From the NCBI GenBank assembly GCA_002780795.1, contig PEUF01000041.1, forward strand, positions 3,826-67,825: 64,000 nucleotides of DNA. Reading direction: 5' to 3'. The notes beneath the pieces are model-generated. The model searched no databases and had not been told where the DNA came from. It saw only the letters and a program-made list of their open reading frames with translations. Source of the DNA: Candidatus Roizmanbacteria bacterium CG02_land_8_20_14_3_00_36_15. GTDB taxonomy: Bacteria > Patescibacteriota > Microgenomatia > UBA1406 > GWC2-37-13. How positions within the stretch are numbered: position 1 is the stretch's first letter; every line of letters starts with the position of its first letter. Shown here piece by piece: positions 1 to 64,000 of the stretch. Position numbers and translations under genes: made by a program.

Positions 1-42
1 TTTGGCGGCTGTCTGGGAGTATAAAAAAATAAAGAATTGAGA

Positions 43-1479
43 CTATTTTTTAACTATCTTATAAATCGTTATCCCGGGCAAACTATATTTTTTAGCCGAA
101 GGAAAATATTGCTTGCCAAACTGCTCGGCCTCCCAGGAGTCAAATTGACTGATATCTTGATACGGTATTTCGGAAAAAACAATCAGCTCTTTTGATTGTG
201 AGTATAAAAATTCCGAGTCAGCGATATAACCAGCCTTGCGAAAAAAATATCGATACTCATAACCGATGGTGGCTAACAAATTTTGCTTGGTGATCTGAAT
301 AATATTAAAGTTCGTTGGGCTAACCAGCTTATTTTTAATTACAAAATCGACAGCTTTCTCAAATCGCTCCGGCGTCCTCCAGGAAGGTTGATACAAAGTC
401 TTAGGAAAGTAAAATAACTGAAAAGCAATCATCAAGGAAAAAAATATCATTGATAAAAGATTATTTTTAAAACTTAAAAAGATAAAAATAAGGTTAAAGA
501 ACAAATAAAAAGCCAGGCCAAAAAGATAGTGGGGAATGAATTGAAATCGTAAAATGACCGCGGCCAATAATAAGGTCAATAGGGAATTTAAATAGATTAT
601 TTTTATTTTACAATCTGGTTTCCGAAAATGAAAAATTATTCCGAGAATAAAATAGATAAATAAAGGATTAATTAAAACATAGCTCTTCATGCTTTCTGAT
701 AAAAACCAGATATTGGCTAAAACGTTTTTTTTGCCTGATAAACCGCCGGGAATATTGGTATTGTTTACCCACTTTAGATAAGACTTGTCAATAAAGGTGT
801 TTTTTAGCATGACAAAGTGATGAGTTAATTCAAAGATCGCTAGAGGCAGAAAACTCAAAATTAAACCGAGCAAAAAAATTCTTAGGCGTTTTTTTTCTTT
901 GGTAATTTTCCAGAAATAAATAATTAATCCTGGAAAAAAAATAAAAATAATAAAATGGAAATTGACAACGACACCGTATAGGAAACCTAAAAACCCCAGC
1001 CAAAGATCGTTTTTTGAATTAAAAAAATAGACTTCGGTTAACAAAAATAAAAATAGCGGAATAAAAGAATAAGCGTTACTGGGATTGCGACTACCAATAA
1101 GAAATAAGGTTGAAAGAGCTAAAACTAAACCAGCTGATAATCTTTGAATAAACTTAAATTTCTTGGCGCTGCGGACAAAAAAATAGCCAACGGCTAAAAT
1201 AAACAAAAGAGCATTAAAAAAATGAATAGAAATAAGCTGTCTTCCCGATAAAAGGTACGCCGGGACAAAAAGGTAAAAATAATATGGACCAAGATACAAG
1301 CCGCCAAAAGTAAGTTTCGGCCCAAGCCAGACAATCTTTCCTTGCGAAATTCTTAAGATTTCATGGGCGTCTCGGGCGAAGTCGGGATGGTAAAATAAAG
1401 ATTGTTTTAATTTATATGAATAAAGTAAAAAAACTAAAAGACAAATAATCGCCGGCAATAATATCTTTATTTTTTTCAT
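43..1479 (-). CDS. Integral membrane glycosyltransferase, ArnT/PMT (GT39/GT83)-like
   Basis: Long ORF with many hydrophobic helices and aromatic-rich loops, typical of polyprenyl-phosphate-dependent glycosyltransferases. ATG at 1479 (MKKIKILLP) preferred over the TTG at 1518. Confidence 0.5.
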   Translation of the reverse strand: MKKIKILLPAIICLLVFLLYSYKLKQSLFYHPDFARDAHEILRISQGKIVWLGPKLTFGGLYLGPYYFYLFVPAYLLSGRQLISIHFFNALLFILAVGYFFVRSAKKFKFIQRLSAGLVLALSTLFLIGSRNPSNAYSFIPLFLFLLTEVYFFNSKNDLWLGFLGFLYGVVVNFHFIIFIFFPGLIIYFWKITKEKKRLRIFLLGLILSFLPLAIFELTHHFVMLKNTFIDKSYLKWVNNTNIPGGLSGKKNVLANIWFLSESMKSYVLINPLFIYFILGIIFHFRKPDCKIKIIYLNSLLTLLLAAVILRFQFIPHYLFGLAFYLFFNLIFIFLSFKNNLLSMIFFSLMIAFQLFYFPKTLYQPSWRTPERFEKAVDFVIKNKLVSPTNFNIIQITKQNLLATIGYEYRYFFRKAGYIADSEFLYSQSKELIVFSEIPYQDISQFDSWEAEQFGKQYFPSAKKYSLPGITIYKIVKK

Positions 1480-1611
1480 AGCGGTCTTATAAAGTTCGTA
1501 GAATACGGATTTGAGCAAATGGCACGCGTGGCTGCCAAGTCTATAATCTGACCCTACGCCTACTAGCTTGCTGCATTTGCGAAAAGACGTATCTAAGAAC
1601 TTTTAATAATA

Positions 1612-3189
1612 TTACTGTTTTAGTTGTAACTGATAAATATTACAGACATTATAACAACCTGACTGCCTCAAAATTAACTCAAAATCGTTTTTCAAATCAT
1701 CAAATCTTTCCTGCCAATTGCGTAAATTTGCCACATAGTAATTGGAAACAAATACTGACTGGTTGGTTTTTAAAAGTTTTCGATAATATTCTCTTAAATT
1801 AGTCACTCCCATCTGCTCTAAAAATCCGTTTCTGCCGGGAAAAAAATCTTGGCTTTCCATCAGCGGTAGATAACGAAACTGTTGGTTATAGAAGAAATTG
1901 ATATAAAACGGGGGTAAAAAGGTCCCTAGGTAACTACCGCGAAACTCTTTTTGTTTAAAGAATTGGTTAAATTTTTGTACCGCTAAATAGTTCCACGGAT
2001 CCTCCTTATATTTGAAATTCAAGCTCAGCTGTTTTTTAAAGGTGATGATTAAACGTTCGTTTGGCCGATAACCGAAACTTTTCGCCGTTAATAAAATTGC
2101 TAACAAAACAATAATCAAAATAGTCGTCAACAACCGACCAAGCTTTCTTTGTATATACTCAACCAAGAAACCAAGTGGAACCAACCATAAAGGGAAAACA
2201 ACTAATAAATAGCGAGCGTCCTGAACATAAAAAAATGACATAAAAATAATCAAGCCGGCAATGAACGTTAATAACGTCACCATTGCCAACCTCGAACCCT
2301 TCTTTAATAAACCAATAAATAAACCGATTAAAATAAAAAAGCCGGCGAAAGGAACAAAAAAATGTTCTTGGAACCAAAGATAATGAGTTTGACCACCGAA
2401 TAAATTACCTAAGTAGAGTTTTAAATTAGGAATAAAATAAGCAACGGAAAAAATTTTTGCGCCGCCTACATCTTTTTGAACCAATAAAATTTTGCTGAAA
2501 TAAAGATAAGAAATAAAAACCAAGCCGATGACGACCGATGAATAAATAAATGTCTTACGGAATGGTTTCCCCGTTTTCTTCAGAAATATTTTTATCATGA
2601 CAAATAAATAGAAAGTCAGTCCTAAAGGAAGGTTGGAAAATTTAATTAACCAAAGAAGCACACCCCACACAGCTAACAAAATAACGTTGATTTTTGTCGT
2701 TTTGCTTAAAAGAAGATATAAACCGCTCATCAAAAAAAACAAACTGATATTCTCTGCCATTAACAAAGACGGTAGATTATAAATATAAAAATTAGTGACA
2801 AACATAAATGATAGTAGAGCGACTACTAACAGATTTTCCCTGAATATTTTTTTTAGAATTAAATTGAAAAATATAATTGTTCCTAACAGTAATAGAATAT
2901 TGGCATAGTAAAAAGCGCGGACGTCGCAAAGGACGGCAAAAAATGGCACCAGATAAAAAGAGTATAAGGGAGGAACAATCTGCTCGGCCCGCCAACTAAA
3001 AACGCTCATATTAAAACCTTTTCCATGAATTAGATTCCAGGCCGGCGCCGAGTAATAGAGAGCGTCAGGGAATGGTTCCAGATTAGCCACAAGAGACCTG
3101 ACTCCGAACGGGTTTTTAAAACTCAGACCAAGAAAGATTAATATGCTAATAAAAACTATCAACCAAAATAATCGAGTTTTACTAAGCAT
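1612..3189 (-). CDS. Integral membrane glycosyltransferase, ArnT/PMT-like paralog
   Basis: 525-aa polytopic membrane ORF, tandem with two similar genes. N-terminal loop reads PFPDALYYSAPAWN. Confidence 0.45.
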   Translation of the reverse strand: MLSKTRLFWLIVFISILIFLGLSFKNPFGVRSLVANLEPFPDALYYSAPAWNLIHGKGFNMSVFSWRAEQIVPPLYSFYLVPFFAVLCDVRAFYYANILLLLGTIIFFNLILKKIFRENLLVVALLSFMFVTNFYIYNLPSLLMAENISLFFLMSGLYLLLSKTTKINVILLAVWGVLLWLIKFSNLPLGLTFYLFVMIKIFLKKTGKPFRKTFIYSSVVIGLVFISYLYFSKILLVQKDVGGAKIFSVAYFIPNLKLYLGNLFGGQTHYLWFQEHFFVPFAGFFILIGLFIGLLKKGSRLAMVTLLTFIAGLIIFMSFFYVQDARYLLVVFPLWLVPLGFLVEYIQRKLGRLLTTILIIVLLAILLTAKSFGYRPNERLIITFKKQLSLNFKYKEDPWNYLAVQKFNQFFKQKEFRGSYLGTFLPPFYINFFYNQQFRYLPLMESQDFFPGRNGFLEQMGVTNLREYYRKLLKTNQSVFVSNYYVANLRNWQERFDDLKNDFELILRQSGCYNVCNIYQLQLKQ

Positions 3190-3200
3190 AATTGATAAAT

Positions 3201-4571
3201 TTAATCATGAACCCAAATTTCGAGATTCAGTTCACGAAAGGATTTTTCTTCTTGCAAATGAAAATGGTAATCGACCAATGTCTTTTTATAATCATATCCA
3301 TAAATTTCGGCTGAGTAGGGAATAATGATGATTTTTTGCGGTAAACTCGTTGAACTCTCCAAACTCGTCAACTCGTTAACCTTTAAATCCTTTCTATAAT
3401 ATAACAAAGGGTCTGATGACGATTTAATCATATAGACTGGTTGGTCTTTCGGTAGAGTTTGCGCCAAACTTTTCCAGTCCTCTCGATGAAACTTAGCGCC
3501 AGTAAGATATAAACACGAAAAAACAAAAAAACCAATCAAGACAATCTTTCTAAACATTGGATTGTCCTTTAACGAAAAAGAAAGTAATAAACACATGATC
3601 GGAATCAGATAGAGGAATCTAAAATATTGAAGTAGGGGAGTGACGAAGGAAACGGCAAAACCCAAAACTAATGGAAAAATAAATAAATAAATAAATAAAT
3701 TAACGGCATTGAGATTTGATATGTGGATTTGAGATATAACAAATATGCTCCATCCACCCGCCATTAAGTAGTATAGCCACTTTGGATAAAAGTCGATTCT
3801 GCCGATCGAAAACTTAATCGGTATCAATAATAAATTTTTAATATTCGCTTTCCCCAAAACCAACGACCAGTTGGTCACATTGGATAAAGATATTTTGGCA
3901 TTAATAAGTTGTTGATAAAGTAGGGGAGAGATTGCTAAAAAATAAACAAATACTGCAAATAAACAAATAAAGAAATTTCTAAATTGCTTTTTATATAAAA
4001 AATAAAGTAAGAAAGCTGTAATCAAAAATATCGATCCATAAAAAGTCATCAACGATAAAAATACAAATAAATTAAACAAGATTTGAGATTTAAGATTTGG
4101 ATTTACGTTTTGACTTTTGCCTTTTGACTTTTGAATTCGCAACATTTTTTCGAAATAATACAAGGCTACGGTGAGAAAAAATGTTGTCGCCATGTACATT
4201 CTTGCTTCCTGACTGTAATAAACAATCAGCGGATTGAAAAGAAAAAAAACCGCCGCAAACAAGCCGGCTCTATAGCCATACATCCATCTAACCATTTTAT
4301 ATATAACGTATCCTGTAGCCAAACTAAATAAAACCGACGGCATCCTAAGTGAAATTTCCGAGTAGCCGAAAAAATTAGTCCACAGTTTCATAAACCAGTA
4401 GTAGAGCGGGGGATGAAAATCGTTCAGTAAGAATCTACTAACAATCTGTGTCAATTTGTATTCTTGAACCACTCGCGCCGTCGTCGCCTCATCCAGCCAG
4501 AGAGATTGGTTAAGTCCAATAAGACGAACTAAAAATGCTAAAGTAAATATAAATATTAATTTCTTCTTCAT
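3201..4571 (-). CDS. Integral membrane glycosyltransferase, ArnT/PMT-like paralog
   Basis: First loop contains SLWLDEATT, an acidic DE motif of the ArnT/PMT family. Polytopic. Carries an (AAAT)n run and heptamer arrays in frame. Confidence 0.55.
   Translation of the reverse strand: MKKKLIFIFTLAFLVRLIGLNQSLWLDEATTARVVQEYKLTQIVSRFLLNDFHPPLYYWFMKLWTNFFGYSEISLRMPSVLFSLATGYVIYKMVRWMYGYRAGLFAAVFFLFNPLIVYYSQEARMYMATTFFLTVALYYFEKMLRIQKSKGKSQNVNPNLKSQILFNLFVFLSLMTFYGSIFLITAFLLYFLYKKQFRNFFICLFAVFVYFLAISPLLYQQLINAKISLSNVTNWSLVLGKANIKNLLLIPIKFSIGRIDFYPKWLYYLMAGGWSIFVISQIHISNLNAVNLFIYLFIFPLVLGFAVSFVTPLLQYFRFLYLIPIMCLLLSFSLKDNPMFRKIVLIGFFVFSCLYLTGAKFHREDWKSLAQTLPKDQPVYMIKSSSDPLLYYRKDLKVNELTSLESSTSLPQKIIIIPYSAEIYGYDYKKTLVDYHFHLQEEKSFRELNLEIWVHD
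3711..3738. repeat. Heptamer array (GAGATTT family) inside an ArnT-like ORF
   Basis: gagattt|gatatgt|ggatttg|agatata. Shares the 15-mer ATGTGGATTTGAGAT with 46636-46650. (AAAT)5 lies adjacent at 3679-3700. Confidence 0.7.
4081..4137. repeat. Composite heptamer array inside an ArnT-like ORF
   Basis: atttgag|atttaag|atttgga|tttacgt|tttgact|tttgcct|tttgact|tttgaat. Confidence 0.75.
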
Positions 4572-4620
4572 TTGTTATAATTTTATAACACTAATAATCA
4601 ATAGCCAACAACTAGTTTAT

Positions 4621-4692
4621 GCGGTGGTAGTTCAGTGGTAGAATGTCTCCCTTCCAAGGAGAAGGTCAGGGGTTCAAATCCCCTCCACCGCT
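4621..4692 (+). tRNA. tRNA-Gly (anticodon UCC)
   Basis: Cloverleaf read by eye: acceptor GCGGTGG/CCACCGC, D arm GTTC-AGTGGTA-GAAT, anticodon arm TCTCC-CTTCCAA-GGAGA, T arm AGGGG-TTCAAAT-CCCCT. No encoded CCA. Confidence 0.9.
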
Positions 4693-4697
4693 CAAAA

Positions 4698-4943
4698 ATG
4701 ATTATTTTCATCAAGGGATCAATTAATTCTGGCAAGTCCTACTGTCTCCAAGATATTAGCTAAAAAAATAACCAACACAGTAATCCTGGAAATTGATGTA
4801 TTAAGAAAGTTTTATTGATTGGTTACTATTAGAAGAATCAATACCCATAAATCTTGAGAATGCTTGTTCATTAATAAGAAACTTTGCCAAAAAAAATATA
4901 AATGGTAAATCGACCGAAGAAGTACGATGTCATTCTTCCTAAA
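4698..4943 (+). pseudogene. Degraded P-loop NTPase/kinase-like gene remnant
   Basis: ATG at 4698 gives MIIFIKGSINSGKSYCLQDIS then TAA. Walker A GxxxxGKS is present. Downstream frames continue with short kinase-like fragments (KKITNTVILEIDVLRKFY*) broken by stops. Confidence 0.35.
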
Positions 4944-5112
4944 CATTTTTTTATATCAATAGCCTTATTGTAACCCTTTATTTATGTCTAGGTTGCCATA
5001 TCGAGATATATAAAAGCTTGACAGTTTGTAAAATTTATAGTTAAATATAAGTAAAGGTTCCCGCTTGATAACAAGAGCCCCTGGGCTCTTCCCAAAAGGA
5101 TAGTCAGGCGGG

Positions 5113-5823
5113 TCAATTGTTATAAGGATAATATTCAGTAATTCCTCTTTGAAATATTGAAAATTCACTCTTAATTTTTGATTTAATTTGATTGATCGGT
5201 CTTAGTTCTTTTCTTTCATTTTTGACATAGATTGCCCAACCACAATAATCTGCTATTTGACAATTCAAATCTGCTTTTGATTGATGAAAATAAATATAGA
5301 AAGGTTTTTGACAGTGCTGTTTAAGATATGTTTTTAATGATTTCAGAATTGTTTGTCTTTTGTTGTCTGTAAAAAGGTTGTCTAAAACAACAACGATTTT
5401 TTCTATAGAGGTTGAATTAAATCTTTTGAAAATATATTGCAAGAGCGTTTGACATACAATACGGTAAAATTCTGCCCCAATAATTCTTGACATAATTTTC
5501 CCTTTTTTTGAACACATCTCACTATAAAGGCTTGGATTGGCCTTATTTTTTTGTGCAACAACAGAATCAACATAAAAATCATCATATCCAGAAATTAAAC
5601 CATAAATTCCATCTCTCACAATTTGTTTATCTTCAGTAGCATGAAAATATTCTTGATCTGTTTTTTCTGATAAAAGTTGATAACGATATTCTAATAATTT
5701 TTCGCGTTCATTAAGAGGTCTAATTGTGCTGATTGCAGTCAATATAAAATATTTTGTTCCATCTGAGGAAAAATCAAAATTGCCTGATTCGTCTATAAAA
5801 ATAAATAATGTTTTATTATTCAT
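5113..5823 (-). CDS. DUF3800 family protein
   Basis: N-terminus LFIFIDESGNFDFS matches the DUF3800 signature (hydrophobic strand followed by DESG). Confidence 0.65.
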   Translation of the reverse strand: MNNKTLFIFIDESGNFDFSSDGTKYFILTAISTIRPLNEREKLLEYRYQLLSEKTDQEYFHATEDKQIVRDGIYGLISGYDDFYVDSVVAQKNKANPSLYSEMCSKKGKIMSRIIGAEFYRIVCQTLLQYIFKRFNSTSIEKIVVVLDNLFTDNKRQTILKSLKTYLKQHCQKPFYIYFHQSKADLNCQIADYCGWAIYVKNERKELRPINQIKSKIKSEFSIFQRGITEYYPYNN

Positions 5824-6179
5824 GGTTTTTCTTTTGGATGGACAAAAAACTTAGGATCTACTATAACTATTCCTTCTTCGTTACTACAAAAAACTCCATT
5901 CTCCACAGGTATTTGATTATCCGATTCTTCAAAGCGTTTCTTTGTAAATGACAATGCAAACTTTCGAGCATTATTCATATCAGCAGAAAGTTTGGCTTTA
6001 TCTTCAAGATATTCACCGGTAACCCATACAAAATATTCCTTGACTAATTTATTATTTTCAGGGTAATCGCTAATGAATGAAATAATAATACGCCAAGTTT
6101 CAACGTTTTCTTTTACAGGTACAGCATGGAGAATTTTTATACGTATATTATACGTAAGTCCAATTTCATCGGTTTTCAT
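5820..6179 (-). CDS. Hypothetical protein, translationally coupled to the DUF3800 gene
   Basis: 119-aa ORF whose stop overlaps the DUF3800 start by 4 nt (ATGA). No recognisable motif. Confidence 0.45.
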   Translation of the reverse strand: MKTDEIGLTYNIRIKILHAVPVKENVETWRIIISFISDYPENNKLVKEYFVWVTGEYLEDKAKLSADMNNARKFALSFTKKRFEESDNQIPVENGVFCSNEEGIVIVDPKFFVHPKEKP

Positions 6180-6361
6180 AGTCTTGTTTTTAATTATTTT
6201 ATCAGAAAAATAAAGATCATTAAAACTTAATACTTGTTTCTTTAGTTATTTTCTGATCTATATTTTATAAATCATCAAAATTTGGTATATAATACTTCTT
6301 AGCGGATTGTTGATAAAAGGTTCTAATTTTGTTCACTAGCCCGCTCAGAAGATAAAGTTGT

Positions 6362-7393
6362 TCATTTGTCCCAACCATTCGGATGAACTTTATACCACTT
6401 AACCAAGGATTCGATCGAATCCTTGATCGTCCTCTTCGGCTCCCAGTTTAAGACCTTTTTGGCTTTTTTTACTGAAGCGATTTTCTTCGGATCATCACCC
6501 TGCCGTGGCGTTGTTTTCTTAAGTGAGAACTTAACGCCAGTTACTTCTTGTACTTGATTAACAACTTCCAAAACGGAGCTTCCTGTCCCTGTCCCCAGAT
6601 TAATTATCTCGCCGAATCTGTCTTTGTCCTCCGAAGCTTTAGCGAAGAAGGATAATTTTTTAACCGCTAGTAAATGCGCCTTATTGAGGTCAACGACGTT
6701 GATATAGTCGCGAATCGGAGTCTCATCCGGCGTGTTAACCTCGGGACAGGTTAGATAAAAAGGTTCTATGCCTAAAGCACCACGAACGGCATTTTGCACT
6801 AACAACGTGGACGGTTTTTTTGAATCACCAATCAACCCATCGTCTGAGGCACCGCAAACATTGAAGTAACGGAGGATATAATACTGTAATCCTTTTAGTT
6901 TTCCAAACCACTGAATTATTTCTTCAACCATTTTTTTGGAAACACCATAAGGGCTGGAAGGATTAAGCGGGTGTTTCTCGTCGATAGGAAAGTATTCGGC
7001 CTCGCCATAAACAGCGCAGGTTGAGGAAAAAATAATTTTTTTTATATTATATTTATCCATCGTTTGCAGTAAATTTAACGATCCGCAAACATTATTAGAA
7101 AAATATTTTTCCGGATATTTCATCGACTCATCAACCACACATGAAGCCGCGTAATGAACAACTGCGTTAAATGAAGATTCTTTTTTAAAGATAGGGGAAA
7201 TGTCTTCGTTCAAATCAGCTTCATACACCCTTAGAGTGTCTGAACCGAACTTTTTCTGAAGTAACTCTAAAGGCTGACGGTAACCGGTAGAAAAATTGTC
7301 CAGCGCCACCACTTCATAGCCATTCTGAAGAAATAGATAGACAGCCACCGAACCAATATAACCCCCCGCGCCTGTGATTAAAATTTTTTCCAT
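6362..7393 (-). CDS. galE: UDP-glucose 4-epimerase
   Basis: ILITGAGGYIGS Rossmann motif, STCAVYG, catalytic YGVSK (YxxxK). Start at MEKILITG (7393) avoids overlap with the upstream gene. Confidence 0.85.
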   Translation of the reverse strand: MEKILITGAGGYIGSVAVYLFLQNGYEVVALDNFSTGYRQPLELLQKKFGSDTLRVYEADLNEDISPIFKKESSFNAVVHYAASCVVDESMKYPEKYFSNNVCGSLNLLQTMDKYNIKKIIFSSTCAVYGEAEYFPIDEKHPLNPSSPYGVSKKMVEEIIQWFGKLKGLQYYILRYFNVCGASDDGLIGDSKKPSTLLVQNAVRGALGIEPFYLTCPEVNTPDETPIRDYINVVDLNKAHLLAVKKLSFFAKASEDKDRFGEIINLGTGTGSSVLEVVNQVQEVTGVKFSLKKTTPRQGDDPKKIASVKKAKKVLNWEPKRTIKDSIESLVKWYKVHPNGWDK

Positions 7394-7400
7394 ATCTACA

Positions 7401-8324
7401 TTATAAAACTTTTGACTTTTCACTTCTAACTTTTAACTTATTTATTGGGTGCCAGTGGATTCTTCCTTCCGCCAAATAAATTCCTCCAAAAATTAAAATT
7501 CCTCCAAGAATATAAAATATATTCGGATATTCATGAAGTAAGGGAGCAGCTACAACTATAGCAGCCAAAGGATCAATATAGGTAAAGACTCCTATCTCTT
7601 GAGCTTTAAGTTTTGAAACTCCATAATAAAAAAGAAAGTAGGAGAGGGCGGAAGAAAAAAATACTCCAAATATTATTCCTGTCCATCCAGCAATATTAAG
7701 AAAGGAAATATCCCAACCGGCAAATTCTTTTGGTATAAATGGTATGAAAGTCAGACTACCAAATAAAAATGCGATAGCTGAAACTTGAATGGGTTTTATT
7801 TTTTTTAGAACATCATGTCCGATAATTGTCTGAAATACTGTCCCTAAGGTAGCTATCAAAATAAAGACATTTCCTTCAACAGCGCCTATGGCTAATTCTT
7901 TTCCATTTAAAATAAGTGGAGATAAAATGATAAATAATACACCTGATAAAGCGATTAACATACCTGTCAACACTCTTAACTTTGGTCTCTCCTTCAGAAA
8001 TATTATTGATAACAAATAAATAAATATTGGTCCGGAGGAAGCTATAACCGGCACATTAATACTTTCCGTTTTTTCTAATCCCAAAAAGAAAAAGGAAATA
8101 TTTATAGTAATCCCAAAAAATCCTACGAGAAGAACCTCCAGCCATTGACGTAGCGTCAATTTTTGCCATTTTCCGATTGCTAATGGTAAAAAAATTAAAC
8201 CGGCGAAAGAAAACCTGATAAATGCCAGTATAAAAGGGGGAATATTTGTTAGGGAAAACTTAAAAATTGGCGAGGCCATACCCCAGATAAAATTAGCGAT
8301 GATGAGGGCAAGAATTGGATTCAT
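7401..8324 (-). CDS. EamA/DMT family transporter
   Basis: About 10 TM helices arranged as two EamA-like halves. The C-terminal tail (KLKVRSEKSKVL) is encoded by a heptamer array. Confidence 0.7.
   Translation of the reverse strand: MNPILALIIANFIWGMASPIFKFSLTNIPPFILAFIRFSFAGLIFLPLAIGKWQKLTLRQWLEVLLVGFFGITINISFFFLGLEKTESINVPVIASSGPIFIYLLSIIFLKERPKLRVLTGMLIALSGVLFIILSPLILNGKELAIGAVEGNVFILIATLGTVFQTIIGHDVLKKIKPIQVSAIAFLFGSLTFIPFIPKEFAGWDISFLNIAGWTGIIFGVFFSSALSYFLFYYGVSKLKAQEIGVFTYIDPLAAIVVAAPLLHEYPNIFYILGGILIFGGIYLAEGRIHWHPINKLKVRSEKSKVL
7408..7442. repeat. Heptamer array ACTTTTN x5 (EamA C-terminus / galE upstream)
   Basis: acttttg|acttttc|acttcta|actttta|acttatt. Confidence 0.8.
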
Positions 8325-8327
8325 TAA

Positions 8328-8400
8328 ATAAGTTTATAAAGTTTTTAAAGTTTGTAAAGTTCTTAAAGACATTTCTTTATAAACTTTATGGACTTTACTA
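8328..8400. repeat. Intergenic inverted arms of ATAAAGTTT-type repeats
   Basis: ataaagtttataaagtttttaaagtttgtaaagttcttaaag ... ctttataaactttatggactttac. The left and right arms are complementary. Confidence 0.7.
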
Positions 8401-8401
8401 A

Positions 8402-9310
8402 CTAGTTTTTCTTCTTCTGAAAAAAAACTATCAACTCTCCAATCATTCCCGTCATCACCACCTGTATGCCGACGATGACAAGAAGCATTCCTAAAAATAG
8501 TATTGGCCGACGATATAAGAGAACGTGATAGAAAAGCCGTTCTACCGCCAAATACATAAGGATAACGTTTCCCATAAAAAATAAAATTGTTCCAAATATG
8601 CCGAAAAAATGAAGCGGTTTTTCCGAAAATTGGTAAAGGAAATAAGCGGTTAAAGTATCAAGAATTCCGATGAAGAGCTTTGATTTACCAAACTTAGATT
8701 TACCAAACTGCCTGGGATGGTTTTTTACCTCAATCTCAACCACCTTGTATCCTTTGTAAAAAGCATATAGAGGAAAAAAACGAAAGTTATTTCCATAGAA
8801 GGTAAAGTCCTGTAATACTTCTTTTTTAAACGCCTTAAAACCACAGTTAATATCGGTAAAAGGTGAACGAAAAAATATTTTTAAAAAAAGTTTGGCTATG
8901 AATGAATAGGTTTTAATAATAAAATTATCCTGTCTGTCTTGTCTTATTCCGTTGACAAGATCGTAACCTTGACCTATTTTTTCTAGTAATCGAAGAAGAT
9001 CATTCGGCTCGTCTTGAAGGTCAGCATCCATAAAAATAATTACCTCGCCGGATGAATTTTCTATGCCGGTCTGCAAAGCCTTTCCTTTCCCAAACCTCTT
9101 CCGGTGGCTAATTAGTTTAATTTGGTAATTTTGAGTTTTGAACTGCAATTTTGAATTTTGAATTTTGAATTTTGAACTATCATCGCTTCCATCATCAACC
9201 AATATAATCTCTGCTTCTTTTTTTATCTTTTCTAAAACTTCAATTAAATGTTTAATTAAAGTAGGCAGGCTTTCCGCCTCGTTGTAAAAGGGAATTATTA
9301 TAGATAACAT
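8402..9310 (-). CDS. Family 2 glycosyltransferase (polyprenyl-phosphate sugar synthase type, two C-terminal TM helices)
   Basis: SIIIPFYNE, VDDGSDD and MDADLQDEP motifs plus C-terminal TM helices, as in GtrB/ArnC/DPM-synthase-like enzymes. Confidence 0.8.
   Translation of the reverse strand: MLSIIIPFYNEAESLPTLIKHLIEVLEKIKKEAEIILVDDGSDDSSKFKIQNSKLQFKTQNYQIKLISHRKRFGKGKALQTGIENSSGEVIIFMDADLQDEPNDLLRLLEKIGQGYDLVNGIRQDRQDNFIIKTYSFIAKLFLKIFFRSPFTDINCGFKAFKKEVLQDFTFYGNNFRFFPLYAFYKGYKVVEIEVKNHPRQFGKSKFGKSKLFIGILDTLTAYFLYQFSEKPLHFFGIFGTILFFMGNVILMYLAVERLFYHVLLYRRPILFLGMLLVIVGIQVVMTGMIGELIVFFQKKKN
9127..9177. repeat. Heptamer array AATTTTG x6-7 inside a GT2 ORF
   Basis: aattttg|agttttg|aactgc|aattttg|aattttg|aattttg|aattttg. 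Confidence 0.85.
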
Positions 9311-9315
9311 GGTTT

Positions 9316-9369
9316 AACTTTATGAACTTTATAAACTTTATAAACTTTATGGACTTTATGACTTTATAA
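9316..9369. repeat. Intergenic nonamer array AACTTTATR x6
   Basis: aactttatg|aactttata|aactttata|aactttatg|gactttatg|actttataa. Confidence 0.85.
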
Positions 9370-10842
9370 CTTCTTATAAACTTCAATTCCTTCTTTTTCT
9401 TCAAACACCTTTTTAAAACTCTTGTTGGTAAGCAAATGTTTATAAAACACAACTGGTAAATTATCTTTATCTAAACTACCAATTTCATCTTTGTTAATAA
9501 TAACATAATCAGCCTGTTGATATTTATTAATCCTGCTTAAAATGTTTGCCGTGGGAACTTTAGCTGAGATATAGGCTGGGTCGTAAAGGAAGTTGTAATA
9601 ATAGCGCCGGCTAGTAAAAAATGGGGCCAGCTTTGGTGTGGTGGCCACTTTATACTTATCACCGGCTAAAATATTTTTCCATCGATAGATAATAAAAAGC
9701 TTTTTTTGGTCAAGCTTATCCAAACGGTAGGGCTCTTTCATCAGCTTCAGCGGCAAAGGATTATATCGGCGAATAGAGACATAACTCATATAAATAAAAA
9801 GGGCCAAAATCACAATGCTCCATCGATATTTTTTTATTCGGGCGGCACCGTTGACAGCCGACAAAACAAGAAAGGGAACGATTAAACTGTTGTAATGAAA
9901 ATAGATGCTTCTCATATTAGGATTAGAACTAAGAATATTGATTGCCAGTTCAGGTAAACTGATCAAAAATACAAGCGGTGAGAAAAAGAAAAATGGAAAG
10001 TAAGGATAAATCAGTCGATAAAGATAATTTTTAGTATCAGTACGAGTTAAATAATTTATCACTAAACCGGGCTTTTTAATAATATTGATTATTACTTTAG
10101 TCGGTGTATCACCAAAATCGTCGAAATACTGCAAAGCAAAATGGCTATGTTGCCGGAAATAGGGGATAATAATAAAAAAAGATGTAATAAAAAAAACCAG
10201 CCCAGACAGCCCGATAATTAACCCCAATCTTCTGTTCTTATAAAATAGGACGATATAAATCCCGAACAAAAAAACAATCATGCCAACATGCTCTTTTGTC
10301 AAAAGCGACAAAAGGATGAACAAAATAACCAGTTTATCTTTCTTTTTGAGAAGAAAGTAATAAGCCCAAAGGAAAAAACTGGTGGCCAGGAGTACGCCGT
10401 GAAAATCAAAAAGAGTAGCACGTTGGACCGGGAAGAAAAATAAAAAAGATAGACAAAAAACCAATCCCATCAACTTATTTTTTAACAGTTTTTCTGAGAT
10501 TAGATAGATAGCTAGCCCTCCCAAAGCCAGAATAACTGTCTGCCCAACTAATAGAATGGCTGGATTAGGATAAAACCAATAAAAAGGAGTAAATAAAACT
10601 AGGATCGGGTCAAAATGAATTGCTAGCCGCGACATATTCTGACGGAATTCCTGATTGGTCATCTCTAAAAAATGACCCCGCGAAGTATTGTAAACCACCT
10701 GATTCATGATCCCCAGATCATAGTAGTGAGAGTTTAAACTTAACATCCGGTGAATTGATAGATAAGAAAAGAGAATTATATAACCAACAATCAACAAACC
10801 AAGAATCACTTCAATTCCATAACTTTTAATAATATATTTCAT
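9364..10842 (-). CDS. DUF2079-like polytopic membrane protein
   Basis: N-terminal HYYDLGIMNQVVYNTSRGHFL resembles the DUF2079 signature. Many TM helices. Confidence 0.55.
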   Translation of the reverse strand: MKYIIKSYGIEVILGLLIVGYIILFSYLSIHRMLSLNSHYYDLGIMNQVVYNTSRGHFLEMTNQEFRQNMSRLAIHFDPILVLFTPFYWFYPNPAILLVGQTVILALGGLAIYLISEKLLKNKLMGLVFCLSFLFFFPVQRATLFDFHGVLLATSFFLWAYYFLLKKKDKLVILFILLSLLTKEHVGMIVFLFGIYIVLFYKNRRLGLIIGLSGLVFFITSFFIIIPYFRQHSHFALQYFDDFGDTPTKVIINIIKKPGLVINYLTRTDTKNYLYRLIYPYFPFFFFSPLVFLISLPELAINILSSNPNMRSIYFHYNSLIVPFLVLSAVNGAARIKKYRWSIVILALFIYMSYVSIRRYNPLPLKLMKEPYRLDKLDQKKLFIIYRWKNILAGDKYKVATTPKLAPFFTSRRYYYNFLYDPAYISAKVPTANILSRINKYQQADYVIINKDEIGSLDKDNLPVVFYKHLLTNKSFKKVFEEKEGIEVYKKL

Positions 10843-10875
10843 TATTTTTTACCGTCTAATCTTAACATTGGGAAC

Positions 10876-10914
10876 TGAAAATTCAATGAAAATTGCAAAT
10901 TAAAAATTGGAAAT
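10876..10914. repeat. Heptamer array TGNAAAT between the xer gene and the DUF2079 gene
   Basis: tgaaaat|tcaa|tgaaaat|tgcaaat|taaaaat|tggaaat. Confidence 0.75.
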
Positions 10915-11864
10915 TACTGATTACCTGAATGATACTTCTCATGTATCTCTCTTAATCTTGTATTGGTCACATGAGTATAGATCTGGGTGGTGGAAATATT
11001 TTTATGACCGAGCATTTCCTGAACGGCGCGCAAATCAGCCCCATGATTCAATAGATCTGTGGCAAATGAATGTCTTAAGGCATGGGGACCTAGACGATCA
11101 ACCAATCCGGCTTTTTTTCTATATTTTTCAACTAGACGTTCAATCGATCTTGCTGACAAACGCAATTTCTCATCGGTCAAACCAAGTTTGGACTTTGGAC
11201 CTGAATATCTGATGAAAAGTGGGCGATAGGAATCGTCTCTTTTGCGTAGATATTGGTTTAACCATTCCTTAGCTTTTTTAGACAAAAAAACTACTCTGCG
11301 TTTGCCGCCCTTACCCAAAACACTGAACTCCCCTGTTTTAATATTCGCCTCATCGCGATTCAAAGAAACTAGTTCCGAGACACGCAGGCCGGTAGAGAAA
11401 AGCACCTCTAATATAGCTCTGTCACGAAGCCCCATAATCTCTCGAGTATCGACAATGTTAAACAGTCTATTCAGGTTTTCCGGACTTAAAAATTTTATGT
11501 TACGGTCTCGTTGTTTTCCCAGTTCAATCATCTCAGGCGAGATGACTTTGACGTGCTGTTTTATCAAATAGCGAAGCATGCTTCTGATTGCTACCAGAAA
11601 GTAAGTTTGCGTTTGGCGCGCCAAGACACCCTTAAATGGATTTTTATACTGATGAGAAAGATATAATCGGAAGTTTCTGATCGTCTCTTCATTAATATCT
11701 TCAATGTTTGCATCTTCACTTTGATTTTTGATTTTTGCACTTTGAACTACCCAGTTCTGAAAGAACTGGAGATAGTACCCATACATTTTCACCGTCTTTA
11801 ACGAAAGATTTTTATCCAGTTCGCAGTATTCTAAAAATCTAAGTACCGCTTCCTTGATTGACAT
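10914..11864 (-). CDS. Tyrosine recombinase, XerC/XerD family
   Basis: C-terminal catalytic region HALRHSFATDLL...GHKNISTTQIYTHV. N-terminal SAM-like core-binding domain. Confidence 0.85.
   Translation of the reverse strand: MSIKEAVLRFLEYCELDKNLSLKTVKMYGYYLQFFQNWVVQSAKIKNQSEDANIEDINEETIRNFRLYLSHQYKNPFKGVLARQTQTYFLVAIRSMLRYLIKQHVKVISPEMIELGKQRDRNIKFLSPENLNRLFNIVDTREIMGLRDRAILEVLFSTGLRVSELVSLNRDEANIKTGEFSVLGKGGKRRVVFLSKKAKEWLNQYLRKRDDSYRPLFIRYSGPKSKLGLTDEKLRLSARSIERLVEKYRKKAGLVDRLGPHALRHSFATDLLNHGADLRAVQEMLGHKNISTTQIYTHVTNTRLREIHEKYHSGNQ
11716..11747. repeat. Heptamer array inside the xer ORF
   Basis: cactttg|atttttg|atttttg|cactttg, encoding SAKIKNQSE. Confidence 0.65.
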
Positions 11865-11910
11865 ACTTCAATATTAAACGACGTTATAAATAAAATCAAG
11901 ACGAACGCGG

Positions 11911-13263
11911 CTATAAGTTTTCCCAATTAGCTTTTACCCAAAGATAGGTACCTAAGGCCATAGTAAAGTTAAAAGGCGCCCTATAACCATTAAAAACCCC
12001 TCCTCTTCCTGGTGTACCGTCGGCGAAATAGATTTCATGCAAGCCTTTATGTCTTATTATTAAATCTTCGATCTTTCCTAAAGCTTCTTTTGCTTCCAAT
12101 TCTTTACCGGTTTTTTTTAAAGCTGCCGCAAATAAGATGGATACTTCGGGCCAAAAAATGCCTTTATCTCCGCTGTTATACCACTGGCTAAACCTTAATA
12201 TTCTCAAACCTCTGTCAATCAATCTATCCGGGTATCCTGGATGATTAACGGTTTCTACCAATTGATACTGTCCGAAGCGCATATTTCCATTTGATACTTC
12301 AGCCAATATTTTTTCCGCTCTGGCTTGATCAGCTATGCCGGTAACGATGGCCCAAAAATTAGCTAAGCTATCAAAATAGTCGTATCTTTCACCTTTTTCA
12401 TCAACCCAATCGAGGTAATGACTCCTTGTTTCATCTAGTTGCGGCCAAAATAATTTATTTATATTATTTTTCAGAATATTTGTCATTGCTATCAATTGCT
12501 TCGACCATTCATCATTACCCGCAACAATTACGCCATCTCTCAAATCCAATAATGTTTTGTACCAAAGAACGTTTGTTAATAGTACATTTCCCGATTTGCA
12601 AATAGAGTCTTGACGAGTCGAAAGGGCAGCTTCAGTTATCAAAGATGTACTATCATTGACAAATTCATCTAAATAACTTCTGAAAAAATCTTTTAGATGG
12701 TTTTGATGTGCCTGCCAAAATTCTTTTTTTTCGTCGTTAGATACATTCTGCGACGACAAATAATTACCAGCTAACATTAAAATTAAAAAATTATCAGCCA
12801 TATGTTGAGACTTACCTGCTAAAATATCTGGGTTTAAGAGTATTTTAGCTAGAGGTATTGTTCTGTCTTTTTCTAGATGAGCTGGAATTTTTAATTTAGC
12901 GTGGCTCAACATATACAGAGCGTGAATATAAGACATGCTTCGGTAAGGAATGAGTGGAGACTGATCGAGAAAAAAATTTAAACTGGCCCGAACCGTTTGT
13001 AATTTCTTCTCGTCGGCTGTAGATAAACTACCTAATCCTCCCCAGACAGCGTCTCTTAACCAAACACCCTGGTCAAAATGACCCTCCTTTTTACCACAAG
13101 CAGCATAACCAATAGATCTAGCGCAGCGATCTAATCCCGCAGAAGCAATATAAACAGGATTTTCTTCACTCATAGCTTTAATTAAAGTATACCTGAACGT
13201 GTCGAAGGACGAAGTTGGAAAAACGATTGTTAGTGCTCTGTTTATTCGCAAATCCGAACGCAT
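11911..13263 (-). CDS. (alpha/alpha)6-barrel glycoside hydrolase-like protein (GH100/GH133/debranching-enzyme-like)
   Basis: WLRDAVWGG and a C-terminal GYRAPFNFTMALGTYLWV-type pattern, typical of six-hairpin glycosidases. The true start may be the internal MSEENP. Confidence 0.45.
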   Translation of the reverse strand: MRSDLRINRALTIVFPTSSFDTFRYTLIKAMSEENPVYIASAGLDRCARSIGYAACGKKEGHFDQGVWLRDAVWGGLGSLSTADEKKLQTVRASLNFFLDQSPLIPYRSMSYIHALYMLSHAKLKIPAHLEKDRTIPLAKILLNPDILAGKSQHMADNFLILMLAGNYLSSQNVSNDEKKEFWQAHQNHLKDFFRSYLDEFVNDSTSLITEAALSTRQDSICKSGNVLLTNVLWYKTLLDLRDGVIVAGNDEWSKQLIAMTNILKNNINKLFWPQLDETRSHYLDWVDEKGERYDYFDSLANFWAIVTGIADQARAEKILAEVSNGNMRFGQYQLVETVNHPGYPDRLIDRGLRILRFSQWYNSGDKGIFWPEVSILFAAALKKTGKELEAKEALGKIEDLIIRHKGLHEIYFADGTPGRGGVFNGYRAPFNFTMALGTYLWVKANWENL

Positions 13264-13330
13264 TTTGTTAAGCTCGCCCGCCCGCCACCGGGTTCGCTAT
13301 AGCTCCGGCGTGGCTGACGCCGGGCCTCCG

Positions 13331-13347
13331 AAAAAGTCGGCTCGAAC
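13331..13347. repeat. 17-bp direct repeat AAAAAGTCGGCTCGAAC, copy 1
   Basis: Identical 17-mer at 14305-14321. The two copies bracket the Fic gene. Confidence 0.8.
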
Positions 13348-13414
13348 AGGTAAAATCCGAAAGGATTTTACTTAAAGAGAAAGCGCGAAAATTTTTAAAG
13401 TACAAGATTAATCA

Positions 13415-14194
13415 TTAAAAATTACACCAACTAAGATCAGAATCCACGACCATAAAACGGATAAATTCTTCTTTTAATTTATCTTTTGGTGTACCAATTT
13501 TTTGAGCTAATAATTCTAGACCTTGCTCCGGTAATGCTCCATTCAATTTAAGCTCTTTAGTTACTATCTCAGCGGACAACCCCTTATGTAAGCCGAAATA
13601 GACCACTCCCAAAACTAATCTCTCAAAATCAGAATTAAAATTTATTTGAAATTTATTTTCACCAGTTTGAGTAATACCTTTTCTACCAATACCAAGTATT
13701 TGTTTTATATCATCTTCCGTTAATTCTGACGTGTCACCGCTTTTATCAACTAAAGTTTTTAAAGCTCTTGCAACTCTACCATTACCATCTTTATATTTGT
13801 GCAGTAAAACTTCTAGGAAATAAACACCTTTTGCTAACCTACTTCTGTCTATAGAACCGTCTACTAAGCCACCAGTTAAGGCAACTAGATTTTCATTTTC
13901 CAGTTTTGAACTTTCAGCGGGTTTTCTCCAAAGAACCATTCCTAAAGCATGCATTATTACTGTATCTGGAGTTGAGGAGATATTGTTTTGGGCACTTGCG
14001 CCAACAACAGATCTATTTATATCGTCTGTTGAATCAGTAACAAATCTTTGGAGAAGAGTATTATCCTTACTTTTTACAATTCCTCTTAAATCAATAAGCT
14101 TCTGCCGTAGCACAGAACCAACTTGAGGAAGCGAAAATTCCCGAAAGGCTTGAGAGTCGATATCTTTTGCTGAAGGAGGGTTATTAAAATCCAT
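13415..14194 (-). CDS. Fic/DOC family protein (putative AMPylase)
   Basis: Fic motif HKYKDGNGRVAR (HxFx[D/E]GNGRxxR). An upstream SSKLEN matches the [S/T]xxxE[G/N] inhibitory motif. Confidence 0.8.
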   Translation of the reverse strand: MDFNNPPSAKDIDSQAFREFSLPQVGSVLRQKLIDLRGIVKSKDNTLLQRFVTDSTDDINRSVVGASAQNNISSTPDTVIMHALGMVLWRKPAESSKLENENLVALTGGLVDGSIDRSRLAKGVYFLEVLLHKYKDGNGRVARALKTLVDKSGDTSELTEDDIKQILGIGRKGITQTGENKFQINFNSDFERLVLGVVYFGLHKGLSAEIVTKELKLNGALPEQGLELLAQKIGTPKDKLKEEFIRFMVVDSDLSWCNF

Positions 14195-14267
14195 ATGTTA
14201 TAATTATTCTATCAAATTTTATTAATTTTTTCTAAGTGCTCGCGGTAGCGAGCACAAAATCGCGCGC

Positions 14268-14302
14268 GCAAAAAATAATTGCAAAGATCTGGCGATCTTT
14301 GC
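14268..14302 (-). terminator. Rho-independent terminator-like hairpin downstream of tRNA-Leu
   Basis: Minus strand reads GCAAAGATC-GCCA-GATCTTTGC (9-bp stem) followed by AATTATTTTTTG. Confidence 0.5.
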
Positions 14303-14304
14303 AA

Positions 14305-14321
14305 AAAAAGTCGGCTCGAAC
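14305..14321. repeat. 17-bp direct repeat AAAAAGTCGGCTCGAAC, copy 2
   Basis: Identical to 13331-13347. A partial third copy (CGGCTCGAA) lies at 14340-14348. Confidence 0.8.
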
Positions 14322-14426
14322 TACTTCTTAAATGATAAACGGCTCGAATTTTCCCTGTCCGAAGCCTCTGCGGCGCTGGCCGCGAGGGCGGGCGCGGCCA
14401 GCGCCTACCCCGACGATCTCTTTTTG

Positions 14427-14509
14427 TGCCGGGGAGAGGAGTTGAACCCCCACGTCCTTGCGGACACAAGGTCCTAAACCTTGCGCGTCTGCCATTCCGC
14501 CACCCCGGC
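14427..14509 (-). tRNA. tRNA-Leu (anticodon UAG), class II with long variable arm
   Basis: Minus strand GCCGGGG...CAAGG-TTTAGGA-CCTTG, variable arm TGTCCGCAAGGACGT, T loop TTCAACT, acceptor CCCCGGC-A. Confidence 0.9.
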
Positions 14510-14655
14510 ATGAATTAATTATAACATGTGAATCTAAGATCGTCTTATTAACTAAATAACTATAGGACTGAACTCCAAACATAATTAAATTGTGGACAAC
14601 TTCTAAAAACTAACTCACTATAAGTTAAAGATTGCTTTTGTGATATAATATTTTT

Positions 14656-16005
14656 ATGTCACCACCATCTGAAGCTGCATTACTAGCTGAAGTTGGAGAA
14701 AAAAAACCCCATAAAGAAGTGGAAGAAAATTATTTGGTTATTCGGGCTTTTGCCCCGCCTGATTTTCATCTTCGTGGAAAAGGAATGATTAGATTTTTAA
14801 GGAAATTGACCGAGGCTGGTGAAATGGAAGTATTTGAAAGACCAAGAGCATTAGATCAATCTAATTATCTACATAATATTGATGCTATTCCTCATCCTCT
14901 TTTTGGAAGACTAGAACCGCATGATGAAAACGGTGAGATCGGCTGGAGGAACTCCTGGTGTACGACGTGCGTCTATAATGAAACACGGGATGAAAATGGC
15001 GTTCAGGTGACGATCTTGGCTCATTCCTGCGGAGTCAATTTTCCTCAAGAAAGATTTCTTAGAACGGTCTATTCTAGTTTAACACCCTCTGAAATGTCAT
15101 ACGCATTCCTCTCTTCCAAACCAGGACAGATACATGAGTTTAAACCGTATCAACCAAAGGGAGACGAACAATTTTTGCAGATTATCAACTTATTAAATGA
15201 ACACCCAAGGAGTAATGATGAAAAGGTTAAACTTGGACAGCGACTGGAGAGTCTAGTTTTTGAAAGAAATCGTCTTAGAAAATTAATGAAAGATCAGTTC
15301 AATGAACATCTGCAATACTTAGATGAATTATTAACTACGGATGAGCTAGAAAAACTGCAAAGGATATTTGGCGATTACGAAGGAATTTTAGAGCAAAGAA
15401 CGGCCAAAAGAATCATAGAAACTAAGGGTAAAATTGGATTAAAAGATTTTCCTTATTATGATCGTTATGATGTGTTAACCGATATAGAACTAGCCAAAAC
15501 AATAAGAGGAAGCGGTTTTAACAAAATCTGTATGATTGGAGGAGGATGGCTGCCGATATCGGCAATCATGTATGCCCAAAAAACCAACGCTCACATAACT
15601 ATCATTGAAAAAAGTGCCTACCGAGCTGAAATCACTCAACAAGTGATCCAAGCTTTGGGGTTACAGGAAAGAATAACCATTATCAACAAAAAAGCTGAGC
15701 TTGTAGATTATAGTCATATGGATATTATTGTTTTCGCCGCCATGGCCGACCCAAAAAATCAAATTTTCGGAAAAGCATCTGAAACAGACTATCCGGCAAC
15801 AATTGTGCTAAGAACACCTTTTGGTGATGCCAGGGCTTTGTATAAAGGCTTCCCTGATTTTTTACATGCAATACGGGCGGGTAACGTAGATGGTATTAAT
15901 CATTGGCCGCGCTGGGGATCAGAGGTCCAGGGACAGTTTGCCGACCCAGATGGAATATTCACTCTATACTTCCTTGATAGCAAAAGAGGATTAGAAGAAC
16001 CTTAA
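14656..16005 (+). CDS. Nicotianamine synthase (NAS)-like protein with an uncharacterised ~230-aa N-terminal extension
   Basis: The C-terminal half matches NAS family landmarks: FPYYDRYDVLTDIE, ICMIGGGWLPISAIMYA, DIIVFAAMADPK. Confidence 0.5.
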   Translation: MSPPSEAALLAEVGEKKPHKEVEENYLVIRAFAPPDFHLRGKGMIRFLRKLTEAGEMEVFERPRALDQSNYLHNIDAIPHPLFGRLEPHDENGEIGWRNSWCTTCVYNETRDENGVQVTILAHSCGVNFPQERFLRTVYSSLTPSEMSYAFLSSKPGQIHEFKPYQPKGDEQFLQIINLLNEHPRSNDEKVKLGQRLESLVFERNRLRKLMKDQFNEHLQYLDELLTTDELEKLQRIFGDYEGILEQRTAKRIIETKGKIGLKDFPYYDRYDVLTDIELAKTIRGSGFNKICMIGGGWLPISAIMYAQKTNAHITIIEKSAYRAEITQQVIQALGLQERITIINKKAELVDYSHMDIIVFAAMADPKNQIFGKASETDYPATIVLRTPFGDARALYKGFPDFLHAIRAGNVDGINHWPRWGSEVQGQFADPDGIFTLYFLDSKRGLEEP

Positions 16006-16058
16006 CAGACTATAATATTATTCAATCTAAAATACACCTCAGAGGCTGGTTTTTTATT

Positions 16059-16661
16059 TTATTGAAGCTCTAAACTTGCCCAAAGAATGCGGGAAGCATA
16101 GGTTTTATAGGGTGACCATCTCTGGACGATCGACCCAACTTTGTTCTTTGACGGTTCTTTTTTAAATTTATATATTTTCTTCAGCGCCTTCCTTAAACCC
16201 AGGTCACCGTGAGAAAAAACATTTTCACGTCCCAATGTGAACATTAAAAACATCTCGGCTGTCCAAGGCCCGATCCCTTTAACGCTGGTTAACCTTTTAA
16301 TTATCTCTTCATCCGACAACGAATCAAATATGTTGAAATCCAATACTTTCTTATCGATGGCTTCGGCTAGATTCCTCACATAACGGGCTTTGGCATGAGA
16401 CATACCGGTGGCGCGCAGTTTTTCATGGGAAGTTTTAATCAGGTATTTTGACTTTAAACCTTTTGGGAACAATTTTTCAAACCGAGTGAATATTGCCATG
16501 CCGGCGCGGTCAGAAAGCTGTTGGCAAACGATCTCCCGACACAACCGATAAAAATAATTTTCCTGTTTGTCCTTGATAATCGTTTCCAGCTTGCCTACCT
16601 TCACCGTCCATGAGTAGAGAATAGGGTCGACTTTTTTAAAGTGTGCCAGGATTTTTTTCAT
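16059..16661 (-). CDS. DNA-3-methyladenine glycosylase II-like, HhH-GPD superfamily
   Basis: VCQQLSDRAG, HhH GIGPWTAEMFLMF and a downstream GDLGLRKAL (catalytic Asp region). Confidence 0.75.
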   Translation of the reverse strand: MKKILAHFKKVDPILYSWTVKVGKLETIIKDKQENYFYRLCREIVCQQLSDRAGMAIFTRFEKLFPKGLKSKYLIKTSHEKLRATGMSHAKARYVRNLAEAIDKKVLDFNIFDSLSDEEIIKRLTSVKGIGPWTAEMFLMFTLGRENVFSHGDLGLRKALKKIYKFKKEPSKNKVGSIVQRWSPYKTYASRILWASLELQ

Positions 16662-16927
16662 TTTTTCTTATAAATATACCTTCTCCAAAGATCTTTGAAG
16701 TAGGGGAGAGTCAAGGTTGAAAGAAGAAAACCAATACTGGGGACGACCGCATTTAACCAAGGATCTTTTATATTCATAGCATTCAGATATAAACCAATCG
16801 ACAAATAAGTAAAAACCAGCAAAAGAATTTTACGAACTATACTCGTTTCCCAAGCTTTATCTATTTCGACTCGTTGGTTTCTTTTTTTTATTAAGTCTAT
16901 TTCCTGTGCCAATTCCTCGATTTTCAT
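16658..16927 (-). CDS. Small membrane protein, hypothetical
   Basis: 89 aa with two hydrophobic helices. 4-nt overlap with the downstream glycosylase gene. Confidence 0.4.
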   Translation of the reverse strand: MKIEELAQEIDLIKKRNQRVEIDKAWETSIVRKILLLVFTYLSIGLYLNAMNIKDPWLNAVVPSIGFLLSTLTLPYFKDLWRRYIYKKK

Positions 16928-16985
16928 GAGATTTATTATATAAAAAGATTGGGGGTGAAAGTGAAGCTTCGGGGTCTGGAACTTT

Positions 16986-17299
16986 TTAATCCTTATAGTT
17001 TCTTAGCTCTTTGTCAATTCTCTTTTCAAGCTTATCCATATTTTCTTGGAAGGATTGTTCAATATTAATATTAAATTCACCAGCCAATACTAAAACTGAC
17101 CAAAGACAATCAGAAAGTTCGTGTTTGAGTTTTTCTTTATCGAAATCAGATTTAACCAAATTAAATAAATCATTGACGTCTTTCATAAACCCTCTAATAA
17201 GTTGTTCTGTTGACCATTTACTCCCGTCTTTTTTGATCTCCAGTTTTTATATTTCTCTCTAATTACTAAACTTCGTTTTTGTAAATCAATAATATCCAT
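16986..17299 (-). pseudogene. MazG-like nucleotide pyrophosphohydrolase, frameshifted at an A5 run
   Basis: Two ORF-track fragments join into one ~104-aa MazG-like protein (MDIIDLQKRSLVIREKYK|LEIKKDGSKWSTEQLIRGFMKDVNDL...) if one A is added to TATAAAAACTGG near 17236-17240. Confidence 0.6.
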
Positions 17300-17306
17300 A
17301 AATACA

Positions 17307-17546
17307 TTATATAAAATCATGTTTTTTAATAAAAGCTCTTCCTGAACCAGATTTGAGATACTTTTCAAAGTTATAAGCAGTGTATTTATTGGAGAAAGCA
17401 AAATAGGAGATGAGTTTTACTGGTAATAATGGTTTAGTTACTCGGACATAACCCTTGTTATGTCTTTCAATTCTTTCTTTTAAATTATCAGTAGAACCAA
17501 TATAAGTTTTCTTATTCAAACAGAAAAGAATATAAACATAATACAT
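17307..17546 (-). CDS. GIY-YIG nuclease superfamily protein (small, stand-alone)
   Basis: YYVYIL...TYIGSTDNLKERIERHN matches GIY-YIG motifs. 79 aa with no extra DNA-binding domain. Confidence 0.8.
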   Translation of the reverse strand: MYYVYILFCLNKKTYIGSTDNLKERIERHNKGYVRVTKPLLPVKLISYFAFSNKYTAYNFEKYLKSGSGRAFIKKHDFI

Positions 17547-17635
17547 AGGCGGACTTCGTCTCGCCGAAGCCGAGCCGAATTATTATTATGAATCCCGCCT
17601 TCATCCCGCGAAGCGGGATTTCGGCGAGGCGAAGG
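17547..17635 (-). other. GC-rich structured element between tRNA-Ser and the GIY-YIG start codon
   Basis: Minus strand: outer 15-bp stem CTTCGCCTCGCCGAA / TTCGGCGAGACGAAG (one mismatch) encloses hairpin ATCCCGC-TTC-GCGGGAT and an alternative partner GCGGGATT. Confidence 0.5.
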
Positions 17636-17723
17636 CGGAGGAGGCGAGATTCGAACTCGCGATGACCTTGCGGTCATACAGACTTTCCAGATCTGCGCCA
17701 TAAACCAGCTAGGCGACTCCTCC
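17636..17723 (-). tRNA. tRNA-Ser (anticodon GGA), class II
   Basis: Acceptor GGAGGAG/CTCCTCC, anticodon arm CAGAT-CTGGAAA-GTCTG, long variable arm TATGACCGCAAGGTCATC, T arm GCGAG-TTCGAAT-CTCGC. Confidence 0.9.
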
Positions 17724-17794
17724 TGTTGGTCGGTTTAGCAATAAAATTATATCACGATTATTAACAAACATTTTTATTCTGATAAAATACAACT

Positions 17795-18079
17795 ATGTCC
17801 CCGGATTCAATATACAGAAAATCAGAGAAAATAACCGAAAGAGGAGTTGGCTCATGTGTCATCTATTACATTAAACCAGGAACGATTGAAAAAGCATTAT
17901 CATGATGCAATCGAAGTTGCATATGTGGTAAAAGGAAGTTGCAAGACACACAAGTAAAGATACGTATATGTTTATCAAAAAGGCGAAGTTCACGAGGTAA
18001 TCAATGATTCAAAAAATGAACTTGTTTTTGTCTGTTTAACAATCCCTCCTGAATCTAAAAAAAACACGCACTATGTATA
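17795..18079 (+). pseudogene. Cupin-domain gene remnant (one frameshift and one in-frame TAA)
   Basis: MSPDSIYRKSEKITERGVGSCVIYYIKPGTIE, a shift at GAAAAAG, then KHYHDAIEVAYVVKGSCKTHK*RYVYVYQKGEVHEVINDSKNELVFVCLTIPPE. This follows the cupin pattern H.H...E...G...G..H. Confidence 0.5.
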
Positions 18080-18118
18080 GAACAAAGAGCGGGGTAAGCG
18101 TTCTACAAATAAGAAAAT

Positions 18119-18409
18119 TTAATTATTTAATGTAAGAATTCTCGTTTCTATTTTTCTAAGGCGCGCTTCGTGATCAACGACCTTATCATCAAAAAAATCT
18201 ATAACTTCATTAAATTTTGTTATCATCCTGTTTTCCATCGCTCGGAGATCTTTTTTAGTTACGAATGCTTGAAGGTCTTTTTTTGTCACAAAAACTTTTT
18301 TCATTTCTTTTAGATCGTCCTTAGTTGTAAAAATAACTTTTATTTTGTCAATATCATCGTTAGTAATCATAAGATGATTTATTAAATCAATTTCTAACAA
18401 TTTATTCAA
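18119..18409 (-). CDS. Hypothetical coiled-coil protein with an internal TKKDL repeat
   Basis: 96-aa ORF with a TTG start in the track. Contains VTKKDLQAFVTKKDLRAME repeats. No family recognised. Confidence 0.3.
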   Translation of the reverse strand: MNKLLEIDLINHLMITNDDIDKIKVIFTTKDDLKEMKKVFVTKKDLQAFVTKKDLRAMENRMITKFNEVIDFFDDKVVDHEARLRKIETRILTLNN

Positions 18410-18622
18410 CTTTATATTATTAACGATTTTTTGTCAACGGATTATACGCTACAAAATTAACAATATAGATTGCTAAAACAACATAGCGGAATAATATATA
18501 AAACCTGCGCTTTCAGAATTCTTTGGGAAGTTTAGAGATTAATTAATAAAAAAAGGATTAAAAAGTTCCAGACTGAGTGCTCCGCCACGTAAAAAATATT
18601 TCAGATTTGATATCATTATTTT

Positions 18623-19306
18623 ATGATCTACGTACTTATTGATATTGATGAAACAATACTTTCTGTTCCAAAAGGTATTAACGCTAAGGCCTCATCAATA
18701 ATGTTTAAAAAAGTTTTTGGAATCGATGCCCATGAAGAGATGATTGATAACGTCGGAAAAACAGAGATGGGAATAATTCCAGAAGTGCTTGAAAAAGTAG
18801 GGTTGAAGACAAAAGACGTGCCTGAAAAAGCATATAAAGTATGGGGAGAGGCTACTGACGAACTACTTAACAAGACTCCAGCTCGAGTTTTACCAGGAAT
18901 ACCGGAATTTTTAGAAACTTTGTCCAATGATCCAAGAATTAAACTAGAACTTTTAACCGGTAATTCTCCATGGCGAGCAGAAGCGAAATTAAAATCCGTC
19001 CATCTAGATAAATTTTTTTGCAATTCAGATACGAAGCAGTTGAATGGTGTATTTGGCAATATGACTAGTAAACGGGATGAATTATTTAATATTTTTAAAA
19101 AACAAGCAAGATTTGAAGATCGGTTTATCATCGTTGATGATTCAATCATCGGTGCAAGAATGGCAAAGATAAATAATGTACTGACGATTATGGTTGCAAC
19201 TGGAAGGGCGACTGAAGAACAACTTAAAATTTTTTCAGCAAATGTATTTTCTAATTTAGGAGACAATCGATGGAAGACAGCCATCTCTATTATTAATAAA
19301 CTATAA
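18623..19306 (+). CDS. HAD superfamily hydrolase
   Basis: Motif I VLIDIDETIL (DxD) and a late VDDS motif. The antisense ORF 18628-19284 is judged a shadow ORF. Confidence 0.65.
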   Translation: MIYVLIDIDETILSVPKGINAKASSIMFKKVFGIDAHEEMIDNVGKTEMGIIPEVLEKVGLKTKDVPEKAYKVWGEATDELLNKTPARVLPGIPEFLETLSNDPRIKLELLTGNSPWRAEAKLKSVHLDKFFCNSDTKQLNGVFGNMTSKRDELFNIFKKQARFEDRFIIVDDSIIGARMAKINNVLTIMVATGRATEEQLKIFSANVFSNLGDNRWKTAISIINKL

Positions 19307-19316
19307 AGATTAAAAA

Positions 19317-19847
19317 ATGAATTTTGACATATCTCTTTGGCTTATACCTAAGAAAGAACAAGAAAAACAAATCGAAAAAACTATTAACTCACTTACAATT
19401 AAATATTCGGTTTTTTCTTTCATTCCTCATATCACAATCTATCATTTTGGGACAACTTCAATTTTGAATGACATTAATAGTTTTATCGACAAAAAATTAG
19501 CCAAAACTCACCGGTTTAATCTTGATTTTGAACGCATTGATTTTTCTGACATATTTACAAAGACACTGTTTGCTAAATACAAAATAAATACATCATTAAT
19601 AGATTTATACAAAACATTTCATAATAAATATAAAGGTATAAAAGATTATCAGCTTACTCCGCATTTAAGCTTAATTTATAAAACAAATATGAATAAGGGT
19701 GATAAATTGAAGGAGGCTCAAAATATAACATTACCATTAAAAATAACAATTGACCGCTTATATGTAATCACAAAAAAGAACGGAGATATAAAAATAGATA
19801 AAGATGTTTTACAATGGAAAATCGTTCATAAACTATATTTAAAGTAA
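19317..19847 (+). CDS. 2H phosphoesterase / LigT-like cyclic phosphodiesterase
   Basis: Two HxT/S motifs at the expected spacing: PHITIYH and PHLSLIY. Confidence 0.6.
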   Translation: MNFDISLWLIPKKEQEKQIEKTINSLTIKYSVFSFIPHITIYHFGTTSILNDINSFIDKKLAKTHRFNLDFERIDFSDIFTKTLFAKYKINTSLIDLYKTFHNKYKGIKDYQLTPHLSLIYKTNMNKGDKLKEAQNITLPLKITIDRLYVITKKNGDIKIDKDVLQWKIVHKLYLK

Positions 19848-19961
19848 GAAGACAAAAAATCCAAACACGACCATTTTATCATCTTGTAAAATGATTACAA
19901 CGATAATATAATAAACTGCATATATTACAATTAAAATTCTTAAAATTTAGTTTTAATTACT

Positions 19962-21059
19962 ATGACCAAATATACTAATAAAAGAATACTAGTTATTTTT
20001 ACAGGAGGGACAGTGGCAGGAAATGTCGCCAAGAGCAATGTTTCGCAAAATGTCAAATCTGATCCAAACAGCTTTATGACGATATTGGATAATTCCGTAG
20101 ATGTTATCAAAAAAAATTAGAATATTGAGATTAAACCTTCAATTATTGAACTTTTCAATGTCGACAGCTCAAATATCCAGCCGGAAAATTGGACAGCAAT
20201 TGTAGAAAAAATTCAGGAAAAATATGATGATTTTGATTCTTTTGTCGTACTACATGGTACCAATACCATGGGTTATACTGCCTCAGCTCTCTCTTTTGCT
20301 CTGGAAAATATTAATAAACCGGTGATAATGACAGGAGCACAAGTCCCTTTAGGATATCTTGGGACCGATGCAGTAACTAATTTAGTTAACTCTTTGCGGT
20401 TAGCCGTCTGGGAATACCATGATGTTAAGGGAGTGATTGCTGTTTTTGGAAGCAAGATTATCTCTGGAACAAGAGTAAAAAAGGGTACGGATTTTGACTA
20501 TGATCCTTTTAATTCTTTTCAAGCAGGCGCTCTGGGTCAAATCGGACGCTTTATGAGGATAGATGAGGCGGCCTTAAGAAAACACGTCAATTATTTATCA
20601 AAATATAAACCCTTGGCGATTCAATCAAGGGTGTTAAGCGTAAAAAAAGACTTTGATACAAAAAGCATTGCCTCACTGACAGAATTTCCCGGAATGTCTG
20701 TCGATCTTTTCAAATCTTTGGTAGAAAATAACGGTATTAAAGCCTTTATTTTCAGAGCTTTCGGCGCCGGAGATCCAAGCGCTCATTTATTTCCTGCTTT
20801 TGAATATTTAAAAACGAAAAAAATTCCGATCATCGTGACCACTCAAGCTCCTGGCGGAGTTGCAAGCTTTCAAGTCAACGAGACCGGCCAGTATCTAAAG
20901 GAACATGACTTGGCCATCCCAGCTTTTGACATGAGTATGGAATCAATGACAGCAAAACTTGCTTGGCTATTGGCTCAAAAAATGGATTATGAGCAAATAA
21001 AAATCAAAATGTCAGAAGATCTGCACGGAGAAATAAATATTGAGAATGAATTAATATAG
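19962..21059 (+). pseudogene. Type I L-asparaginase / GatD-like amidohydrolase interrupted by one in-frame TAG
   Basis: ATG at 19962 gives ...ILVIFTGGTVAG...VIKKN*NIEI...VVLHGTNTMGYT..., in frame with track ORF 20268-21059. TAG at 20118-20120. Both asparaginase signatures (TGGT, HGTxTM) are present. Confidence 0.7.
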
Positions 21060-21134
21060 TTATTTTCACATCTAATCAAACTCAATATTAGAAAATTACT
21101 GTCTATAGTTATTATCAATAACATTTCTTAATTT

Positions 21135-22163
21135 GTGAAAGATGATTTTTTTTATGTTGGCGGTGGTGCGGCAAAAACATTAGAGGAGGTTGCCTTCCTT
21201 AAGAAAAAATACGACCTGTTTAATATTCATATAATTAAAGAAATATTCAAGGATGTCTTAAATGCTCAAGTCGAAAAAATCACCAAACCGACCATTGTCG
21301 GGCTTCCCCACGTCACATATTTTGTCAGAACCAAGGACAAAAAAGAATATTGCTTCCGCGCCAATCTAGGCAATGAGAAACCTGAGATCGAGTTGATTAT
21401 TGAAAAACTCGCCTCTGATTTGGCCGCTAAAAACGGAGTACCAACCAATAAAATTTTATCGGTCGACTGTTCGAGAAAAAACTATCCCTTTGATTTCCAA
21501 ATTCAAGAAAGACTATTTGGTGAAAATCCGGAATATAATTTCACCGGCACGCAAAAAGATTATGACAAATTATCCTTTCAGCTTGGTCAAATCATTGCTA
21601 AACTCTCCGAAATCAAGACGACAAAATTTGGCCGGTTTTCTAAAAAAATTGCCGAGAAAAAAAATCAATTAACTGGTCGCCTTAACTCGAACTTCGATTA
21701 CATAATCCTCGAACTAGAAAATCAGTTGCAATATATTATCAATGCAGGATACATTAATAAATCTCAATTTAATAAAATTCTTAAACTTTTTTATGATTCA
21801 AAACCGCTGGTTAATATTAAGACGGGTTCTTTAGTTCATTATGACCTGGCCGATCATAACTTTTTTTATCATCCTAAAACATTCAAAATTACCGGTATAT
21901 TTGATTGGGAAGCGGTCTGTTCTTCTGACCCGGTGTTGGACATCGGTTCTGCCCCTACCTGGAAAACCCTTTATGAAAGAGAAACTAAACTGATTGAAGG
22001 CTATCAATCGTTAAAAAAACTGCCAGATAATTATCAGGAGAAGATAAATCTGTATCGATTACGCACGATAATTTGGAAGGTGGTCCATAACATCAAATTT
22101 GATATGCTGACTAAAGAAAGACTGGTTAGGTTAACCAAAGCTTTAGCGCCTTTTAAGATTTGA
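21135..22163 (+). CDS. Aminoglycoside phosphotransferase / protein-kinase-like fold protein
   Basis: Catalytic loop HYDLADHNFF and downstream IFDWE, as in APH/choline-kinase family. GTG start in the track. Confidence 0.6.
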   Translation: MKDDFFYVGGGAAKTLEEVAFLKKKYDLFNIHIIKEIFKDVLNAQVEKITKPTIVGLPHVTYFVRTKDKKEYCFRANLGNEKPEIELIIEKLASDLAAKNGVPTNKILSVDCSRKNYPFDFQIQERLFGENPEYNFTGTQKDYDKLSFQLGQIIAKLSEIKTTKFGRFSKKIAEKKNQLTGRLNSNFDYIILELENQLQYIINAGYINKSQFNKILKLFYDSKPLVNIKTGSLVHYDLADHNFFYHPKTFKITGIFDWEAVCSSDPVLDIGSAPTWKTLYERETKLIEGYQSLKKLPDNYQEKINLYRLRTIIWKVVHNIKFDMLTKERLVRLTKALAPFKI

Positions 22164-22198
22164 ATAAATAAATAGTTGAAGAATTATGATTGAGTAGA

Positions 22199-22780
22199 TT
22201 AAGTAGGCATGAAAAAACTAGTTTTACTATACACTTCTTGTGGATTTATTCTGGCGATCATTAAAGACTGTTCTGGTTGAACTAGTCTACTTTTATCCAG
22301 ACTAGCTAAAAGAAAGGCTTCATCATATGCCGGTGGCAGTCCAGAAAGCGCACACAACATTTCTACTTGGTTGTCTACTTCTCCAAACCTGATTCGTAAA
22401 CCTCCAGCTGGAACCTCTTCATCAGCAAGCAAACTCCCATCAGGTCTCCTATAAGTGGAGTAGTGGATTCTTGCTCTCTCGCCTGCGGGAAGGGTGGCAT
22501 TTTCTGCGCTTGAGACCCAATCTGGATGTTGTTTTAAAGCAGATATCTTTCCTTTAGCTGCCTCTATATATTTTAATGGATCTTTTACATCACCTATTTC
22601 AATCTCTTGATAGTTATCTGACGCCGGATCATAGATCACCAGAACAAAACCTTTTTTACCTTTGACTCTTATTTCCTCTACTTGATCTAAATAAGGAAGC
22701 ATATTTCCGCAAGCGTCTTGAAGAGCGGCAATTGCGTCAGTTAATGTTTTTGGTTCGCTTAGTGTAAGACTTTCTGACAT
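22199..22780 (-). CDS. Hypothetical protein
   Basis: 193-aa ORF with no recognisable motif. Visibly richer in G+C and in Ala/Pro/Gly codons than its neighbours. Confidence 0.4.
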   Translation of the reverse strand: MSESLTLSEPKTLTDAIAALQDACGNMLPYLDQVEEIRVKGKKGFVLVIYDPASDNYQEIEIGDVKDPLKYIEAAKGKISALKQHPDWVSSAENATLPAGERARIHYSTYRRPDGSLLADEEVPAGGLRIRFGEVDNQVEMLCALSGLPPAYDEAFLLASLDKSRLVQPEQSLMIARINPQEVYSKTSFFMPT

Positions 22781-22868
22781 ATTGATATAATACCACTTTT
22801 TTATTACAACTCAAGGTTTTCTAATCTCTTATGGTCTTTAATGATCATATTTTATCTGTTAAAATATA

Positions 22869-23627
22869 GTGTCTATGATCCAAGTCTGGTTTTATTCGCT
22901 TACTAGTGTTTTTATCGTCAGTTTAATATCTCTTGTTGGTGTTTTTACTTTGGCTATCAAAGAAAAAAAACTCCGCGAGATTCTTATTTATTTTGTCAGT
23001 TTTTCCGCCGGCGCACTTTTTGGCGATGTTTTCATTCACCTTTTGCCCGAAATTACTAAAGGAAGCGGTTTTACCATCACCATTTCGCTAGCAGTTCTTG
23101 CCGGGATTGTCATTTCTTTTTTAACCGAAAAAATTATCTGCTGGCGCCACTGCCACCTCCCGGTTACCAAAACCCATGTCCACCAGTTTGCCTATATGAA
23201 TTTGTTTGGCGACGCCATCCATAATTTTCTTGACGGAATTACGATTGCTGTTAGTTTCTTAGTCAGCATTCCGGTCGGTTTGGCGACGACTCTTGCCGTC
23301 GTTTTCCACGAGATTCCCCAGGAAATTGGCGATTTTGGCGTCCTTCTTCATGGCGGCTTTACTAAAAGACGGGCCGTTTGGTATAACTTTCTGACAGCGC
23401 TGAGCGCTGTTGTCGGTACCATCGTTACCTTGACTTTAAGCTATTATGTCAAAAACCTGACTCCATTTTTGATTCCTTTTGCCGCCGGCAACTTTATCTA
23501 TATTGCCGGATCAGACCTTATCCCGGAGCTTCACAAAGAAGTTGCTCTTAAAAAGGGATTAATTCAACTCATGTTCTTTATTTTTGGAATCGCTATAATG
23601 ATGGGGATTTTGTTTTTTTCTGAGTAA
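22869..23627 (+). CDS. zupT: ZIP family divalent metal transporter (ZupT-like)
   Basis: HNFLDGITIAVSF and VFHEIPQEIGDFGVLLHGG motifs. About 8 TM helices. Confidence 0.8.
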   Translation: MSMIQVWFYSLTSVFIVSLISLVGVFTLAIKEKKLREILIYFVSFSAGALFGDVFIHLLPEITKGSGFTITISLAVLAGIVISFLTEKIICWRHCHLPVTKTHVHQFAYMNLFGDAIHNFLDGITIAVSFLVSIPVGLATTLAVVFHEIPQEIGDFGVLLHGGFTKRRAVWYNFLTALSAVVGTIVTLTLSYYVKNLTPFLIPFAAGNFIYIAGSDLIPELHKEVALKKGLIQLMFFIFGIAIMMGILFFSE

Positions 23628-23631
23628 AACT

Positions 23632-24852
23632 ATGTCTTCATATCAACCAAAAGGAATAAAAAAGATTTTTCATTCGATAAGACGAACGCTTGCCAGAAAC
23701 TGGTTGTCTTTATTTCACCCCGTCCAGATTGCCATCACCGGCAGCCAGGGAAAAACCAACACGGCTCAAACCTTAGGTCAAGTTCTATCTCGGTTTGGAC
23801 CAACTCTAGTCACTGATATCAATCTTGACACAATTTACAACGTCCCAATAACCGCTTTAAAAAATAGACCTTGGACAAAGTATTTGATTTGGGAGTTGGG
23901 AGTTGATCATTCTGATGAAATGGATCTTCACCTTGAAATCGCCCGACCAACCATTGCTATTATCACCGGCATCTCACCGGTCCATACAGACAAAGAACAT
24001 CTTGGTTCCTTGGAAAGGTTGATTAAAGAAAAAAGGAAACTAATTGAAGCATTACCTAATAACGGAATCGCCATCCTAAACTATGACGACAACAATGTTA
24101 GACAGATGGCTAATTATACTCAAGCGCAGATTTTGTTTTACGGTACTGACAAAAAATGTGATGTTTATGCAACTGACATTAAGGTTTCTTTAGAAAAAAC
24201 TAGCTTCGTTCTTCACGACAAAAAAAATATTCTAGATATGGCCACAAAATTAATAGGTACTCAGCATATTTATACAATTATGTCAACCTATCTTGTTGTC
24301 AGAACTTTGTTTCCCAAAAATGATCAAGCCGTTGTTACTTTTAGAAAAGTTGTGGCCAATCTTAGTCCACTTAAGAGCAGAATGAGCGTTGAGCCTGGTC
24401 CAATAGGAACAACGGTTTTAAATGATTCTTTACGAGCTAATCCAGAAAGCGTTCGTGCCGGTCTGGAAACGTTATCAGTAATTAATTATAAACTTGGTAA
24501 AAAAATTGCTGTTCTCGGTGTGATGGGGGAGTTAGAAAATCCTCGGCTAGAGCATGAAAGAAGCGGAAAACAAATTATTGATTACCCACCGGATATAGTC
24601 ATTTGTCTTGGAGATTGGCGTAAATATACCTATGAAATAGCTGTTAAATCTGGCCATCCCACAAATAAAATTTTTTTTGCCAAAGACGTTTTCGATGCTG
24701 CCGATATCTTAAAAACAGTTATTAAAAAAGGTGACCTTATCTATCTTAAGGGTTCCTTTTTACGCAATCTAAAGCGAATTCTGCAAATCCTTGACGGCCA
24801 AAAAGTTTGTTGCCACGCCGATATTTGCCCTTATGAACACTGTGGTTACTAA
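23632..24852 (+). CDS. Mur ligase family protein (MurF-like, short form)
   Basis: ATP-binding ITGSQGKTNT, central domain, NDSLRANPESV (MurF-like DDSYNANP). Cys-rich C-terminus CCHADICPYEHC. Confidence 0.65.
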   Translation: MSSYQPKGIKKIFHSIRRTLARNWLSLFHPVQIAITGSQGKTNTAQTLGQVLSRFGPTLVTDINLDTIYNVPITALKNRPWTKYLIWELGVDHSDEMDLHLEIARPTIAIITGISPVHTDKEHLGSLERLIKEKRKLIEALPNNGIAILNYDDNNVRQMANYTQAQILFYGTDKKCDVYATDIKVSLEKTSFVLHDKKNILDMATKLIGTQHIYTIMSTYLVVRTLFPKNDQAVVTFRKVVANLSPLKSRMSVEPGPIGTTVLNDSLRANPESVRAGLETLSVINYKLGKKIAVLGVMGELENPRLEHERSGKQIIDYPPDIVICLGDWRKYTYEIAVKSGHPTNKIFFAKDVFDAADILKTVIKKGDLIYLKGSFLRNLKRILQILDGQKVCCHADICPYEHCGY

Positions 24853-25651
24853 AATTTCTTTTAGCTTTCCAAAAAAGAGGGGAGACTATCTTGTTTTTTC
24901 TCTTCCCCAAACTAACCATTATCAAAATATTATTAATTTAGCCATAACACCTTCAGGGTGTAAAAAAACAGCGGACAAATGTTGGGGCAACAAGATAGTT
25001 ATTTTAACATTAAACGACGTTAAGAAGGAAGTAAAAATAGATTTTCAGATCAAACTAAAACCCTATTCTGTGACTATTAACAAAAACTATAAGATAACTA
25101 ATTATTCAAAAAATGTCTTTTCTCCCAATCGTTTCATCAATGGACAAGATCAAAAAATAGTAAAAATAGCCAAGGGGGTTGTTGGGAAAGAAAGAAATCT
25201 AGAAACGATAATAAAAAATCTATATTTATTTACTAGAAATTATTTAACCTATGGCAAACCAACCGCTGGACTCTATAGTTACAAACAGGCAATAGAGGAG
25301 AGGATGACCGACTGCGGAGGCTTTTCAACCTTTCTAGCCTCACTTTTGCAGACAGTAAATATACCTAGTCGTTTAGTAGTTGGTTTCTTGATAAAAAAAG
25401 ATTGGGTCTCACGAATATTAACTTTTAATTTCTCACTTTTAACTTTTAACTTTCTAAAAATTCATGCTTGGCTTGAAGTTATGCTACCAAACAAGAGTTG
25501 GTTTCCAATTGATGCCTCGACCAGCAAATTTGGCCAAATACCAGCCAATCGATTGGTTACTTCATTTGGTTGCGATTTTAATATCAAAATAAATAATAGT
25601 AATTATCAAATTGATTTGTTACAAAAACCTGTTTATTTATCGAAAAATTAA
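24833..25651 (+). CDS. Transglutaminase-like cysteine peptidase domain protein
   Basis: TDCGGFSTF (Cys), HAWLEV (His) and PIDAS (Asp) form the triad pattern. A heptamer-array insert (LTFNFSLLTFNF) sits between Cys and His. Start at MNTVVTK. Confidence 0.65.
   Translation: MNTVVTKISFSFPKKRGDYLVFSLPQTNHYQNIINLAITPSGCKKTADKCWGNKIVILTLNDVKKEVKIDFQIKLKPYSVTINKNYKITNYSKNVFSPNRFINGQDQKIVKIAKGVVGKERNLETIIKNLYLFTRNYLTYGKPTAGLYSYKQAIEERMTDCGGFSTFLASLLQTVNIPSRLVVGFLIKKDWVSRILTFNFSLLTFNFLKIHAWLEVMLPNKSWFPIDASTSKFGQIPANRLVTSFGCDFNIKINNSNYQIDLLQKPVYLSKN
25421..25455. repeat. Heptamer array ACTTTTA x5 inside the transglutaminase-like ORF
   Basis: actttta|atttctc|actttta|actttta|actttct. Confidence 0.8.
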
Positions 25652-25653
25652 TT

Positions 25654-26976
25654 ATGATCAGTTGTGACTTTGCACCAAATGAGGCTTGGGATGACGCCTG
25701 GATCGCTTTTAAGCTAATCCTTCAACCTTGGAAATGGAAAAAAGGTAAAGAGCTTGATTTAATTAAAGAAATATTATTGCAGAAAATTTATGGATCCTGT
25801 CAGAAGTTTCCTTCCCGCCAGTGCTCGACTTGCGTTGAAAGACCCCAAGATCTCTGCGCTGTCGGGATCCCTCCTTCTTCTGCCACCCATAAATTTTCTG
25901 CAAACTTGTTTCTATCTGGCAGATCAGCACTCAACTATCTACTAAAATCACTCAACTTACCGAAAGAATCCGAGATAATTGTCCAGGGTTTCACCTGCGA
26001 GGCCGTCGTCCTACCAATATTGGCCAATAATTTAAGGCCTGTTTATGTTGATATTGAGACTGAGTCATTTTCCTTTGATCCTATAGATTTAGAAAAAAAG
26101 ATAACTAGCAAAACCCGGACAATCATCCTTCAGCATAGTTTTGGCATAACACCAAAGCACCGAGAAATAATCATTTCCATTGCCAAACAACATCGTTTAC
26201 TGCTAATCGAGGATATAGCACATGGATTTCAAAGTCAAAAGTTAAAAGTTAAAAGTCAAAAGTCTATTTATTTAATGTCTTTTGGCCGGTCCAAAGCCAT
26301 ATCGTCGGTCTTCGGTGGAGCGATTGTCACTAATAATAAATCAATTGCCAGAAAATTAGAATTAATTGAAAAAAATCTACCAAAACCCAATCTTTTTTTT
26401 ATCTTCAGAACTTTAATTTATAAACCGTTATCTATGGTTATTAGATTAACTTACGATTTTTTACTGGGGAAAATTATCCATAAATTAATAAATTTGTTTG
26501 CGATTTTTCCTCCAGAAATCACCAAAAAAGAAAAAAGGGGAGAGTATAGTAGTTTTTTCGATAAAGCATATCCCAATGCTCTAGCGATTCTTTTACTCCA
26601 TCAGTTAAATAAAGTTGATCAAGTTAACAAACAAAGGGCTAAAATATGCCAAGTGTATCAAAGGAAAATCTCAAATCTTAAATCTAAAATCTCAAATTTA
26701 GCATTAAGTCGTTATCCTTTGTTAGTCAAAAATCGGTCACCAATAATAACAAAAGCGCAGAAACAAAATATTTTTCTAGGTAACTGGTACAACCAACCAG
26801 TTGGACCAGCTAGCCTTAATCTCGCTAAAGTACAGTATCAACTTGGCAGTTGCCCAGTAGCGGAGGAAGTTTGTCAACATATTATTAATCTACCAACTAA
26901 TATAACTATAGTAAGCGCTAAACGAATAATCACTTTGATTTTAAATAAGAAAAGTGTAAAGTGTGCGGATTTTTAA
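25654..26976 (+). CDS. DegT/DnrJ/EryC1/StrS family aminotransferase-like protein
   Basis: IEDIAHG and SFGRSKAISSVFGGAIV (PLP-lysine region). Contains one GC-rich insert and two heptamer arrays in frame. Confidence 0.65.
   Translation: MISCDFAPNEAWDDAWIAFKLILQPWKWKKGKELDLIKEILLQKIYGSCQKFPSRQCSTCVERPQDLCAVGIPPSSATHKFSANLFLSGRSALNYLLKSLNLPKESEIIVQGFTCEAVVLPILANNLRPVYVDIETESFSFDPIDLEKKITSKTRTIILQHSFGITPKHREIIISIAKQHRLLLIEDIAHGFQSQKLKVKSQKSIYLMSFGRSKAISSVFGGAIVTNNKSIARKLELIEKNLPKPNLFFIFRTLIYKPLSMVIRLTYDFLLGKIIHKLINLFAIFPPEITKKEKRGEYSSFFDKAYPNALAILLLHQLNKVDQVNKQRAKICQVYQRKISNLKSKISNLALSRYPLLVKNRSPIITKAQKQNIFLGNWYNQPVGPASLNLAKVQYQLGSCPVAEEVCQHIINLPTNITIVSAKRIITLILNKKSVKCADF
25792..25870. repeat. 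GC-rich segment bounded by GGATCC-containing imperfect inverted repeats, in frame in the DegT-like ORF
   Basis: GGATCCTGTCAG ... CTGTCGGGATCC (10/12 complementary). Encodes GSCQKFPSRQCSTCVERPQDLCAVGIP. Confidence 0.5.
26231..26265. repeat. Heptamer array AAAGTYA x5 inside the DegT-like ORF
   Basis: aaagtca|aaagtta|aaagtta|aaagtca|aaagtct. Confidence 0.85.
26666..26700. repeat. Heptamer array AAATCTN x5 inside the DegT-like ORF
   Basis: aaatctc|aaatctt|aaatcta|aaatctc|aaattta. Confidence 0.85.
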
Positions 26977-27119
26977 TCGCCCACTTGCGTCGAAGAGTTC
27001 GTGTTTCAACAACCAACTATTTCGCATTGGTAGGCTTGCCCCGTAGCGAATGCTACTGGGGTATTAAAAAGATGCATACGAGCACTTTTCATAAATTATT
27101 ATTTTTATAGAAATTAATA

Positions 27120-28292
27120 ATGATCATTAAAGAAATAGAAGATTATAAAACCTGGACTAAGTTTTTTAATCAAAACGGTTCGCCGTCGTTTTTGCAATCC
27201 TGGGGGTGGGGAGAGATACAAAAAAAACTGGGTTATAATATCTTGCGTCTAGGCCTTTATGATAAAGATAAACTTACTGCCATCACTTTGGTTGTTAAGA
27301 TTAGAGCTAAAAGAGGCAATTTTTTATTTATTCCAAATGGGCCAATAACACAATCTCAAATCTCAAATCTCAAAACTCAAAACTACATCTCAAATCTAAA
27401 ATCTTATTTCATCAAGCTGGCAAGGAAAGAAGATTTTTCTTTCATAAGGATTGCGCCTATTCTTGAAAACACTCCTGAAAATCAAAAAATATTTAAACAT
27501 TTAAACTTTAAAACCGCTCCAATCTATATGCATGCGGAAACGGTGTGGCAACTACCGTTAACCGCCGCGGTTGAGGAGCGGAGCGGGAAAACCGCGGCGG
27601 TTTATTGCTTGACCGATAATCAGTTGCTTTCAAACATGCGCAAAACAACTCGTTACTTAATCCGCAAAGCGATCCGCGACGGTGTTATTATCGAAAAACG
27701 AACCGATGAAAAAGCGGTTGAGGATTTTTACCAAATTTATCAAGAAACTGCAAAAAGAGAATATTTTGTCCCGTTCTCAAAAAAATATATTAAAGAGGAG
27801 TTTAAGGCGTTTAACAAAACCGGAAACGCAATATTTTTGTTTGGAAAAATAAATAAACAGGCGACGGGTGTTGAGAAGAAAGGGTTCCTGACAGCGCGTA
27901 GCGATTTTTCCAGCCCGCCGCTGGTCGCGAGCACTGACGGGAATGAATTCGAAACAGGCCCCGTCGCCTCAGCACTTATTCTTTTTACTAAATCTACTGC
28001 ATTTTACCATCAAGGCGCTTCAATTCATACCAAGGTTCCGGCTACTTATCTTCTCCAGTGGGAAGCCATAAAAGAAGCCAAAAAACGTGGTTGCTCATTA
28101 TATAATTTTTGGGGAATATATGATGAGAACTCGGGCAGGATGCCCAAAGCCTGGCAAGGGTTAACTCTTTTTAAAACCGGTTTTGGCGGTAAAAAGATTT
28201 GTTATTTGCCCACCCAAGATTATATAATCTCTTCAAGATATTTTTTAACAGTTATCTGGGAAAAACTATTAGCTTGGAAAAGAGTAATATAA
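27120..28292 (+). CDS. FemAB family peptidoglycan interpeptide-bridge peptidyltransferase
   Basis: FLQSWGWGEIQKKLGY N-terminal signature and FYHQGAS in the C-terminal half. Carries three apparent in-frame inserts. Confidence 0.7.
   Translation: MIIKEIEDYKTWTKFFNQNGSPSFLQSWGWGEIQKKLGYNILRLGLYDKDKLTAITLVVKIRAKRGNFLFIPNGPITQSQISNLKTQNYISNLKSYFIKLARKEDFSFIRIAPILENTPENQKIFKHLNFKTAPIYMHAETVWQLPLTAAVEERSGKTAAVYCLTDNQLLSNMRKTTRYLIRKAIRDGVIIEKRTDEKAVEDFYQIYQETAKREYFVPFSKKYIKEEFKAFNKTGNAIFLFGKINKQATGVEKKGFLTARSDFSSPPLVASTDGNEFETGPVASALILFTKSTAFYHQGASIHTKVPATYLLQWEAIKEAKKRGCSLYNFWGIYDENSGRMPKAWQGLTLFKTGFGGKKICYLPTQDYIISSRYFLTVIWEKLLAWKRVI
27352..27403. repeat. Heptamer array AATCTCA x7 inside the FemAB ORF
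   Basis: aatctca|aatctca|aatctca|aaactca|aaactac|atctcaa|atctaaa. Confidence 0.85.
27560..27602. repeat. Perfect 13-bp GC-rich inverted repeat with a 17-nt loop, in frame in the FemAB ORF
   Basis: AACCGCCGCGGTT-gaggagcggagcgggaa-AACCGCGGCGGTT. Encodes LTAAVEERSGKTAAV. Confidence 0.8.
27859..27969. repeat. GC-rich ~110-bp segment bounded by a 10-bp inverted repeat, in frame in the FemAB ORF
   Basis: AGGCGACGGG (27859-27868) and CCCGTCGCCT (27960-27969). AAACAGGC precedes both arms. Confidence 0.7.
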
Positions 28293-28985
28293 ATGAATAA
28301 CAGCTGTACTGCTCTCATTCCTTTTCATAATGAAAAAAAACGTATCCTTAATGTCCTTAATGTCCTCTTCAAGATTGAAACCCTTTCTCAAATCATCTGT
28401 GTTGACGATGGTTCATCTGACAAAACCTATTCTCTTATTAAAAAACAGTGTCCACTAATTACAGTCGTCCGATTAAAAAAGAACATGGGAAAAAGCGCTG
28501 CTGTGGCCGCCGGACTAAGAAAAGTAAGAACCAAATACGTTTTTTTATGCGATGCCGATCTCCATCATCTTAAAAAATCAGAGGTGGAAAGAGCCATTAG
28601 ATCCGCCCTAAAAAGCAGGGTAATCGACTTGCTGATTTTGCGACGTACTCACTCTATCTTCCAAACCAAACTGTCTCGTGGAGATATTCTTTTTTCTGGA
28701 GAAAGAATTATGAAAACTAAAGATTTAATCAATGTTTTTAAAAGCCACCCTAGAAAATACCAACTGGAAATTGCTATTAATAAATACATGATTGATAATA
28801 AGAAGAGTGTTAGATGGCTACCTTCATCGGCTTTAAGCACTTTTAAAATTTATAAGGTCGGCCTATTTTTAGGAACGATGAACGAATGGAAGATGATAAC
28901 CAGTATGTTTACCTATGCCGGTTGGCATGAATATTGGCGGCAGTTTCTACTTTTTTGCCACGAAAAACATTCTAGAATAGCTTGA
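28293..28985 (+). CDS. Family 2 glycosyltransferase
   Basis: ALIPFHNEKKRI, CVDDGSSDKT and CDADL motifs. Confidence 0.7.
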   Translation: MNNSCTALIPFHNEKKRILNVLNVLFKIETLSQIICVDDGSSDKTYSLIKKQCPLITVVRLKKNMGKSAAVAAGLRKVRTKYVFLCDADLHHLKKSEVERAIRSALKSRVIDLLILRRTHSIFQTKLSRGDILFSGERIMKTKDLINVFKSHPRKYQLEIAINKYMIDNKKSVRWLPSSALSTFKIYKVGLFLGTMNEWKMITSMFTYAGWHEYWRQFLLFCHEKHSRIA

Positions 28986-29756
28986 CCAAACCCTTCCTCA
29001 AAATTTTATCAAAACTCTTCCTTAACCAAACAATGGCTAAAACCAGATAAACGATATTTAACAAAAAACTGATCAAAATCTTGTGCCAATCGAGATAACC
29101 CTGCGCCAGAACGAGACGAGCCCCTTCAAAAATATAACTGGTGGGAATAAAACTGGCTATCTTCTGAGCCCAAAGTGGTAAGACCGATAAGGGATAGTAA
29201 ATGGCGGAAAAGGGAGAAATGACTGCCACCGCCGCCCAGGCCAATGTCTGAATCCGCGTCCCCCCTCTTAAAATAAGACCGGCGACTAAGAAACCGACCC
29301 ACCAACCAGTCATAATCAGACATAAAATAAAAGGAATTAAAGAAAATCCGTATACAAAAAAATTATATTTATAAAGAAAAAAAGCCAATACTAAAGCAAA
29401 AGAAAGACTTAAGAAGGCTTTTATCAATCCGATTATAATCACCGACACCATCCATTCGTCTAGATTTAAAGGCGAACAAATAAATTAATCAAATTCTTAT
29501 TCCAGAGTTCTTCTAACAGGTTAACCGTAATTTCATACTGACCTCGCCAAACGATTATCCAAAACAAAATACCGGAAATAATCATGATCATGATTGTTGA
29601 GTTACCACCGCTCATCTTTTTAAAATAACTACCGGTCAACCCCCAGAGTAAAAGATCCATCACCGGCCAGTAGAAAGCGTCGGACATCCTATCTAAGCTT
29701 TGTCTAAAATAGTAAAAATATCTTAGAACCATGGCATAAATTCTTGATGTTTTCAT
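28972..29756 (-). pseudogene. ABC-2 type transporter permease, split by a single-nucleotide frameshift
   Basis: The N-terminal 96 aa end ...NLINLFVRL*. The second frame reads upstream of its ATG as GSPLNLDEW-MVSVIII, so LFV|SPLNLDEW is restored by re-reading one T near 29475. Confidence 0.65.
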
Positions 29757-30661
29757 TTTTTTTTAGCTACTTGTAAAAAGTAATCTTCCAGGTCGGGTTT
29801 CTCAATTGATATCTGATCATAATAGACCCCTTTGCTCATCAGATTACGCAAAAATTCAGGAATTTCTTTTTCTTTGACATCAATAATGATATTTCTACCG
29901 CTTAATTCATAATGCGTTTGGCTGTTCTCGCAGATTTCAATTGTTCTTTTCAAGCCATCGGCAACATTGAGTTCGATGTGACAGATCTCTATTGATTTAG
30001 CCAAATTTTGCGGCCTATCGTCGGCAATAATCTTCCCCTGGTTTATAAATATTACCCGATCGCACAGTTCTTCAATTTCGCTCATATTGTGAGAAGTAAA
30101 AATTATTGAAACTTGGAAGTTTTCTCTTTGTTCTTTAAGAAAAGATCTGATATAACTGGCAATTTCTGGATCAAGCGAAGCTGTCGGCTCATCTAATAAT
30201 AAAACTTTGGGGAAGTTTATAAAAGCCTTAGCTAAATTTACCCTGGTCACTTGACCGGACGATAATTGTTCAACTTGTTGATTCAATAGTTTATTTAGTC
30301 TAAAAATATTGGCTATTCTATTGATCCTTTCCTTCCTGTTTTTAATATTATAAAGACAGCTCATAAAGTTCAAATTTTCCTTAACGGTTAAATTCCAGGG
30401 TAGATTGGTGTAGGTAGAGGAAAAATTGACTTGCTCCAAAATCTCCTCGCGATGATTTTGAAAATTCTTACTAAAGTAATTCACTTCACCAGATGTTGGT
30501 ATTAAAACGCCTAAGAGCATCTGAATGGTGGTGGTTTTTCCGGCGCCGTTTGGACCCAAAAAACCCAGTATTTCACCCTCCCGCAGATTAAACGAGATAT
30601 TATCAACCGCCGTAAACTGTTGGAATTTTTTGGTCAGATTTTTTACCCCTAAAATATCCAT
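29753..30661 (-). CDS. ABC transporter ATP-binding protein
   Basis: Walker A GPNGAGKTT, signature LSSGQ, Walker B LLLDEPT. 4-nt overlap with the permease gene. Confidence 0.9.
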   Translation of the reverse strand: MDILGVKNLTKKFQQFTAVDNISFNLREGEILGFLGPNGAGKTTTIQMLLGVLIPTSGEVNYFSKNFQNHREEILEQVNFSSTYTNLPWNLTVKENLNFMSCLYNIKNRKERINRIANIFRLNKLLNQQVEQLSSGQVTRVNLAKAFINFPKVLLLDEPTASLDPEIASYIRSFLKEQRENFQVSIIFTSHNMSEIEELCDRVIFINQGKIIADDRPQNLAKSIEICHIELNVADGLKRTIEICENSQTHYELSGRNIIIDVKEKEIPEFLRNLMSKGVYYDQISIEKPDLEDYFLQVAKKK

Positions 30662-30758
30662 AAGGTTATTATACTGCTAAACAGCCTTTTTGTTATAATA
30701 AATAAATTCTATATGACTAGAAGAGGAAGAAAAGATGATCAATAATTTAGAAGCCGCT

Positions 30759-31802
30759 TTATAATCTGGTCAGTTCGTCTCTAATTCTGCCTATTATTTC
30801 CTTTCTATATTTCGGATTTCTATATACTTTTATCGGGTCAACCACCAAATTCAGAAAATTGACGTCTTTCTTTTCTGACACAAAATCAGACATAATTGCT
30901 AAAACAATCATTGTTTGTTCTCTAAGATATTTAATATTATGAGTAAACCTTTTTTCCTGGCTTCTGCTTTTCACTTTTTTTAATCGTCGATTAACGCCAG
31001 TGATTAGTTTTTCCGCGTATTCGTCGACTCCTTCAAGACTATTCTTTTCTGGAGTAAAGATTACCAGAAGATCTAGTTGGGGAAAAACAGGTGTCAATAG
31101 TTTAAACAACCTTTCATATATGGCATATTCATCTTTGTCAAAATACCCAAAATTTCTATACCAGCGAGCCCACATCAAGGCGTCGGTATAGATACTTGTG
31201 TCACAAATCAATAAAGTCGGATTATTTCTTGCCGTATTATTGTTTTTCTCAAGCTGAGATAATAAATTGGTTAACAAAAAGAAAACTTGAGAACGAAGCA
31301 TAAATTTCTTGTCTTTTTGAGATCTCCGCCAAAAAGGATTACCTAAATAAGGCTCCTTTTTGAAAAGGACATTCTCTCCATCTTTTTTTAATTTCCGGAC
31401 TAAAGCCCTTGAGACAATGCTTTTACCAGCGCCAAGAGTGGCTAAAAAACCTATTCGTTTGATTGGAGTTTCTTGTTTTTTGGTTTGAAGTTCGTTTTTC
31501 AAGGAAGAAAGTTTAAAGATCTTTTGAAAAATCTTCATCTCTGCTTGTCTATCTGCTCTTTCTTTTTTATTACCGGTTTTTATCGAAGACTCTTGACATA
31601 AATCTTGCCAAAAATCCTCCAAAAAACGAGAAATAAACTGTTGTTTCTGTGGGCCGGCAGGAATATTTTGATAGGTTCTTTCACAGGCTGACAGTAGGTC
31701 AATCGTTCTAACCAATCTTTCTCTGAATAAAACATTGGGTGGCTTTAATCGTTCTTTAATCTTTATCCATCTATCCTGTAGATGCTGTCGAATTTCTTTC
31801 AT
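30759..31802 (-). CDS. Deoxynucleoside kinase-like P-loop protein with a ~110-aa N-terminal extension
   Basis: Walker A LGAGKS. KEPYLGNPFW...RSQVFFLL resembles the dNK motif EPV..NPYL...Q..FL. Confidence 0.5.
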   Translation of the reverse strand: MKEIRQHLQDRWIKIKERLKPPNVLFRERLVRTIDLLSACERTYQNIPAGPQKQQFISRFLEDFWQDLCQESSIKTGNKKERADRQAEMKIFQKIFKLSSLKNELQTKKQETPIKRIGFLATLGAGKSIVSRALVRKLKKDGENVLFKKEPYLGNPFWRRSQKDKKFMLRSQVFFLLTNLLSQLEKNNNTARNNPTLLICDTSIYTDALMWARWYRNFGYFDKDEYAIYERLFKLLTPVFPQLDLLVIFTPEKNSLEGVDEYAEKLITGVNRRLKKVKSRSQEKRFTHNIKYLREQTMIVLAIMSDFVSEKKDVNFLNLVVDPIKVYRNPKYRKEIIGRIRDELTRL

Positions 31803-31933
31803 AAAAAAATCAGGAAAGCAAAGACAATTAAACTAATCAATCATTAACACTCTTATATGAGAAATTTCTAATTGTTTTGCTAAATCAATCCAAATTTTAG
31901 ACTGTGGATTAAATATCATAAAATTTCTATCGA

Positions 31934-33211
31934 TTATTGAGGAATTAAGGTGTATTCGCCATTTGATGAAAACTGTTGAAATAAATCAGCAGACGCCATT
32001 ACTCTCAAGAGACCGCTGGTTTCTGTTAAAATGTCAAAGCCATAATTTCTAATAAGGTTTTCTCGAATTTGTTTTAAAATCTTAAATTGAGAACTGTTGC
32101 TGGTCACCCTATCAAGTTTCTGTCTATTAACCAAACTGCCTATTTCTTTTGTTATAAATTCTTGTAAGGGAATCAGTCTGCTTTTTAGGTCTTGCGGATT
32201 AATGTCCGGAATAAGATTCATCCCTCTAAGAACATAAAAAGCCCCTAGTAAGTTAAATGCCTGACTAATTCTAACATTCTCATTAAATCGTCTTCCAAAA
32301 TGATTACAATCTTTATTCCAAATAAGATTTTCTACATCCTCTTTTCTCAAAATTTCACCAACGTTAGCCGTACCTATTTGTTCTTTAATAAACTCTCTAG
32401 CTTCTAAAAACATCATCCAAGCATATTCTTTTTCCTCTTTCGTATAGGCATCTAACAAACATTTTTTTGCCGCTAAGATAACATTGGCTAAAGCCGAATG
32501 CTGCCACATCGGCATACCAATCCCTTTTATATTGTCTCCATCGTCAGTCGCGACTGGTACCCCGCGTCCCACAGAAAAATTAAAAGTCCTTTGAAAATCG
32601 CCTAATCTAGCATCGGCTTCTTGAACAATCTGTAAAATTGTATAAAACTTTTCTGAAGAAATCTGTTCTCATATTTCTTCAGTAATTTCCGACCAATTGG
32701 CTAAAATCCCAGGTGTCCGGCTAGGAATACCAAAAACATCAGGGAAGCCAAATCTATCTATCTCTGTCTTTCCCATAATGGCTGGAAAAGAATGGTTGGT
32801 GGCGTCATGATTTAAAACCACTAATTTTATTATCGCTCTTTCTACCGCATAAAACTGAGGAAACATTTTATCCACTTCACTTAAAGCGCTGTATGGATGT
32901 TCCCACTGAACAGTTGACCAAAAAGGCTCTTGCTTTAAATAACCAAGGTCATGAACTAAAGATGAAGCTTCAGTTAAATCACGATCTCTATCATTAATAA
33001 GATCTTTATATTCGGGTAGATAACTGATTTGTAAGGCTAAATCAGCGGTTTGAATAGCGTGTTCTCTTCCGTGAGCGTCATTAAGAGGAAATTTGTCTAA
33101 AATCGCCGTTCTTTCGATTGACATATTATAACGTTGGCTCACAGAATAGCGAAAAAGTCTTTTACTGTCAAGAATAATTAAATAAATATCTAATAACTCA
33201 AAGTCACTCAC
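31934..33211 (-). pseudogene. HD-domain protein, one reading frame interrupted by a single in-frame TGA
   Basis: ORF 32669-33211 (H...HD: HGREHAIQ, VHDLGY) stops at TGA 32669-32671. The next 32 codons are open (EQISSEKFYTILQIVQEADARLGDFQRTFNFS) and run in frame into ORF 31934-32572. Confidence 0.55.
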
Positions 33212-33693
33212 CCATCAATTAAAAAAATAGGGAAGTGAGGTATTATATATTATTCCAACAACCTAGACACCATAAAATAAAGTCGGGGAGACCTCTAAAA
33301 AACCCAGAAAACTACTAAGAAAGTCTGAGGGAAGAATAGAGGAATAATTAACAATTAATTAGTTTATTAATTTTTATTTTTCAGTAATTTTCAAAATTTA
33401 GATTGATATAACAAAGTAACCCTTCTCTTCCGTCGCCCACGGTTAACATCGTAAAAGGTACAATTTACGACGTTATATGCTTTCCTTCTCTCTACGTTAT
33501 CTATCTCGAATTAACCAGTTCCCAAATTTTCTCAATGGTTACATATATCATAGAGGATAAAATTCTTCGTCTTTATCAATACATTTGTTGTCTACAATCA
33601 TCATTCACTCCTTTTTCTCCAATAATTTCTGCTTATTTTCTCTCGATCTAACTCTTCTCCCTTTAGATTTTTTTGTTTTATTTACTTTTATTT

Positions 33694-34110
33694 TTTAGAT
33701 TATTTTATTGCGCCAAACATAAAAAAATGAGGCTAAAAATAATGCTATTTAAAAGACTAATTAAGTTTAGAGTGTAATAACAATCTGTATTATAATTTAT
33801 GAGGCTAAATTAATCCATAGGCTTGCCGAAAGGGAAAGGTATTTAGATTGTTACGTCCCTCTATAGTTTAATTTCCAAGGCTAATGCGAATATAAATATG
33901 TGTTTAACACAATAATAGTTTAGGCTGTAAAGACATTCTGAAAATCTAATTTCAAGGCTAAAATAATAGCAGAACCACCCATTATATATTTACGATTTAG
34001 ATTGCTATTATAATCTAAGTTTAAAATTTAGCTTGGTTTTTTATTAGTTATCCACAGAGATAGATGTCTAATCTTAGAGTGTAGTAATAACCCATCTCAA
34101 TGATTCAGCC
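33694..34110 (+). repeat. Degenerate tandem array, 5-6 units of 72-77 nt, with two conserved boxes per unit
   Basis: Box A (TTTAGAKTGT-like) at 33694, 33766, 33842, 33919, 33996 and 34073. Box B (AATTTnnAAGGCTAA / ATGAGGCTAA) core AGGCT at 33730, 33802, 33878 and 33955. Sequence between boxes diverges. Confidence 0.6.
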
Positions 34111-34147
34111 TCATTTTCCATAGAGGTTTGACTCTTTGTATATTTTA

Positions 34148-34176
34148 TCATGAACCGAATTTATTCTGGTTCATGA
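34148..34176 (+). other. Perfect 9-bp-stem hairpin followed by a T-rich tract (terminator-like on the plus strand)
   Basis: TCATGAACC-gaatttattct-GGTTCATGA then cctatagtttttta. No plus-strand ORF lies upstream. Confidence 0.3.
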
Positions 34177-34388
34177 CCTATAGTTTTTTATAAATACTAT
34201 AAGATAATTACTCACGTCCGTGGATCTATCTCTAAGATCTAATCTTTAGAAACATCATTCCCCTCTCCTCTACTTTTATATCCACCCAGATTTTTTGGAG
34301 TCTGTGTTTTCAATAACTAATATCAAATCCATCTAAATACTTTATGAGGTTTCAAGATACTTGTTTTGAGCAATTACCAGGTGATTTT

Positions 34389-35201
34389 TTATTTCATCGA
34401 CAAAATCATTATCAAAAAAACAAATCCCCAAACGAACAGATACTCACGGATTGTTTCACGGAATAACCGCTGATCCAAATAACTGCAAACCAAGCCGGAA
34501 AAACTATAATAGGAGGCTGCCATAAACAAAGCCAGAATTGTTCCCGGCAAGGCAGTAAAAGAAAAGATTACCACTAACTCGGTCACCAACAAAGATGTTA
34601 AAACTGAATAACTAATGATTTCTCTCTCAAGAAAAGATGGCATTTTTACGCTCCAATATAACTGCAAACTTAAAAGAAAAACAACTACTCCTGAAACTAA
34701 ACCATCAGTTATAAAACCAAAATGGAAAGAGAATATGCTATTAAAGATTAAAAAAACAACTAAGGTTTGAAAGAAAAAATTAACAGAAAAAGCGGCTCTA
34801 TAAAGTTGAAGACTCTTCTCTACTTTTACATTAAAAATGTTGGCTATAAGAAAATTGGCATAAATTGAAATGGCATAAATAATTATAAAAGGCAACCTGG
34901 TAAGCCATCTGCCTGGGAAAAGAAAGTAGAATAGATAAAAAGCAAGACTTAGCACAATCGGCATCAAAAAAAGAGTAAACCACTCTACCCTTTCAATTCC
35001 CTCGATAATAGCAAAATAAGTTAAAAAGTATCCAGCAACAAGAAACGAAATAATAAAGATTGGGGCTTTATCAAAGAAAAAAAATGTCGCCACAAACATC
35101 AAAAAAGTCAAAACTAAACTACTGACGATAAAGCGAACTCGTTTTTCTATCTTTAGGGCTTTTTTATTAAATAAATTAAGAAAAGATTTTAACTTTCGCA
35201 T
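34389..35201 (-). CDS. Polytopic membrane protein, hypothetical
   Basis: 270 aa with about 8 hydrophobic helices. Overlaps the yebC end by 13 nt. Confidence 0.45.
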   Translation of the reverse strand: MRKLKSFLNLFNKKALKIEKRVRFIVSSLVLTFLMFVATFFFFDKAPIFIISFLVAGYFLTYFAIIEGIERVEWFTLFLMPIVLSLAFYLFYFLFPGRWLTRLPFIIIYAISIYANFLIANIFNVKVEKSLQLYRAAFSVNFFFQTLVVFLIFNSIFSFHFGFITDGLVSGVVVFLLSLQLYWSVKMPSFLEREIISYSVLTSLLVTELVVIFSFTALPGTILALFMAASYYSFSGLVCSYLDQRLFRETIREYLFVWGFVFLIMILSMK

Positions 35202-35920
35202 ACAAAATTGAGATTAGAAAAAACTTTATGAACTTCATCTAGGTCTTCCATTGCGTCGATCAAATTTACAATCCTTTGCCTCATAGCTTTATCACTGATA
35301 GTAATTATTGAATTGGGTTTATAATCAAGCTCGGGCGGATTTGCTTTAAGGCCGGCCAAAAAATCATCTACTTTTCCCAGATTTTCAAAGGAGAAATAAA
35401 CAGAAAAAGTTTCTTCATCTTCATCAATATCAAAGGCATCTATTTTTTCGGCAAACTCTAACACTTGTTCTTGTTTAGCCTTGTTTTTTTCAAAAACAAC
35501 TAAACCACAACGCTGAAAAAGATAGTTTACTGAGCCTGAACTACCCAGTTTACCTTGATGTTTTTCCAAAATATTTCTAATCTCAGATAAGGTACGATTG
35601 GCATTATCGGTAGTTGCTTGGATAATCAGCGCCACACCACCAGGAGCAAAACCTTCATAAAATACCTCTTTTAACTGTGCCCTATCAGGACCACTGGCTC
35701 GTTCAATTGCTCGGTTGATATTGTCTTTAGGCATATTGAACTGTTTGGCTTTATCAACAGCTAAACGAAGTTTTATATTATTAGCCTGATCACCAATTCC
35801 TCCGCCTTCGATTACCGCCAAAGTAATCAATCTTGAGAACTTGGAAAATATATTACCTCGAGCTTTATCTTTGCTCTCTTTCCCCCTTTTTATCTTTGAC
35901 CATTTATTATGCCCGGACAC
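35189..35920 (-). CDS. yebC: YebC/PmpR family DNA-binding transcriptional regulator
   Basis: MSGHNKWSKIKRGK...NMPKDNINRAI, the full-length YebC signature. Confidence 0.9.
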   Translation of the reverse strand: MSGHNKWSKIKRGKESKDKARGNIFSKFSRLITLAVIEGGGIGDQANNIKLRLAVDKAKQFNMPKDNINRAIERASGPDRAQLKEVFYEGFAPGGVALIIQATTDNANRTLSEIRNILEKHQGKLGSSGSVNYLFQRCGLVVFEKNKAKQEQVLEFAEKIDAFDIDEDEETFSVYFSFENLGKVDDFLAGLKANPPELDYKPNSIITISDKAMRQRIVNLIDAMEDLDEVHKVFSNLNFVCES

Positions 35921-35926
35921 AATGAA

Positions 35927-35957
35927 AATATTAAATATTAAATATCAAATATTAAAT
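35927..35957. repeat. Intergenic heptamer array AATATTA x4-5 (upstream of yebC)
   Basis: aatatta|aatatta|aatatca|aatatta|aatt. Confidence 0.8.
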
Positions 35958-36036
35958 TCTCTTTGATAGTGTTATTATACTTGACATTGACGAAAATTAA
36001 AATATACTTGAATGAAGTTTAATTTTATTAGTCATT

Positions 36037-36837
36037 ATGAATACAATGGAAATTCTGGAACAGGAGGCAATTGACGCCGCTATGAATTTTCAATGGTCAG
36101 AGGCGATAAAAATAAACAAAAAAATTCTCAAAAACAATAAGAAAAATCTTCCCGCTCTTTTAAGAATGGCTTTTGCTTATTTTCAAATAGAGGATTTCGG
36201 ACGGGCCAAAAAATATTACCAACAGGTGGTTAAACTTCACCCGATGAGCTCAGTTGCTAAAGAGAACCTCGAAAGGATTCAGATTCTTCAAAAACAAAAA
36301 ATAAAAAAAAATAAGAAAACCAGAATTATTCTTGATCCTGATTTATTTCTTGAGACGGCCGGCAGAACTAAAAGCGTCAAACTTGTTAATCTTGGTCAAA
36401 AAACCAATTTAGCTCGCTTGATGATTGGAGAAGAAGTATTTCTTAAGACAAAAAAACGAAAGGTTGAAATTAGAACTAGAACAAATGATTACATTGGTAG
36501 TCTTCCTGACGATCTTTCTAAAAGACTAAGGCTTTTTTTAAAGGCGAAAAGTCAGTACCGTGCTTATATAAAAGAAACTAACTTAAATAACTTAATTATT
36601 TTTATTCAGGAGGAAAAAAAAGGCAAAAGGGTTACCAATTATGCTTCTTTTCCCTTAAACCTATCGAAAAATATTACCCAAATTGGCGAAGAAATCGATA
36701 AGGACCCGTCCGTTGATGGAGAAGAGAGTTTTGATGATCCATCGGAACTTGATTTAGAGAAAATTGCTGACTCTATCGCTGCAGAAGATAAAGAAAGTTT
36801 ACCTTATGAGACCGATGAAGAAAATGAGGAAGATTAA
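36037..36837 (+). CDS. TPR-repeat protein with an acidic C-terminal tail
   Basis: N-terminal TPR-like helices (AFAYFQIEDFGRAKKYYQQVVKLHP) and a C-terminal D/E-rich tail. Confidence 0.4.
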   Translation: MNTMEILEQEAIDAAMNFQWSEAIKINKKILKNNKKNLPALLRMAFAYFQIEDFGRAKKYYQQVVKLHPMSSVAKENLERIQILQKQKIKKNKKTRIILDPDLFLETAGRTKSVKLVNLGQKTNLARLMIGEEVFLKTKKRKVEIRTRTNDYIGSLPDDLSKRLRLFLKAKSQYRAYIKETNLNNLIIFIQEEKKGKRVTNYASFPLNLSKNITQIGEEIDKDPSVDGEESFDDPSELDLEKIADSIAAEDKESLPYETDEENEED

Positions 36838-36999
36838 TTAATGATAATGTTTGGTCCTATTTTTGAAAAAAACGATTGAGCCCTTAATTTTATTTAAATC
36901 CAACATCTTCTTAAAATCTTTCGGCGGTTCAAAATCAACCATCGATCGAATAGCTAAAATAATAGATAAAACAGCAATCGTCAGAATGACAAAAACCAT
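36838..36999 (-). CDS. Possible 53-aa single-pass membrane protein (below the ORF-track cutoff)
   Basis: Minus strand TAAAAAAATG: the ATG lies 4 nt after the upstream gene's stop. Reads MVFVILTIAVLSIILAIRSMVDFEPPKDFKKMLDLNKIKGSIVFFKNRTKHYH*. Confidence 0.3.
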   Translation of the reverse strand: MVFVILTIAVLSIILAIRSMVDFEPPKDFKKMLDLNKIKGSIVFFKNRTKHYH

Positions 37000-37003
37000 T
37001 TTT

Positions 37004-37891
37004 TTATTCCACCCTCCAGTCTTCTTCTTTTTTTCCTAGCTTAAAAATTATATCATAGGCACCGGTCTTGCCTTTGGTTATGGGACAATCAAAGAAACGA
37101 TTTAAGGCTCGGGCCGTTTGTGATAAATCAACCTCACTAATAATTATTTGACACTTATTAATAGTAGTAGCAGGCTGGTAACTGAGATCAACCACTCTTA
37201 TTCCCTCCCCTTCAATAATGTTTGCCAATAAAGAAGCGTTGTTCTCCTTTTTTGTATAAATGATTTGAACTGTATCTTCTTCATTTCTATAGGTCTTCTT
37301 ATAAAAAAAACCTATCAGTCGGTCAAAAAATAGCTTTTCATCTAAAATCTCTTCATTAGTATTTTCTTTAAGCGCTAAATTAGTTAATTGAATAAACTGA
37401 TTTTTTTGTTGCATTAAAAATAAGAAAAAAATATAGGTTTTATCAAAAAGGTTAGCATTACTCTTTGAGATCCAAATTTGCTTAACTGTTGGTAAAAAAA
37501 TCTGACTGGGTGTCTTTTTGCCAAAAAAAATTTCATTATTCGGTGGATAAAAATAAAAGTCTAAAAAGCTTGAGGTAATAGCAGAAAAACTTTTCTGATA
37601 AAGAAGAGGTTTTTTCTCCAACTCGACTAACTTGCCTAAAGCACCCAACCGATAATAACCAAATCCTCCAGGAATTAAAACTTTGATATCAGCCGGAAAG
37701 GGAATAAAATAATTAACACCATCGGCAAAGCCGAATGAATAAAAGGCGGTTTTTTGGTTATAAAAAAGAATGTTTAAACGATCTTTTTTTTTGACAAAGA
37801 GCGAATCACGCAGGTTAATAAAAAAAAAGTAAATCAGAATGATAAAAAAAATGATATAAAGGACGTTTTTCTTTTTGATATTCTTTTTCAT
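37004..37891 (-). CDS. Membrane-anchored protein, weakly LytR-CpsA-Psr (LCP)-like
   Basis: N-terminal TM helix. LNILFYN...IPFPADIKVLIPGGFGYYRLGALG loosely follows the LCP pattern. 4-nt overlap with the antiporter gene. Confidence 0.3.
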   Translation of the reverse strand: MKKNIKKKNVLYIIFFIILIYFFFINLRDSLFVKKKDRLNILFYNQKTAFYSFGFADGVNYFIPFPADIKVLIPGGFGYYRLGALGKLVELEKKPLLYQKSFSAITSSFLDFYFYPPNNEIFFGKKTPSQIFLPTVKQIWISKSNANLFDKTYIFFLFLMQQKNQFIQLTNLALKENTNEEILDEKLFFDRLIGFFYKKTYRNEEDTVQIIYTKKENNASLLANIIEGEGIRVVDLSYQPATTINKCQIIISEVDLSQTARALNRFFDCPITKGKTGAYDIIFKLGKKEEDWRVE

Positions 37892-39615
37892 ATCATTCCG
37901 TGTTCTATTTTTAATCTTTTAATTTTTCTTGAAATTTCTTCTTTATCTAATCCTTTCCAAAGAAGAATTTTTCTAATAATTGATAATGAAGCTTCAAACT
38001 CCGGATGAATAACTACGTCAACTCCTAAATCTTTCATCCTTCTTTGCTCCCCTTCTTGTTGGACTCGGTTGAAAATGATAATTTTCGGATTAAGTCTTTT
38101 GGCATTCAAAATAATTGCCTCTTGGGAAAACTTTCCAGGAACGACAGAAATTAATGCTCTCGCTTCATCAACTTGGACATAATCTAATATATCAATATCA
38201 GTCGGGTCACCATAAATAATATTCACGCCCTCCTTTCTTGCTTGCTCTACGATGTGAAAGTCGTAGTCAACGGCAATAAAAGGGATATTAGCTAGCATTA
38301 GCGCCCGCCCAACATATCTTCCTACTCGACCATAACCGCAGATAACAATGTGATCCTTTAAGTCAAGAATGTCAACGGGAGAACTGTCTTGGTCTAATCG
38401 ATATTTAATATAGTTTTCCAAGAAAGGAAGATATTTTTTGGTAAATTTTCTGATCAGTAGATAAATTCCATCCTTGTTTTTGATTAGAATCGGCGTCAAG
38501 ATCAGAGTAATGACAGTGTTGCCAATGATAAACGAGTAGTCTCTGGAAGAAATCACTTTATTTAAATAAGCCTGAGACATTAAGATAAAAGCGTCCTCGT
38601 CGATTTGAAATAGATAGGTCGATAAAGAAAAAGCCGTCCGCGAATGGAATTTCAAGAACAAAAAAATAATCAAAACAATCAACCCCTTAAGCAAACTAAT
38701 CAAAGTACTAAAAACAAAAAGCGAAGGAATGATATTAACAATAGGCGCCAGTTTTAAATTCAACCCAATAAAAACGAAAAAAAGGACGGCTAAAATGTCA
38801 CGTGTCGATCTTATTTGTGAAAAAACATGATGATGTTCGACGGTCTGCCCTACAAGTATTCCGGCGATAAAAACCCCAATAAGAATCGGTATTTGAAAAA
38901 TAGTCGAAAGGTAGGTAACAAAAAAAATAAAAAGGATAATAAAAAAGTTTAAAAGTTCTCGTGAGATCCTGGCCACATAATTAAATAAGGGAGGAATTAT
39001 CTTTCGCCCAATATAGATAAGGCCGGTCACAATCAAAGCTGACTTTAATAAGCTTAATAAGATTGTTGGGCCGATCTGGAAAAATGATTCTGCCTTACCC
39101 GTAACCGAAGCAAAGATAATCAGAAAAGGAATAAAGGCGATGTCCTGAAACATGAGAATTCCCAGCGTCAATTCACCTAAGAATGACCCCTCCTCGCCTT
39201 TATCCTGAATAATTTTAGCAACCAAAGTAGTTGAAGATGAAGAAAAAGCGATACCGATTAAGAAAGAAACTAGTAAAGAAAAACGAAATAATAGGCTTAG
39301 AATAGTAATACAAAAAATCGATAAGATAATTTGTAGTGTTCCACCAATAATAATAAATTTCTTTAAACTTAACAGTCGAGAGAAATTTATCTCCAAACCA
39401 ACGGCAAAAAGCAATAAAATAATACCAAAATAAGCAAAATTATTAATAATTTCTTTGGAGTAAATTCCTTGGAGAAAATTACCTAGAAAAAGGCCACTGA
39501 CGATATAGCCGACAACGGGAGAAACTTTTATTTTTCTAGCCAAAAGGGCAAAAAAGAAGGTCGAAGACAAAAAGATCAGAAAATTTAAAAATATCTGTGA
39601 AGGAACCTCGGTCAT
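37888..39615 (-). CDS. CPA2 family monovalent cation:proton antiporter with a C-terminal RCK/TrkA-N domain (Kef-type)
   Basis: About 12 TM helices followed by the Rossmann motif IVICGYGRVGRYVGRAL. Confidence 0.8.
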   Translation of the reverse strand: MTEVPSQIFLNFLIFLSSTFFFALLARKIKVSPVVGYIVSGLFLGNFLQGIYSKEIINNFAYFGIILLLFAVGLEINFSRLLSLKKFIIIGGTLQIILSIFCITILSLLFRFSLLVSFLIGIAFSSSSTTLVAKIIQDKGEEGSFLGELTLGILMFQDIAFIPFLIIFASVTGKAESFFQIGPTILLSLLKSALIVTGLIYIGRKIIPPLFNYVARISRELLNFFIILFIFFVTYLSTIFQIPILIGVFIAGILVGQTVEHHHVFSQIRSTRDILAVLFFVFIGLNLKLAPIVNIIPSLFVFSTLISLLKGLIVLIIFLFLKFHSRTAFSLSTYLFQIDEDAFILMSQAYLNKVISSRDYSFIIGNTVITLILTPILIKNKDGIYLLIRKFTKKYLPFLENYIKYRLDQDSSPVDILDLKDHIVICGYGRVGRYVGRALMLANIPFIAVDYDFHIVEQARKEGVNIIYGDPTDIDILDYVQVDEARALISVVPGKFSQEAIILNAKRLNPKIIIFNRVQQEGEQRRMKDLGVDVVIHPEFEASLSIIRKILLWKGLDKEEISRKIKRLKIEHGMI

Positions 39616-39647
39616 AAAATAAATATAGCAGAAAAAAGTTTTTTATC

Positions 39648-40010
39648 CTACACTCTTAGTTTCTTTTCGCAGATGACACAAAATCTCGCTTCTGGTATCA
39701 ATTTTAATCGCGCTTTGGCAATTTGTTGCCCGCATCTTTCACAACAACCATAACTTTTATTTATTCGCGTCAGTACTAACTTTATGTCTTTGATTCTCCG
39801 CTGCAAATCTTTTACTTGTGCTTCAATTGTCTCGTGACCGACCTGTTCTCTAACGTCAGTATCAACCGCTGCATTATCAGAAACATGATCGGGGTCAGCA
39901 AAAGGATCGTCTTTCTTTAGCGTCTCAACTTGAAGCAGAATTCTTTTTAGCTCTGTTTGCAGTTTTCCTTTTTGTAAGGTGATAAATTCTTTGAGTAATT
40001 TTTTTGACAT
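39648..40010 (-). CDS. DksA/TraR family C4-type zinc-finger protein
   Basis: A coiled-coil N-terminus plus CERCGQQI...FCVICE. Confidence 0.7.
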   Translation of the reverse strand: MSKKLLKEFITLQKGKLQTELKRILLQVETLKKDDPFADPDHVSDNAAVDTDVREQVGHETIEAQVKDLQRRIKDIKLVLTRINKSYGCCERCGQQIAKARLKLIPEARFCVICEKKLRV

Positions 40011-40836
40011 GTTGATAAAAAAAATTAATAATCATGCTAAACCTTTCCCAAATAGCGGTTCTAAAATAGTATAGGAAATAACCGGTGATTGTCAAGAACA
40101 AAATCGCCGAGACAATTTCATTAAAACTTTTATTACCTAAGTATAGATGATTAAATTTAAATTTGTCTAATAATAGGTAAACCAGAGCAAAGTACCCGAA
40201 TATGAAATAAAAATTAAGTCCAGTCGTCAATTTTTCTTTTCTTATCTCAAACACCAGCCGATAAGCCAAGTAGGCACCTAATAAGAATAAAATCGCTTCA
40301 TAAAAAGGCGTCAAATGACGGAACCCATCAAAACCGATATATTTGACAGCCAGTAAAAACTTTGTCTTTGTTCCTACCTCTGCACCAGAGAAAAAACTAC
40401 CGAGCTTGCCCAGAGCCAAGGCAATAAATAGTGGAGGAACGAAATAATCAATCGCCTCGGAAAATTTAATTTTTTTTACCAGAAAATAAATGAAGATCGT
40501 TAAAAAACCACCAAAAAAACCTCCATAAAGAGATAGTCCCGGATAACCGTTAATAAGAATAAATTTTAAAAAATTAAAACCAAACTCTTTGAAATTAAGG
40601 ATAACATAAACTAATCGTCCCCAGAAAAGACCTCCAGCCAAACTCCAAAACAGTCCGTCAAAAATTTCCTCTTCTTTATAAGACGTAAGTCTAATTAAAC
40701 GCCAAAGTAGAAAACTCCCCCAGAAAAAAGCCAACATTAAAAAAACGCCGAAGGTATAAATTTTAACGAATTTAAAATCTAAAAGTATTGGTAACATAAA
40801 ATTAGTCTGTAAAGTTGTAAAGTTCTTAAAGTTCAT
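39925..40836 (-). CDS. lgt: Prolipoprotein diacylglyceryl transferase
   Basis: Lgt-like pattern: GGLFWGRLVYV, YGGFFGGFL, LGKLGSFFSGAEVGTKT. The tail overlaps the next gene by 86 nt. Confidence 0.65.
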   Translation of the reverse strand: MNFKNFTTLQTNFMLPILLDFKFVKIYTFGVFLMLAFFWGSFLLWRLIRLTSYKEEEIFDGLFWSLAGGLFWGRLVYVILNFKEFGFNFLKFILINGYPGLSLYGGFFGGFLTIFIYFLVKKIKFSEAIDYFVPPLFIALALGKLGSFFSGAEVGTKTKFLLAVKYIGFDGFRHLTPFYEAILFLLGAYLAYRLVFEIRKEKLTTGLNFYFIFGYFALVYLLLDKFKFNHLYLGNKSFNEIVSAILFLTITGYFLYYFRTAIWERFSMIINFFYQHVKKITQRIYHLTKRKTANRAKKNSASS

Positions 40837-40890
40837 AAAGAAAAATTGTTGTCTACTTTATAGGCTTTTGAGTTTATGGACTTTATGAAC
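40809..40890. repeat. Intergenic inverted arms of GTAAAGTT/ACTTTAT repeats (upstream of lgt)
   Basis: gtaaagttgtaaagttcttaaagttcataaag ... ctttataggcttttgagtttatggactttatgaac. Confidence 0.7.
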
Positions 40891-41002
40891 TATTTTAAAG
40901 TATAATTTATCCTAATTTTATACCCCTATTCTTTCAAATTGCAAGGGTTTATACCTAACGGAGTCCCGAGATTTTCGGGACGGAGTGGTATAAAAGCAAC
41001 TT

Positions 41003-41572
41003 ATGGCTCAAAAAACTTTAAAAGTCGGATTTGATCTCGATGGGGTCATTCTTTATAACCCATTCCGCATTGTCAGACCATTTATTGCTATCTTTAAAAA
41101 AATTGTTTTAGGTTTCGATCATCGCCCCCTGAAGTTCTATTACCCGAAAACTAGATTAGAAAGGTATTTTTGGCGTGTGGCTCACAAATCCAGTTTCTTT
41201 ATTGGTTATGGTTTCTGGGAAATACTTACTCTCATTAAAAAAAGAAGGATCAAAGCTTATATCATCACCGCTCGATTTAGTTTTTTAGAGAATGATCTCA
41301 ATCGAAAAATAAAACAGCTTGGTATAAAGAAATATTTTTCTGCCATCTACTTTAATAGAAAAGACGAACAACCCCATCTATTTAAAGAAAAAATGATAAA
41401 GAAATTAGGTCTTGATGTTTATGTCGAAGACAATTGGGATATAGTAAGATATCTAAACTTAAAAGTCAAAAGTCAAAAGTCAAAAGTTTATTGGATATAT
41501 AATATCCTTGATAGAAAGATTAAATACCAATATAAATTTTCATCTTTAAAAAAAGTGGCAAAAAAATTATGA
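41003..41572 (+). CDS. HAD-like hydrolase
   Basis: Motif I VGFDLDGVI and a late VEDNWD motif. Heptamer array in frame (KVKSQKSKV). Confidence 0.5.
   Translation: MAQKTLKVGFDLDGVILYNPFRIVRPFIAIFKKIVLGFDHRPLKFYYPKTRLERYFWRVAHKSSFFIGYGFWEILTLIKKRRIKAYIITARFSFLENDLNRKIKQLGIKKYFSAIYFNRKDEQPHLFKEKMIKKLGLDVYVEDNWDIVRYLNLKVKSQKSKVYWIYNILDRKIKYQYKFSSLKKVAKKL
41461..41488. repeat. Heptamer array AAAAGTC x4 inside the HAD-like ORF
   Basis: aaaagtc|aaaagtc|aaaagtc|aaaagtt. Confidence 0.9.
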
Positions 41573-42552
41573 ATATTTTAATTACTGGTGGTGTTGGCTT
41601 TATTGGGACTAATGCGGCAATATATTTTTCTAAAAATAAAAAAAACAAAATTACTCTTATTGACAATTTTTCAAGAGTAGGAGTAGATAAAAATGCTCAG
41701 TTTTTAAAAGAAGATTTTCCTAAGATTAAAATTATCAATTCTTATGTTGGTGCAATAAAAAATTATGAAGAAGAAATAAAAACTGCTAATGCCATTATCC
41801 ATCTTGCTGGCCAAACCGCTGTCACAATGTCAATTAAAAAACCTCACTATGATTTTAAAAATAATCTTTTAGAAAGCTTTATTTTATTAGACTTTATAAG
41901 AAGAAAAAATCCAAAAGCAACAATCCTCTATTCTTCGACAAATAAAGTCTATGGTGACTTAAAACGTCGTCTTTATTCTCGTCATCAGAAGCCCATCGAC
42001 GAAGATGAAAAACTCGATTTTATCTCGCCCTACGGATGTTCCAAAGGGGCCGCTGATTTATATTTCTTGGACTACGGAAGAATTTATGGATTAAAAACTG
42101 TTGTATTTCGTCAATCTTGTATTTACGGTCCCCATCAAATTGGAGTTGAAGATCAAGGTTGGGTCGCCCATTTTGCTAAACAGTTTTTATTGAAAAAACC
42201 AATTACAATTTTTGGCGACGGGCATCAAGTAAGAGATCTTTTATATGTTAAAGATTTAATTAAAGCCTATCAGTTAGCCATTAAGAATATCGATAAAGTC
42301 AAAGGTCAACCATTTAATATTGGCGGAGGAATAAATAATACCTATTCTCTACTCCAAGTTATAAACATCCTTGACAAATATTTTAAATATAAAATGAAGC
42401 TATCTTATCAACCAATAAGAGTCGGTGACCAAAAATACTTTGTTTCTGCCAATAAAAAAATTAAAAAACTTCTTGGTTGGCAACCAACTACGGATTTTAA
42501 TAAGGGAATAAAAAGATTAATTTATTGGCAGAAAAACAATATAGCCGTATAA
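41569..42552 (+). CDS. NAD-dependent sugar epimerase/dehydratase (SDR family)
   Basis: ILITGGVGFIGTN and catalytic YGCSKGAAD (YxxxK). Confidence 0.8.
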   Translation: MNILITGGVGFIGTNAAIYFSKNKKNKITLIDNFSRVGVDKNAQFLKEDFPKIKIINSYVGAIKNYEEEIKTANAIIHLAGQTAVTMSIKKPHYDFKNNLLESFILLDFIRRKNPKATILYSSTNKVYGDLKRRLYSRHQKPIDEDEKLDFISPYGCSKGAADLYFLDYGRIYGLKTVVFRQSCIYGPHQIGVEDQGWVAHFAKQFLLKKPITIFGDGHQVRDLLYVKDLIKAYQLAIKNIDKVKGQPFNIGGGINNTYSLLQVINILDKYFKYKMKLSYQPIRVGDQKYFVSANKKIKKLLGWQPTTDFNKGIKRLIYWQKNNIAV

Positions 42553-42562
42553 CAATATAGCC

Positions 42563-43720
42563 ATGGAAATTTTATTTTTCTCCCCTTATTTTTACCCTTA
42601 TATTTCTGGTTTGACTACTTATCCGTACAAAATTTTAACTCATCTCTCTAAAAAACATAAAATAACTGTTCTTACCTTTCCCTATCAAAAAGAATTAACA
42701 ATTAACAATCAACAATTAACAATTAAATATCTTCCCTACTTTTTTCGTTTTTCCAAAGGTTTCATTTCCCCCCCATCAATATTTTATTTTTATTATTATG
42801 CAAAAAAATCCGATTTAATAATTTTAAACCAGCCGAATTTTGAGGGTCTTTTTTTAGCAATAATAGGAAAAATTCTTCATAAAAAAATTGTTTCAATTTT
42901 GCACTGTCAGGTATTCTTAGATAGTGGTTTTTTTAACCAAATCATAAACTCATTCCTAAACCTATCAGTCTTTATTCAACTTTGGCTCTCCAATAATATT
43001 ATTGCTTATACTGAAGACTACTTTAAAAGTTTAAAAATTAGCCGTTTCTTTCTTAAAAAAACCAGGTTTGTTTTACCACCGATTGAATTTTTAAAAATAA
43101 ATCAGAAAAAACTCAAAGAGTTCGATAGATTAAAAACTGATAAAATTTGGCTCGGCTATGCCGGGCGGATTGCCTCCGAAAAAGGATTGGAATATCTTGT
43201 ACAATCGATTAATCAACTATATGCCAAAAACAAGGTTGAGTTAGTTTTTGCTGGCCCTTATGGAAAAGACGTTTCTGGCGAAGATAAATATTATAAAAGA
43301 ATTATCAACCTTCTCGAAACCAATGTCGTCAAGCACCATTTCTTTGGAAATTTATCGGATGGCGATTTGAGCGCTTTTTATAAAGCTATTGATCTCTTAG
43401 TATTACCTTCAATCAATCAAACTGAAGCTTTTGGCATGGTTCAGGCTGAAGCGATGCTTACCGGCACTCCTGTCATCGCTTCTAATTTACCGGGAGTTAG
43501 AGTTCCAATCCGATTAACAAAAATGGGGGAAATAGTTAAGCCAAAAAATCCACAACAAATAAGCAAGGCAATTATAAAAATTTTAAAAAATAAAAACAAA
43601 TTCTCTAATAATTTTTTAATTAATAAGGCAAAAAAAATCTTTGATATTAATAAAACCTATCAATTTTATGATAATTTAGTGTGTCAGAGCCACCCGAATT
43701 TGACCGAAGCGGTCAAATAA
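42563..43720 (+). CDS. Family 4 (GT-B) glycosyltransferase
   Basis: The C-terminal EAFGMVQAEAMLTGTPVIASNLPG motif is typical of GT4. Confidence 0.8.
   Translation: MEILFFSPYFYPYISGLTTYPYKILTHLSKKHKITVLTFPYQKELTINNQQLTIKYLPYFFRFSKGFISPPSIFYFYYYAKKSDLIILNQPNFEGLFLAIIGKILHKKIVSILHCQVFLDSGFFNQIINSFLNLSVFIQLWLSNNIIAYTEDYFKSLKISRFFLKKTRFVLPPIEFLKINQKKLKEFDRLKTDKIWLGYAGRIASEKGLEYLVQSINQLYAKNKVELVFAGPYGKDVSGEDKYYKRIINLLETNVVKHHFFGNLSDGDLSAFYKAIDLLVLPSINQTEAFGMVQAEAMLTGTPVIASNLPGVRVPIRLTKMGEIVKPKNPQQISKAIIKILKNKNKFSNNFLINKAKKIFDINKTYQFYDNLVCQSHPNLTEAVK
42693..42727. repeat. Heptamer array AATTAAC x5 inside the GT4 ORF
   Basis: aattaac|aattaac|aatcaac|aattaac|aattaaa. Confidence 0.9.
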
Positions 43721-43742
43721 AGATTGGTATAACAATCTAAAT
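43684..43742 (+). repeat. Solo copy of the hairpin element that flanks the Y1 transposase gene
   Basis: GACCGAAGCGGTC + AA + 7 nt + TTGGTATAACAATCTAAA. Compare 59760-59800 and 60561-60595. Confidence 0.7.
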
Positions 43743-44516
43743 ATGGCTAAAAATGTTGATTTTCTTATAAAGAAATACTTGGAAAACCGACCGATGTTTT
43801 TGGCGCTGATTAGAACTTCGGAGACGCTATTATTTCTAAAACATTCAAATTTAATTAAGAAACCCGTCCTCGATTTCGGTTGCGGCGATGGTTTTTTTAC
43901 CGAAACTGTGTTCAATAAGAAGAATATTAACGTCGGCTTAGATATTCATGATAGCCGAATAAGAATCGCAGAAAAAGAAAAAATCTATAAACAAGTTGCC
44001 GTTTATGACGAGTTAAGAATTCCGTTTCCAGATAATTATTTTACAACCATAATCTCAAACTGCGTTCTTGAACATATTCCTAATTTAGACTTAGCACTGG
44101 CGGAAATTTATCGAGTTTTAAAGCCTGGCGGCTATTTCTTAACAACGCTTATGACAAATAAATGGAACGACTACTTATTTGGAAAAAAATTATTGGGCAA
44201 ATGGTATGTCGAATATATGAAGAAAAAACAAGCCCACTATAATCTATTTTCTTATCAGCAATGGTTTGACCTATTTGAACGATCTAAATTCAAAATTATA
44301 AAAAGTATTGGCTATTTAAATAAAAAAAATTCTCTGTTTATTGACTTAGCTCATTACCTCTCTCTCCCCTCTTTAATAACCTATAAGCTCTTCAATAACT
44401 GGCAACTGTTTCCAAAATTAACTAATTTATTATGGCAACCATATATAAGCAAAAATATTAACATTGACGTTAAAGTTAATGAATCCAGCGCTTTATTTTT
44501 TATTTTAAAAAAATGA
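43743..44516 (+). CDS. Class I SAM-dependent methyltransferase
   Basis: VLDFGCGDGFF motif I and downstream LKPGGYF. Confidence 0.75.
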   Translation: MAKNVDFLIKKYLENRPMFLALIRTSETLLFLKHSNLIKKPVLDFGCGDGFFTETVFNKKNINVGLDIHDSRIRIAEKEKIYKQVAVYDELRIPFPDNYFTTIISNCVLEHIPNLDLALAEIYRVLKPGGYFLTTLMTNKWNDYLFGKKLLGKWYVEYMKKKQAHYNLFSYQQWFDLFERSKFKIIKSIGYLNKKNSLFIDLAHYLSLPSLITYKLFNNWQLFPKLTNLLWQPYISKNINIDVKVNESSALFFILKK

Positions 44517-45220
44517 AAAAAATCAGCATTATTATTCCAGCATATAATGAAGAAAAATTTATCAAAGAAACGTTAAAAAGAGTCATAAAGGCAAACACTC
44601 TTGGCTTAACCAAAGAAATTATCATTATAAACGATGGTTCTACAGACAAAACTCTTCATGTCTTAAAGAAAATTAAAAAGGATAAACGAGTGAAAATTAT
44701 TTCTAATAATAAAAATCAAGGAAAAGGATCAGCGATTAAAAAAGGTTTGCTTCTTTCAAATGGAAATATCGTGATTATCCAGGACGCCGATCTAGAGTAC
44801 GATCCAAAAGATTATGTCTTGTTAATTGCTCCTTTTTTAGAAAAAAAAGCCGATGTAGTTTATGGGTCAAGATTTATCTCAGGTCAACCTCACCGAGTCT
44901 TATATTTTTGGCATTACGTTGTTAATATATTTCTAACTGGTCTATCAAATATATTGACAAATCTTAACTTAACTGATATGGAAACTGGATATAAGGCTTT
45001 TAAAGGTAATATTATAAGGTCAATCGCGCCAAATCTAGAAAGTAAACGTTTCGGTTTTGAATCAGAGATAACCGCTAAGATTGCTAAAATTAAAAATATA
45101 AGAATTTATGAAGTTGGTATTTCTTACCAGGGACGGACTTATGAAGAAGGAAAAAAAATTAACTGGATCGACGGTTTAAAAAACCTAATCGATATTATTC
45201 TATTTAATCTTTTTAGATAG
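44513..45220 (+). CDS. Family 2 glycosyltransferase (dolichyl/polyprenyl-phosphate sugar synthase-like)
   Basis: ISIIIPAYNEEKFI, INDGSTDKT and QDADLEYDP motifs. Confidence 0.85.
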   Translation: MKKISIIIPAYNEEKFIKETLKRVIKANTLGLTKEIIIINDGSTDKTLHVLKKIKKDKRVKIISNNKNQGKGSAIKKGLLLSNGNIVIIQDADLEYDPKDYVLLIAPFLEKKADVVYGSRFISGQPHRVLYFWHYVVNIFLTGLSNILTNLNLTDMETGYKAFKGNIIRSIAPNLESKRFGFESEITAKIAKIKNIRIYEVGISYQGRTYEEGKKINWIDGLKNLIDIILFNLFR

Positions 45221-45898
45221 TTATTTTTCGGCAACAACTATCATTCTGTAGGCAAATATTTTTATTAATGACAAATTGCCTAAAAAATAATTAATTTTTG
45301 CAAAAAAAGGATATTTGTTAAAAAATATTGTTGGGAATAAACCTAATCCAGAAATTTTAATATTACTAAACCCTGATTTTTTCAATCCTCTTTCTAAGGA
45401 AAAATATGAACATTGAACCAGTCCTTTTTCTTCTTTAAAGTTAAGAAATAAAAAAATAAACAACCACCAAAATAAATGCCAAGCATTAGGTTCAGAAAAA
45501 ATTATTTGACCATCAATGTTTAGATGTTTATAAAATATTGGTAACCAATCCTCCAAATTAATATGATGGAGAATGTCGCTACCAGTAATAAGATTAAATT
45601 TAATTTTTTCGGGTAGCTTGTTAACAGTCTTTAATTTATTAAATTTATTAATTATCTTTGCTGATTTTATTAATTCTTTTAAAGACTTATTATCAATATC
45701 AACGGCCAAAACTCGATAATTGTTTCTTAATAAAGCGATAGTCAGTCGACCCGTACCAGCGCCGAAATCAACTATTATCTTTGACTTATTTATTCTGTTA
45801 ATTCTTCTTAAGATTTCTCTTATTTCTTCCTTTGTATATTGAGGTGGGTTAAGAACTTTTTCTGAAGGATAATATTCGAGATTATGATTTTTTGGCAT
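45221..45898 (-). CDS. Class I SAM-dependent methyltransferase
   Basis: IVDFGAGTGRLT motif I. Confidence 0.7.
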   Translation of the reverse strand: MPKNHNLEYYPSEKVLNPPQYTKEEIREILRRINRINKSKIIVDFGAGTGRLTIALLRNNYRVLAVDIDNKSLKELIKSAKIINKFNKLKTVNKLPEKIKFNLITGSDILHHINLEDWLPIFYKHLNIDGQIIFSEPNAWHLFWWLFIFLFLNFKEEKGLVQCSYFSLERGLKKSGFSNIKISGLGLFPTIFFNKYPFFAKINYFLGNLSLIKIFAYRMIVVAEK

Positions 45899-47618
45899 TT
45901 TTATAAATTAAGACTTTGGGATGATCATAGACGGTGAAAGTCTCTTCGGACCATGAATCATTAATTTGAAATTTAAAATTTAAAATTTTTAATTCTGGAT
46001 ACGCCGAAAATTCCATAATTTTTTTATAATTCGTCTTCCCATCAAACAAATTTTTGTAGAACTTACTCATTATTGGATATCTGGTCGGCGCATCCATGAT
46101 GCTCCCCCATCCTCTGTTTGACGATAAGATATAATAGTCAGCCCGTTTCATTTGTTCTTTAATTTTTTCCATCTTCTCGGGACCGTCCGGATCAAAAATA
46201 TTTATCGCTTCTAACTTGAAAGTCTTTCCGTAATTCTTTTCCAAAGATAAAGGTAATGGATCATCCCAATGCTCCCAAAGAATCGTCGAATTATTAGGTA
46301 GATTTTTAAAGACCCATTCGGAAGCAACAACCCGGCTGTGTTTTTGCCGATAAATTGAAGTAAAGGCAATCGGCCAAAGTAATAGAAAAATAATTAAAAT
46401 AAAATCCGAAACAAATACCAATGTTTTTAATTTTAAAAATTTGAGTTTAAACATTGTTTCGAATTTCGATATTTGCGCCCCGAATTTACTTATTCCTATC
46501 CCCGAAAATATCGCAAAAAACGGATAAAGATAAATGGTGTAACGGATGGATTTGACAAACTGAACAGATTGATAAACAAAATAGCCCAAAACCCAAAGTA
46601 ATATTCCTGAGAATAAATAGTTTTTAGATTTTAGATGTGGATTTGAGATTATCCACCCGATGCCAATAATCATAAATATAAAGTAAGGTAACCCTACTCC
46701 GAAAAACATCAAATTTGTTAAAAGAAAGCTTACCGGTTTTCCAATCCACTGAACCGCCGGCGGATACCAGATATCTGGCCGGCTAAGCTGAGTTAACGAC
46801 TTTAAACTATCAACAAATAACTTATTTAATCTTGGGTCAAAAAAATTAGAGCTTTGAAAATAATAAGGATCGCTAAAACGTAAGGTTAAATAACCAACTA
46901 TAAGATATGTGACTGAAAGGAAAAGTATCTTAATCAAATCTTTTAAAGATTGTCTTTTATAAAGACAGTCTTTAAATAAAAAAAACAGAATTAAAGGGAG
47001 AATATAAAAGGCACTAACTTTGCAGGCTAAAGCGAAACCGAAAAAGATAGCGGATAAAAAATTTTTTTTACGTAACGCACAGTAAAACGACGCAAACATA
47101 AAAAAATTTAAAAAGCTATCAACGGTAAAAAAGTGAGAGGCTTGAATTGGGCAGACGGCAATAGCATAAAAAAAGGCAGACCAAAAAGGAATTGTCGAAA
47201 CTGGTTGAAATTTGTTGAAATTAGCTTTATGAAATTTAATCGTTAATAACTCTGCCGACTTATAAACTAAAATAACAATCAAGAAATCAAAAAAGGCTGA
47301 CAGTATCCTTCCTTGGATGGTAAAAAAATTATAACTATCTGCTCCAGTCGTTAATGCTAATAATTTATTTAAAACCAGTGGAAAAATTCCATAAACATAG
47401 AATTTGTAACCAATGTTGTTAGGATTGAAAGTTGAGCGTTGAACGTCTAAATAATCCTTGAAGGAATCGGGAACTTTCATCGCCTCTCCCACCATGGTTA
47501 AAAATCTTTCATCAGGGTGAAGATGGTAATTACTATCCCAGTTAGGATTATTAAAGCGGAAAACTATTGCGGAAAAAAGAATTAACAGTAATAAAATCCA
47601 TCGCATAATTGAATTCAT
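45882..47618 (-). CDS. Large polytopic membrane glycosyltransferase-like protein (ArnT/PMT- or DUF2298-type)
   Basis: First loop HLHPDERFLTM, many TM helices and a soluble C-terminal domain. Three heptamer arrays in frame. Confidence 0.5.
   Translation of the reverse strand: MNSIMRWILLLLILFSAIVFRFNNPNWDSNYHLHPDERFLTMVGEAMKVPDSFKDYLDVQRSTFNPNNIGYKFYVYGIFPLVLNKLLALTTGADSYNFFTIQGRILSAFFDFLIVILVYKSAELLTIKFHKANFNKFQPVSTIPFWSAFFYAIAVCPIQASHFFTVDSFLNFFMFASFYCALRKKNFLSAIFFGFALACKVSAFYILPLILFFLFKDCLYKRQSLKDLIKILFLSVTYLIVGYLTLRFSDPYYFQSSNFFDPRLNKLFVDSLKSLTQLSRPDIWYPPAVQWIGKPVSFLLTNLMFFGVGLPYFIFMIIGIGWIISNPHLKSKNYLFSGILLWVLGYFVYQSVQFVKSIRYTIYLYPFFAIFSGIGISKFGAQISKFETMFKLKFLKLKTLVFVSDFILIIFLLLWPIAFTSIYRQKHSRVVASEWVFKNLPNNSTILWEHWDDPLPLSLEKNYGKTFKLEAINIFDPDGPEKMEKIKEQMKRADYYILSSNRGWGSIMDAPTRYPIMSKFYKNLFDGKTNYKKIMEFSAYPELKILNFKFQINDSWSEETFTVYDHPKVLIYKNAKKS
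45963..45997. repeat. Heptamer array AATTTNA x5 inside the large membrane GT ORF
   Basis: aatttga|aatttaa|aatttaa|aattttt|aattctg. Confidence 0.8.
46626..46653. repeat. Heptamer array (AGATTTT family) inside the large membrane GT ORF
   Basis: agatttt|agatgtg|gatttga|gattatc. Shares a 15-mer with 3721-3735. Confidence 0.7.
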
Positions 47619-47631
47619 TAATCTTGTTAGT

Positions 47632-48720
47632 CTACTTTTCTTTTTTAACTCTTTTCAGGATTTTTGAAAAAAGATCTAGAACTTTGAAAAGATTTTTTCC
47701 TTCTTTTTTAATCACTTTTGGTTGTCCTTTCTTAGGAATCAAGGAAAACACCGCTTCGAATAATCCCCCACTTTTTTCTTCCTTGACAAAAAGCTTAGCT
47801 TTAACTAAATCTGGTTCTTTTTTCAGAAAAAAACTAAAGCGTTGAAAAAAACCGCCGACGAGACGGCGGTTATTTTGGGAAAGATTTTTTGAGCTAATCT
47901 CTATTTTGTTTTCATCTTTGAGATTGAAAAAAAATCTCAAAAAATCCTGGGTAGTGATAATACCTAATGGCCGTCGCCGATCATCAACAATAACCACGCT
48001 GCCTATTTCTTTAGCTAATATCAAATTCAAGGCTTCGCTCATCAAATGGATCGGTGTTAAAGTCAGAATATAATTTTTGGCAAAGTTTTTAACCTGGTAA
48101 TGATAAAAATTAATCTTATCACCAACTCGATCGCCTCGACGTTCAACGTTCCTGGGTTTTATTAAATAAGATATTAAGTCATAATAAGTCAATATGCCTT
48201 TTAGTTTTAAATACTTACTAAGCACTAACAGTTTGGAAACTTTTTTTTCTTTGAATAGTGTCAGAGCCCTGGAAACAAGATCATTTTCATAGACCGATAT
48301 CAACAGATTTTTTTTTGTTTTTAAGTAATCGCCGATTTTAATCTTAAATAGCGGGGAATCTTTATTCGCTTCGATTAATCTCCGAGCAGAAATAATACCG
48401 ATAAATTTATCTTGATTGTCAAAAACTGGTAGATAATGTATTTTTGATTCGATGAACAGACGAGCTACTTTATTAATTGGAGTATTTATTTTTATTCTTG
48501 GAGCGTGAAAAAGACAGTTTTCTACTTTGGCATTATAAGGGTATGAGGTTTTAAACAGACAATAATATGGGTTGATTATCCCCAAATATTTATTTTCGCC
48601 GGAAAAAACAAATGCTCCATCATGTGAAGTAGATAGTTTGGCTAAGGCTGAAGATAAGGTATCTTGTGAACTAACTCTAATAATATTTTCATTTTTAATT
48701 ATGTCTTTTAGTCTAACCAT
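47632..48720 (-). CDS. Four-CBS-domain protein with a C-terminal RaiA/HPF-like domain
   Basis: Four CBS repeats recognisable. The last ~90 aa (IEISSKNLS...AKLFVKEEKSGGLFEAVFSLIPKKGQPKVIKKEGKNLFKVLDLFSKILKRV) follow the ribosome hibernation factor pattern. Confidence 0.5.
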   Translation of the reverse strand: MVRLKDIIKNENIIRVSSQDTLSSALAKLSTSHDGAFVFSGENKYLGIINPYYCLFKTSYPYNAKVENCLFHAPRIKINTPINKVARLFIESKIHYLPVFDNQDKFIGIISARRLIEANKDSPLFKIKIGDYLKTKKNLLISVYENDLVSRALTLFKEKKVSKLLVLSKYLKLKGILTYYDLISYLIKPRNVERRGDRVGDKINFYHYQVKNFAKNYILTLTPIHLMSEALNLILAKEIGSVVIVDDRRRPLGIITTQDFLRFFFNLKDENKIEISSKNLSQNNRRLVGGFFQRFSFFLKKEPDLVKAKLFVKEEKSGGLFEAVFSLIPKKGQPKVIKKEGKNLFKVLDLFSKILKRVKKEK

Positions 48721-48773
48721 GGATTAAAAAAAAGAATAAGCCATATTTAATGGCTTGTCAACAAGAGAATCAA

Positions 48774-49973
48774 TCAGATTAGAAACTTCCCGTCTTGATA
48801 CAATTTTTTACAAATATTATTTTTCAAAATTACTTCTACTAAACGGGGCCCGGTAGCAATGATATCAGTGTGTTCCGTCGATTGATTAAAACCTAGTTTC
48901 CACCATTGCTTTTCCGTTAACGATTTTACCTCACCCTGATAACAATCATGATATGAAGATCCAAGAGCTAGATGAGTGTTGCCAAACTTTCCACCAAAGT
49001 TTTCGTCAAATAAAGTATCAGCCATAAACCGGCTGATTTTAGAGAAACGATTGTCGGTCAAAGAGAACTCACCAATTTTGTCCGCGTTTTTTTGGGAAAT
49101 AATCGCTCTTAAAAGTTTTTCGTTTTCTTTAGCTTTAACTTTAACAACCTTTCCATCCTTGAACTCGAGATAGATTCCTTTAATTAAGTTGCCATAACGA
49201 TATAAAGGAAAGTCAAAATAAATATGACCGTTAGTCCCTCGCCAATCAGGCGAAGTAAAGATTTCAAAAGAAGGAATATTACATCCATCTCCTCCTCGCC
49301 ATCGTCTTTTTTCACCAATTTTAATCCAAAGATCAGTATCCTTGGCTGTTAGATGCAGTTTGTCAATCGACAAACTATTAAGTTTAGTTTTTATTTTGTT
49401 TATTTCTGTAAAAACTTCCTGCCATTTTTTAATCGGATCAACTTCAGCCAAATAACAGGCATTAAAAATCTCTTGCCAAAACTCTTTCAACGTTAATCCT
49501 GCTTCCTTAGCCGTACCTGCAGTCCCGTATAAACAAAGAGTCCATGTTAATTTACCTTTATCTTCTTTTTCAAAAAGCCATCGGCGAAGCATTTGTTTTT
49601 CGGAATTAGCAGTGACAATCCTTTTGGGGTCAACGTTTTTAAGTAAAAAAGGATTTGTGGGAGCAATCAAATAAATTCTATGGTCAATGGTGTCGACTAA
49701 AGTTTTTGTATATTTTTTGGGAAAGAATTTTAGCTGATCATCTGTCGCCACATCAAACATAGCTTTTTGGAACCGTTCCTCGATTCCTCTTACCATTGGA
49801 TAACCGCCTTTTTCCAAGATTCGTTTAAAAACGGTTAGAGCTAATGGTAAGGCTTCGGTATCATATTGAAGATAAACCACTTCTTTCTCCTTAATCCCTT
49901 TCCCCTTCCCAAGGGCAAAATCCACCATCACTTTGGCATAGTTTTCGAGAATTTTTTGGGAAGGAACAAACAT
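48774..49973 (-). CDS. Aminopeptidase, M29 (AmpS/PepS) family
   Basis: About 400 aa. FGNTHLALGSSY and the TEHTDI region are typical of M29. Confidence 0.75.
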   Translation of the reverse strand: MFVPSQKILENYAKVMVDFALGKGKGIKEKEVVYLQYDTEALPLALTVFKRILEKGGYPMVRGIEERFQKAMFDVATDDQLKFFPKKYTKTLVDTIDHRIYLIAPTNPFLLKNVDPKRIVTANSEKQMLRRWLFEKEDKGKLTWTLCLYGTAGTAKEAGLTLKEFWQEIFNACYLAEVDPIKKWQEVFTEINKIKTKLNSLSIDKLHLTAKDTDLWIKIGEKRRWRGGDGCNIPSFEIFTSPDWRGTNGHIYFDFPLYRYGNLIKGIYLEFKDGKVVKVKAKENEKLLRAIISQKNADKIGEFSLTDNRFSKISRFMADTLFDENFGGKFGNTHLALGSSYHDCYQGEVKSLTEKQWWKLGFNQSTEHTDIIATGPRLVEVILKNNICKKLYQDGKFLI

Positions 49974-50010
49974 AAGAATAATAGTATACCATCTGATAAA
50001 ATATATTTAT

Positions 50011-50217
50011 ATGAGTAATATTTGGGACTATGATAAAAAGGAGTTGGAGAAAACTGAAGAAGGAAGAATCAAAATACTGGAGCGGAAAATAAACTTTGGA
50101 GTTTATTTGAAAGATAAAGAAAAGGTCCCTGTTAATGAAGTAAAAAAATATTGGAACAGATTGAAACTCGATTCAGGAAGGAAAAATTTTCTCAAATTTA
50201 TCATATGGGGAAAATAG
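50011..50217 (+). CDS. Small protein upstream of, and overlapping, the AbiEii-like gene (candidate cognate partner)
   Basis: 68 aa. Its stop overlaps the likely AbiEii start by 13 nt. No wHTH motif recognised. Confidence 0.35.
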   Translation: MSNIWDYDKKELEKTEEGRIKILERKINFGVYLKDKEKVPVNEVKKYWNRLKLDSGRKNFLKFIIWGK

Positions 50218-50861
50218 GTTTTACTCCTTTTCAAAAATTAGTTTTTAACAAAATTTCTCAAGAAAAGTCTTTAAGAGAAGCGTTTTATTTTGGTGGCGGA
50301 ACCGCTTTAAATGTCTTTTATTTTAATCATCGTTATTCTGTAGACCTGGACTTTTTTTCTGAAAAAGAGTTTGATAAAGACGTTATTATTAAATTCATAA
50401 ATTCTTTATCAGTTAAATTAAGAACTTTTGTAAAAATGACCAAAAAAGAAATGGCCATGTGGTTTGAGCTGGAAAAAGACAACGAAACTCTTAAAGTTGA
50501 TTTTCTTAATTTCCCCTATTCAAGAATCGCTAAAGGTTCTGTCTATCAAAATATCGACATTGACAGTCTTCTCGATATTGGTACCAATAAATTGCTGTTG
50601 TTAAATCTAACTGCAGAACCCAAGGATTATGTCGATCTTTATTTCATCTTAAAAGAAAAATATTCTATCTGGGATTTGATTGAAGGCGCAAAAATTAAAT
50701 TTAAACTTGATCTTGACCTAATTTCTTTGGGGGAAGATTTTATGAACGCGGGGACAATTAAAGTCCTTCCTCAAATGATTAAACCGTTAACTTTAGACGA
50801 ATTAAAATCTTTCTTTAAATTACAAGCTATCAAACTTGGAGCGAAAATAGTGAAAAAATAA
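50205..50861 (+). CDS. Nucleotidyltransferase AbiEii/AbiGii toxin family (DUF1814) protein
   Basis: FYFGGGTALNVFYFNHRYSVDLDFF matches the GGTAL...HR.S.DlDf signature. Start taken at MGKIGFTPF. Confidence 0.7.
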   Translation: MGKIGFTPFQKLVFNKISQEKSLREAFYFGGGTALNVFYFNHRYSVDLDFFSEKEFDKDVIIKFINSLSVKLRTFVKMTKKEMAMWFELEKDNETLKVDFLNFPYSRIAKGSVYQNIDIDSLLDIGTNKLLLLNLTAEPKDYVDLYFILKEKYSIWDLIEGAKIKFKLDLDLISLGEDFMNAGTIKVLPQMIKPLTLDELKSFFKLQAIKLGAKIVKK

Positions 50862-50880
50862 ATAGTTTTCAAGGATTTTT

Positions 50881-51798
50881 TTAAGTTTTAACGATTAGCC
50901 TAGCAAAATCACTAGGTTCAAAATTAGGCGGATAACCATCACGAGCAATTTGTATAACTTTATCCCAAGTTCCCTGAAAGTCTATTCTGTGAGGAACGAC
51001 TAATTCATAAGGAAACCCTAATCTTTTGAATCTTGCTCTTTCTCTAGTTATTGAAACTTCATCATCAAAATAAAAATAATCTGAATATTCATTTTGCGAT
51101 ACAGTTTCGCCATTTTCGTTGTATTCAAAATTCATTCCAGTATTTCTTCTATCAGGACTAGTATAGCTATTAATATATATTATTCTCTCGACTTCTCCTT
51201 CTAATGGAGTAAATGTAGCTAAAGAAATAATATTCTTATCTACATCTTTTCCGTCTCCATTTCTTAACGACAAACTTTCATATAGCCCTCCATGATTTCT
51301 TCTTGGTTGGCCAGAAAATAATGGATCAAAACTAAATTCTGCATTATATTTTACTGCTAATCCATTTGTTTCGGGCGGAATGTACGGTGAACTATCTATT
51401 TTTCCACTGTTATCTTTCACTATGTAATCTCCTATTTTTAATATGGGATCATCATCTAACCACTCGATTCCAGAAAAGCTAAAAGGAATATGAATCGGAG
51501 CAAGGATAACGCTTAATAATCGCTCTCTAATTTCATAAATTTGTTTCCAGTTTTTTTTGTTTTTTTCCTCAATCTGTTTACATACTAGAAAAAAATTATC
51601 TGCAGCTCTTAGAACTTTTCTTACGCTTAATAAATCAGTTAATTTACCTCTATCTAATACACTAAGATTATTATTTACTACTTCAATAATTCTCGCTTCA
51701 ATTAAGGGGTTAGTTGATTCAACATAAGCGTCACCTATCTCTCTTTGTAACGAGGTAAAATTATCTTCTCCAATTTCTCCGTTATCTTCTATTGACAT
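50881..51798 (-). CDS. Hypothetical protein
   Basis: 305-aa ORF with no recognisable motif. Confidence 0.4.
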   Translation of the reverse strand: MSIEDNGEIGEDNFTSLQREIGDAYVESTNPLIEARIIEVVNNNLSVLDRGKLTDLLSVRKVLRAADNFFLVCKQIEEKNKKNWKQIYEIRERLLSVILAPIHIPFSFSGIEWLDDDPILKIGDYIVKDNSGKIDSSPYIPPETNGLAVKYNAEFSFDPLFSGQPRRNHGGLYESLSLRNGDGKDVDKNIISLATFTPLEGEVERIIYINSYTSPDRRNTGMNFEYNENGETVSQNEYSDYFYFDDEVSITRERARFKRLGFPYELVVPHRIDFQGTWDKVIQIARDGYPPNFEPSDFARLIVKT

Positions 51799-51852
51799 AT
51801 ATTTGTATTCTATAGGATACTTATTAAATTAACTTGACTCTTATCTGACTTT

Positions 51853-53283
51853 TTGATATCTTATAGTAATATGAAAATATTAAGTTATTTGGAGACTTAC
51901 CAATTGATTGATAAGCTGGCGAAAAAAGTCAATTTAAAATTAACCGATGATCTTCCCTCAAAAATTGTAATATGCTCTGGGCTTTTAGACGATTGGGTCG
52001 AAGCTCTGGTTATTTTAGCTTCGGAAAAAGGTGATTTTAGCGAAGGTCAGGCCTATGAATATCTTGAGCAGAAGGGCTATTTTACGACTTTTCTGAACCA
52101 AGTTCCCAAAAACCAGCAAGTTTACCTTATCAATCCCCGCCTCGCCTCAAATACAGACTGGATTAAAATCAATAAAATTATCAACAACAAAAACCGCCTT
52201 TTTTCTCCCCTTTTTACCAAATGGCTAAAAAAACAAAATCTATTTGATTCTTTGATTAACGACGACCAACCAACCACGTTTTCCGAAGATAAAGTCATCA
52301 GGCTTCTTTTCAGTAAAATCAACCACCTTGTCAAAAGAGATGATATCGCTCAAGCTTTATGGAACAAATCGTGGCTGGAGAAGTATTCTGATTATATGAT
52401 CGATAAAATTATTTCCCGCCTGCGCAAAAAAATCACTAAGCCGTATAAAATAATTACCTTAAAAAACCGTGGTTTTATATTCTCAAAAAAACCTGAGTTT
52501 TCTTTAGATTTGGACAAAGTTTTGCCAACTATCCCTCCTCAAGGGATATACGCACATTCGGAATATATCGAGTATATGAACAACCCAAAAAATCTCAGAA
52601 AAACCCTCTTTGATCTGTTTATATCTCTAGAAACAGAGTTGGTCGAATCAAAATTAAAAGCTGTTCTGTCTTCTCAAAAACCCTTATCAATTCTTGTGAT
52701 TAACTCCTACTCTTATGACAATATTGACGTTATCGTCAGTTGGCTATCAAAAAGGGGGGCAAAAGACAGAATAATTTTCAGCCATCTGGATGATCGATCG
52801 CTAAAACTCCATCAAAAAAGAATTTTTGATCTGGGGCTTGACCACCTTGAAACTATCTATGACGATATCCGTAAAACCAGACTGACACCAAAGTCATTTG
52901 ATCTGATTATTAATGACTTTCGCTTAAATTTTAATACTTCCCATCAGCAAAATTTATCAGCCATGAAAAACATACGTAAGATTGTCAAATCAGACGGTTT
53001 TGTCCTTATTTCAGTTGTTGTTGACCCTCGTTTTGAATCAGAAAGATTTGGTCACGATCAGGAAAAAGCACCCTTAAATAAATTTTCTCCATCAACATTT
53101 ATCTTCACGGAAGGTCTTCAAAGATACTGTTATACCGTCCCTTATTACAAAAAACTGTTTAAGAACAGTGGATTTATTATTGTCAAGGAATTTGATATCA
53201 AAGAAGGTAAATCATGGTTTAAAAAATATCAGTATACTCAACATCAAGAACCAGCCTTCAGAAGATTTTTACTTCGTCCTTGA
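51853..53283 (+). CDS. OmpR/PhoB-type winged-helix domain fused to a methyltransferase-like C-terminal domain
   Basis: The central KRDDIAQALWNKSWLEKYSDYMIDKIISRLRKKI...ITLKNRGFIF matches Trans_reg_C. The C-terminal region (FDLIINDFRLNF, DGFVLISVV) looks like a class I MTase fold. No receiver domain. Confidence 0.5.
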   Translation: MISYSNMKILSYLETYQLIDKLAKKVNLKLTDDLPSKIVICSGLLDDWVEALVILASEKGDFSEGQAYEYLEQKGYFTTFLNQVPKNQQVYLINPRLASNTDWIKINKIINNKNRLFSPLFTKWLKKQNLFDSLINDDQPTTFSEDKVIRLLFSKINHLVKRDDIAQALWNKSWLEKYSDYMIDKIISRLRKKITKPYKIITLKNRGFIFSKKPEFSLDLDKVLPTIPPQGIYAHSEYIEYMNNPKNLRKTLFDLFISLETELVESKLKAVLSSQKPLSILVINSYSYDNIDVIVSWLSKRGAKDRIIFSHLDDRSLKLHQKRIFDLGLDHLETIYDDIRKTRLTPKSFDLIINDFRLNFNTSHQQNLSAMKNIRKIVKSDGFVLISVVVDPRFESERFGHDQEKAPLNKFSPSTFIFTEGLQRYCYTVPYYKKLFKNSGFIIVKEFDIKEGKSWFKKYQYTQHQEPAFRRFLLRP

Positions 53284-53561
53284 GATGTAATTAATTGAGG
53301 TGTATTAAAATTTAGAGAGTCTACCTGTTCAAAAAAGGCTGCGACCGTCCTTTCAAAATTAATATTCAGTGGATAAGTCTTGGAAGACTCCACCTGTTCA
53401 ATCTTTCCCATGTGAGCTAAACCTTTGTAAACTTTCTGTAAAATTCCTTTATCGTTATAAATTAAATTATAGGAAGAATCATTCTCAACAATAATATATT
53501 TAACTCCTTCTTGGTTATGGAAAATTACTGGACCAAAATCGAGCGTATTTCCTTCGACCAT
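53244..53561 (-). CDS. Hypothetical protein
   Basis: 105-aa ORF, convergent with and overlapping the previous gene's end by 40 nt. Confidence 0.3.
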   Translation of the reverse strand: MVEGNTLDFGPVIFHNQEGVKYIIVENDSSYNLIYNDKGILQKVYKGLAHMGKIEQVESSKTYPLNINFERTVAAFFEQVDSLNFNTPQLITSQGRSKNLLKAGS

Positions 53562-53591
53562 ATTATAAATAGTATAGTATAATTCTTCAAG

Positions 53592-54674
53592 CTAAATCAA
53601 AAAGTTAAGTAGATTACTGTCAAAACCTTTGATTAATACTCCATAGTTAAATTTTTTCTCATCTGACCAAACTCTTTTAGCAGAAAAAATAATTTGATTA
53701 TGGGCATCATCTTTGGGATTTAATAGATGATAAAAGGCTTTTAACAGATAACCGCCATTAGATAAATATAAGATGGATGGTTTAGTTAGATTAAATGGTA
53801 ATGGAGGTATTTCAGGTTTCGCCTCTACCCTATCTCCATGAAGATCGTTCCTGAATTTATTCCAAGGATAACGATCATCATATTCTCTAGGCAGACTTTT
53901 GCTAAAGTCACCCATATCGCCAACAACATAACCTTTATTTTTGTCTCCTGATGTCAACTCACCGGCATAGACTATATAGTTGGCATGCTTTTTTATTCCG
54001 ACATATTTTCTGATACTTTCACCCTCTGACAAACCAAGACCAAGATAACCGACGTTAATCTCTATCTCTATCTGATTATCCCTGGCAAATCTTTTTAAGA
54101 CGGCAATTCCCTGCGGTGTGGCAACGATGACGTCTATTCTTACCTTTTTATTAACTATCGATAATCTATCGTATTGGTAAAACAGAGATAAAACACCGAC
54201 AATCGAATCACCGGAGGCAAGACAGTCTTCTATTATCCTTAGGTTATATTGCGAACGTTTCTTAATCAATACTTTACTTAGTTGGAAAAGATATTTTTGA
54301 TATTGAGCTCTCTTTTCCGGTTTATCAGTCGCTCCATTCTCATTAGCCAAACAAGCAATGTGACAAGGAACAGGGTCAAAAGAGTCATAAAAAATTTTAA
54401 TAGAAAAACCATCCTCTTTTTTAAAAAGTTGTTCAATGAATCTAGTGGCCAAGAGACTGCCCGGCAAAAACTCAGCCAATATTGGCGGAAGGCTGATAAA
54501 AAATTGAGCTCTTCTTTCTTGTTTTCCTTTTTCAAGTGAAGGATCATGAACCGTAAAAAGATTTCGACTGTCGCCATGGATAACAAGGCGTTTTGCCAAT
54601 AAGAAATTATGTTGTTTTAATAACTTAAGCAACATTTTACCTTTCTGATAAGAAGATCTCATTTGCTTTTCCAT
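53592..54674 (-). CDS. Uracil phosphoribosyltransferase-like (type I PRTase) protein with N- and C-terminal extensions
   Basis: PRPP loop RIIEDCLASGDSIVG, VIVATPQGIAVL and GYVVGDMGDF (compare UPRT YIVPGLGDAGDR). Confidence 0.45.
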   Translation of the reverse strand: MEKQMRSSYQKGKMLLKLLKQHNFLLAKRLVIHGDSRNLFTVHDPSLEKGKQERRAQFFISLPPILAEFLPGSLLATRFIEQLFKKEDGFSIKIFYDSFDPVPCHIACLANENGATDKPEKRAQYQKYLFQLSKVLIKKRSQYNLRIIEDCLASGDSIVGVLSLFYQYDRLSIVNKKVRIDVIVATPQGIAVLKRFARDNQIEIEINVGYLGLGLSEGESIRKYVGIKKHANYIVYAGELTSGDKNKGYVVGDMGDFSKSLPREYDDRYPWNKFRNDLHGDRVEAKPEIPPLPFNLTKPSILYLSNGGYLLKAFYHLLNPKDDAHNQIIFSAKRVWSDEKKFNYGVLIKGFDSNLLNFLI

Positions 54675-54708
54675 CGTGTTTATTATTTAAACTTTTCTCC
54701 TGAATATT

Positions 54709-54755
54709 GATTTTTATAAACTTAATAAGCTTTACGAACTTTATAGACTTTTATA
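54709..54755. repeat. 47-bp ACTTTAT-type repeat element flanked by a 13-bp direct repeat
   Basis: TCTCCTGAATATT at 54696-54708 and again at 54756-54768. The second copy contains the guaB stop codon. Confidence 0.75.
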
Positions 54756-56184
54756 TCTCCTGAATATTATGTGATTTGCTTTCACGGAAACCGGCTTCGG
54801 TGATTTTGATAAATCTGGCGTTTTTCCAAAGCTCGGGAATCGTTTTTGCATTACAATAACTCATCCCGCTCTTCAACGCCCCTAAAAGTTGATAAATGAC
54901 ATCGGCCACCTTTCCTTTATAAGGAACTAGGGCCTCAATCCCCTCCGGAACAATGGTATTTAACTGTTTTTCTGTATGATTTTCTAACTCAATCTTTCGA
55001 TCGGCCGTCGCCAAAAAAGAGGCTGAACCACGATGAATTTTATATTTAGCGCCGTTTCTTAAGATTATTCCACCCGGGCTCTCGTCGGTGCCGGCAAACC
55101 AACCGGCTAACATACAGGTCGAACCACCGGCGGCTAAGGCTTTTGTCAGATCTCCCGGATAGTTGGTTCCCCCGTCGGCAATGATCGGCACTCCTTTTCT
55201 TTTAGCGAACTTTGAACATTCCGAAACCGCGGTAAATTGAGGAACTCCAACTCCAGTGACTACTCTTGTAGTACAAAGACCGCCCGGGCCAATCCCGACC
55301 TTCACCGCATCCACTCCTCGAGCGATTAAATCTTTCGCTCCATCGGCCGTCGCCACATTACCACCGATTAGATCGATCTTCTTGAACTTTTTTCGCAATT
55401 GAGAAACGGCCTTTAGAGCAATTTCGTTATGACCATGGGCAACGTCAACCACTAATACATCAACACCCGAAGAAACTAACGCCTCAGCCCGATCCAGGTA
55501 ATCATTGACTACTCCAACCGCGGCTCCAACACAATATCTCCCGTGAGAGTCTTTAGTGGAATAAGGAAATTTTTCAAAGTTTCTCACCGTCCTGGCCGTA
55601 ATTAATCCCTCAAGTTTTCCTTGCCGATTAACTAAAGGCAGTCTTTCAATTTTATACCGATGGAAAATCTTTTTTGCCTCATTGAGTTTAATATCAACTC
55701 TTTCGGTGATTAATTTTTTTAAAGGCGTCATCAGTTGGCCGACTTTTTTATTGAGATTTGCTTCAAAAGAATAGTCCCGTTTACTTAATATTCCTAATAG
55801 TTTATTTTTTTCATCGACAACCATAAAACCATTGATTGACGCCTTTCGCGCTTTATCAATGACTTCTTTTAAGCTCATCCGCGGACCGACGGTGTAAGGA
55901 TTTCCCACAACAAAACCGACAAAACGCTTGACCTTTTTTATCTGTTCAACTTCTTCATCAATCGTCATAAATCGGTGAATAATACCGATTCCTCCTTCTC
56001 TGGCTAAGGCGATCGCCATATCTGCTTCGGTGACCGTATCCATATTGGCCGAGATTAAAGGCATATTGAGATTGATATTCCGAGTTAATTTAGTTTTTAA
56101 AGAAATGTCGAATCGATGATTAATATAAGATTTTTGAGGAACAAGTAAAACATCATCGTAAGTCAAACCCTCTGGAATTTTCAT
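54751..56184 (-). CDS. guaB: IMP dehydrogenase
   Basis: Catalytic loop [11 protein letters not shown], an inserted CBS pair, IADGG and the GSASF region. Confidence 0.92.
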
Positions 56185-56187
56185 AAA

Positions 56188-57625
<1,438 letters not shown>

Positions 57626-59070
57626 ATTTATTCACTATCTCTTCTGCATAACCGGTATATTTTTCCGGTAATAAACCAATCAATTTTTCTTCGTCTCCTT
57701 CTTCTAGTTTAAAGTTTTTGATAAACTTTTTTATACTAGTCAGATCGACATCTTTTCCTCGAAAAAATTTCTTTGTTTTATCATAGGCGTCTTTATAATC
57801 TTTTGTCCTAAGAAAATTCTGAATCGCTTCGGAAATCACCTCCGGATGTCTGGTTAAATCATATTTTATATTGTCATAATCAGCCTCAATCCGATTTAAT
57901 CCCTCATTAATACTTTGATATGATAAGAGACAGTAGCCAAAAGCAATACCAAATGAACGACGAACCGTAGAGTCTGAAAGATCCCTCTGGAGCCTTGAAT
58001 ATGAAAGTTTACGGCAATAAAACTCAAGTAGACTATTGGCAATCCCGAATCCTCCTTCGGCTCCTTCGAAATAAATTGGATTAATTTTATGAGGTAGCGC
58101 GGTGGAACCAACTTCAGTCTTAATTAATTTTTGTTTAAAGTATCCCAAGCTAATGTAATACCAAAAATCGATCGACAATCCCAGAAGAATGTTGTTAATG
58201 CACAATAATGAATTAAAAATTCTTATTAAACTATCGTAAGGCTCTATTTGCGTGGTTACCAAATCCTGTTCTAAACCTAGAGAGGCAATAAACTCTTCGC
58301 TAAACTTTAGCCAATTGATTTTAGGAAAAACAAATTTATGAGCATTAAGATTGCCACTGTTGCCGGTCAGTTTTCCCTTAAACAGCAAATTTTTCAGTAT
58401 CTTAATTTCCTCTTTCAATCTTTGACGGTAAACAAGAAATTCTTTGCCTACAGTCGTTGGCGCGGCCGGTTGACCATGAGTACGAGCCAACATAGGAATA
58501 TTTTTATATTTTCTTGATTTTTCTTTTAGGTTCTCTTCGATTTTTTCCAATTCAGGAATAATGATTTTCTTCAAACTCCCCTTAATCATTAAGACGTAAG
58601 CTAAATTATTGATGTCGTCCGAAGTTAGACTAAAATGAATCATCTCGACGACATCCTTTAGCGATGTCTTCTTTAAACTATCTCTGATAAACTCTTCCAC
58701 CGCTTTAAGATCATGGTTGGTTTTTTTTTCAATCTCTCTGATTTTTTCGTAATCTTTAAGGCTAAATGCTTTGATTTTTCGAAAAATTGTAGTCAGTTCT
58801 CTGTTAGTCAATCTTCTTATCACTTTGTATTGAGAAAGTTTTTTTAGGTAGCTTAATTCGATCAATAAACGAAATTTATCCAGGGCTTTTTCGGAAAAGA
58901 AATAAGAGAGTTCTCTGATCTTGTGTTTATTTCTTCCGTCTAGCGGGGTAATTGCTTCGCCGATGTGATAAAGGAAGGAAAGTTTTTTATTCATGAAACG
59001 ATATATTTTAATCAAAGTTGATCGAATTAGTCAAACACAAAATGTTATAATTTATTAAATTCTTTTGCTT

Positions 59071-59155
59071 GGGCGAGTGCTGAAACTGGTATACAGACTA
59101 GTCTCAAAAACTAGTGGTCGCAACGGCCGTGAGGGTTCGACTCCCTCCTCGCCCA
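59071..59155 (+). tRNA. tRNA-Leu (anticodon CAA), class II
   Basis: Acceptor GGGCGAG/CTCGCCC, anticodon arm CTAGT-CTCAAAA-ACTAG, variable arm TGGTCGCAACGGCCGT, T arm GAGGG-TTCGACT-CCCTC. Confidence 0.9.
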
Positions 59156-59191
59156 CATTGGTAATTACTCCAATAACCGTTTCCAACTGAA

Positions 59192-59737
59192 ATGATATTA
59201 ATCATCTCACTGCTAGTAATAACATTGATCATAATTATTCTTTTTTCTTTTCCCCAACTTTCTCCTGTTCCCTACTTTCCTACTAATAAAAAAGATCTGC
59301 CTCTGATCGTCAAAGCCCTTGGTTTGAAGAATAATCAAACGGTTTTAGATTTAGGCGCCGGCGATGGCATCGTCATTTTTGAAGCGGCAAAAAAAGCTTA
59401 TAAACGAAAGTTAAACACTAAGTTTGTGGCCGTGGAAATTAACCCAGTTTTAATTTTAATAATGAATATCCGCTACCTTTTCCACCCAAACAGAAAAAAT
59501 ATAAAAATCGTCTTTGGCGATATTTTTAAAATGAATTACAAAAAACTTTTAACTTCTAACTTTTCACTTTTAACTTTCTATCTTTATATTTCTCCCTGGT
59601 TTCTTGAAAGAGTAATTCCAAATTTAAAATTTAAAATTTCAAATTTTTCCATCGTTTCTTACATGTACCCGGTAAAAAGCCTAAAAAGCAAAGAAAAAAT
59701 TATTTGTGGAAAAAATAAGATTTTTGTATATAATTAA
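59192..59737 (+). CDS. Small class I SAM-dependent methyltransferase with an N-terminal TM helix
   Basis: VLDLGAGDGIVIFEAA motif I. Two heptamer arrays in frame. Confidence 0.55.
   Translation: MILIISLLVITLIIIILFSFPQLSPVPYFPTNKKDLPLIVKALGLKNNQTVLDLGAGDGIVIFEAAKKAYKRKLNTKFVAVEINPVLILIMNIRYLFHPNRKNIKIVFGDIFKMNYKKLLTSNFSLLTFYLYISPWFLERVIPNLKFKISNFSIVSYMYPVKSLKSKEKIICGKNKIFVYN
59545..59579. repeat. Heptamer array ACTTTTA x5 inside the small MTase ORF
   Basis: actttta|acttcta|acttttc|actttta|actttct. Confidence 0.85.
59614..59648. repeat. Heptamer array AATTTAA x5 inside the small MTase ORF
   Basis: aattcca|aatttaa|aatttaa|aatttca|aattttt. Confidence 0.85.
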
Positions 59738-59744
59738 AGCCTCA

Positions 59745-60595
59745 CAGCTATTCTTTCCCGACCGCTTCGGTCAAAAACGTGTTGGCATAACAATCTAAAA
59801 TTACTCCATAATGAGCTTTTTTATTAATTTTAATTTTCTCTGATAATCAATGTTATTTTCACAAAAATTTTTATATGAATCGGTATCGTTTATCGAAATT
59901 TCTGTTAAATAATTTTTTAGAATATTATTATTCAAATAATATTTATAAGAGGAAAAAATCCAATCTTCTGGTTTTTCTACTAAATAATTTGTAGTAGGAT
60001 TTATGTTAATATAACGAGAAATATGAAGAAGTTGTTCATTAGATTTTATTAGTATGAATTTAAAATTAGACTGCCATAATGGCCCTTTTCTGTTAAATTT
60101 TATGTTAAAAAATCTGGAATAACTGTTTTCTATATCATTAATATATTTTGAAAGGCAATTTTCTTTTAAAATCTCAATTAATAAATGATAATGGTCAGGC
60201 ATAATACAATAAGCTAAAAATTTAATTAATCTGTCGTCTTTAACTGTTAGTAATTCTGGTGAATAATTTTTATTAGTTTTTAAATAATTTCCTAAATTAG
60301 ATTGAACTAGCAGGTTATTGTAATAATCTAACACTTGAATAAATCTTTGTGAATTATTTAGGTCTTTAAATATTGGATAGTTGGCAATGCTTTTATTAAA
60401 CACGTGATATATTTTACCTTCGGGAAATTTTTTCATAGATTTAGTAATAAATTATTAACTTTAAAAAATTTATAGTTCATATAAATTCATTTGTCTATAG
60501 ACTATAGTCTACAAAAAGGTATTTTTGGCTTATTTTGGAGCGCTAAACCAACCTAATACCGACCGCTTCGGTCAAGAGAAGGTTGGTATAACAAG
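59745..60595 (-). mobile_element. IS200/IS605-like or RAYT-type unit: a Y1 HUH transposase gene bracketed by two copies of a hairpin element
   Basis: GACCGCTTCGGTC + AA + 7 nt + TTGG[C/T]ATAACAA at 59760-59795 and 60561-60595, both in the same orientation, immediately outside the ORF. No terminal inverted repeats, as expected for this family. Confidence 0.55.
59801..60436 (-). CDS. Y1 (HUH) transposase, IS200-like / REP-associated tyrosine transposase family
   Basis: HUH motif MPDHYHLLI. Catalytic Tyr region ISRYININPTTNYLVEKPEDWIFSSYKYY matches the Y..NP...LV..PedY.wSS pattern. Confidence 0.75.
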   Translation of the reverse strand: MKKFPEGKIYHVFNKSIANYPIFKDLNNSQRFIQVLDYYNNLLVQSNLGNYLKTNKNYSPELLTVKDDRLIKFLAYCIMPDHYHLLIEILKENCLSKYINDIENSYSRFFNIKFNRKGPLWQSNFKFILIKSNEQLLHISRYININPTTNYLVEKPEDWIFSSYKYYLNNNILKNYLTEISINDTDSYKNFCENNIDYQRKLKLIKKLIME

Positions 60596-61246
60596 TTAGC
60601 TGGAAATGATTTTAAGGATTTCGGAAGGTTTGGAGACGATAAAATCAGCGCCGTATTTTTTTAGAATATGTGCTTTGTTTAATCCCCAAGAAACGGCGAT
60701 TATCTTCATCTTGATTTTTTTACACGCCTCAATATCACGAATCTCGTCACCTACATAAACAGTTTTTTCTTCTTTAAAATTGTTTTTTTTTAATAGATTA
60801 TCAATAGCAGCCGCTTTTCCTAAAATATGGCTACCGCAGTCAATAAAATCAAAAAAGTCTATTTGGTTAACCAGTAGAAATTTTTTGACATTTTTTTCCA
60901 AATTAGAAGATAAAATCATCAAATTAATACCTCTTTTTTTCAAATCTTTAAGGAGTTTTTTAATGCCAGGAAATATTTTTATCGTCTCTATTTCCCCATA
61001 TAGTTCTTCCTGCATTTTTCTGATGATTCCCATAATCAAAGGCAGCTTAAACCAAGATAATTTCATACCACCCAAGGTCATCAGTTCTCGATAACTTTTT
61101 GTTCTTATTTCTTTAATAATTTGTTTTTCACTAAGATTATTTATTTTTAGAATTCTGGCTATTTTTATAACGTTCTTAAAACTAAAAGGCAACGTATCGG
61201 CGATTGTACCGTCAAAATCGAAGATAACCATTTTTATTTTTTGCAT
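60596..61246 (-). CDS. HAD superfamily hydrolase (phosphoglycolate phosphatase-like)
   Basis: MVIFDFDGTIADT motif I, LSSN motif II, VGDEIRDIEA motif IV. Start at MQKIKMVIF. Confidence 0.75.
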   Translation of the reverse strand: MQKIKMVIFDFDGTIADTLPFSFKNVIKIARILKINNLSEKQIIKEIRTKSYRELMTLGGMKLSWFKLPLIMGIIRKMQEELYGEIETIKIFPGIKKLLKDLKKRGINLMILSSNLEKNVKKFLLVNQIDFFDFIDCGSHILGKAAAIDNLLKKNNFKEEKTVYVGDEIRDIEACKKIKMKIIAVSWGLNKAHILKKYGADFIVSKPSEILKIISS

Positions 61247-61296
61247 ATTCCAAGGTTTGACCCTAATCGAGTTAGACCTTATTATATAATAATAGA

Positions 61297-61863
61297 ATGT
61301 CGTCAGTGTTAAAATTCGATCTCTACACAACCGTCTTACTACAAACCATTATTCCTCATAACGTTTTTTTCTCCTATTTTTTTTCTTTTTTTTCAATAAA
61401 GGGAATTTCTGTTGTCATCTGGCTTTTGATTGCTGCCTTTCTTATTTTTTTTGAAGAAAGGAAGCACCCGGGAATTCAGAAAAAAGACAAACAGTTTCTT
61501 TTATGCTTTACCATTAGTCTTCTAATCACTGCGACTTTAACTAACTTCGTTATTAAAAATATCATCCGCCGTCCCCGCCCGATTTTTCCACCTAACATCT
61601 ACCACCTAACCCCTAACATTTCTAGCTGTCCCGCCGACTTTTCCTTCCCCTCCGGCCACGCCGCTTCTTCTTTTGCCGCCGCTTGTATTCTATCTTATTT
61701 TGACAAAAAACGGCGCTGGTTTTATTACTTGGTAGCAATATTAATAAGTTATTCAAGAATCTACCTTGGTTGCCATTATTTTTTGGATGTAGTCGTTGGA
61801 GCACTAATTGGTTATCTAGTAAGTAAGGTCTTTCTTCAAATCCATAGTATAATAGGTAAATGA
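61297..61863 (+). CDS. PAP2 superfamily phosphatase (undecaprenyl-diphosphate / lipid phosphatase-like)
   Basis: KxxxxxRP (IIRRPRP), PSGHA and SRIYLGCHYFLDV motifs. A CACCTAA heptamer array lies in frame between motifs 1 and 2. Confidence 0.75.
   Translation: MSSVLKFDLYTTVLLQTIIPHNVFFSYFFSFFSIKGISVVIWLLIAAFLIFFEERKHPGIQKKDKQFLLCFTISLLITATLTNFVIKNIIRRPRPIFPPNIYHLTPNISSCPADFSFPSGHAASSFAAACILSYFDKKRRWFYYLVAILISYSRIYLGCHYFLDVVVGALIGYLVSKVFLQIHSIIGK
61589..61620. repeat. Heptamer array CACCTAA x4 inside the PAP2 ORF
   Basis: cacctaa|catctac|cacctaa|cccctaa. Confidence 0.8.
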
Positions 61864-62669
61864 TTGTAGCGCCTAAAGTTACCATAATAGATTTAGACAA
61901 TGTTCTGTTTGATGCCGTAGAGTTTAAAAAAGCTTTGTTTCCAAAGCTTGCCCGTTTTTATCAAAAACAACAAAAAAATATTTCAAGCGAAGCGATTGAA
62001 GAACTTTATGAATCGCATATAAAATCTAGGGGGATTCTTTCATTTTCCGAATTCGCGTTAAGTCTATCAAGAAGATTTGGCTTATCCCAAAAAGATTTAC
62101 TGGAACAAATAACTTCAATGGAATTAAATAATTTTCTTATGAAAGAAGCAAGAGAATTTTCTTCTTATCTAGCTGAAGAGTCCGATTTATTAATCGTATA
62201 TACTGCCGGAGCTTTAAGAACTCAAAGACAAAAAATCGAAAAAACCGATTTGAAGGACACTTTATATTCTCCTGAGTATCATCATATGGACAGATTACAA
62301 CGAGATGGTTATAGATTGATAAAAGAAAAACTAGCACAAATTTCTTCAGTTACTAAACCATCACCAATTGTTTTGGTCGACACCTATAAGCTTGGTTTAG
62401 AAGAATTAATTTCTATGATATCTGTAGTTAAGCCTAAGCTAACTCTAATTGATGATAAGCCGGAAATAATTGAAAGGGGAATAAAAGCAGCAAAAGAACA
62501 ATGTCTTGATTTGTTACCTATTTGGATGAAATATGGCAGATATAATCAAGAAAGAGATAAAATCGAAGGAGCCAGTACAATCGATTCATTGGTTAATAGT
62601 CAAGGAGAAGTTTTACGAATTAGACAGGAGACTAAAATAAATTACTGGCCTCCCCGCTCGAGAAGTTAA
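61860..62669 (+). CDS. HAD-like hydrolase, divergent
   Basis: IIDLDNVLFD (DxD), VYTAG and LIDDKPE are motif-like elements. Confidence 0.4.
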   Translation: MIVAPKVTIIDLDNVLFDAVEFKKALFPKLARFYQKQQKNISSEAIEELYESHIKSRGILSFSEFALSLSRRFGLSQKDLLEQITSMELNNFLMKEAREFSSYLAEESDLLIVYTAGALRTQRQKIEKTDLKDTLYSPEYHHMDRLQRDGYRLIKEKLAQISSVTKPSPIVLVDTYKLGLEELISMISVVKPKLTLIDDKPEIIERGIKAAKEQCLDLLPIWMKYGRYNQERDKIEGASTIDSLVNSQGEVLRIRQETKINYWPPRSRS

Positions 62670-62688
62670 TTGGTAAAATTGAGTTAAT

Positions 62689-63575
62689 ATGCTACAAAAA
62701 CCTGATGTTTTGAAAGTGGATATCGAGGGAGTAATACTGCCTAAACACCCTGAAAAAGATAGTCCTTCTACCTTAAGAATAGCATTTATTATTAAACAAA
62801 TTGAAAAGTATAGACAACAAAATAAACTAAAACCTTTAAGTCAATACCAACCTCCTACCGATTTTTTGTGGGATAGATTTCAAATGGAATTAGGTTGGGT
62901 GATAGATAGACTTTGCCCAAACCCTTTTTCATTATTTCAACAGGTTGTTTTTAAAAAAAACCAAGAAATTAATGAATTAATGCCAGTAGCAAAAGATATC
63001 ATTAAACGGTCCGTTAATTATTATCTAGAACTTGTTAAGGAGAGAAATATTAAATACGAACCTAATCCAGGCATTATTGAGTTGTTAATGAAGATAAAAA
63101 ATGAACTTAAAATTCCTTTTAGAGTACTTTCTGGCAATCCCAAACTGGTCGCAGAAGATAAATTAAGAAGAGTCGGGATTTTGGATTTATTTTTGGAAGA
63201 CAACCAGTTACCTGACCTATCGATTTACGGCGAAGACATCCTGACACGGGGCTCGGCAATCGATACTATTCATTATCAGCTATCTCAATCTTTAATTCTC
63301 CAAAACACTTATATCTAGCTGATAGGTAATCTGACATCAATACCGCTTATTTTAGTCAATTTCCTGACAATGTTAGTTTAATTGTTTTTGGAAACAATCC
63401 TTTGACATTCTTAAATAGACCAGATTTTGATTGGGCTAGATCTTATTTAAGCAGATTAATATCTGAAGAAAGGATATTATTTATGCCGCAGGGTTTAAAA
63501 AGTCAGAAAAATATCAAAGCAGCGATGGAATTTATAGGAGGGGAATCAACAACTCATATTGAAAGAAAAAGTTGA
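62689..63575 (+). pseudogene. HAD-like paralog disrupted by an in-frame TAG and a frameshift
   Basis: The ORF ends ...LQNTYI* (TAG 63316-63318) and continues LIGN. After a shift near 63328 it reads SDINTAYFSQFPDNVSLIVFGNNP...ERKS* (stop 63573-63575). IG[D/N]-SDI resembles HAD motif IV. Confidence 0.5.
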
Positions 63576-64000
63576 TTATTTTATTATCTTCTTTAAATAT
63601 TTTTTTACTTCATTTTCAAAAAAAGATTTTATCTCGTCATCAGTATATTTTTCTTTTAAAAATACCGTTGGGACAATGTTAATATCGCCAAAATATGAAA
63701 TTTGGCTCATAAATAATTTTTCATTAAATTCACCGCCGAATTTCTGTTTTGTTAATTTAACAATTTTATCAAGAGTATATATTTTATTTTTCATAAAGTA
63801 AAATAGATCAACATAGTCTCGCCAAGTATTACGGCGACCGACCGTATAAGCTTTACTTGCTACTAGATCGTCCAAATGAAATAGTCCGATTGAATCGGTT
63901 TTTACCACTGGCCGAAGTATTTTAAACGGATGAGAAACAAAACTTACATCAATTTTTTGTTCAGTAGACACAGTAATCATTTCAGATGTCTTTAATTTAA
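63576..64000 (-). CDS. AbiEii/DUF1814-like nucleotidyltransferase, C-terminal part (open to the window edge)
   Basis: LVASKAYTVGRRNTWRDYVDLFYFM resembles the DUF1814 C-terminal region. The frame stays open upstream of the track ATG to position 64000. Confidence 0.5.
   Translation of the reverse strand, partial: KLKTSEMITVSTEQKIDVSFVSHPFKILRPVVKTDSIGLFHLDDLVASKAYTVGRRNTWRDYVDLFYFMKNKIYTLDKIVKLTKQKFGGEFNEKLFMSQISYFGDINIVPTVFLKEKYTDDEIKSFFENEVKKYLKKIIK

Follow-up and report, generated by a model that had tools for sequence, protein, structure and literature searches.

Recurrent heptanucleotide arrays, probably microsatellites, in coding and intergenic DNA of a Candidatus Roizmanbacteria population

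Classical contingency loci, such as those of Haemophilus, Neisseria and Campylobacter, rely on tetranucleotide, pentanucleotide or homopolymer simple sequence repeats (SSRs) arranged as long, perfect tracts, usually near the 5' end of a gene, with switching being frequent and OFF alleles common among strains. A heptanucleotide counterpart is the poly-psi VNTR of NeuO, encoded by the E. coli K1 prophage CUS-3, where (AAGACTC)n lies in the ORF of a surface-polysaccharide-modifying enzyme, begins two nucleotides past the start codon and comprises 2–93 perfect copies (PMC3046976). Three such units encode one hydrophilic heptad, RLKTQDS, in a disordered segment; switching is frequent and proceeds mainly one unit at a time, with activity being tuned by the number of heptads (PMC3046976). 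In the available portions of two reports (PMC4692102, PMC4679880), heptanucleotides are described as the most abundant class of long SSRs in many bacteria, and a 2007 survey is said to have found period 7 to be favored in long SSRs whatever the sequence, with slippage tied to the polymerase-contacted DNA segment (a polymerase-footprint model) proposed as the cause, and coding-region SSRs to have most often a unit length that is a multiple of three. According to the same portions, the STRR of heterocystous cyanobacteria, the GGGAATC repeats of Xanthomonas and Nostoc and the TAACTGA repeats of Beggiatoaceae are each built from a single defined unit sequence or a small number of these, lie for the most part between genes and are under-represented within coding sequence; no mention of CPR genomes was found in these portions. 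In agreement with the initial annotation of the DNA considered here, literature searches returned no description of heptanucleotide arrays in CPR genomes. Finally, the tandem repeats of Borgs, as presented in part of one report (PMC9879509), evolve fast, arose independently and encode low-complexity or disordered protein segments.

The DNA considered here, a 64,000-nucleotide stretch (the window) comes from a groundwater population of the CPR lineage Candidatus Roizmanbacteria, the genome of which has a GC content of about 34%. TRF returned 21 period-7 rows, with 16 containing at least 3.5 copies (3.7–7.7 copies; 77–100% matches), i.e., some 2.5 arrays per 10 kb. By contrast, 30 dinucleotide-preserving shuffles of the window contained a mean of 0.3 such arrays and never more than one. 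A simple lag test detected 12 regions in which self-match at lag 7 reached 85% or more, and no such regions at lags 5, 6, 8 or 10–12. The dispersed heptanucleotide arrays described earlier are thus real and more frequent than base composition predicts. By TRF and the lag test, those originally placed at 4081, 7408, 9127, 25421, 26231, 26666, 27352, 35927, 41461, 42693, 45963, 59545 and 59614 are clear, with 4081 corresponding to two adjacent arrays, while those placed at 3711, 10876, 11716, 46626 and 61589 are only weak or marginal. One intergenic array, at 57501–57531, had not been listed. The stretch at 3677–3700 (minus strand, PMT_2 gene) was rejected as a heptamer array, being a perfect (AAAT)6 tetranucleotide run of period 4 (TRF, 6.0 copies, 100% matches).

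Thirteen of the 16 arrays lie in frame and fully within long ORFs, while two are intergenic. On the minus strand, the PMT_2 (ArnT-like) gene at 3201–4571 carries adjoining arrays at 4079–4104 (sense CAAATCT, 3.9 copies, read in frame as NPNLKSQIL) and 4108–4134 (sense GTCAAAA, 3.9 copies, 90% matches, QKSKGKSQ). The minus-strand array at 7407–7439 (sense AAAAGTT, 4.7 copies) falls at the C-terminal end of EamA (7401–8324) and, while counted among the 13, also overlaps the beginning of the adjacent gene, an epimerase (6362–7423), such that loss of 7 nt would fuse the two ORFs. The same strand presents an array at 9127–9176 (sense CAAAATT, 7.3 copies, four perfect), corresponding to residues 44–60 of a GT2 (8402–9310), and a weak array of 2.6 copies at 11720–11737 in a tyrosine-recombinase gene (10914–11864). 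On the plus strand, arrays are found in a transglutaminase-like gene (25418–25453, T-rich sense TTAACTT; TRF and lag test), in DegT (26231–26264, AAAAGTC/T, in the loop that follows the AHG motif, and 26666–26697, AAATCTC), in FemAB (27120–28292; array at 27352–27404, AATCTCA, 7.7 copies), near the C-terminus of a HAD-like protein (41003–41572; perfect (AAAAGTC)3.9 at 41461–41487) and in a GT4 (42563–43720; array at 42693–42726, AATTAAC). An RgtA-like glycosyltransferase, so named in the source annotation (45882–47618, minus strand), contains an array near its C-terminus (45963–45988, AATTTAA) and a weak one at 46622–46650 (sense TCTCAAA, 4.3 copies, 78% matches). A plus-strand methyltransferase (59192–59737) contains arrays at 59544–59577 (T-rich sense AACTTTT) and 59620–59646 (AAATTTA). 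PAP2 (61297–61863, plus strand) contains a marginal tract of four degenerate CACCTAA-like units (61589–61616), seen in the lag test and below a TRF score of 30. The two intergenic arrays, at 35926–35957 and 57501–57531, neither assigned to a strand, both comprise AAATATT units and lie directly upstream of the start codons of YebC and PurA, respectively.

In-frame translation of the arrays gave KVKSQKSKV, ISNLKSKISNL and LTFNFSLLTFNF, precisely the peptides quoted in the initial annotation, and its list of hosts agrees with the Pfam families of the array-bearing ORFs (PMT_2, EamA, GT2, transglutaminase-like, DegT, FemAB, HAD-like, GT4, methyltransferase and PAP2). The bias toward envelope- and glycan-related genes that it reported also holds within the window, where 9 of 21 such genes carry arrays, as compared to 1 of 39 others (Fisher p = 1.6e-4), or 6 of 14 versus 4 of 46 when grouping is stricter (p = 0.007).

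Arrays were next considered in 80 related species (1.17 Mb), where 172 of period 7 were detected, as compared to 30 of period 8 and 19 of period 6. Among 170 arrays, 80 different canonical units were found, indicating that it is the period, rather than the unit sequence, that is conserved. Because all of the comparison loci are neighborhoods of a single gene, DegT, the gene-class and density statistics describe such neighborhoods rather than entire genomes; within these, short related contigs present up to some 20 arrays per 10 kb, density increases with closeness of relationship to the window (rho = 0.40, p = 2e-4), and two relatives of 30% GC (L043 and L045) contain 0–1 arrays in 21 kb. As such, the period-7 excess is clade-structured and not an effect of composition. 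Exact 7-nt duplications reach 4.7 times the expected number where arrays are abundant and 1.3 times where they are scarce.

In the window and related loci together, 92 arrays lie inside ORFs, 15 at ORF edges and 81 between genes. With 84% of the sequence being coding, arrays are about 4.6 times denser per base outside genes, such that the earlier statement that most arrays lie inside ORFs is true of the window and not of the lineage. Sixty-six of 158 arrays tested are in frame, and of the remaining 92, no more than three are possible OFF alleles, in which gain or loss of one or two units would restore the frame, one of these being merely a gene junction. Judged by sense strand, 61 arrays are A-rich and 30 are T-rich; in the two described above as T-rich, including that of the transglutaminase-like gene, the unit expected to read an in-frame TAA instead reads TCA, and in arrays of the window, the stop-creating unit is mutated, thereby keeping the frame open. 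Together, the higher non-coding density, the 66 in-frame arrays as opposed to at most three OFF candidates, the TAA to TCA replacements and the A-rich sense bias point to a filter imposed by selection.

Within genes, certain sites recur. DegT contains 41 arrays at three sites in 24 of 81 species, FemAB contains 16, including that of the window, at one site with units that differ among the orthologues, and transglutaminase-like orthologues present arrays at one site in 11 of 32 species. At these sites, the units differ between species and the frame is always kept. In contrast, no arrays were found in orthologues of Mur ligase, Zip or an ABC ATPase (56, 21 and 25 kb, respectively). The DegT sites coincide with low-confidence loops of the predicted model (pLDDT of 52 at residues 191–200, array 26231–26264, and 56 at residues 341–350, array 26666–26697), and DegT site 2 can be aligned, with no gap, to solved structures of the DegT family. 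In most orthologues, no array occupies these sites and ordinary sequence of similar length is present instead; the transglutaminase-like segment, for example, is mostly 26–27 residues long whether or not an array is present. Simple lineage-specific insertion, as had been considered, is not the case; orthologue alignment showed arrays to be often collinear with array-free homologues. Adjacent units within a site differ by single mutations, and in the transglutaminase-like array, a linked SNP pair (25429/25432) increases the regularity of the repeat at unchanged length. Peptides encoded at the recurrent sites conserve physico-chemical patterns, e.g., xTFxFxLL in the transglutaminase-like protein.

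Near-clonal contigs from the population revealed changes in array length of −7, −14, −21 and +7 nt, with six of eight distinct indels being multiples of 7 within arrays. The arrays that vary belong to the more regular ones, as judged by TRF. In DegT, only frame-preserving changes of three units were seen, namely, 21-nt deletions in array 26231–26264 (P0126/L088) and in array 26666–26697 (P0127/L089), each yielding a 433-residue protein. By contrast, GT2 presents a −7 nt allele in L090, L091 and L092, where gene calling splits it into ORFs of 63 + 209 residues, and SNPs shared among the samples accompany this variant. The HAD-like gene presents frameshifting alleles of −14 nt (L087/L108) and −7 nt (L094), and L088 contains a 7-nt insertion in the array upstream of YebC. 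Such length variants are rare (some 1–5% of contigs), with OFF alleles found in about 5% of contigs, while a less biased sample, comprising 20 loci (226 kb), yielded only one array variant. As these variants were read from consensus assemblies, which mask within-sample variation, switching rates may be underestimated.

The initial annotation had assigned the arrays the logic of contingency loci. In a reading of this kind, gain or loss of one unit would switch surface-glycan enzymes on and off, diversifying the envelope against phages or hosts. Whole-unit changes and frameshift alleles indeed occur, and as in classical contingency loci and NeuO, non-triplet repeats lie in surface-modification genes. 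As in NeuO, slippage presumably alters unit number, and the frame is lost unless units come and go in threes. The resemblance to NeuO extends to the unit itself (AAGACTC is close to AAAAGTC), to three units encoding one hydrophilic heptad (RLKTQDS in NeuO, KSQKSKV here) and to disorder of the encoded segment. Still, most of the arrays lack the long perfect tracts, 5' placement, frequent switching and common OFF alleles of the classical loci, and in place of the numerous perfect copies of NeuO present 4–8 imperfect units at mid-gene loop sites shared across species, in many genes and, more densely, in intergenic DNA; they are mostly stable. Given also that in-frame arrays far outnumber candidate OFF alleles, that DegT varies only by 21 nt, that the GT2 allele is tied to SNPs common to its samples and that variants were scarce in the less biased set, a general contingency system seems unlikely, with only GT2 and the HAD-like gene lending partial support to a role as contingency switches. 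The proposal that the seven-residue repeats are themselves selected, serving, like the NeuO heptads, as flexible linkers or loops whose length would set enzyme activity or interactions and be tuned via the DNA repeat, draws on the persistence of sites across deep divergence with residue patterns kept despite differing units, on the coexistence of DegT alleles differing by seven residues, on the location of arrays in low-confidence loops and on the scaling of NeuO activity with heptad number (PMC3046976). Yet this too is improbable, as most orthologues are array-free and of similar length at these sites, many arrays are intergenic and the 80 units encode highly varied peptides.

The arrays had also been likened to STRR. 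Like STRR, GGGAATC and TAACTGA repeats, which typically comprise 2–6 or about four units, they are dispersed tandem 7-nt repeats at many loci and variable between relatives; unlike them, dozens of units are involved and most window arrays are translated. As such, the likeness to STRR extends to the period, while membership in that family fails on unit sequence and taxon. Relative to the coding SSRs of the 2007 survey, as far as the portions available describe these, the present arrays differ in being non-triplet heptamers kept in frame in many genes at sites common to species. With Borg repeats, as partly presented, they share the formation of low-complexity protein segments; in-gene Borg units are, however, reportedly multiples of three, whereas the present 7-nt unit preserves the frame solely in blocks of three. 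A role as cis-acting DNA or RNA elements (binding, regulatory or structural), or an origin as footprints of a small gene-inserting mobile element, might be entertained given the two AAATATT arrays abutting start codons and the regulatory roles proposed for TAACTGA and GGGAATC in the available portions of those reports (PMC4679880, PMC4692102). This is very improbable: no unit sequence is common to the arrays, comparison of their flanks by eye revealed no common motif and Rfam matches in the window comprise four tRNAs only, while for in-gene arrays, collinearity with homologues largely refutes it. Lastly, although the genome and the units are A/T-rich, next to no weight can be given to a by-product of composition or to an assembly artefact, both refuted by the shuffles, by equally AT-rich relatives lacking arrays, by the period survey and by recovery of the same arrays in dozens of independent assemblies (NCBI, JGI, ENA).

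The arrays resemble coding microsatellites that are tolerated more than they do rapid on/off switches. They are probably coding and intergenic heptanucleotide microsatellites, driven by slippage and filtered by selection. That the frameshift alleles of GT2 and of the HAD-like gene, together with the envelope bias, are also expected of a contingency system speaks against this reading, as do the long persistence of sites and the conserved peptide patterns, which could mean functional selection. We infer that replication slippage, strongly set to a 7-nt register and inherited as a trait within certain clades of Roizmanbacteria, would generate the arrays and keep them homogeneous. Three units (21 nt) encode one low-complexity peptide of seven residues, presumably near-neutral, which is the same up to rotation in any frame of entry. 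In genes, selection would pass only units free of stops or patched against them, array lengths that keep the frame and indel-tolerant surface-loop sites in particular proteins, which in this case are largely enzymes of envelope and glycan metabolism. At such permissive sites, arrays may outlast speciation, the unit drifting while being re-homogenized by concerted evolution, presumably including short-patch conversion without change in length. Continuing copy-number change would then yield loop variants differing by seven residues where the gene is needed, as with DegT, and now and then a frameshift null where it is accessory and dispensable, as with GT2 and the HAD-like gene.

Scanning of the window with TRF returned 21 rows of period 7, 16 of which contain at least 3.5 copies of the unit (3.7–7.7 copies, 77–100% matches). 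By comparison, 30 dinucleotide-preserving shuffles of the window yielded a mean of 0.3 arrays of this kind, with a maximum of one per shuffle. In an independent lag test, at least 85% self-match was seen at lag 7 in 12 regions and in none at lags 5, 6, 8 or 10–12. As such, head-to-tail copies of a short unit are present beyond what composition predicts, and the arrays are simple sequence repeats. The initial annotation had placed about 20 heptanucleotide arrays in this sequence, and the majority of its positions correspond to clear arrays, with those at 3711, 10876, 11716, 46626 and 61589 being weak. An array at 57501, detected by TRF, had been overlooked, and positions 3677–3700 hold a perfect (AAAT)6 run and no heptamer array.

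Long ORFs of the window contain 13 of the 16 arrays in frame, as had been proposed, and the low-complexity peptides quoted for them were reproduced upon translation. Pfam searches identified the hosts as PMT_2 (ArnT-like), EamA, GT2, transglutaminase-like, DegT, FemAB, HAD-like, GT4, methyltransferase and PAP2 proteins; the RgtA-like glycosyltransferase host is named from the source annotation only. The suggested preference for surface-modification enzymes is seen across the genes of the window, with arrays being found in nine of 21 envelope or glycan genes and in one of 39 others (p = 1.6e-4).

The window also contains arrays of period 9 with the unit YATAAAGTY, six of which reach at least 3.5 copies, as compared to 0.03 expected. 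These are found in short intergenic gaps (8330-8397, 9304-9384, 40808-40891 and 54713-54751), just upstream of minus-strand genes (EamA, GT2, LGT and an ORF at 53592–54674), with some forming inverted pairs that could fold into long hairpins. Because all period-9 arrays are intergenic, triplet-multiple repeats lie outside genes, whereas the 7-nt repeats lie inside. No length variants of the period-9 arrays were detected among the population contigs. At 57511-57614, period-26 and period-18 repeats comprising TTAAAG/TTAAAC-rich inverted segments surround the PurB stop codon (57546), extend into the short intergenic stretch ahead of the PurA start (57498) and adjoin an AAATATT array set against that start. 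Mobile-element and defence genes are dispersed in the window, namely an IS200-like Y1 transposase (59801-60436), a tyrosine recombinase (10914-11864), and an AbiEii toxin gene together with an AbiEii fragment (50151-50861 and 63576-63980).

The DegT protein encoded in the window is identical to one on PEUZ01000045.1 (GCA_002779965.1) and is present on dozens of JGI and ENA contigs, the organism being labelled in source records as Candidatus Roizmanbacteria, which belongs to the Microgenomates of the CPR. For wider comparison, DegT neighbourhoods were collected from MAGs of 80 further Roizmanbacteria and Microgenomates species (1.17 Mb in total), and the statistics below refer to these neighbourhoods. 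Here, 172 arrays of at least 3.5 copies have period 7, as opposed to 30 of period 8, 19 of period 6 and 13 of period 9. Among 170 arrays with a 7-nt consensus, 80 A/T-rich canonical units were distinguished; the period is thus kept across species, while the unit sequence is not. Array density reaches 2–20 per 10 kb in some clades, is close to nil in deep-branching ones, and rises with closeness of relationship to the window (rho = 0.40). Relatives of 30% GC contain almost no arrays, which excludes AT-richness as the cause. Exact 7-nt duplications exceed expectation 4.7-fold in array-rich loci and 1.3-fold in array-poor loci. When a synthetic (ISNFKFQ)n peptide was compared with the protein database to trace taxonomic spread, the only matches were 12 short ORFs that are probably spurious, such as one from Desulfonema magnum. 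Many third-party MAG records among the related loci (L009-L084) bear the title 'uncultured Gammaproteobacteria', 'Pseudomonadales' or, in one case, 'Weeksellaceae', despite containing Roizmanbacteria-type DegT/FemAB/transglutaminase-like clusters; these titles are probably taxonomic mislabels.

Alignment of orthologues, a check raised in the initial annotation, showed the arrays to be collinear with homologues, thereby excluding clean, lineage-specific insertion. Indeed, no gaps are needed to align the DegT array at 26231 with the AHG–SF…K inter-motif loop of solved DegT-family structures. Three hypervariable sites were apparent in the DegT alignment, at which other species encode heptamer-type peptides (e.g., ISNFKFQIS, LHVTGYMLHV and KILNLKSKILNL). 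When mapped on gene alignments, all 41 TRF arrays in DegT genes, from 24 of 81 species, are in frame and fall at these three sites. Similarly, the 16 FemAB arrays occupy one site, with a different unit in each, and the transglutaminase-like genes of 11 of 32 species have arrays, likewise at one site of that gene. No arrays were detected in the Mur ligase, Zip and ABC ATPase orthologues of the same loci (56, 21 and 25 kb, respectively). With or without an array, the segment concerned in the transglutaminase-like protein usually spans 26–27 residues, and species lacking the array already present a weak 7-residue periodicity at this site (SxFxNLL / SLxFNSL). Units at a given site are often a single mutation apart (e.g., AAAAATC, AAAAGTC, AAAAGTT and AAAAATG), a pattern consistent with an old array that has undergone concerted evolution. 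The AlphaFold model of DegT has a mean pLDDT of 78.9, and its array sites are low-confidence loops, with values of 52 at residues 191–200, 56 at residues 341–350 and below 50 at residues 48–78.

The N-terminal hypervariable site of the window DegT, at which other species carry heptamer arrays, is occupied by a 147-nt hairpin-forming element in frame with the gene (25767-25913). The element has 27-nt inverted arms that are 85% complementary, a predicted folding energy of −56.8 kcal/mol and a GC content of 45%, as compared to ~34% for the genome, and encodes ~40 residues that are disordered in the model. No second copy was found in the window or in the 80 related loci, nor was any Rfam match obtained. 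The element resembles the in-frame palindromic elements of Rickettsia.

The position of the arrays relative to genes was next considered in the window and the 80 loci together. There, ORFs contain 92 arrays, ORF edges 15 and intergenic DNA 81; with 84% of the sequence being coding, array density outside genes is ~4.6 times that inside. The sense strand of in-gene arrays is A-rich in 61 cases, yielding peptides of K, S, Q, N and I, and T-rich in 30. In the T-rich arrays at 25418 and 59544, a perfect unit would create a TAA codon every three units; the actual codon is TCA. Of 158 arrays considered for frame, 66 are in an open frame, defined as at least 150 nt open on both sides, such that arrays very near a start codon could escape detection. 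Only three of the other 92 could be restored by adding or removing one or two units, and one of these is simply an EamA/epimerase gene junction.

Comparison with population contigs revealed natural length variants. The GT2 array (9147) has lost 7 nt in three samples with SNPs in common, splitting the protein into 63 and 209 aa. In the HAD-like array (41461), loss of 7 nt causes a frameshift near the C-terminus and loss of 14 nt a frameshift giving a product of 161 aa. Each of the two DegT arrays (26231 and 26665) has an in-frame variant lacking 21 nt, yielding a 433 aa protein, and the intergenic array upstream of YebC (35925) has gained 7 nt. Close relatives thus differ by whole units (−7, −14, −21 twice and +7 nt), as at SSR/VNTR loci. 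The population contigs show just two further indels, one of a single C at 29476 and one in which a more divergent strain has lost 48 nt. Arrays, which make up <1% of the sequence, thus hold six of the eight distinct indels. Variants account for ~1–5% of contigs (DegT: 440 aa in ~51 and 433 aa in two; GT2: intact in ~54 and split in three; HAD-like: full length in ~69 and frameshifted in three), these being consensus contigs that mask within-sample variation. When 20 loci chosen with less bias were compared (226 kb aligned, 109 SNPs), the −14 nt allele was the only array variant. The variable arrays are among the more regular ones. Among these contigs, intact and frameshifted alleles differing in repeat number, candidate ON and OFF states, were seen for the GT2 and HAD-like genes and for none of the ~11 other in-gene arrays, with DegT showing in-frame variants only. 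Within the transglutaminase-like array (25418), most other population contigs carry a linked pair of SNPs 3 nt apart (25429 T>C and 25432 C>T) that renders the array more regular with its length unaltered, which suggests short-patch templated conversion between units.

Truncation of some protein-cluster members (P0150, P0145, P0186, P0161 and P0169) was rejected as evidence of phase variation, as these proteins start or end away from arrays and probably reflect contig-edge or start-call effects. Two flank–gap–flank pattern scans for the DegT arrays in metagenome contigs found no match, the collection apparently not containing this population. One population contig, L093, begins at window position 27427, just 23 nt beyond the end of the FemAB array (27352–27404), possibly reflecting an assembly break at a polymorphic repeat. 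The C indel at 29476 lies outside any homopolymer, in a region with minus-strand genes at 28972-29451 and ~29466-29756; an ABC-2 permease is split into 159 and 96 aa in the window and in L002, L003, L088, L097, L098 and L101 and is an intact 261 aa protein in most others. The divergent strain, L113 (GCA_002793785.1; 34 SNPs in 14 kb), lacks 36004-36051 (48 nt), comprising the start of a TPR gene and adjoining intergenic sequence, and this loss is unrelated to heptamer arrays.

The STRR repeats of heterocystous cyanobacteria, to which the arrays had been likened, have defined unit sequences. The likeness extends to the 7-nt period and the many dispersed loci, but neither to the taxon nor to the unit, given the 80 A/T-rich units seen here. 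Like the GGGAATC and TAACTGA families, which also consist of defined units, STRR repeats lie mostly between genes. The amino-acid tandem repeats of Borgs reportedly have unit lengths that are multiples of three; in contrast, the unit here is 7 nt and the period-9 arrays of the window are intergenic. In NeuO, an (AAGACTC)n array lies inside a capsule O-acetyltransferase ORF, with three units encoding one disordered heptad and expression occurring only at copy numbers divisible by three (PMC3046976). By analogy, NeuO is the closest mechanistic counterpart: in both cases, an enzyme contains a 7-residue repeat, each copy of which is encoded by three heptanucleotides, the DegT sites being of low pLDDT. 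However, the NeuO array directly follows the start codon and is a highly variable switch, whereas the present arrays are mid-gene and nearly fixed in copy number. In a 2007 survey of prokaryotic genomes, as summarised in two later papers, heptanucleotides reportedly formed the most abundant class of long SSR in many bacteria, for which a polymerase-footprint cause was proposed, and triplet-multiple units were those most frequent in coding regions (PMC4692102, PMC4679880). No established explanation of this preference for 7 nt as the slippage register of bacteria was found in the literature searched. As the initial annotation had surmised, no description of such arrays in CPR bacteria was found there either. 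New features are the occurrence in a CPR lineage, a density of ~2.5 arrays per 10 kb and the many hosts and units, as well as mid-gene loop sites common across species and a collinear, conversion-like spread.

Several accounts of the arrays were weighed. A general preference for non-triplet units is excluded by the little or no comparable excess at periods 4, 5 and 8, a known RNA family by Rfam matches being limited to tRNAs, and a mobile mini-element by the lack of a common unit or flank motif (flanks were inspected by eye only). DNA curvature through phased A-tracts would be disfavoured by a 7-bp spacing, which is off helical phase. The proposal that the arrays are contingency (phase-variable) loci finds partial support in non-triplet repeats being present in ORFs, with two AAATATT arrays set directly against the YebC and PurA start codons, in changes in unit number, in frameshift alleles of two genes and in the envelope bias of the hosts. 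As a general account, it fails because of the length and perfection of the tracts and their position within genes, and because OFF alleles are near-absent in 80 species and DegT variants are in-frame only. Instead of the long, near-perfect tracts of high-frequency switches, there are 3.7–7.7 copies and variants in ~1–5% of consensus contigs, and at most three candidate OFF-phase alleles stand against 66 in-frame arrays. By analogy with NeuO, the activity of which scales with heptad number (PMC3046976), the encoded heptads may themselves be functional.

The best-supported account is clade-specific slippage with a 7-nt register, combined with a selection filter. Such slippage would create and homogenise heptanucleotide microsatellites, while selection would retain in genes only those arrays that are stop-free, frame-preserving and located in indel-tolerant loops. 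On this view, the visible results are loop alleles differing by ±7 residues in enzymes that the cell requires and, occasionally, null alleles through frameshift in accessory genes that it can do without. A bolder and rather unlikely extension is that a heritable replication or repair peculiarity of some Roizmanbacteria clades writes and re-homogenises 7-nt repeats, with three-unit, in-frame steps tuning surface loops of cell-wall and glycan enzymes and single-unit steps slowly switching accessory glycosyltransferases in the manner of contingency loci. Together, these would diversify the envelope in a CPR bacterium that is episymbiotic, exposed to phages and largely without other variation systems.

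For annotation, the arrays yield low-complexity segments, ±7-residue alleles and split MAG genes that could pass for assembly errors. They also offer a natural system for asking why bacterial slippage favours 7 nt. CPR bacteria are uncultured organisms with tiny genomes and a reliance on interactions at the cell surface, and the source of their envelope diversity is poorly understood. Dense, clade-specific, non-triplet coding microsatellites here occupy the same protein loops across species and contribute the majority of the natural indels observed, with the GT2 and HAD-like alleles being specific candidates, testable with reads, for glycan differences between strains.

What the first reader, a model, noticed from the sequence alone, without database searches (positions are those of the whole stretch)
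13264..14426. The Fic gene sits in a 1.1-kb cassette bounded by repeats, directly beside tRNA-Leu
The Fic ORF (13415-14194) is bracketed by several repeat features.
- An exact 17-bp direct repeat, AAAAAGTCGGCTCGAAC, at 13331-13347 and 14305-14321, plus a partial copy at 14340-14348.
- Outside these, GC-rich blocks with the inverted 9-mer CGCCCGCCC (about 13274) and GGGCGGGCG (about 14386).
- Strong hairpins: GTAAAATCC-GAAA-GGATTTTAC at 13350-13371, GTGCTCGC/GCGAGCAC at about 14237, and a 13-bp stem GGCGCTGGCCGCG/CGCGGCCAGCGCC at 14371-14404.

The right end abuts the 3' end of tRNA-Leu(UAG). The composition is strikingly different from the surrounding AT-rich DNA. This fits a small mobilised or integrated toxin cassette at a tRNA site, although no integrase lies inside it.
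Basis: partly seen in the sequence, partly recalled or inferred. Interest (0 to 1): 0.6.

Follow-up and report, generated by a model that had tools for sequence, protein, structure and literature searches.

The report
Recombinase-less remnant of tRNA-targeting element
The repeats around the Fic-like gene are real, but they are the standard junction modules of a mobile element family of ultra-small (CPR) bacteria that inserts at tRNA gene ends with a large serine recombinase; this copy has lost its recombinase and is a fixed, decaying 1.2-kb fossil.

Summary

**What the flanks are.**
- The right GC block (14256-14425) is the last ~60 codons of a large serine recombinase (LSR) gene. In relatives that gene ends against a convergent tRNA in at least 24 of 31 loci.
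- The left block is the conserved "arm + 17-mer + promoter-like" head of the family's cargo module.
- In 17 intact elements the two 17-mers are inverted, about 1.6 kb apart around the LSR gene, and carry the same sequence variant in 13.

**What happened here.**
- Only this genome's two loci (the window and contig C8) have direct copies, with another ORF in place of the LSR.
- LSR homology starts exactly at a 22-bp motif, AAAATCGCGCGCGCAAAAAATA. Left of it is cargo-type sequence, so recombination between two motif copies probably deleted the LSR.
- A 4-bp core, GTGC, marks both ends (13233-13236 and 14426-14429).

**Cargo and status.**
- The cargo is a divergent Fic-fold protein.
- The cassette is present in all 24 same-species contigs read, and the Fic ORF is broken in three of the six distinct contig versions compared.
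- No LSR was found in this 91%-complete assembly.

Earlier agents of this scan reported the same element family on other genomes.

The parts
13233..13236 (.). Left copy of the 4-bp core GTGC (element/flank junction)
   Evidence: In the closest intact relative, L082, the P arm ends ...AGAGCAC and is followed by the Q arm. In the window the identity stops at the same base and flank sequence follows. The same GTGC is the tRNA-side junction.
13237..13330 (+). P arm: GC-rich outer arm of the cargo module
   Evidence: The 17-mer-proximal part (about 13300-13346) is 93-96% identical to the P arms of L082 and L132; the rest aligns more loosely. It is homologous to the arm at contig C8. In standard elements this arm occurs as an inverted pair around the cargo.
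13331..13347 (+). 17-mer copy 1 (head of the cargo module)
   Evidence: Exact repeat. The P-17mer-Y junction type recurs in 13 or more CPR loci.
13348..13414 (+). Y module: hairpin 13350-13371 plus the conserved AAAGAGAAAGCGCGAAAATTTTTAAAG stretch
   Evidence: Conserved after the 17-mer in C8, L120, L100, L086, L026 and others. It resembles the region upstream of recombinase genes.
13415..14194 (-). Cargo gene: divergent Fic-fold protein (259 aa) with catalytic-loop motif HKYKDGNGRVAR
   Evidence: About 20 homologues, none with a Pfam domain. H132, N138, G139, R140 and R143 are invariant. A family profile hits FICD in the PDB at E 0.011. The AlphaFold2 model has pLDDT 87, and the Foldseek top 40 are all Fic proteins.
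14206..14234 (-). Promoter-like site upstream of the Fic-like ORF
   Evidence: Consensus scan: TAGAAA-17-TAGAAT with a TG. This is a pattern match only.
14236..14255 (.). Hairpin hp1* (GTGCTCGC-GGTA-GCGAGCAC), cargo-module type
   Evidence: 23 of 23 bases are identical to the hairpin that precedes an unrelated cargo gene in Woesebacteria locus L120. There is no match in recombinase genes.
14256..14277 (+). M2 motif AAAATCGCGCGCGCAAAAAATA: junction between cargo-type and recombinase-type sequence
   Evidence: Recombinase homology begins at 14253-14256. M2 occurs both in recombinase 3' ends and at the far end of cargo modules.
14279..14304 (-). Hairpin hp2; on the tRNA strand it is followed by TTATTTTTTG (terminator-like)
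   Evidence: It is the only terminator-like site in the scan. Across 13 elements 92% of cells are paired, 5 of 11 pairs show compensatory changes, and 0 of 500 shuffles reach the observed score.
14305..14321 (+). 17-mer copy 2 (inside the recombinase 3' end; codes ...KKVGSN...)
   Evidence: The X-17mer-Q junction type occurs in 18 or more loci.
14322..14425 (+). Q arm: tail of the recombinase reading frame and tRNA-side arm; holds CGGCTCGAA (14340-14348) and the 13-bp GC hairpin (14372-14405)
   Evidence: 97% identical over 110 nt to the recombinase 3' end of L082. 62% amino-acid identity to residues 439-507 of the G032 recombinase. In standard elements this arm has a perfect inverted copy upstream of the recombinase.
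14426..14509 (-). tRNA-Leu(UAG), the integration target; its last bases (GTGC, 14426-14429 on the + strand) are the right copy of the core

Best explanation
Window 13233-14429 is a ~1.19-kb, recombinase-less derivative of a two-module integrative element family found in this CPR (Microgenomates-type) order.

**Standard layout (read on the tRNA strand)**
- tRNA end (core), then arm Q'.
- Recombinase module: [17-mer, hairpin hp2, motif M2, hairpin hp1, large serine recombinase gene read antisense, its promoter].
- Arm Q, an inverted core, then arm P.
- Cargo module: [17-mer, Y, cargo gene(s), hp1*, M2].
- Arm P', core, then flank.

**Layout here**
- tRNA-Leu, GCAC, Q', 17-mer, hp2, M2, hp1*, Fic-like gene, Y, 17-mer, P', GCAC, flank.

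**Most likely history**
- A standard element integrated at the tRNA-Leu 3' end by serine-recombinase attP x attB recombination. This step is inferred from the family.
- The cargo module interior was flipped between its inverted arms.
- Recombination between the two 22-bp M2 copies, now in direct orientation, deleted the recombinase gene, arm Q and one arm P.

**Consequences**
- The deletion joined the cargo to the last ~60 recombinase codons.
- The cargo-side and recombinase-side 17-mers ended up as an exact direct repeat.
- Both outer junctions survive, so the element is formally like a cis-mobilizable element. No cognate recombinase was found in this genome, and the copy is fixed and decaying.
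- On the tRNA strand, hp2 plus its T-run probably terminates tRNA transcription. The Fic-like gene has its own promoter-like site.
For: **Right block is a recombinase 3' end**
- 62% amino-acid identity to residues 439-507 of an intact 507-aa protein with Resolvase, Recombinase and Zn_ribbon_recom domains.
- 97% DNA identity to the L082 recombinase end.

**Family architecture**
- The recombinase ends against a convergent tRNA in at least 24 of 31 loci, at many different tRNA identities.
- 50-159-bp perfect inverted arms flank the recombinase, and a 17-30-bp inverted copy of the 17-mer region lies upstream.
- Cargo modules are flanked by inverted P arms.
- Only two junction types exist, P-17mer-Y and X-17mer-Q.
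- There are 17 inverted pairs around recombinase genes, with matched 17-mer variants in 13. The only same-variant direct pairs are the two loci of this genome.

**Chimeric junction at M2**
- Left of M2 matches only a cargo-type hairpin (L120, 23 of 23). Right of M2 matches recombinase ends.
- Contig C8 shows the same design around another ORF, and its hp1 resembles the cargo-type hairpin of L100.

**Boundaries**
- L082 shows P'-AGCAC-Q'. The window shows P'-AGCAC-flank and tRNA-GGCAC-Q'.
- L026 and L120 show the same three-junction logic with their own tRNA ends.

**Synteny and status**
- tRNA-Leu is followed directly by xer in G008 and G022.
- No Recombinase domain was found in the genome.
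- The cassette is identical in place in 24 same-species contigs, with the Fic ORF broken in three of the six distinct contig versions compared.
Against: - No empty site, circular junction or intermediate (flipped but undeleted) form was found for this locus. An exact-pattern scan for the predicted empty site gave only chance hits.
- The order of events (flip then deletion, inversion at M2 then deletion, or exchange between two elements) cannot be told apart.
- The 4-bp core is too short to be significant on its own.
- The assembly is 91% complete and breaks at these modules (C12 end, C54 start, C8 end), so an unassembled recombinase copy cannot be excluded.
- The molecular role of the 17-mer is unknown.
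- That two loci in one genome show the same derived form could point to a regular process rather than two accidents.
Confidence: 0.68

Rival explanations
1. One reading: an independent mini-cassette (Y, Fic, hp1, M2, hp2, 17-mer) integrated by site-specific recombination at a pre-existing 17-mer. This duplicated the 17-mer as an att core, and the cassette is mobilised in trans by a recombinase.
For: - Exact 17-bp direct repeats flank one ORF at two loci of the genome, and each locus has its own matched variant (AAAAA or AAACT).
- The layout P-17-Y...X-17-Q is formally what attB (P-17-Q) x attP (X-17-Y) would give.
Against: - Neither P-17-Q nor X-17-Y was seen among about 35 module copies in CPR loci.
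- Matched 17-mer pairs already exist, inverted, in every intact element.
- Sequence left of M2 is cargo-type and sequence right of M2 is recombinase coding sequence, which fits a deletion junction.
- Serine integrases need only a 2-bp identical core (established knowledge).
- Fic homologues elsewhere lack the modules.
Confidence: 0.12
2. The direct-repeat cassette form is the primitive state: an array of gene cassettes separated by hp1-M2-hp2-17mer-Y boundary elements. The standard recombinase elements would then derive from it by insertion of GC-rich palindromic arms.
For: - Recombinase and cargo modules share one design: promoter-like Y/B, gene, hp1, M2.
- Recombinase-less forms exist, for example tRNA-Gln in L120 with a fused Q'Q palindrome followed by P-17-Y.
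Against: - Only 2 of 20 paired loci have the direct form, and both are in one genome that lacks the recombinase.
- The window's X-17-Q still carries an open recombinase frame, 62% identical to intact proteins, as expected of a recent truncation.
Confidence: 0.08
3. An integron-like or Xer-driven cassette: the nearby XerC/D-like tyrosine recombinase (10914-11864) moves hairpin-bounded cassettes, like attC or pdif modules.
For: - A tyrosine recombinase lies 1.4 kb away and has weak integron-integrase hits.
- Hairpin-rich boundaries flank a single ORF.
Against: - The xer gene sits next to tRNA-Leu in relatives that lack all the modules, so that is its native position.
- Its best hits are XerC and XerD.
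- The boundaries are recombinase coding sequence and arms of the serine-recombinase family.
- No GTTRRRY/RYYYAAC cores or dif-like 28-mers were seen on reading the sequence.
Confidence: 0.03
4. The GC blocks are structured RNA genes, or copies of the genome's GC-rich hairpin repeats, and are unrelated to mobility.
For: - The right block folds strongly as RNA (z = -4.3).
- hp2 shows covariation.
Against: - No Rfam family matched, even at E up to 10.
- The P and Q arms have no other copies in the genome beyond the element-related loci.
- The block is an open recombinase reading frame.
Confidence: 0.04

Closest known systems
Integrative elements and prophages with large serine recombinases (A118/LI, Bxb1, phiC31, SPbeta SprA, Tn4451 TnpX, SCCmec CcrAB)
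   Same: - The family's recombinase has the Resolvase, Recombinase and zinc-ribbon domains.
- Integration is site-specific.
- Only a very short identical core is shared at the two ends.
   Different: - The target is the last bases of almost any tRNA gene.
- The elements carry long perfect inverted arms around each module and an internal inverted copy of the junction.
- The recombinase gene runs into the att arm and the tRNA.
- This window's copy has no recombinase.
Cis-mobilizable elements (CIMEs) and pseudo-SCC cassettes
   Same: The element has lost its integration gene but keeps both end junctions and its cargo. This matches the CIME definition in PMC5704250.
   Different: - Mobilisation in trans is untested, and no cognate recombinase was found in the genome.
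- The loss happened by recombination at an internal conserved 22-bp motif rather than by random decay.
Fic/DOC domain proteins (FICD/HYPE, SoFic, BT_2513, NmFic)
   Same: - The catalytic-loop motif is HKYKDGNGRVAR, against the consensus HxFx[D/E]GNGRxxR.
- The predicted fold matches Fic structures.
   Different: - It scores below every Pfam and NCBIfam threshold.
- It has Y in place of F, and many homologues have N in place of D/E.
- TM-scores are only about 0.4.
- No partner antitoxin gene is present.
Integron gene cassettes (attC)
   Same: Single promoter-proximal ORFs are bounded by folded, structurally conserved elements, and the cargo is swappable.
   Different: - There is no integron integrase and no attC core sites.
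- The boundaries belong to a serine-recombinase element.
- An earlier integron-like reading of CPR hairpin cassettes in this scan was later marked as fallen.

Membership tests
Large-serine-recombinase integrative element | Encodes a recombinase with Resolvase, Recombinase and Zn-ribbon domains | tested here: not met
   The window holds only the last ~60 codons, and the genome shows no PF07508 match. Intact relatives do have all three domains.
Large-serine-recombinase integrative element | Site-specific insertion with a short identical core at both ends | tested here: inconclusive
   GTGC lies at 13233-13236 and 14426-14429, placed by homology to the L082 junction. Four base pairs is not significant alone, and no empty site was found.
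CPR two-module tRNA-end element family (this scan's earlier findings) | Abuts the 3' end of a tRNA gene, with the recombinase 3' end convergent on it | tested here: met
CPR two-module tRNA-end element family (this scan's earlier findings) | Each module is framed by long inverted arms, with an internal inverted junction | tested here: not met
   The window keeps one Q arm and one P arm only; the inner copies are deleted. Relatives show the full layout.
Cis-mobilizable element (CIME) | Lacks the integrase but retains attL and attR | tested here: met
   Both outer junctions (tRNA/Q and P/flank) are present by homology, and there is no recombinase.
Cis-mobilizable element (CIME) | Can be excised or moved by a related element's recombinase | not testable with these tools
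   This needs an excision assay. Population data show no absence alleles in the 24 contigs read.
Fic/DOC family | Catalytic motif HxFx[D/E]GNGRxxR | tested here: met
   The motif is HKYKDGNGRVAR (F replaced by Y). H, N, G, R and R are invariant in 18 homologues.
Fic/DOC family | Passes the Pfam PF02661 gathering score | tested here: not met
   The window protein has no hit. 5 of 18 homologues hit, at E 0.05 or weaker.
Fic/DOC family | Fic fold | tested here: met
   The AlphaFold2 model has pLDDT 87.4. The best Foldseek hit is 3cuc (E 1.3e-4, probability 1.0), and the top 40 hits are all Fic proteins, but TM-scores are only about 0.3-0.43.
Integron cassette | attC with R''/R' core sites and an integron integrase | tested here: not met
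   The neighbouring recombinase is best matched by XerC/XerD and sits in its native position. The boundary sequences are recombinase coding sequence and element arms.

The most novel reading that the evidence does not exclude
Loss of the recombinase here may not be an accident. The 22-bp M2 motif and the 17-mer are present in both modules of every element. They could form a built-in route by which the elements swap or shed modules: a flip between the arms, then M2 x M2 recombination. That would turn a mobile element into a fixed one-gene cassette with its own promoter and terminator. Two independent loci in this genome took the same route, which would make the frame Y-gene-hp1-M2 a general cassette-exchange system of CPR bacteria.
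Probability: 0.12. Interest if true: 0.6.

Novelty: new variant of a known kind. Interest (0 to 1): 0.4.

Why it matters
- CPR bacteria have tiny genomes, and few mobile elements have been described for them. I found no paper on this family in two full-text searches.
- This locus shows how a widespread tRNA-end-targeting serine-recombinase element ends its life: the cargo gene stays and the recombinase is cut out at a conserved internal motif.
- It gives a concrete rule for annotating similar "orphan" GC-rich blocks next to tRNA genes in AT-rich CPR genomes. They are recombinase gene tails and element arms, not RNA genes or target duplications.
- It adds a small, divergent Fic-fold family to the cargo list.
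- It documents a hairpin with compensatory changes inside a protein-coding region. That hairpin probably stops tRNA transcripts from running antisense into the recombinase gene.

Tried and rejected
- **Known RNA families.** Rfam at gathering scores and at E up to 10 found nothing but the tRNAs. I had considered RNase P, tmRNA and SRP readings of the GC blocks because the 17-mer resembles GGAAAGUCCGGGCUC and a T-arm. I dropped them once the block proved to be a recombinase reading frame.
- **Genome-wide repeat.** The 17-mer and arms occur only at element-related loci: C14, C8, the end of C12 and the start of C54.
- **Type III toxin-antitoxin reading.** I considered repeats plus a terminator upstream of a toxin. 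I rejected it because the C8 cassette has its ORF in the opposite orientation.
- **Integron or Xer reading.** Rejected.
- **Predicted empty site.** An exact-pattern scan of metagenome contigs for tRNA end plus flank gave 17 chance hits and no tRNA.
- **Presence/absence variation.** Same-species contigs showed none.
- **Literature.** Two full-text searches found no description of the family.
- **PADLOC.** Only a weak SoFic hit at the motif, E 0.003.

Full report
**1. Observation**

The window is AT-rich; the whole genome is 36% GC, 1.06 Mb in 59 contigs and 91% complete.
- The 17-mer AAAAAGTCGGCTCGAAC is exact at 13331-13347 and 14305-14321. Even with 3 mismatches these are the only two copies in 64 kb, where 0.25 are expected.
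- The partial copy, the four hairpins, the inverted 9-mers and the adjacent tRNA-Leu(UAG) at 14426-14509 on the minus strand are all as described.
- Only the flanking blocks are GC-rich. The ORF has the composition of its surroundings.

**2. The right block is the tail of a recombinase gene**

No Rfam family matches the blocks. A DNA search in 60 relatives found the right block joined to tRNA-Leu in genome G032. There it is the 3' end of a 507-aa ORF.
- That protein has Resolvase, Recombinase and zinc-ribbon domains, so it is a large serine recombinase.
- tblastn places its residues 439-507 on window 14253-14459 at 62% identity. A shorter piece maps to contig C8.
- There is no intact copy anywhere in the assembly.

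**3. The family**

Among 151 genomes of the order, 83 carry such recombinases, often several and often at contig ends.
- In 31 loci examined, the gene ends against a convergent tRNA in at least 24, and the tRNA identities vary widely.
- The gene is framed by 50-159-bp inverted arms at 94-100% identity. The tRNA-side arm (Q) reaches 4-7 bases into the tRNA.
- A 17-30-bp copy of the 17-mer region lies inverted about 250 bp upstream of the start.
- Beyond it come a GC-rich arm (P), the 17-mer, a variable hairpin and a conserved promoter-like stretch (Y), followed by cargo genes.
- Cargo ends with a hairpin (hp1*), the 22-bp motif M2 and the inverted arm P'.
- A census of all CPR copies of the core motif found only two junction types, P-17mer-Y and X-17mer-Q.
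- In 17 elements the pair is inverted, 1.1-1.7 kb apart (mostly about 1.6 kb), and carries the same variant (AAAAA, AAACT, AAAAT, AAACC) in 13.
- The only direct pairs with a matched variant are the window and contig C8 of this same genome. Each holds a non-recombinase ORF.
- Earlier agents of this scan described the same two-module, tRNA-end-targeting family on other genomes. I reached the layout independently. I then used their idea of a short tRNA-end core repeated at the module junctions and checked it on L026, L120 and L082.

**4. Boundaries**
- Relatives G008 and G022 have tRNA-Leu(UAG) followed directly by the XerC/D-like gene, which in the window lies at 10914-11864. The DNA between them is therefore an insertion.
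- L082 is the closest intact element. Its P arm is 95% and its Q arm 94-97% identical to the window's. It shows the internal junction P'-AGCAC-Q'.
- The window's P arm ends with the same AGCAC, then diverges into flank. The tRNA side reads GGCAC-Q'.
- The element is therefore 13233-14429, with GTGC at both ends.
- The 420-aa ORF to the left is flank. Other assemblies call it with its start at 13173, so it does not overlap the P arm.
- That ORF is itself rare in relatives and looks like a six-hairpin glycosidase.

**5. How the direct repeat arose**
- Recombinase homology begins exactly at M2, at 14256.
- Left of M2, the hairpin GTGCTCGCGGTAGCGAGCAC is identical to the cargo-type hairpin in front of an unrelated gene in Woesebacteria locus L120. 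By eye, the AT-rich stretch before it resembles the stretch before that L120 hairpin. The hairpin matches nothing in recombinase genes.
- Right of M2, everything matches recombinase 3' ends.
- C8 is built the same way, and its hp1 resembles the cargo-type hairpin of L100.
- The simplest path is a flip of the cargo interior between its inverted arms. This puts the two M2 copies in direct orientation. M2 x M2 recombination then removes the recombinase body, arm Q and one arm P.
- The two 17-mers were already identical within the element, and the deletion left them as direct repeats 974 bp apart.
- What is shown: the module homologies, the junction position and the census. What is inferred: the order of events and the enzyme or pathway responsible.

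**6. Cargo**
- The 259-aa protein has about 20 homologues at 46-59% identity. None has a Pfam domain.
- They sit in unrelated contexts without these modules.
- The motif HKYKDGNGRVAR is conserved. A family profile finds FICD at E 0.011.
- An AlphaFold2 model (pLDDT 87) matches almost only Fic structures, with modest TM-scores.
- It is a divergent Fic-fold protein of unknown target.

**7. Expression signals**
- On the tRNA strand, hp2 followed by TTATTTTTTG is the only terminator-like site.
- Its pairing is kept by compensatory changes across 13 elements, even though it lies inside coding sequence.
- A promoter-like site lies between hp1* and the Fic start.

**8. Status**
- In 24 contigs of the same species from different samples the cassette is in place.
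- In three of the six distinct contig versions compared, the Fic ORF carries a nonsense change and/or one-base insertions.
- With no recombinase in the genome, this is a fixed fossil.

**9. Comparison and novelty**
- The element works like a serine-integrase island and is now formally a CIME-like remnant (PMC5704250).
- It fails the membership feature "encodes the recombinase".
- The family itself is unusual: it can target almost any tRNA end, has nested inverted arms, and its recombinase gene runs into the att arm. I found no paper on it.
- This scan has already reported the family several times, so the new points here are the recombinase-less form, the M2 junction and the hairpin covariation.

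**10. Limits**
- No empty site or circular form was found.
- The assembly breaks at these modules.

Noticed in passing
G000 contig C8:84600-86578 (locus L003 1380-3017): A second recombinase-less cassette in the same genome: P arm, AAACTGTCGGCTCGAAC, Y, a 291-aa ORF of unknown function, hp1, M2, hp2, the same 17-mer, then the Q arm. Further rearranged module pieces follow and the contig ends there. Its arms closely resemble an intact element in genome G073 (L026).
   Followed up: partly
G000 contig C12 end (5880-5969) and contig C54 start (1-100): Contigs break inside further module copies: Y-hairpin-17mer-P at the end of C12, and hp1-M2-hp2 at the start of C54. More element copies, possibly including a recombinase, may therefore be unassembled.
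   Followed up: no
window 13847, 13929, 13941 (compared with loci L208, L210, L211): In other assemblies of the same species the Fic-like ORF is broken. Two contigs carry a G-to-A nonsense change plus a one-base insertion. One contig carries a different one-base insertion.
   Followed up: partly
window 11911-13263 (-): The ORF listed as 450 aa probably starts at 13173 (420 aa, as called in other assemblies), because the longer form overlaps the element's P arm. It has weak similarity to rhamnosidase and trehalase-type six-hairpin glycosidases and is nearly absent from 150 relatives.
   Followed up: partly
locus L082 (contig CAZIHS010000030.1), oriented 340-5608: One recombinase element, with a 475-aa cargo gene, is inserted inside the recombinase gene of another, at about residue 120-124. 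The result is a split outer gene next to tRNA-Leu(GAG).
   Followed up: no
locus L067 (G007:C1:232000-250000) 3600-14570: An 11-kb island behind tRNA-Ser(CGA). It holds the recombinase module plus two cargo segments, each headed by an XRE-type HTH gene and framed by inverted P-type arms. The first cargo has genes of 458, 304 and 947 aa. The island ends with a direct repeat of the tRNA end, Q arm and 17-mer.
   Followed up: partly
locus L120 (Woesebacteria MGGS01000015.1) 6934-7260: tRNA-Gln is followed by a short fused Q'Q palindrome and then directly by P-17mer-Y and cargo. This is a layout in which the recombinase module is cleanly absent.
   Followed up: no
window 14279-14304 and homologous positions in 12 other elements (alignment A2): A hairpin inside the recombinase coding region keeps its pairing through compensatory base changes, which also change the encoded amino acids. 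This points to selection on the nucleic-acid structure within a gene.
   Followed up: yes

Follow-up and report, generated by a model that had tools for sequence, protein, structure and literature searches.

The FemAB locus

The 64-kb window (the whole stretch of DNA that was analysed) harbours a gene for a FemAB-family transferase in which two GC-rich palindromic segments, referred to below as segments 1 and 2, lie in frame (Table 1). The gene product matches the FemAB family in Pfam at 8.8e-35, with the match split over two stretches, and the FemAB proteins closest to it bear the names Candidatus Roizmanbacteria or Microgenomates, which identifies the host as a member of the CPR. The preliminary description of this DNA had singled out strongly GC-rich blocks within an AT-rich gene, and the base composition bears this out, with a GC content of 0.70 in segment 1 and 0.61 in segment 2 vs 0.37 in the remainder of FemAB and 0.34 in the window as a whole; the blocks were also said to keep the reading frame, and the 390-aa ORF does run through both of them unbroken.

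Table 1. Genes, palindromic elements and inserted codons at the locus (positions within the window)
Feature	Position	Strand	Description
DegT/DnrJ/EryC1-type aminotransferase, 440 aa	25654..26976	+	Pfam 5.2e-37, over two stretches; hosts the second family-2 copy
Second family-2 copy	25785..25895	-	In frame in the DegT gene, in another frame (..SCQKFPSRQCSTCVERPQDLCAVGIPPSSATH..); nhmmer E 1e-24
FemAB-family peptidyl/aminoacyl transferase, 390 aa	27120..28292	+	Host ORF, holding segments 1 and 2 in frame
Family-1 hairpin element (segment 1), 43 nt	27560..27602	+	13-bp perfect stem AACCGCCGCGGTT/AACCGCGGCGGTT, 17-nt loop GAGGAGCGGAGCGGGAA
Codons inserted at segment 1 (15; aa 149-163)	27564..27608	+	AAVEERSGKTAAVYC; gone from insert-free FemAB homologues (low-occupancy alignment columns)
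Codons inserted at segment 2 (~33; aa 247-279)	27858..27956	+	QATGVEKK...NEFET; absent in insert-free homologues; limits alignment-dependent
Family-2 element (segment 2), ~113 nt	27859..27971	+	Long, imperfect palindrome; arms AGGCGACGGG/CCCGTCGCCT at the ends, centre variable

The arms of segment 1, AACCGCCGCGGTT at 27560-27572 and AACCGCGGCGGTT at 27590-27602, form a perfect inverted repeat, precisely the 13-bp repeat with a 17-nt loop that had been described at 27560-27602. As RNA the segment folds at -26.9 kcal/mol (z -3.4), and a covariance model scores it at 70.8 bits (E 1.9e-23). In segment 2 the arms AGGCGACGGG (27859-27868) and CCCGTCGCCT (27960-27969) constitute a perfect 10-bp inverted repeat as initially proposed, and the spacing then put at about 90 nt is 91 nt; the terminal arms extend to ~16 nt if one indel is allowed. 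A 126-nt stretch at segment 2 folds into a single long imperfect hairpin (-54.7 kcal/mol, z -4.9), and segment 2 is recovered in the family-2 search with an nhmmer E of 4.5e-23. The short sequence AAACAGGC occurs twice here, and the statement that it precedes both arms holds only loosely: the copy at 27952-27959 abuts the right arm, and the copy at 27855-27862 overlaps the first 4 nt of the left arm. The right-hand copy is not a clear target duplication because it lies within an ACAGG block that is conserved across family 2.

Palindromic segments of this kind are far beyond chance. Perfect GC-rich inverted repeats with arms of 9 bp or more number only four in the window, and segments 1 and 2 account for two of them; with a minimum of 10 bp, three were observed vs 0.18 expected from composition-preserving local shuffles.

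Insertion sites in FemAB and their structural context

An alignment of 120 FemAB homologues, in which basal, insert-free proteins measure ~334-345 aa, identifies both segments as insertions, as the preliminary description had anticipated, and both sites as hot-spots of the family. At site 1, which follows a W-x-L-P-L motif, extra residues are found in ~20% of the homologues; at site 2, the turn between the strands ..LFLFGK and YLASALIIFTKS, they are found in ~60%. The inserts at the two sites range from 0 to 65 aa and are very dissimilar in sequence, and FemAB is read in a single open frame throughout in 80 of 80 genomic loci. When inserts of at least 10 aa were collected at three sites in 81 loci, their GC content was 0.47 vs 0.38 for the genes that carry them (p 6e-5). 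Their tendency to form hairpins, expressed as a median z, was -2.3 vs -0.18 for control segments from the same genes (p 2e-5), with z below -2 in 58% of the inserts vs 6% of the controls. A fourth variable site, s80, displays ordinary loop variation without hairpin tendency.

The AlphaFold (AF2) model of FemAB (mean pLDDT 86, pTM 0.84) was compared by Foldseek with the FemX/FemA structures 6snr, 1ne9 and 1lrz, giving TM values of 0.67-0.78 at a probability of 1.00; the tandem-GNAT fold of FemX/FemA is thus predicted to be preserved despite both inserts. The model also agrees with the structural expectation voiced at the outset, in that both inserts fall between secondary-structure elements. 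The arms of segment 1 correspond to residues 148-151 and 160-163, the strands of a predicted beta-hairpin, while residues 254-277 of segment 2 (pLDDT <50, no helices) are modelled as a disordered loop between strands 237-244 and 283-289. Residues 235-303 of 6snr, which are unmatched in the query alignment, make up the ~70-aa helical arm of S. aureus FemX and lie at site 2; by this analogy site 2 is a naturally permissive position.

The FemAB gene sequence is identical across four independent long assemblies (L131-L134), and the index of the sequence collection has the protein in 86 blocks. Recovery of the same allele from independent assemblies rules out an assembly artefact and, as for the concern that FemAB might be a pseudogene, the gene is intact. 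A 99%-identical FemAB variant has zero amino-acid changes inside either insert, and no filled/empty polymorphism was seen among near-identical strains.

Family 1: a dispersed hairpin with a preferred reading phase

The FemAB gene of L040 holds AACCGGGGCGGTTGAGGAGCAAAGCGGGAAAACCGCCCCGGTT at site 2, with the loop of segment 1 and compensatory changes in the stem. A scan of metagenome contigs with a 23-nt pattern comprising the loop and the stem base (GTTGAGGAGCNNAGCGGGAAAAC) returned 50 loci, mostly without taxonomic label, and family 1 now totals 53 copies in ~33 distinct unrelated flanking contexts. Its consensus can be written AACC-N6-GGTT / GAGGAGCGAAGCGGGAA / AACC-N6-GGTT. Across 32 distinct sequences 96% of the stem cells are paired, and double-sided changes occur in 7 of the 13 stem pairs; the observed values were matched by none of 500 shuffles. 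On this covariation, compensatory changes in the stem preserve the family-1 hairpin while its loop is conserved; the invariance of the loop is partly circular because the copies were fetched by the loop pattern. A covariance model recovers the same arms with other loops, in variants of 34, 46 and 49 nt (each 1 mod 3) that also keep the phase described below, and near-identical variant copies are found inside the single short contigs L125 and L128. The family-1 loop has GCGAAGCGGGA in common with other hairpins, and in L034 one hairpin is nested within the loop of another.

Long ORFs hold ~31 of 34 family-1 contexts (~91%), and Pfam confirmed ten intact hosts: RecJ, YidC, GT1/GT4, Pyr_redox_2, MreB, MiaA, TsaD, Def, a class-I aaRS and DHFR. 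The hairpin of segment 1 measures 43 nt, yet the host frame is always kept. The consensus is open in five of its six frames. The phase 'A ACC ... GTT' is used by 31 of the 33 coding contexts (binomial p 9e-11 vs 2/5), and the TGA-containing phase is used by none of them (P = 0.002). In the favoured phase the forward loop (39 copies) reads T-x-x-V-E-E-R-S-G-K-T-x-x-V and the reversed loop (12 copies) T-x-x-V-F-P-L-R-S-S-T-x-x-V. The phase bias and the lack of copies in the stop-containing phase argue for translation of the element and, since both arms encode T-x-x-V in the phase that is used, the peptide could form a small protruding beta-hairpin. Family 1 shows no deficit in coding sequence compared with intergenic DNA, which is not obviously the behaviour of a purely deleterious parasite.

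The sequences that flank family 1 are constant and gene-oriented. No consistent target-site duplication emerged from the 33 contexts, in which direct matches of 2 nt flank the element in nine cases and of 3 nt in two. A scan of viral contigs for the loop pattern found nothing, and the window itself contains just the one family-1 copy, with no second match to segment 1 in blastn-short searches. At the protein level a 48-aa concatenated query of the family-1 peptide shared words with 566 candidates, none of which aligned at E up to 10, a search that we regard as uninformative.

Family 2: copies in DegT and in intergenic DNA

Within the window, blastn-short returned only weak fragments of segment 2, and the second of the two family-2 copies present there, in the neighbouring DegT gene, emerged via alignment with L005 and L128. 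The four-way alignment of segment 2, the DegT copy, L005 and L128 (nhmmer E 1e-23 to 1e-26) contains the shared blocks GGGTG..AGGGxTCCxGACAGCGC..variable centre..CxAGCACTGxCGGGAAxGA..ACAGGxCC. The DegT copy is missing from the DegT orthologue of L005, and the site-2 insert in the FemAB gene of L005 aligns with segment 2 solely as its reverse complement. L005 has in addition an intergenic copy at 1741-1834, directly upstream of the DegT start and more weakly related (nhmmer E 3.6e-4), and a further intergenic copy lies at 654-759 of L128. Family 2 thus comprises five known copies of ~94-113 nt, three of them coding, in differing frames and orientations, and two intergenic. Its occurrence in different frames as well as in intergenic DNA marks it as a DNA-level repeat and not a peptide module. 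Both segments therefore have the related copies that the initial reading called for, at least 50 in unrelated genes for segment 1 and those in DegT and in other genomes for segment 2.

Origin of the segments

We consider it likely that the segments are copies of two families of small non-autonomous palindromic repeats, a form of selfish hairpin DNA, which have spread in AT-rich Roizmanbacteria-like CPR genomes. Sequence comparison with orthologues shows each block to be inserted, each has sequence-related copies in unrelated genes, and the host genes remain open and retain their domain matches. We infer from these comparisons that the elements are mobile. They would be transcribed and translated along with the host gene, and the survivors would be those copies that had landed in a surface loop able to accommodate them and in a frame that does no harm; the richness of the elements in G+C would make stop codons scarce in them. 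Spread probably proceeds, to speculate, via single-stranded hairpin DNA that is processed by an enzyme acting in trans, hairpin loops may serve as favoured landing sites, and imperfect palindromes may invert in situ. The nested hairpins of L034 and the shared GCGAAGCGGGA provide a speculative hint that hairpin loops are targets; an equally speculative hint of flipping in place comes from the constant, gene-oriented flanks.

A local origin has been weighed against this dispersal of copies: hairpins might be made in situ in tolerant loops by replication template-switching or snap-back synthesis. The gathering of very different inserts in the same two FemAB loops across lineages, the overlap between the outer arm of segment 2 and the short direct repeat AAACAGGC and the lack of a consistent target duplication in 33 family-1 contexts would all fit, and intra-strand conversion could keep the arms perfect. 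An identical loop in MreB, RecJ, DHFR and further hosts, however, cannot arise locally; the 23-nt pattern of segment 1 is exact in ~33 unrelated contexts as well as at the other FemAB site in L040, and the blocks of segment 2 are found also in DegT, L005 and L128 (nhmmer E 1e-23 to 1e-26). On these sequence relationships local synthesis is already contradicted as the sole source, and we hold it to be very improbable. Copies outside FemAB likewise already contradict the proposal of ordinary loop extensions specific to the lineage, such as an equivalent of the helical arm in staphylococci, with palindromy as an incidental property. Site 2 is indeed the position of the ~70-aa arm of S. aureus FemX; however, most close homologues are without the insert, the site-2 insert is modelled helix-free with pLDDT <50, segment 2 has a folding z-score of -4.9, and relatives at the DNA level reside in another gene and between genes, all of which leaves this proposal with next to no credibility.

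Strong GC-rich hairpins within an AT-rich mRNA, together with the predicted disorder of the segment-2 peptide, would be in keeping with segments that are absent from the mature protein, whether spliced out as introns or inteins or bypassed in translation like the GC-rich 'byps' of yeast mitochondria. Removal would free the frame, yet 31 of 33 coding contexts of family 1 share a single phase and the stop phase is not used at all (P = 0.002), and FemAB is read through in one frame in 80 of 80 loci. No intron or ribozyme match was found in Rfam at E up to 5, and the inserts (15 and ~33 aa) are far too small for inteins and do not have intein terminal residues; we regard removal or bypass as highly unlikely. 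Somewhat less remote, though still improbable, is selection of the hairpins as motifs that benefit the host, either as a factor-bound RNA or DNA structure or as a means of surface-loop diversification. The invariance of the family-1 loop over many metagenomes with covarying stems, the overwhelmingly ORF-internal location of the copies in one phase and the stability of the FemAB allele over many assemblies speak in its favour. Against it, the loop occurs in both orientations with respect to transcription (39 forward, 12 reverse), which does not preserve a motif at the RNA level, the family-1 host genes have no function in common, the elements are patchy among orthologues and the same loop may be taken by different families; moreover, the loop invariance is partly circular, and matches to the covariance model have other loops on the same arms. 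The spread of selfish hairpin repeats remains our preferred reading.

A bolder extension of the hairpin-repeat reading, which we put forward only tentatively and consider rather doubtful, is that the CPR may carry an undescribed superfamily of 34-49-nt AACC-N6-GGTT hairpins specialised for coding sequence, namely almost confined to the T-x-x-V phase, able to point either way without a change of phase (which suggests flipping in place), apparently nesting in one another's loops and undepleted in ORFs. If true, this would imply a new route of hairpin-DNA mobilisation or a mechanism of insertion or retention linked to coding sequence, and the hairpins would be the smallest protein-coding mobile elements known.

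Comparison with known palindromic elements

Neither element matched Rfam at gathering or at permissive thresholds (E up to 5). Three further candidates were rejected: an attC-like site, to which the AAC...GTT ends bear a superficial resemblance only, the stems being perfect and cassette context lacking; a CRISPR repeat, the copies being single and dispersed; and an intragenic terminator.

In-frame protein-coding palindromes have mainly been considered a peculiarity of Rickettsia and Wolbachia, the Rickettsia palindromic elements (RPEs) being known from the latter as well. RPEs are dispersed palindromic repeats of coding and intergenic DNA that reside in frame in unrelated housekeeping genes and encode a fold-compatible peptide (PMC10969869; PMC1779305), and they measure 100-150 bp (PMC1779305). 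The elements described here resemble them in being interspersed, their many related copies being coding as well as intergenic, and palindromic with a stable hairpin (z -3.4 and -4.9, and covariation in family 1). Both kinds lie in frame in unrelated ORFs where the fold tolerates the peptide, as judged in silico in the present case, and both inhabit small AT-rich genomes of host-dependent bacteria. They differ in that family 1 is 34-49 nt long, whereas family 2, at ~94-113 nt, falls in or near the RPE range; in that the host belongs to the CPR/Microgenomates and not the Rickettsiales, without an Rfam match; and in that family 1 has a conserved loop, freely covarying stems, a near-exclusive phase and ~91% coding contexts. 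The analogy supports regarding the elements as RPE-like by behaviour but not as members of the RPEs, from which the size of segment 1 and the lineage set them apart; the RPE-like reading of the preliminary description is upheld to this extent, and its term 'GC-rich counterpart' is a fair one.

The same analogy supports the view that the in-frame palindrome habit, known mainly from Rickettsia, also occurs in an uncultured CPR bacterium with AT-rich DNA. We found no account of palindromic, in-frame or hairpin elements in the CPR in a literature search of incomplete coverage, for which reason an earlier report is possible. The same lifestyle in the CPR would show a convergent outcome in small AT-rich genomes, and the CPR elements differ in being far smaller and in residing in core genes (MreB, RecJ, YidC, TsaD, Def, DHFR). 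In practical terms such inserts inflate and fragment domain matches and show up in CPR proteins as spurious peptide segments of low complexity or seeming novelty; they can also lead alignments and phylogenies of these proteins astray. Permissive loops of essential enzymes are flagged by them as well, and the single-phase rule and the conserved loop offer testable handles on how the elements spread and are tolerated.

REPs and REPINs are short (20-40 nt), GC-rich imperfect palindromes with many copies and compensatory stems (PMC3116915; PMC3733652; PMC2817692); REPs are by definition extragenic with a GTAG or CGTC head (PMC3733652), and REP/REPINs are mobilised by RAYT, a Y1 HUH enzyme. Family 1 is similarly a short, GC-rich palindrome with many copies and compensatory stems, and some inserts of other FemAB homologues begin with GTAG (GTAGAGACG...CGTCTCTAC). 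In contrast to REPs, however, family 1 begins with AACC and family 2 with (A)GGCGACGGG, neither having a GTAG or CGTC head. The elements of the window, with AACC or AGGC at their start, are intragenic, and ~91% of family-1 contexts lie in long ORFs.

MITEs typically have target-site duplications and ends in common with a parent IS. The bacterial examples (Correia, ERIC, BOX, RUP) are small repeats that do not move autonomously, end in terminal inverted repeats and may give in-frame ORF fusions (PMC10969869; PMC2229807). Terminal inverted repeats are present here too (13 bp in segment 1 and 10 bp in segment 2, both perfect), but the 33 family-1 contexts have no consistent target-site duplication, and typical MITEs are several times as long as family 1. 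Stable hairpins also occur in protein-coding genes of the AT-rich mitochondrial genomes of Nematomorpha, where the two arms code for conserved portions of the protein (PMC6649704); the segments described here are, by contrast, insertions and not conserved protein parts.

The GC clusters or byps of yeast mitochondria are a further case of stable hairpins in coding genes of AT-rich genomes. Byps are skipped by the ribosome, whereas the phase statistics of family 1 argue for translation. The SDR 'nano-elements' of cyanobacteria (Nostoc) are mobile units of tens of nucleotides that insert into and extend hairpins, also within genes, and the nested hairpins of L034 are reminiscent of them; the lineage and the sequences are different here, and we know of no description of a strong coding preference or a single reading phase for SDRs. 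Heptamer tandem repeats are abundant in genomes with SDRs. The window contains 14 period-7 arrays.

Repeated insertion of hairpin elements and tandem arrays into coding sequence

Several variants of family 1 (the hairpin family of segment 1) can share one gene or one short contig; RecJ carries two copies within a single gene, and a 2.6-kb contig holds four. The loop measures 8, 17 or 23 nt in these variants; they share the AACC-N6-GGTT arms, and the T-x-x-V phase is kept in all of them. Further hairpin families occupy the FemAB loops of different genomes (loci L027, L029, L031, L034 and L079 (site s49); L043, L054 and L008; proteins P0008, P0012, P0024 and P0029). Among these inserts, the ATTCCCGCGAAGGCGGGAAT hairpin reads 'VIPAKAGIQ' and its reverse strand 'MDSRLRGND', and the GTAGAGACG..CGTCTCTAC hairpin, which has a GTAG head, reads 'VETRH..SLQ'. 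The latter occurs twice in the FemAB gene of L054, at two sites, and the FemAB gene of L034 contains nested hairpins, one residing inside the loop of another.

FemAB insertion site 2 (window 27858-27962) lies where S. aureus FemX/FemA has its helical arm of ~70 residues; when the FemX structure 6snr is aligned to the window FemAB, its residues 235-303 are left without a counterpart.

Period-7 tandem arrays number 14 in the 64-kb window (three are tabulated; 11 more lie elsewhere in the window). Several of them are located within ORFs and keep the frame, a second kind of in-frame insertion, AT-rich and common to the adjacent genes FemAB and DegT. The FemAB array (AATCTCA)n and the DegT array (AAATCTC)n both encode ..ISNLKS..; DegT also holds an (AAAGTCA)n array.

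Coordinates of family-1 variants in other loci (L handles) and of further features in the window
Feature	Position	Strand	Setting
Family-1 variant	3131-3179		L081
Family-1 variant	5197-5245		L082
Family-1 variant	3514-3562		L125
Family-1 variants	907-940; 1900-1933; 2575-2608		L128
Period-7 arrays	27352-27404; 26666-26697; 26231-26264		window
Imperfect hairpin CTTTTTGCCCC...GGGGCGAAAAAG	56820-56860		within minus-strand open stretch, 443 aa
Mini-hairpin AACCGCCG-ACGAGA-CGGCGGTT	47850-47871		within ORF 47632..48720 (-)
GC-rich hairpin	14372-14405		outside ORFs, directly 3' of tRNA-Leu (14426-14509, minus strand)
GC-rich hairpin	17560-17628		outside ORFs, directly 3' of tRNA-Ser (17634-17723, minus strand)
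ABC-2 permease, two ORFs	28972-29451; 29466-29756	-	159 aa + 96 aa, downstream of FemAB

Other features of the window

The ABC-2 permease gene is broken into two ORFs in the window and in L132 and L133, and is whole (261 aa) in L131 and L134, all four being long assemblies with an identical FemAB; the split reflects either polymorphism within the population or pseudogenisation of the gene.

The imperfect hairpin may be another in-frame hairpin element. The arms of the mini-hairpin are family-1-like, and its covariance-model match is weak (E 0.13). The hairpin beside tRNA-Ser contains ATCCCGCGAAGCGGGAT, a sequence similar to the 'VIPAKAGIQ' hairpin that other FemAB genes carry as an in-frame insert; this sequence also has GCGAAGCGGGA in common with the family-1 loop.
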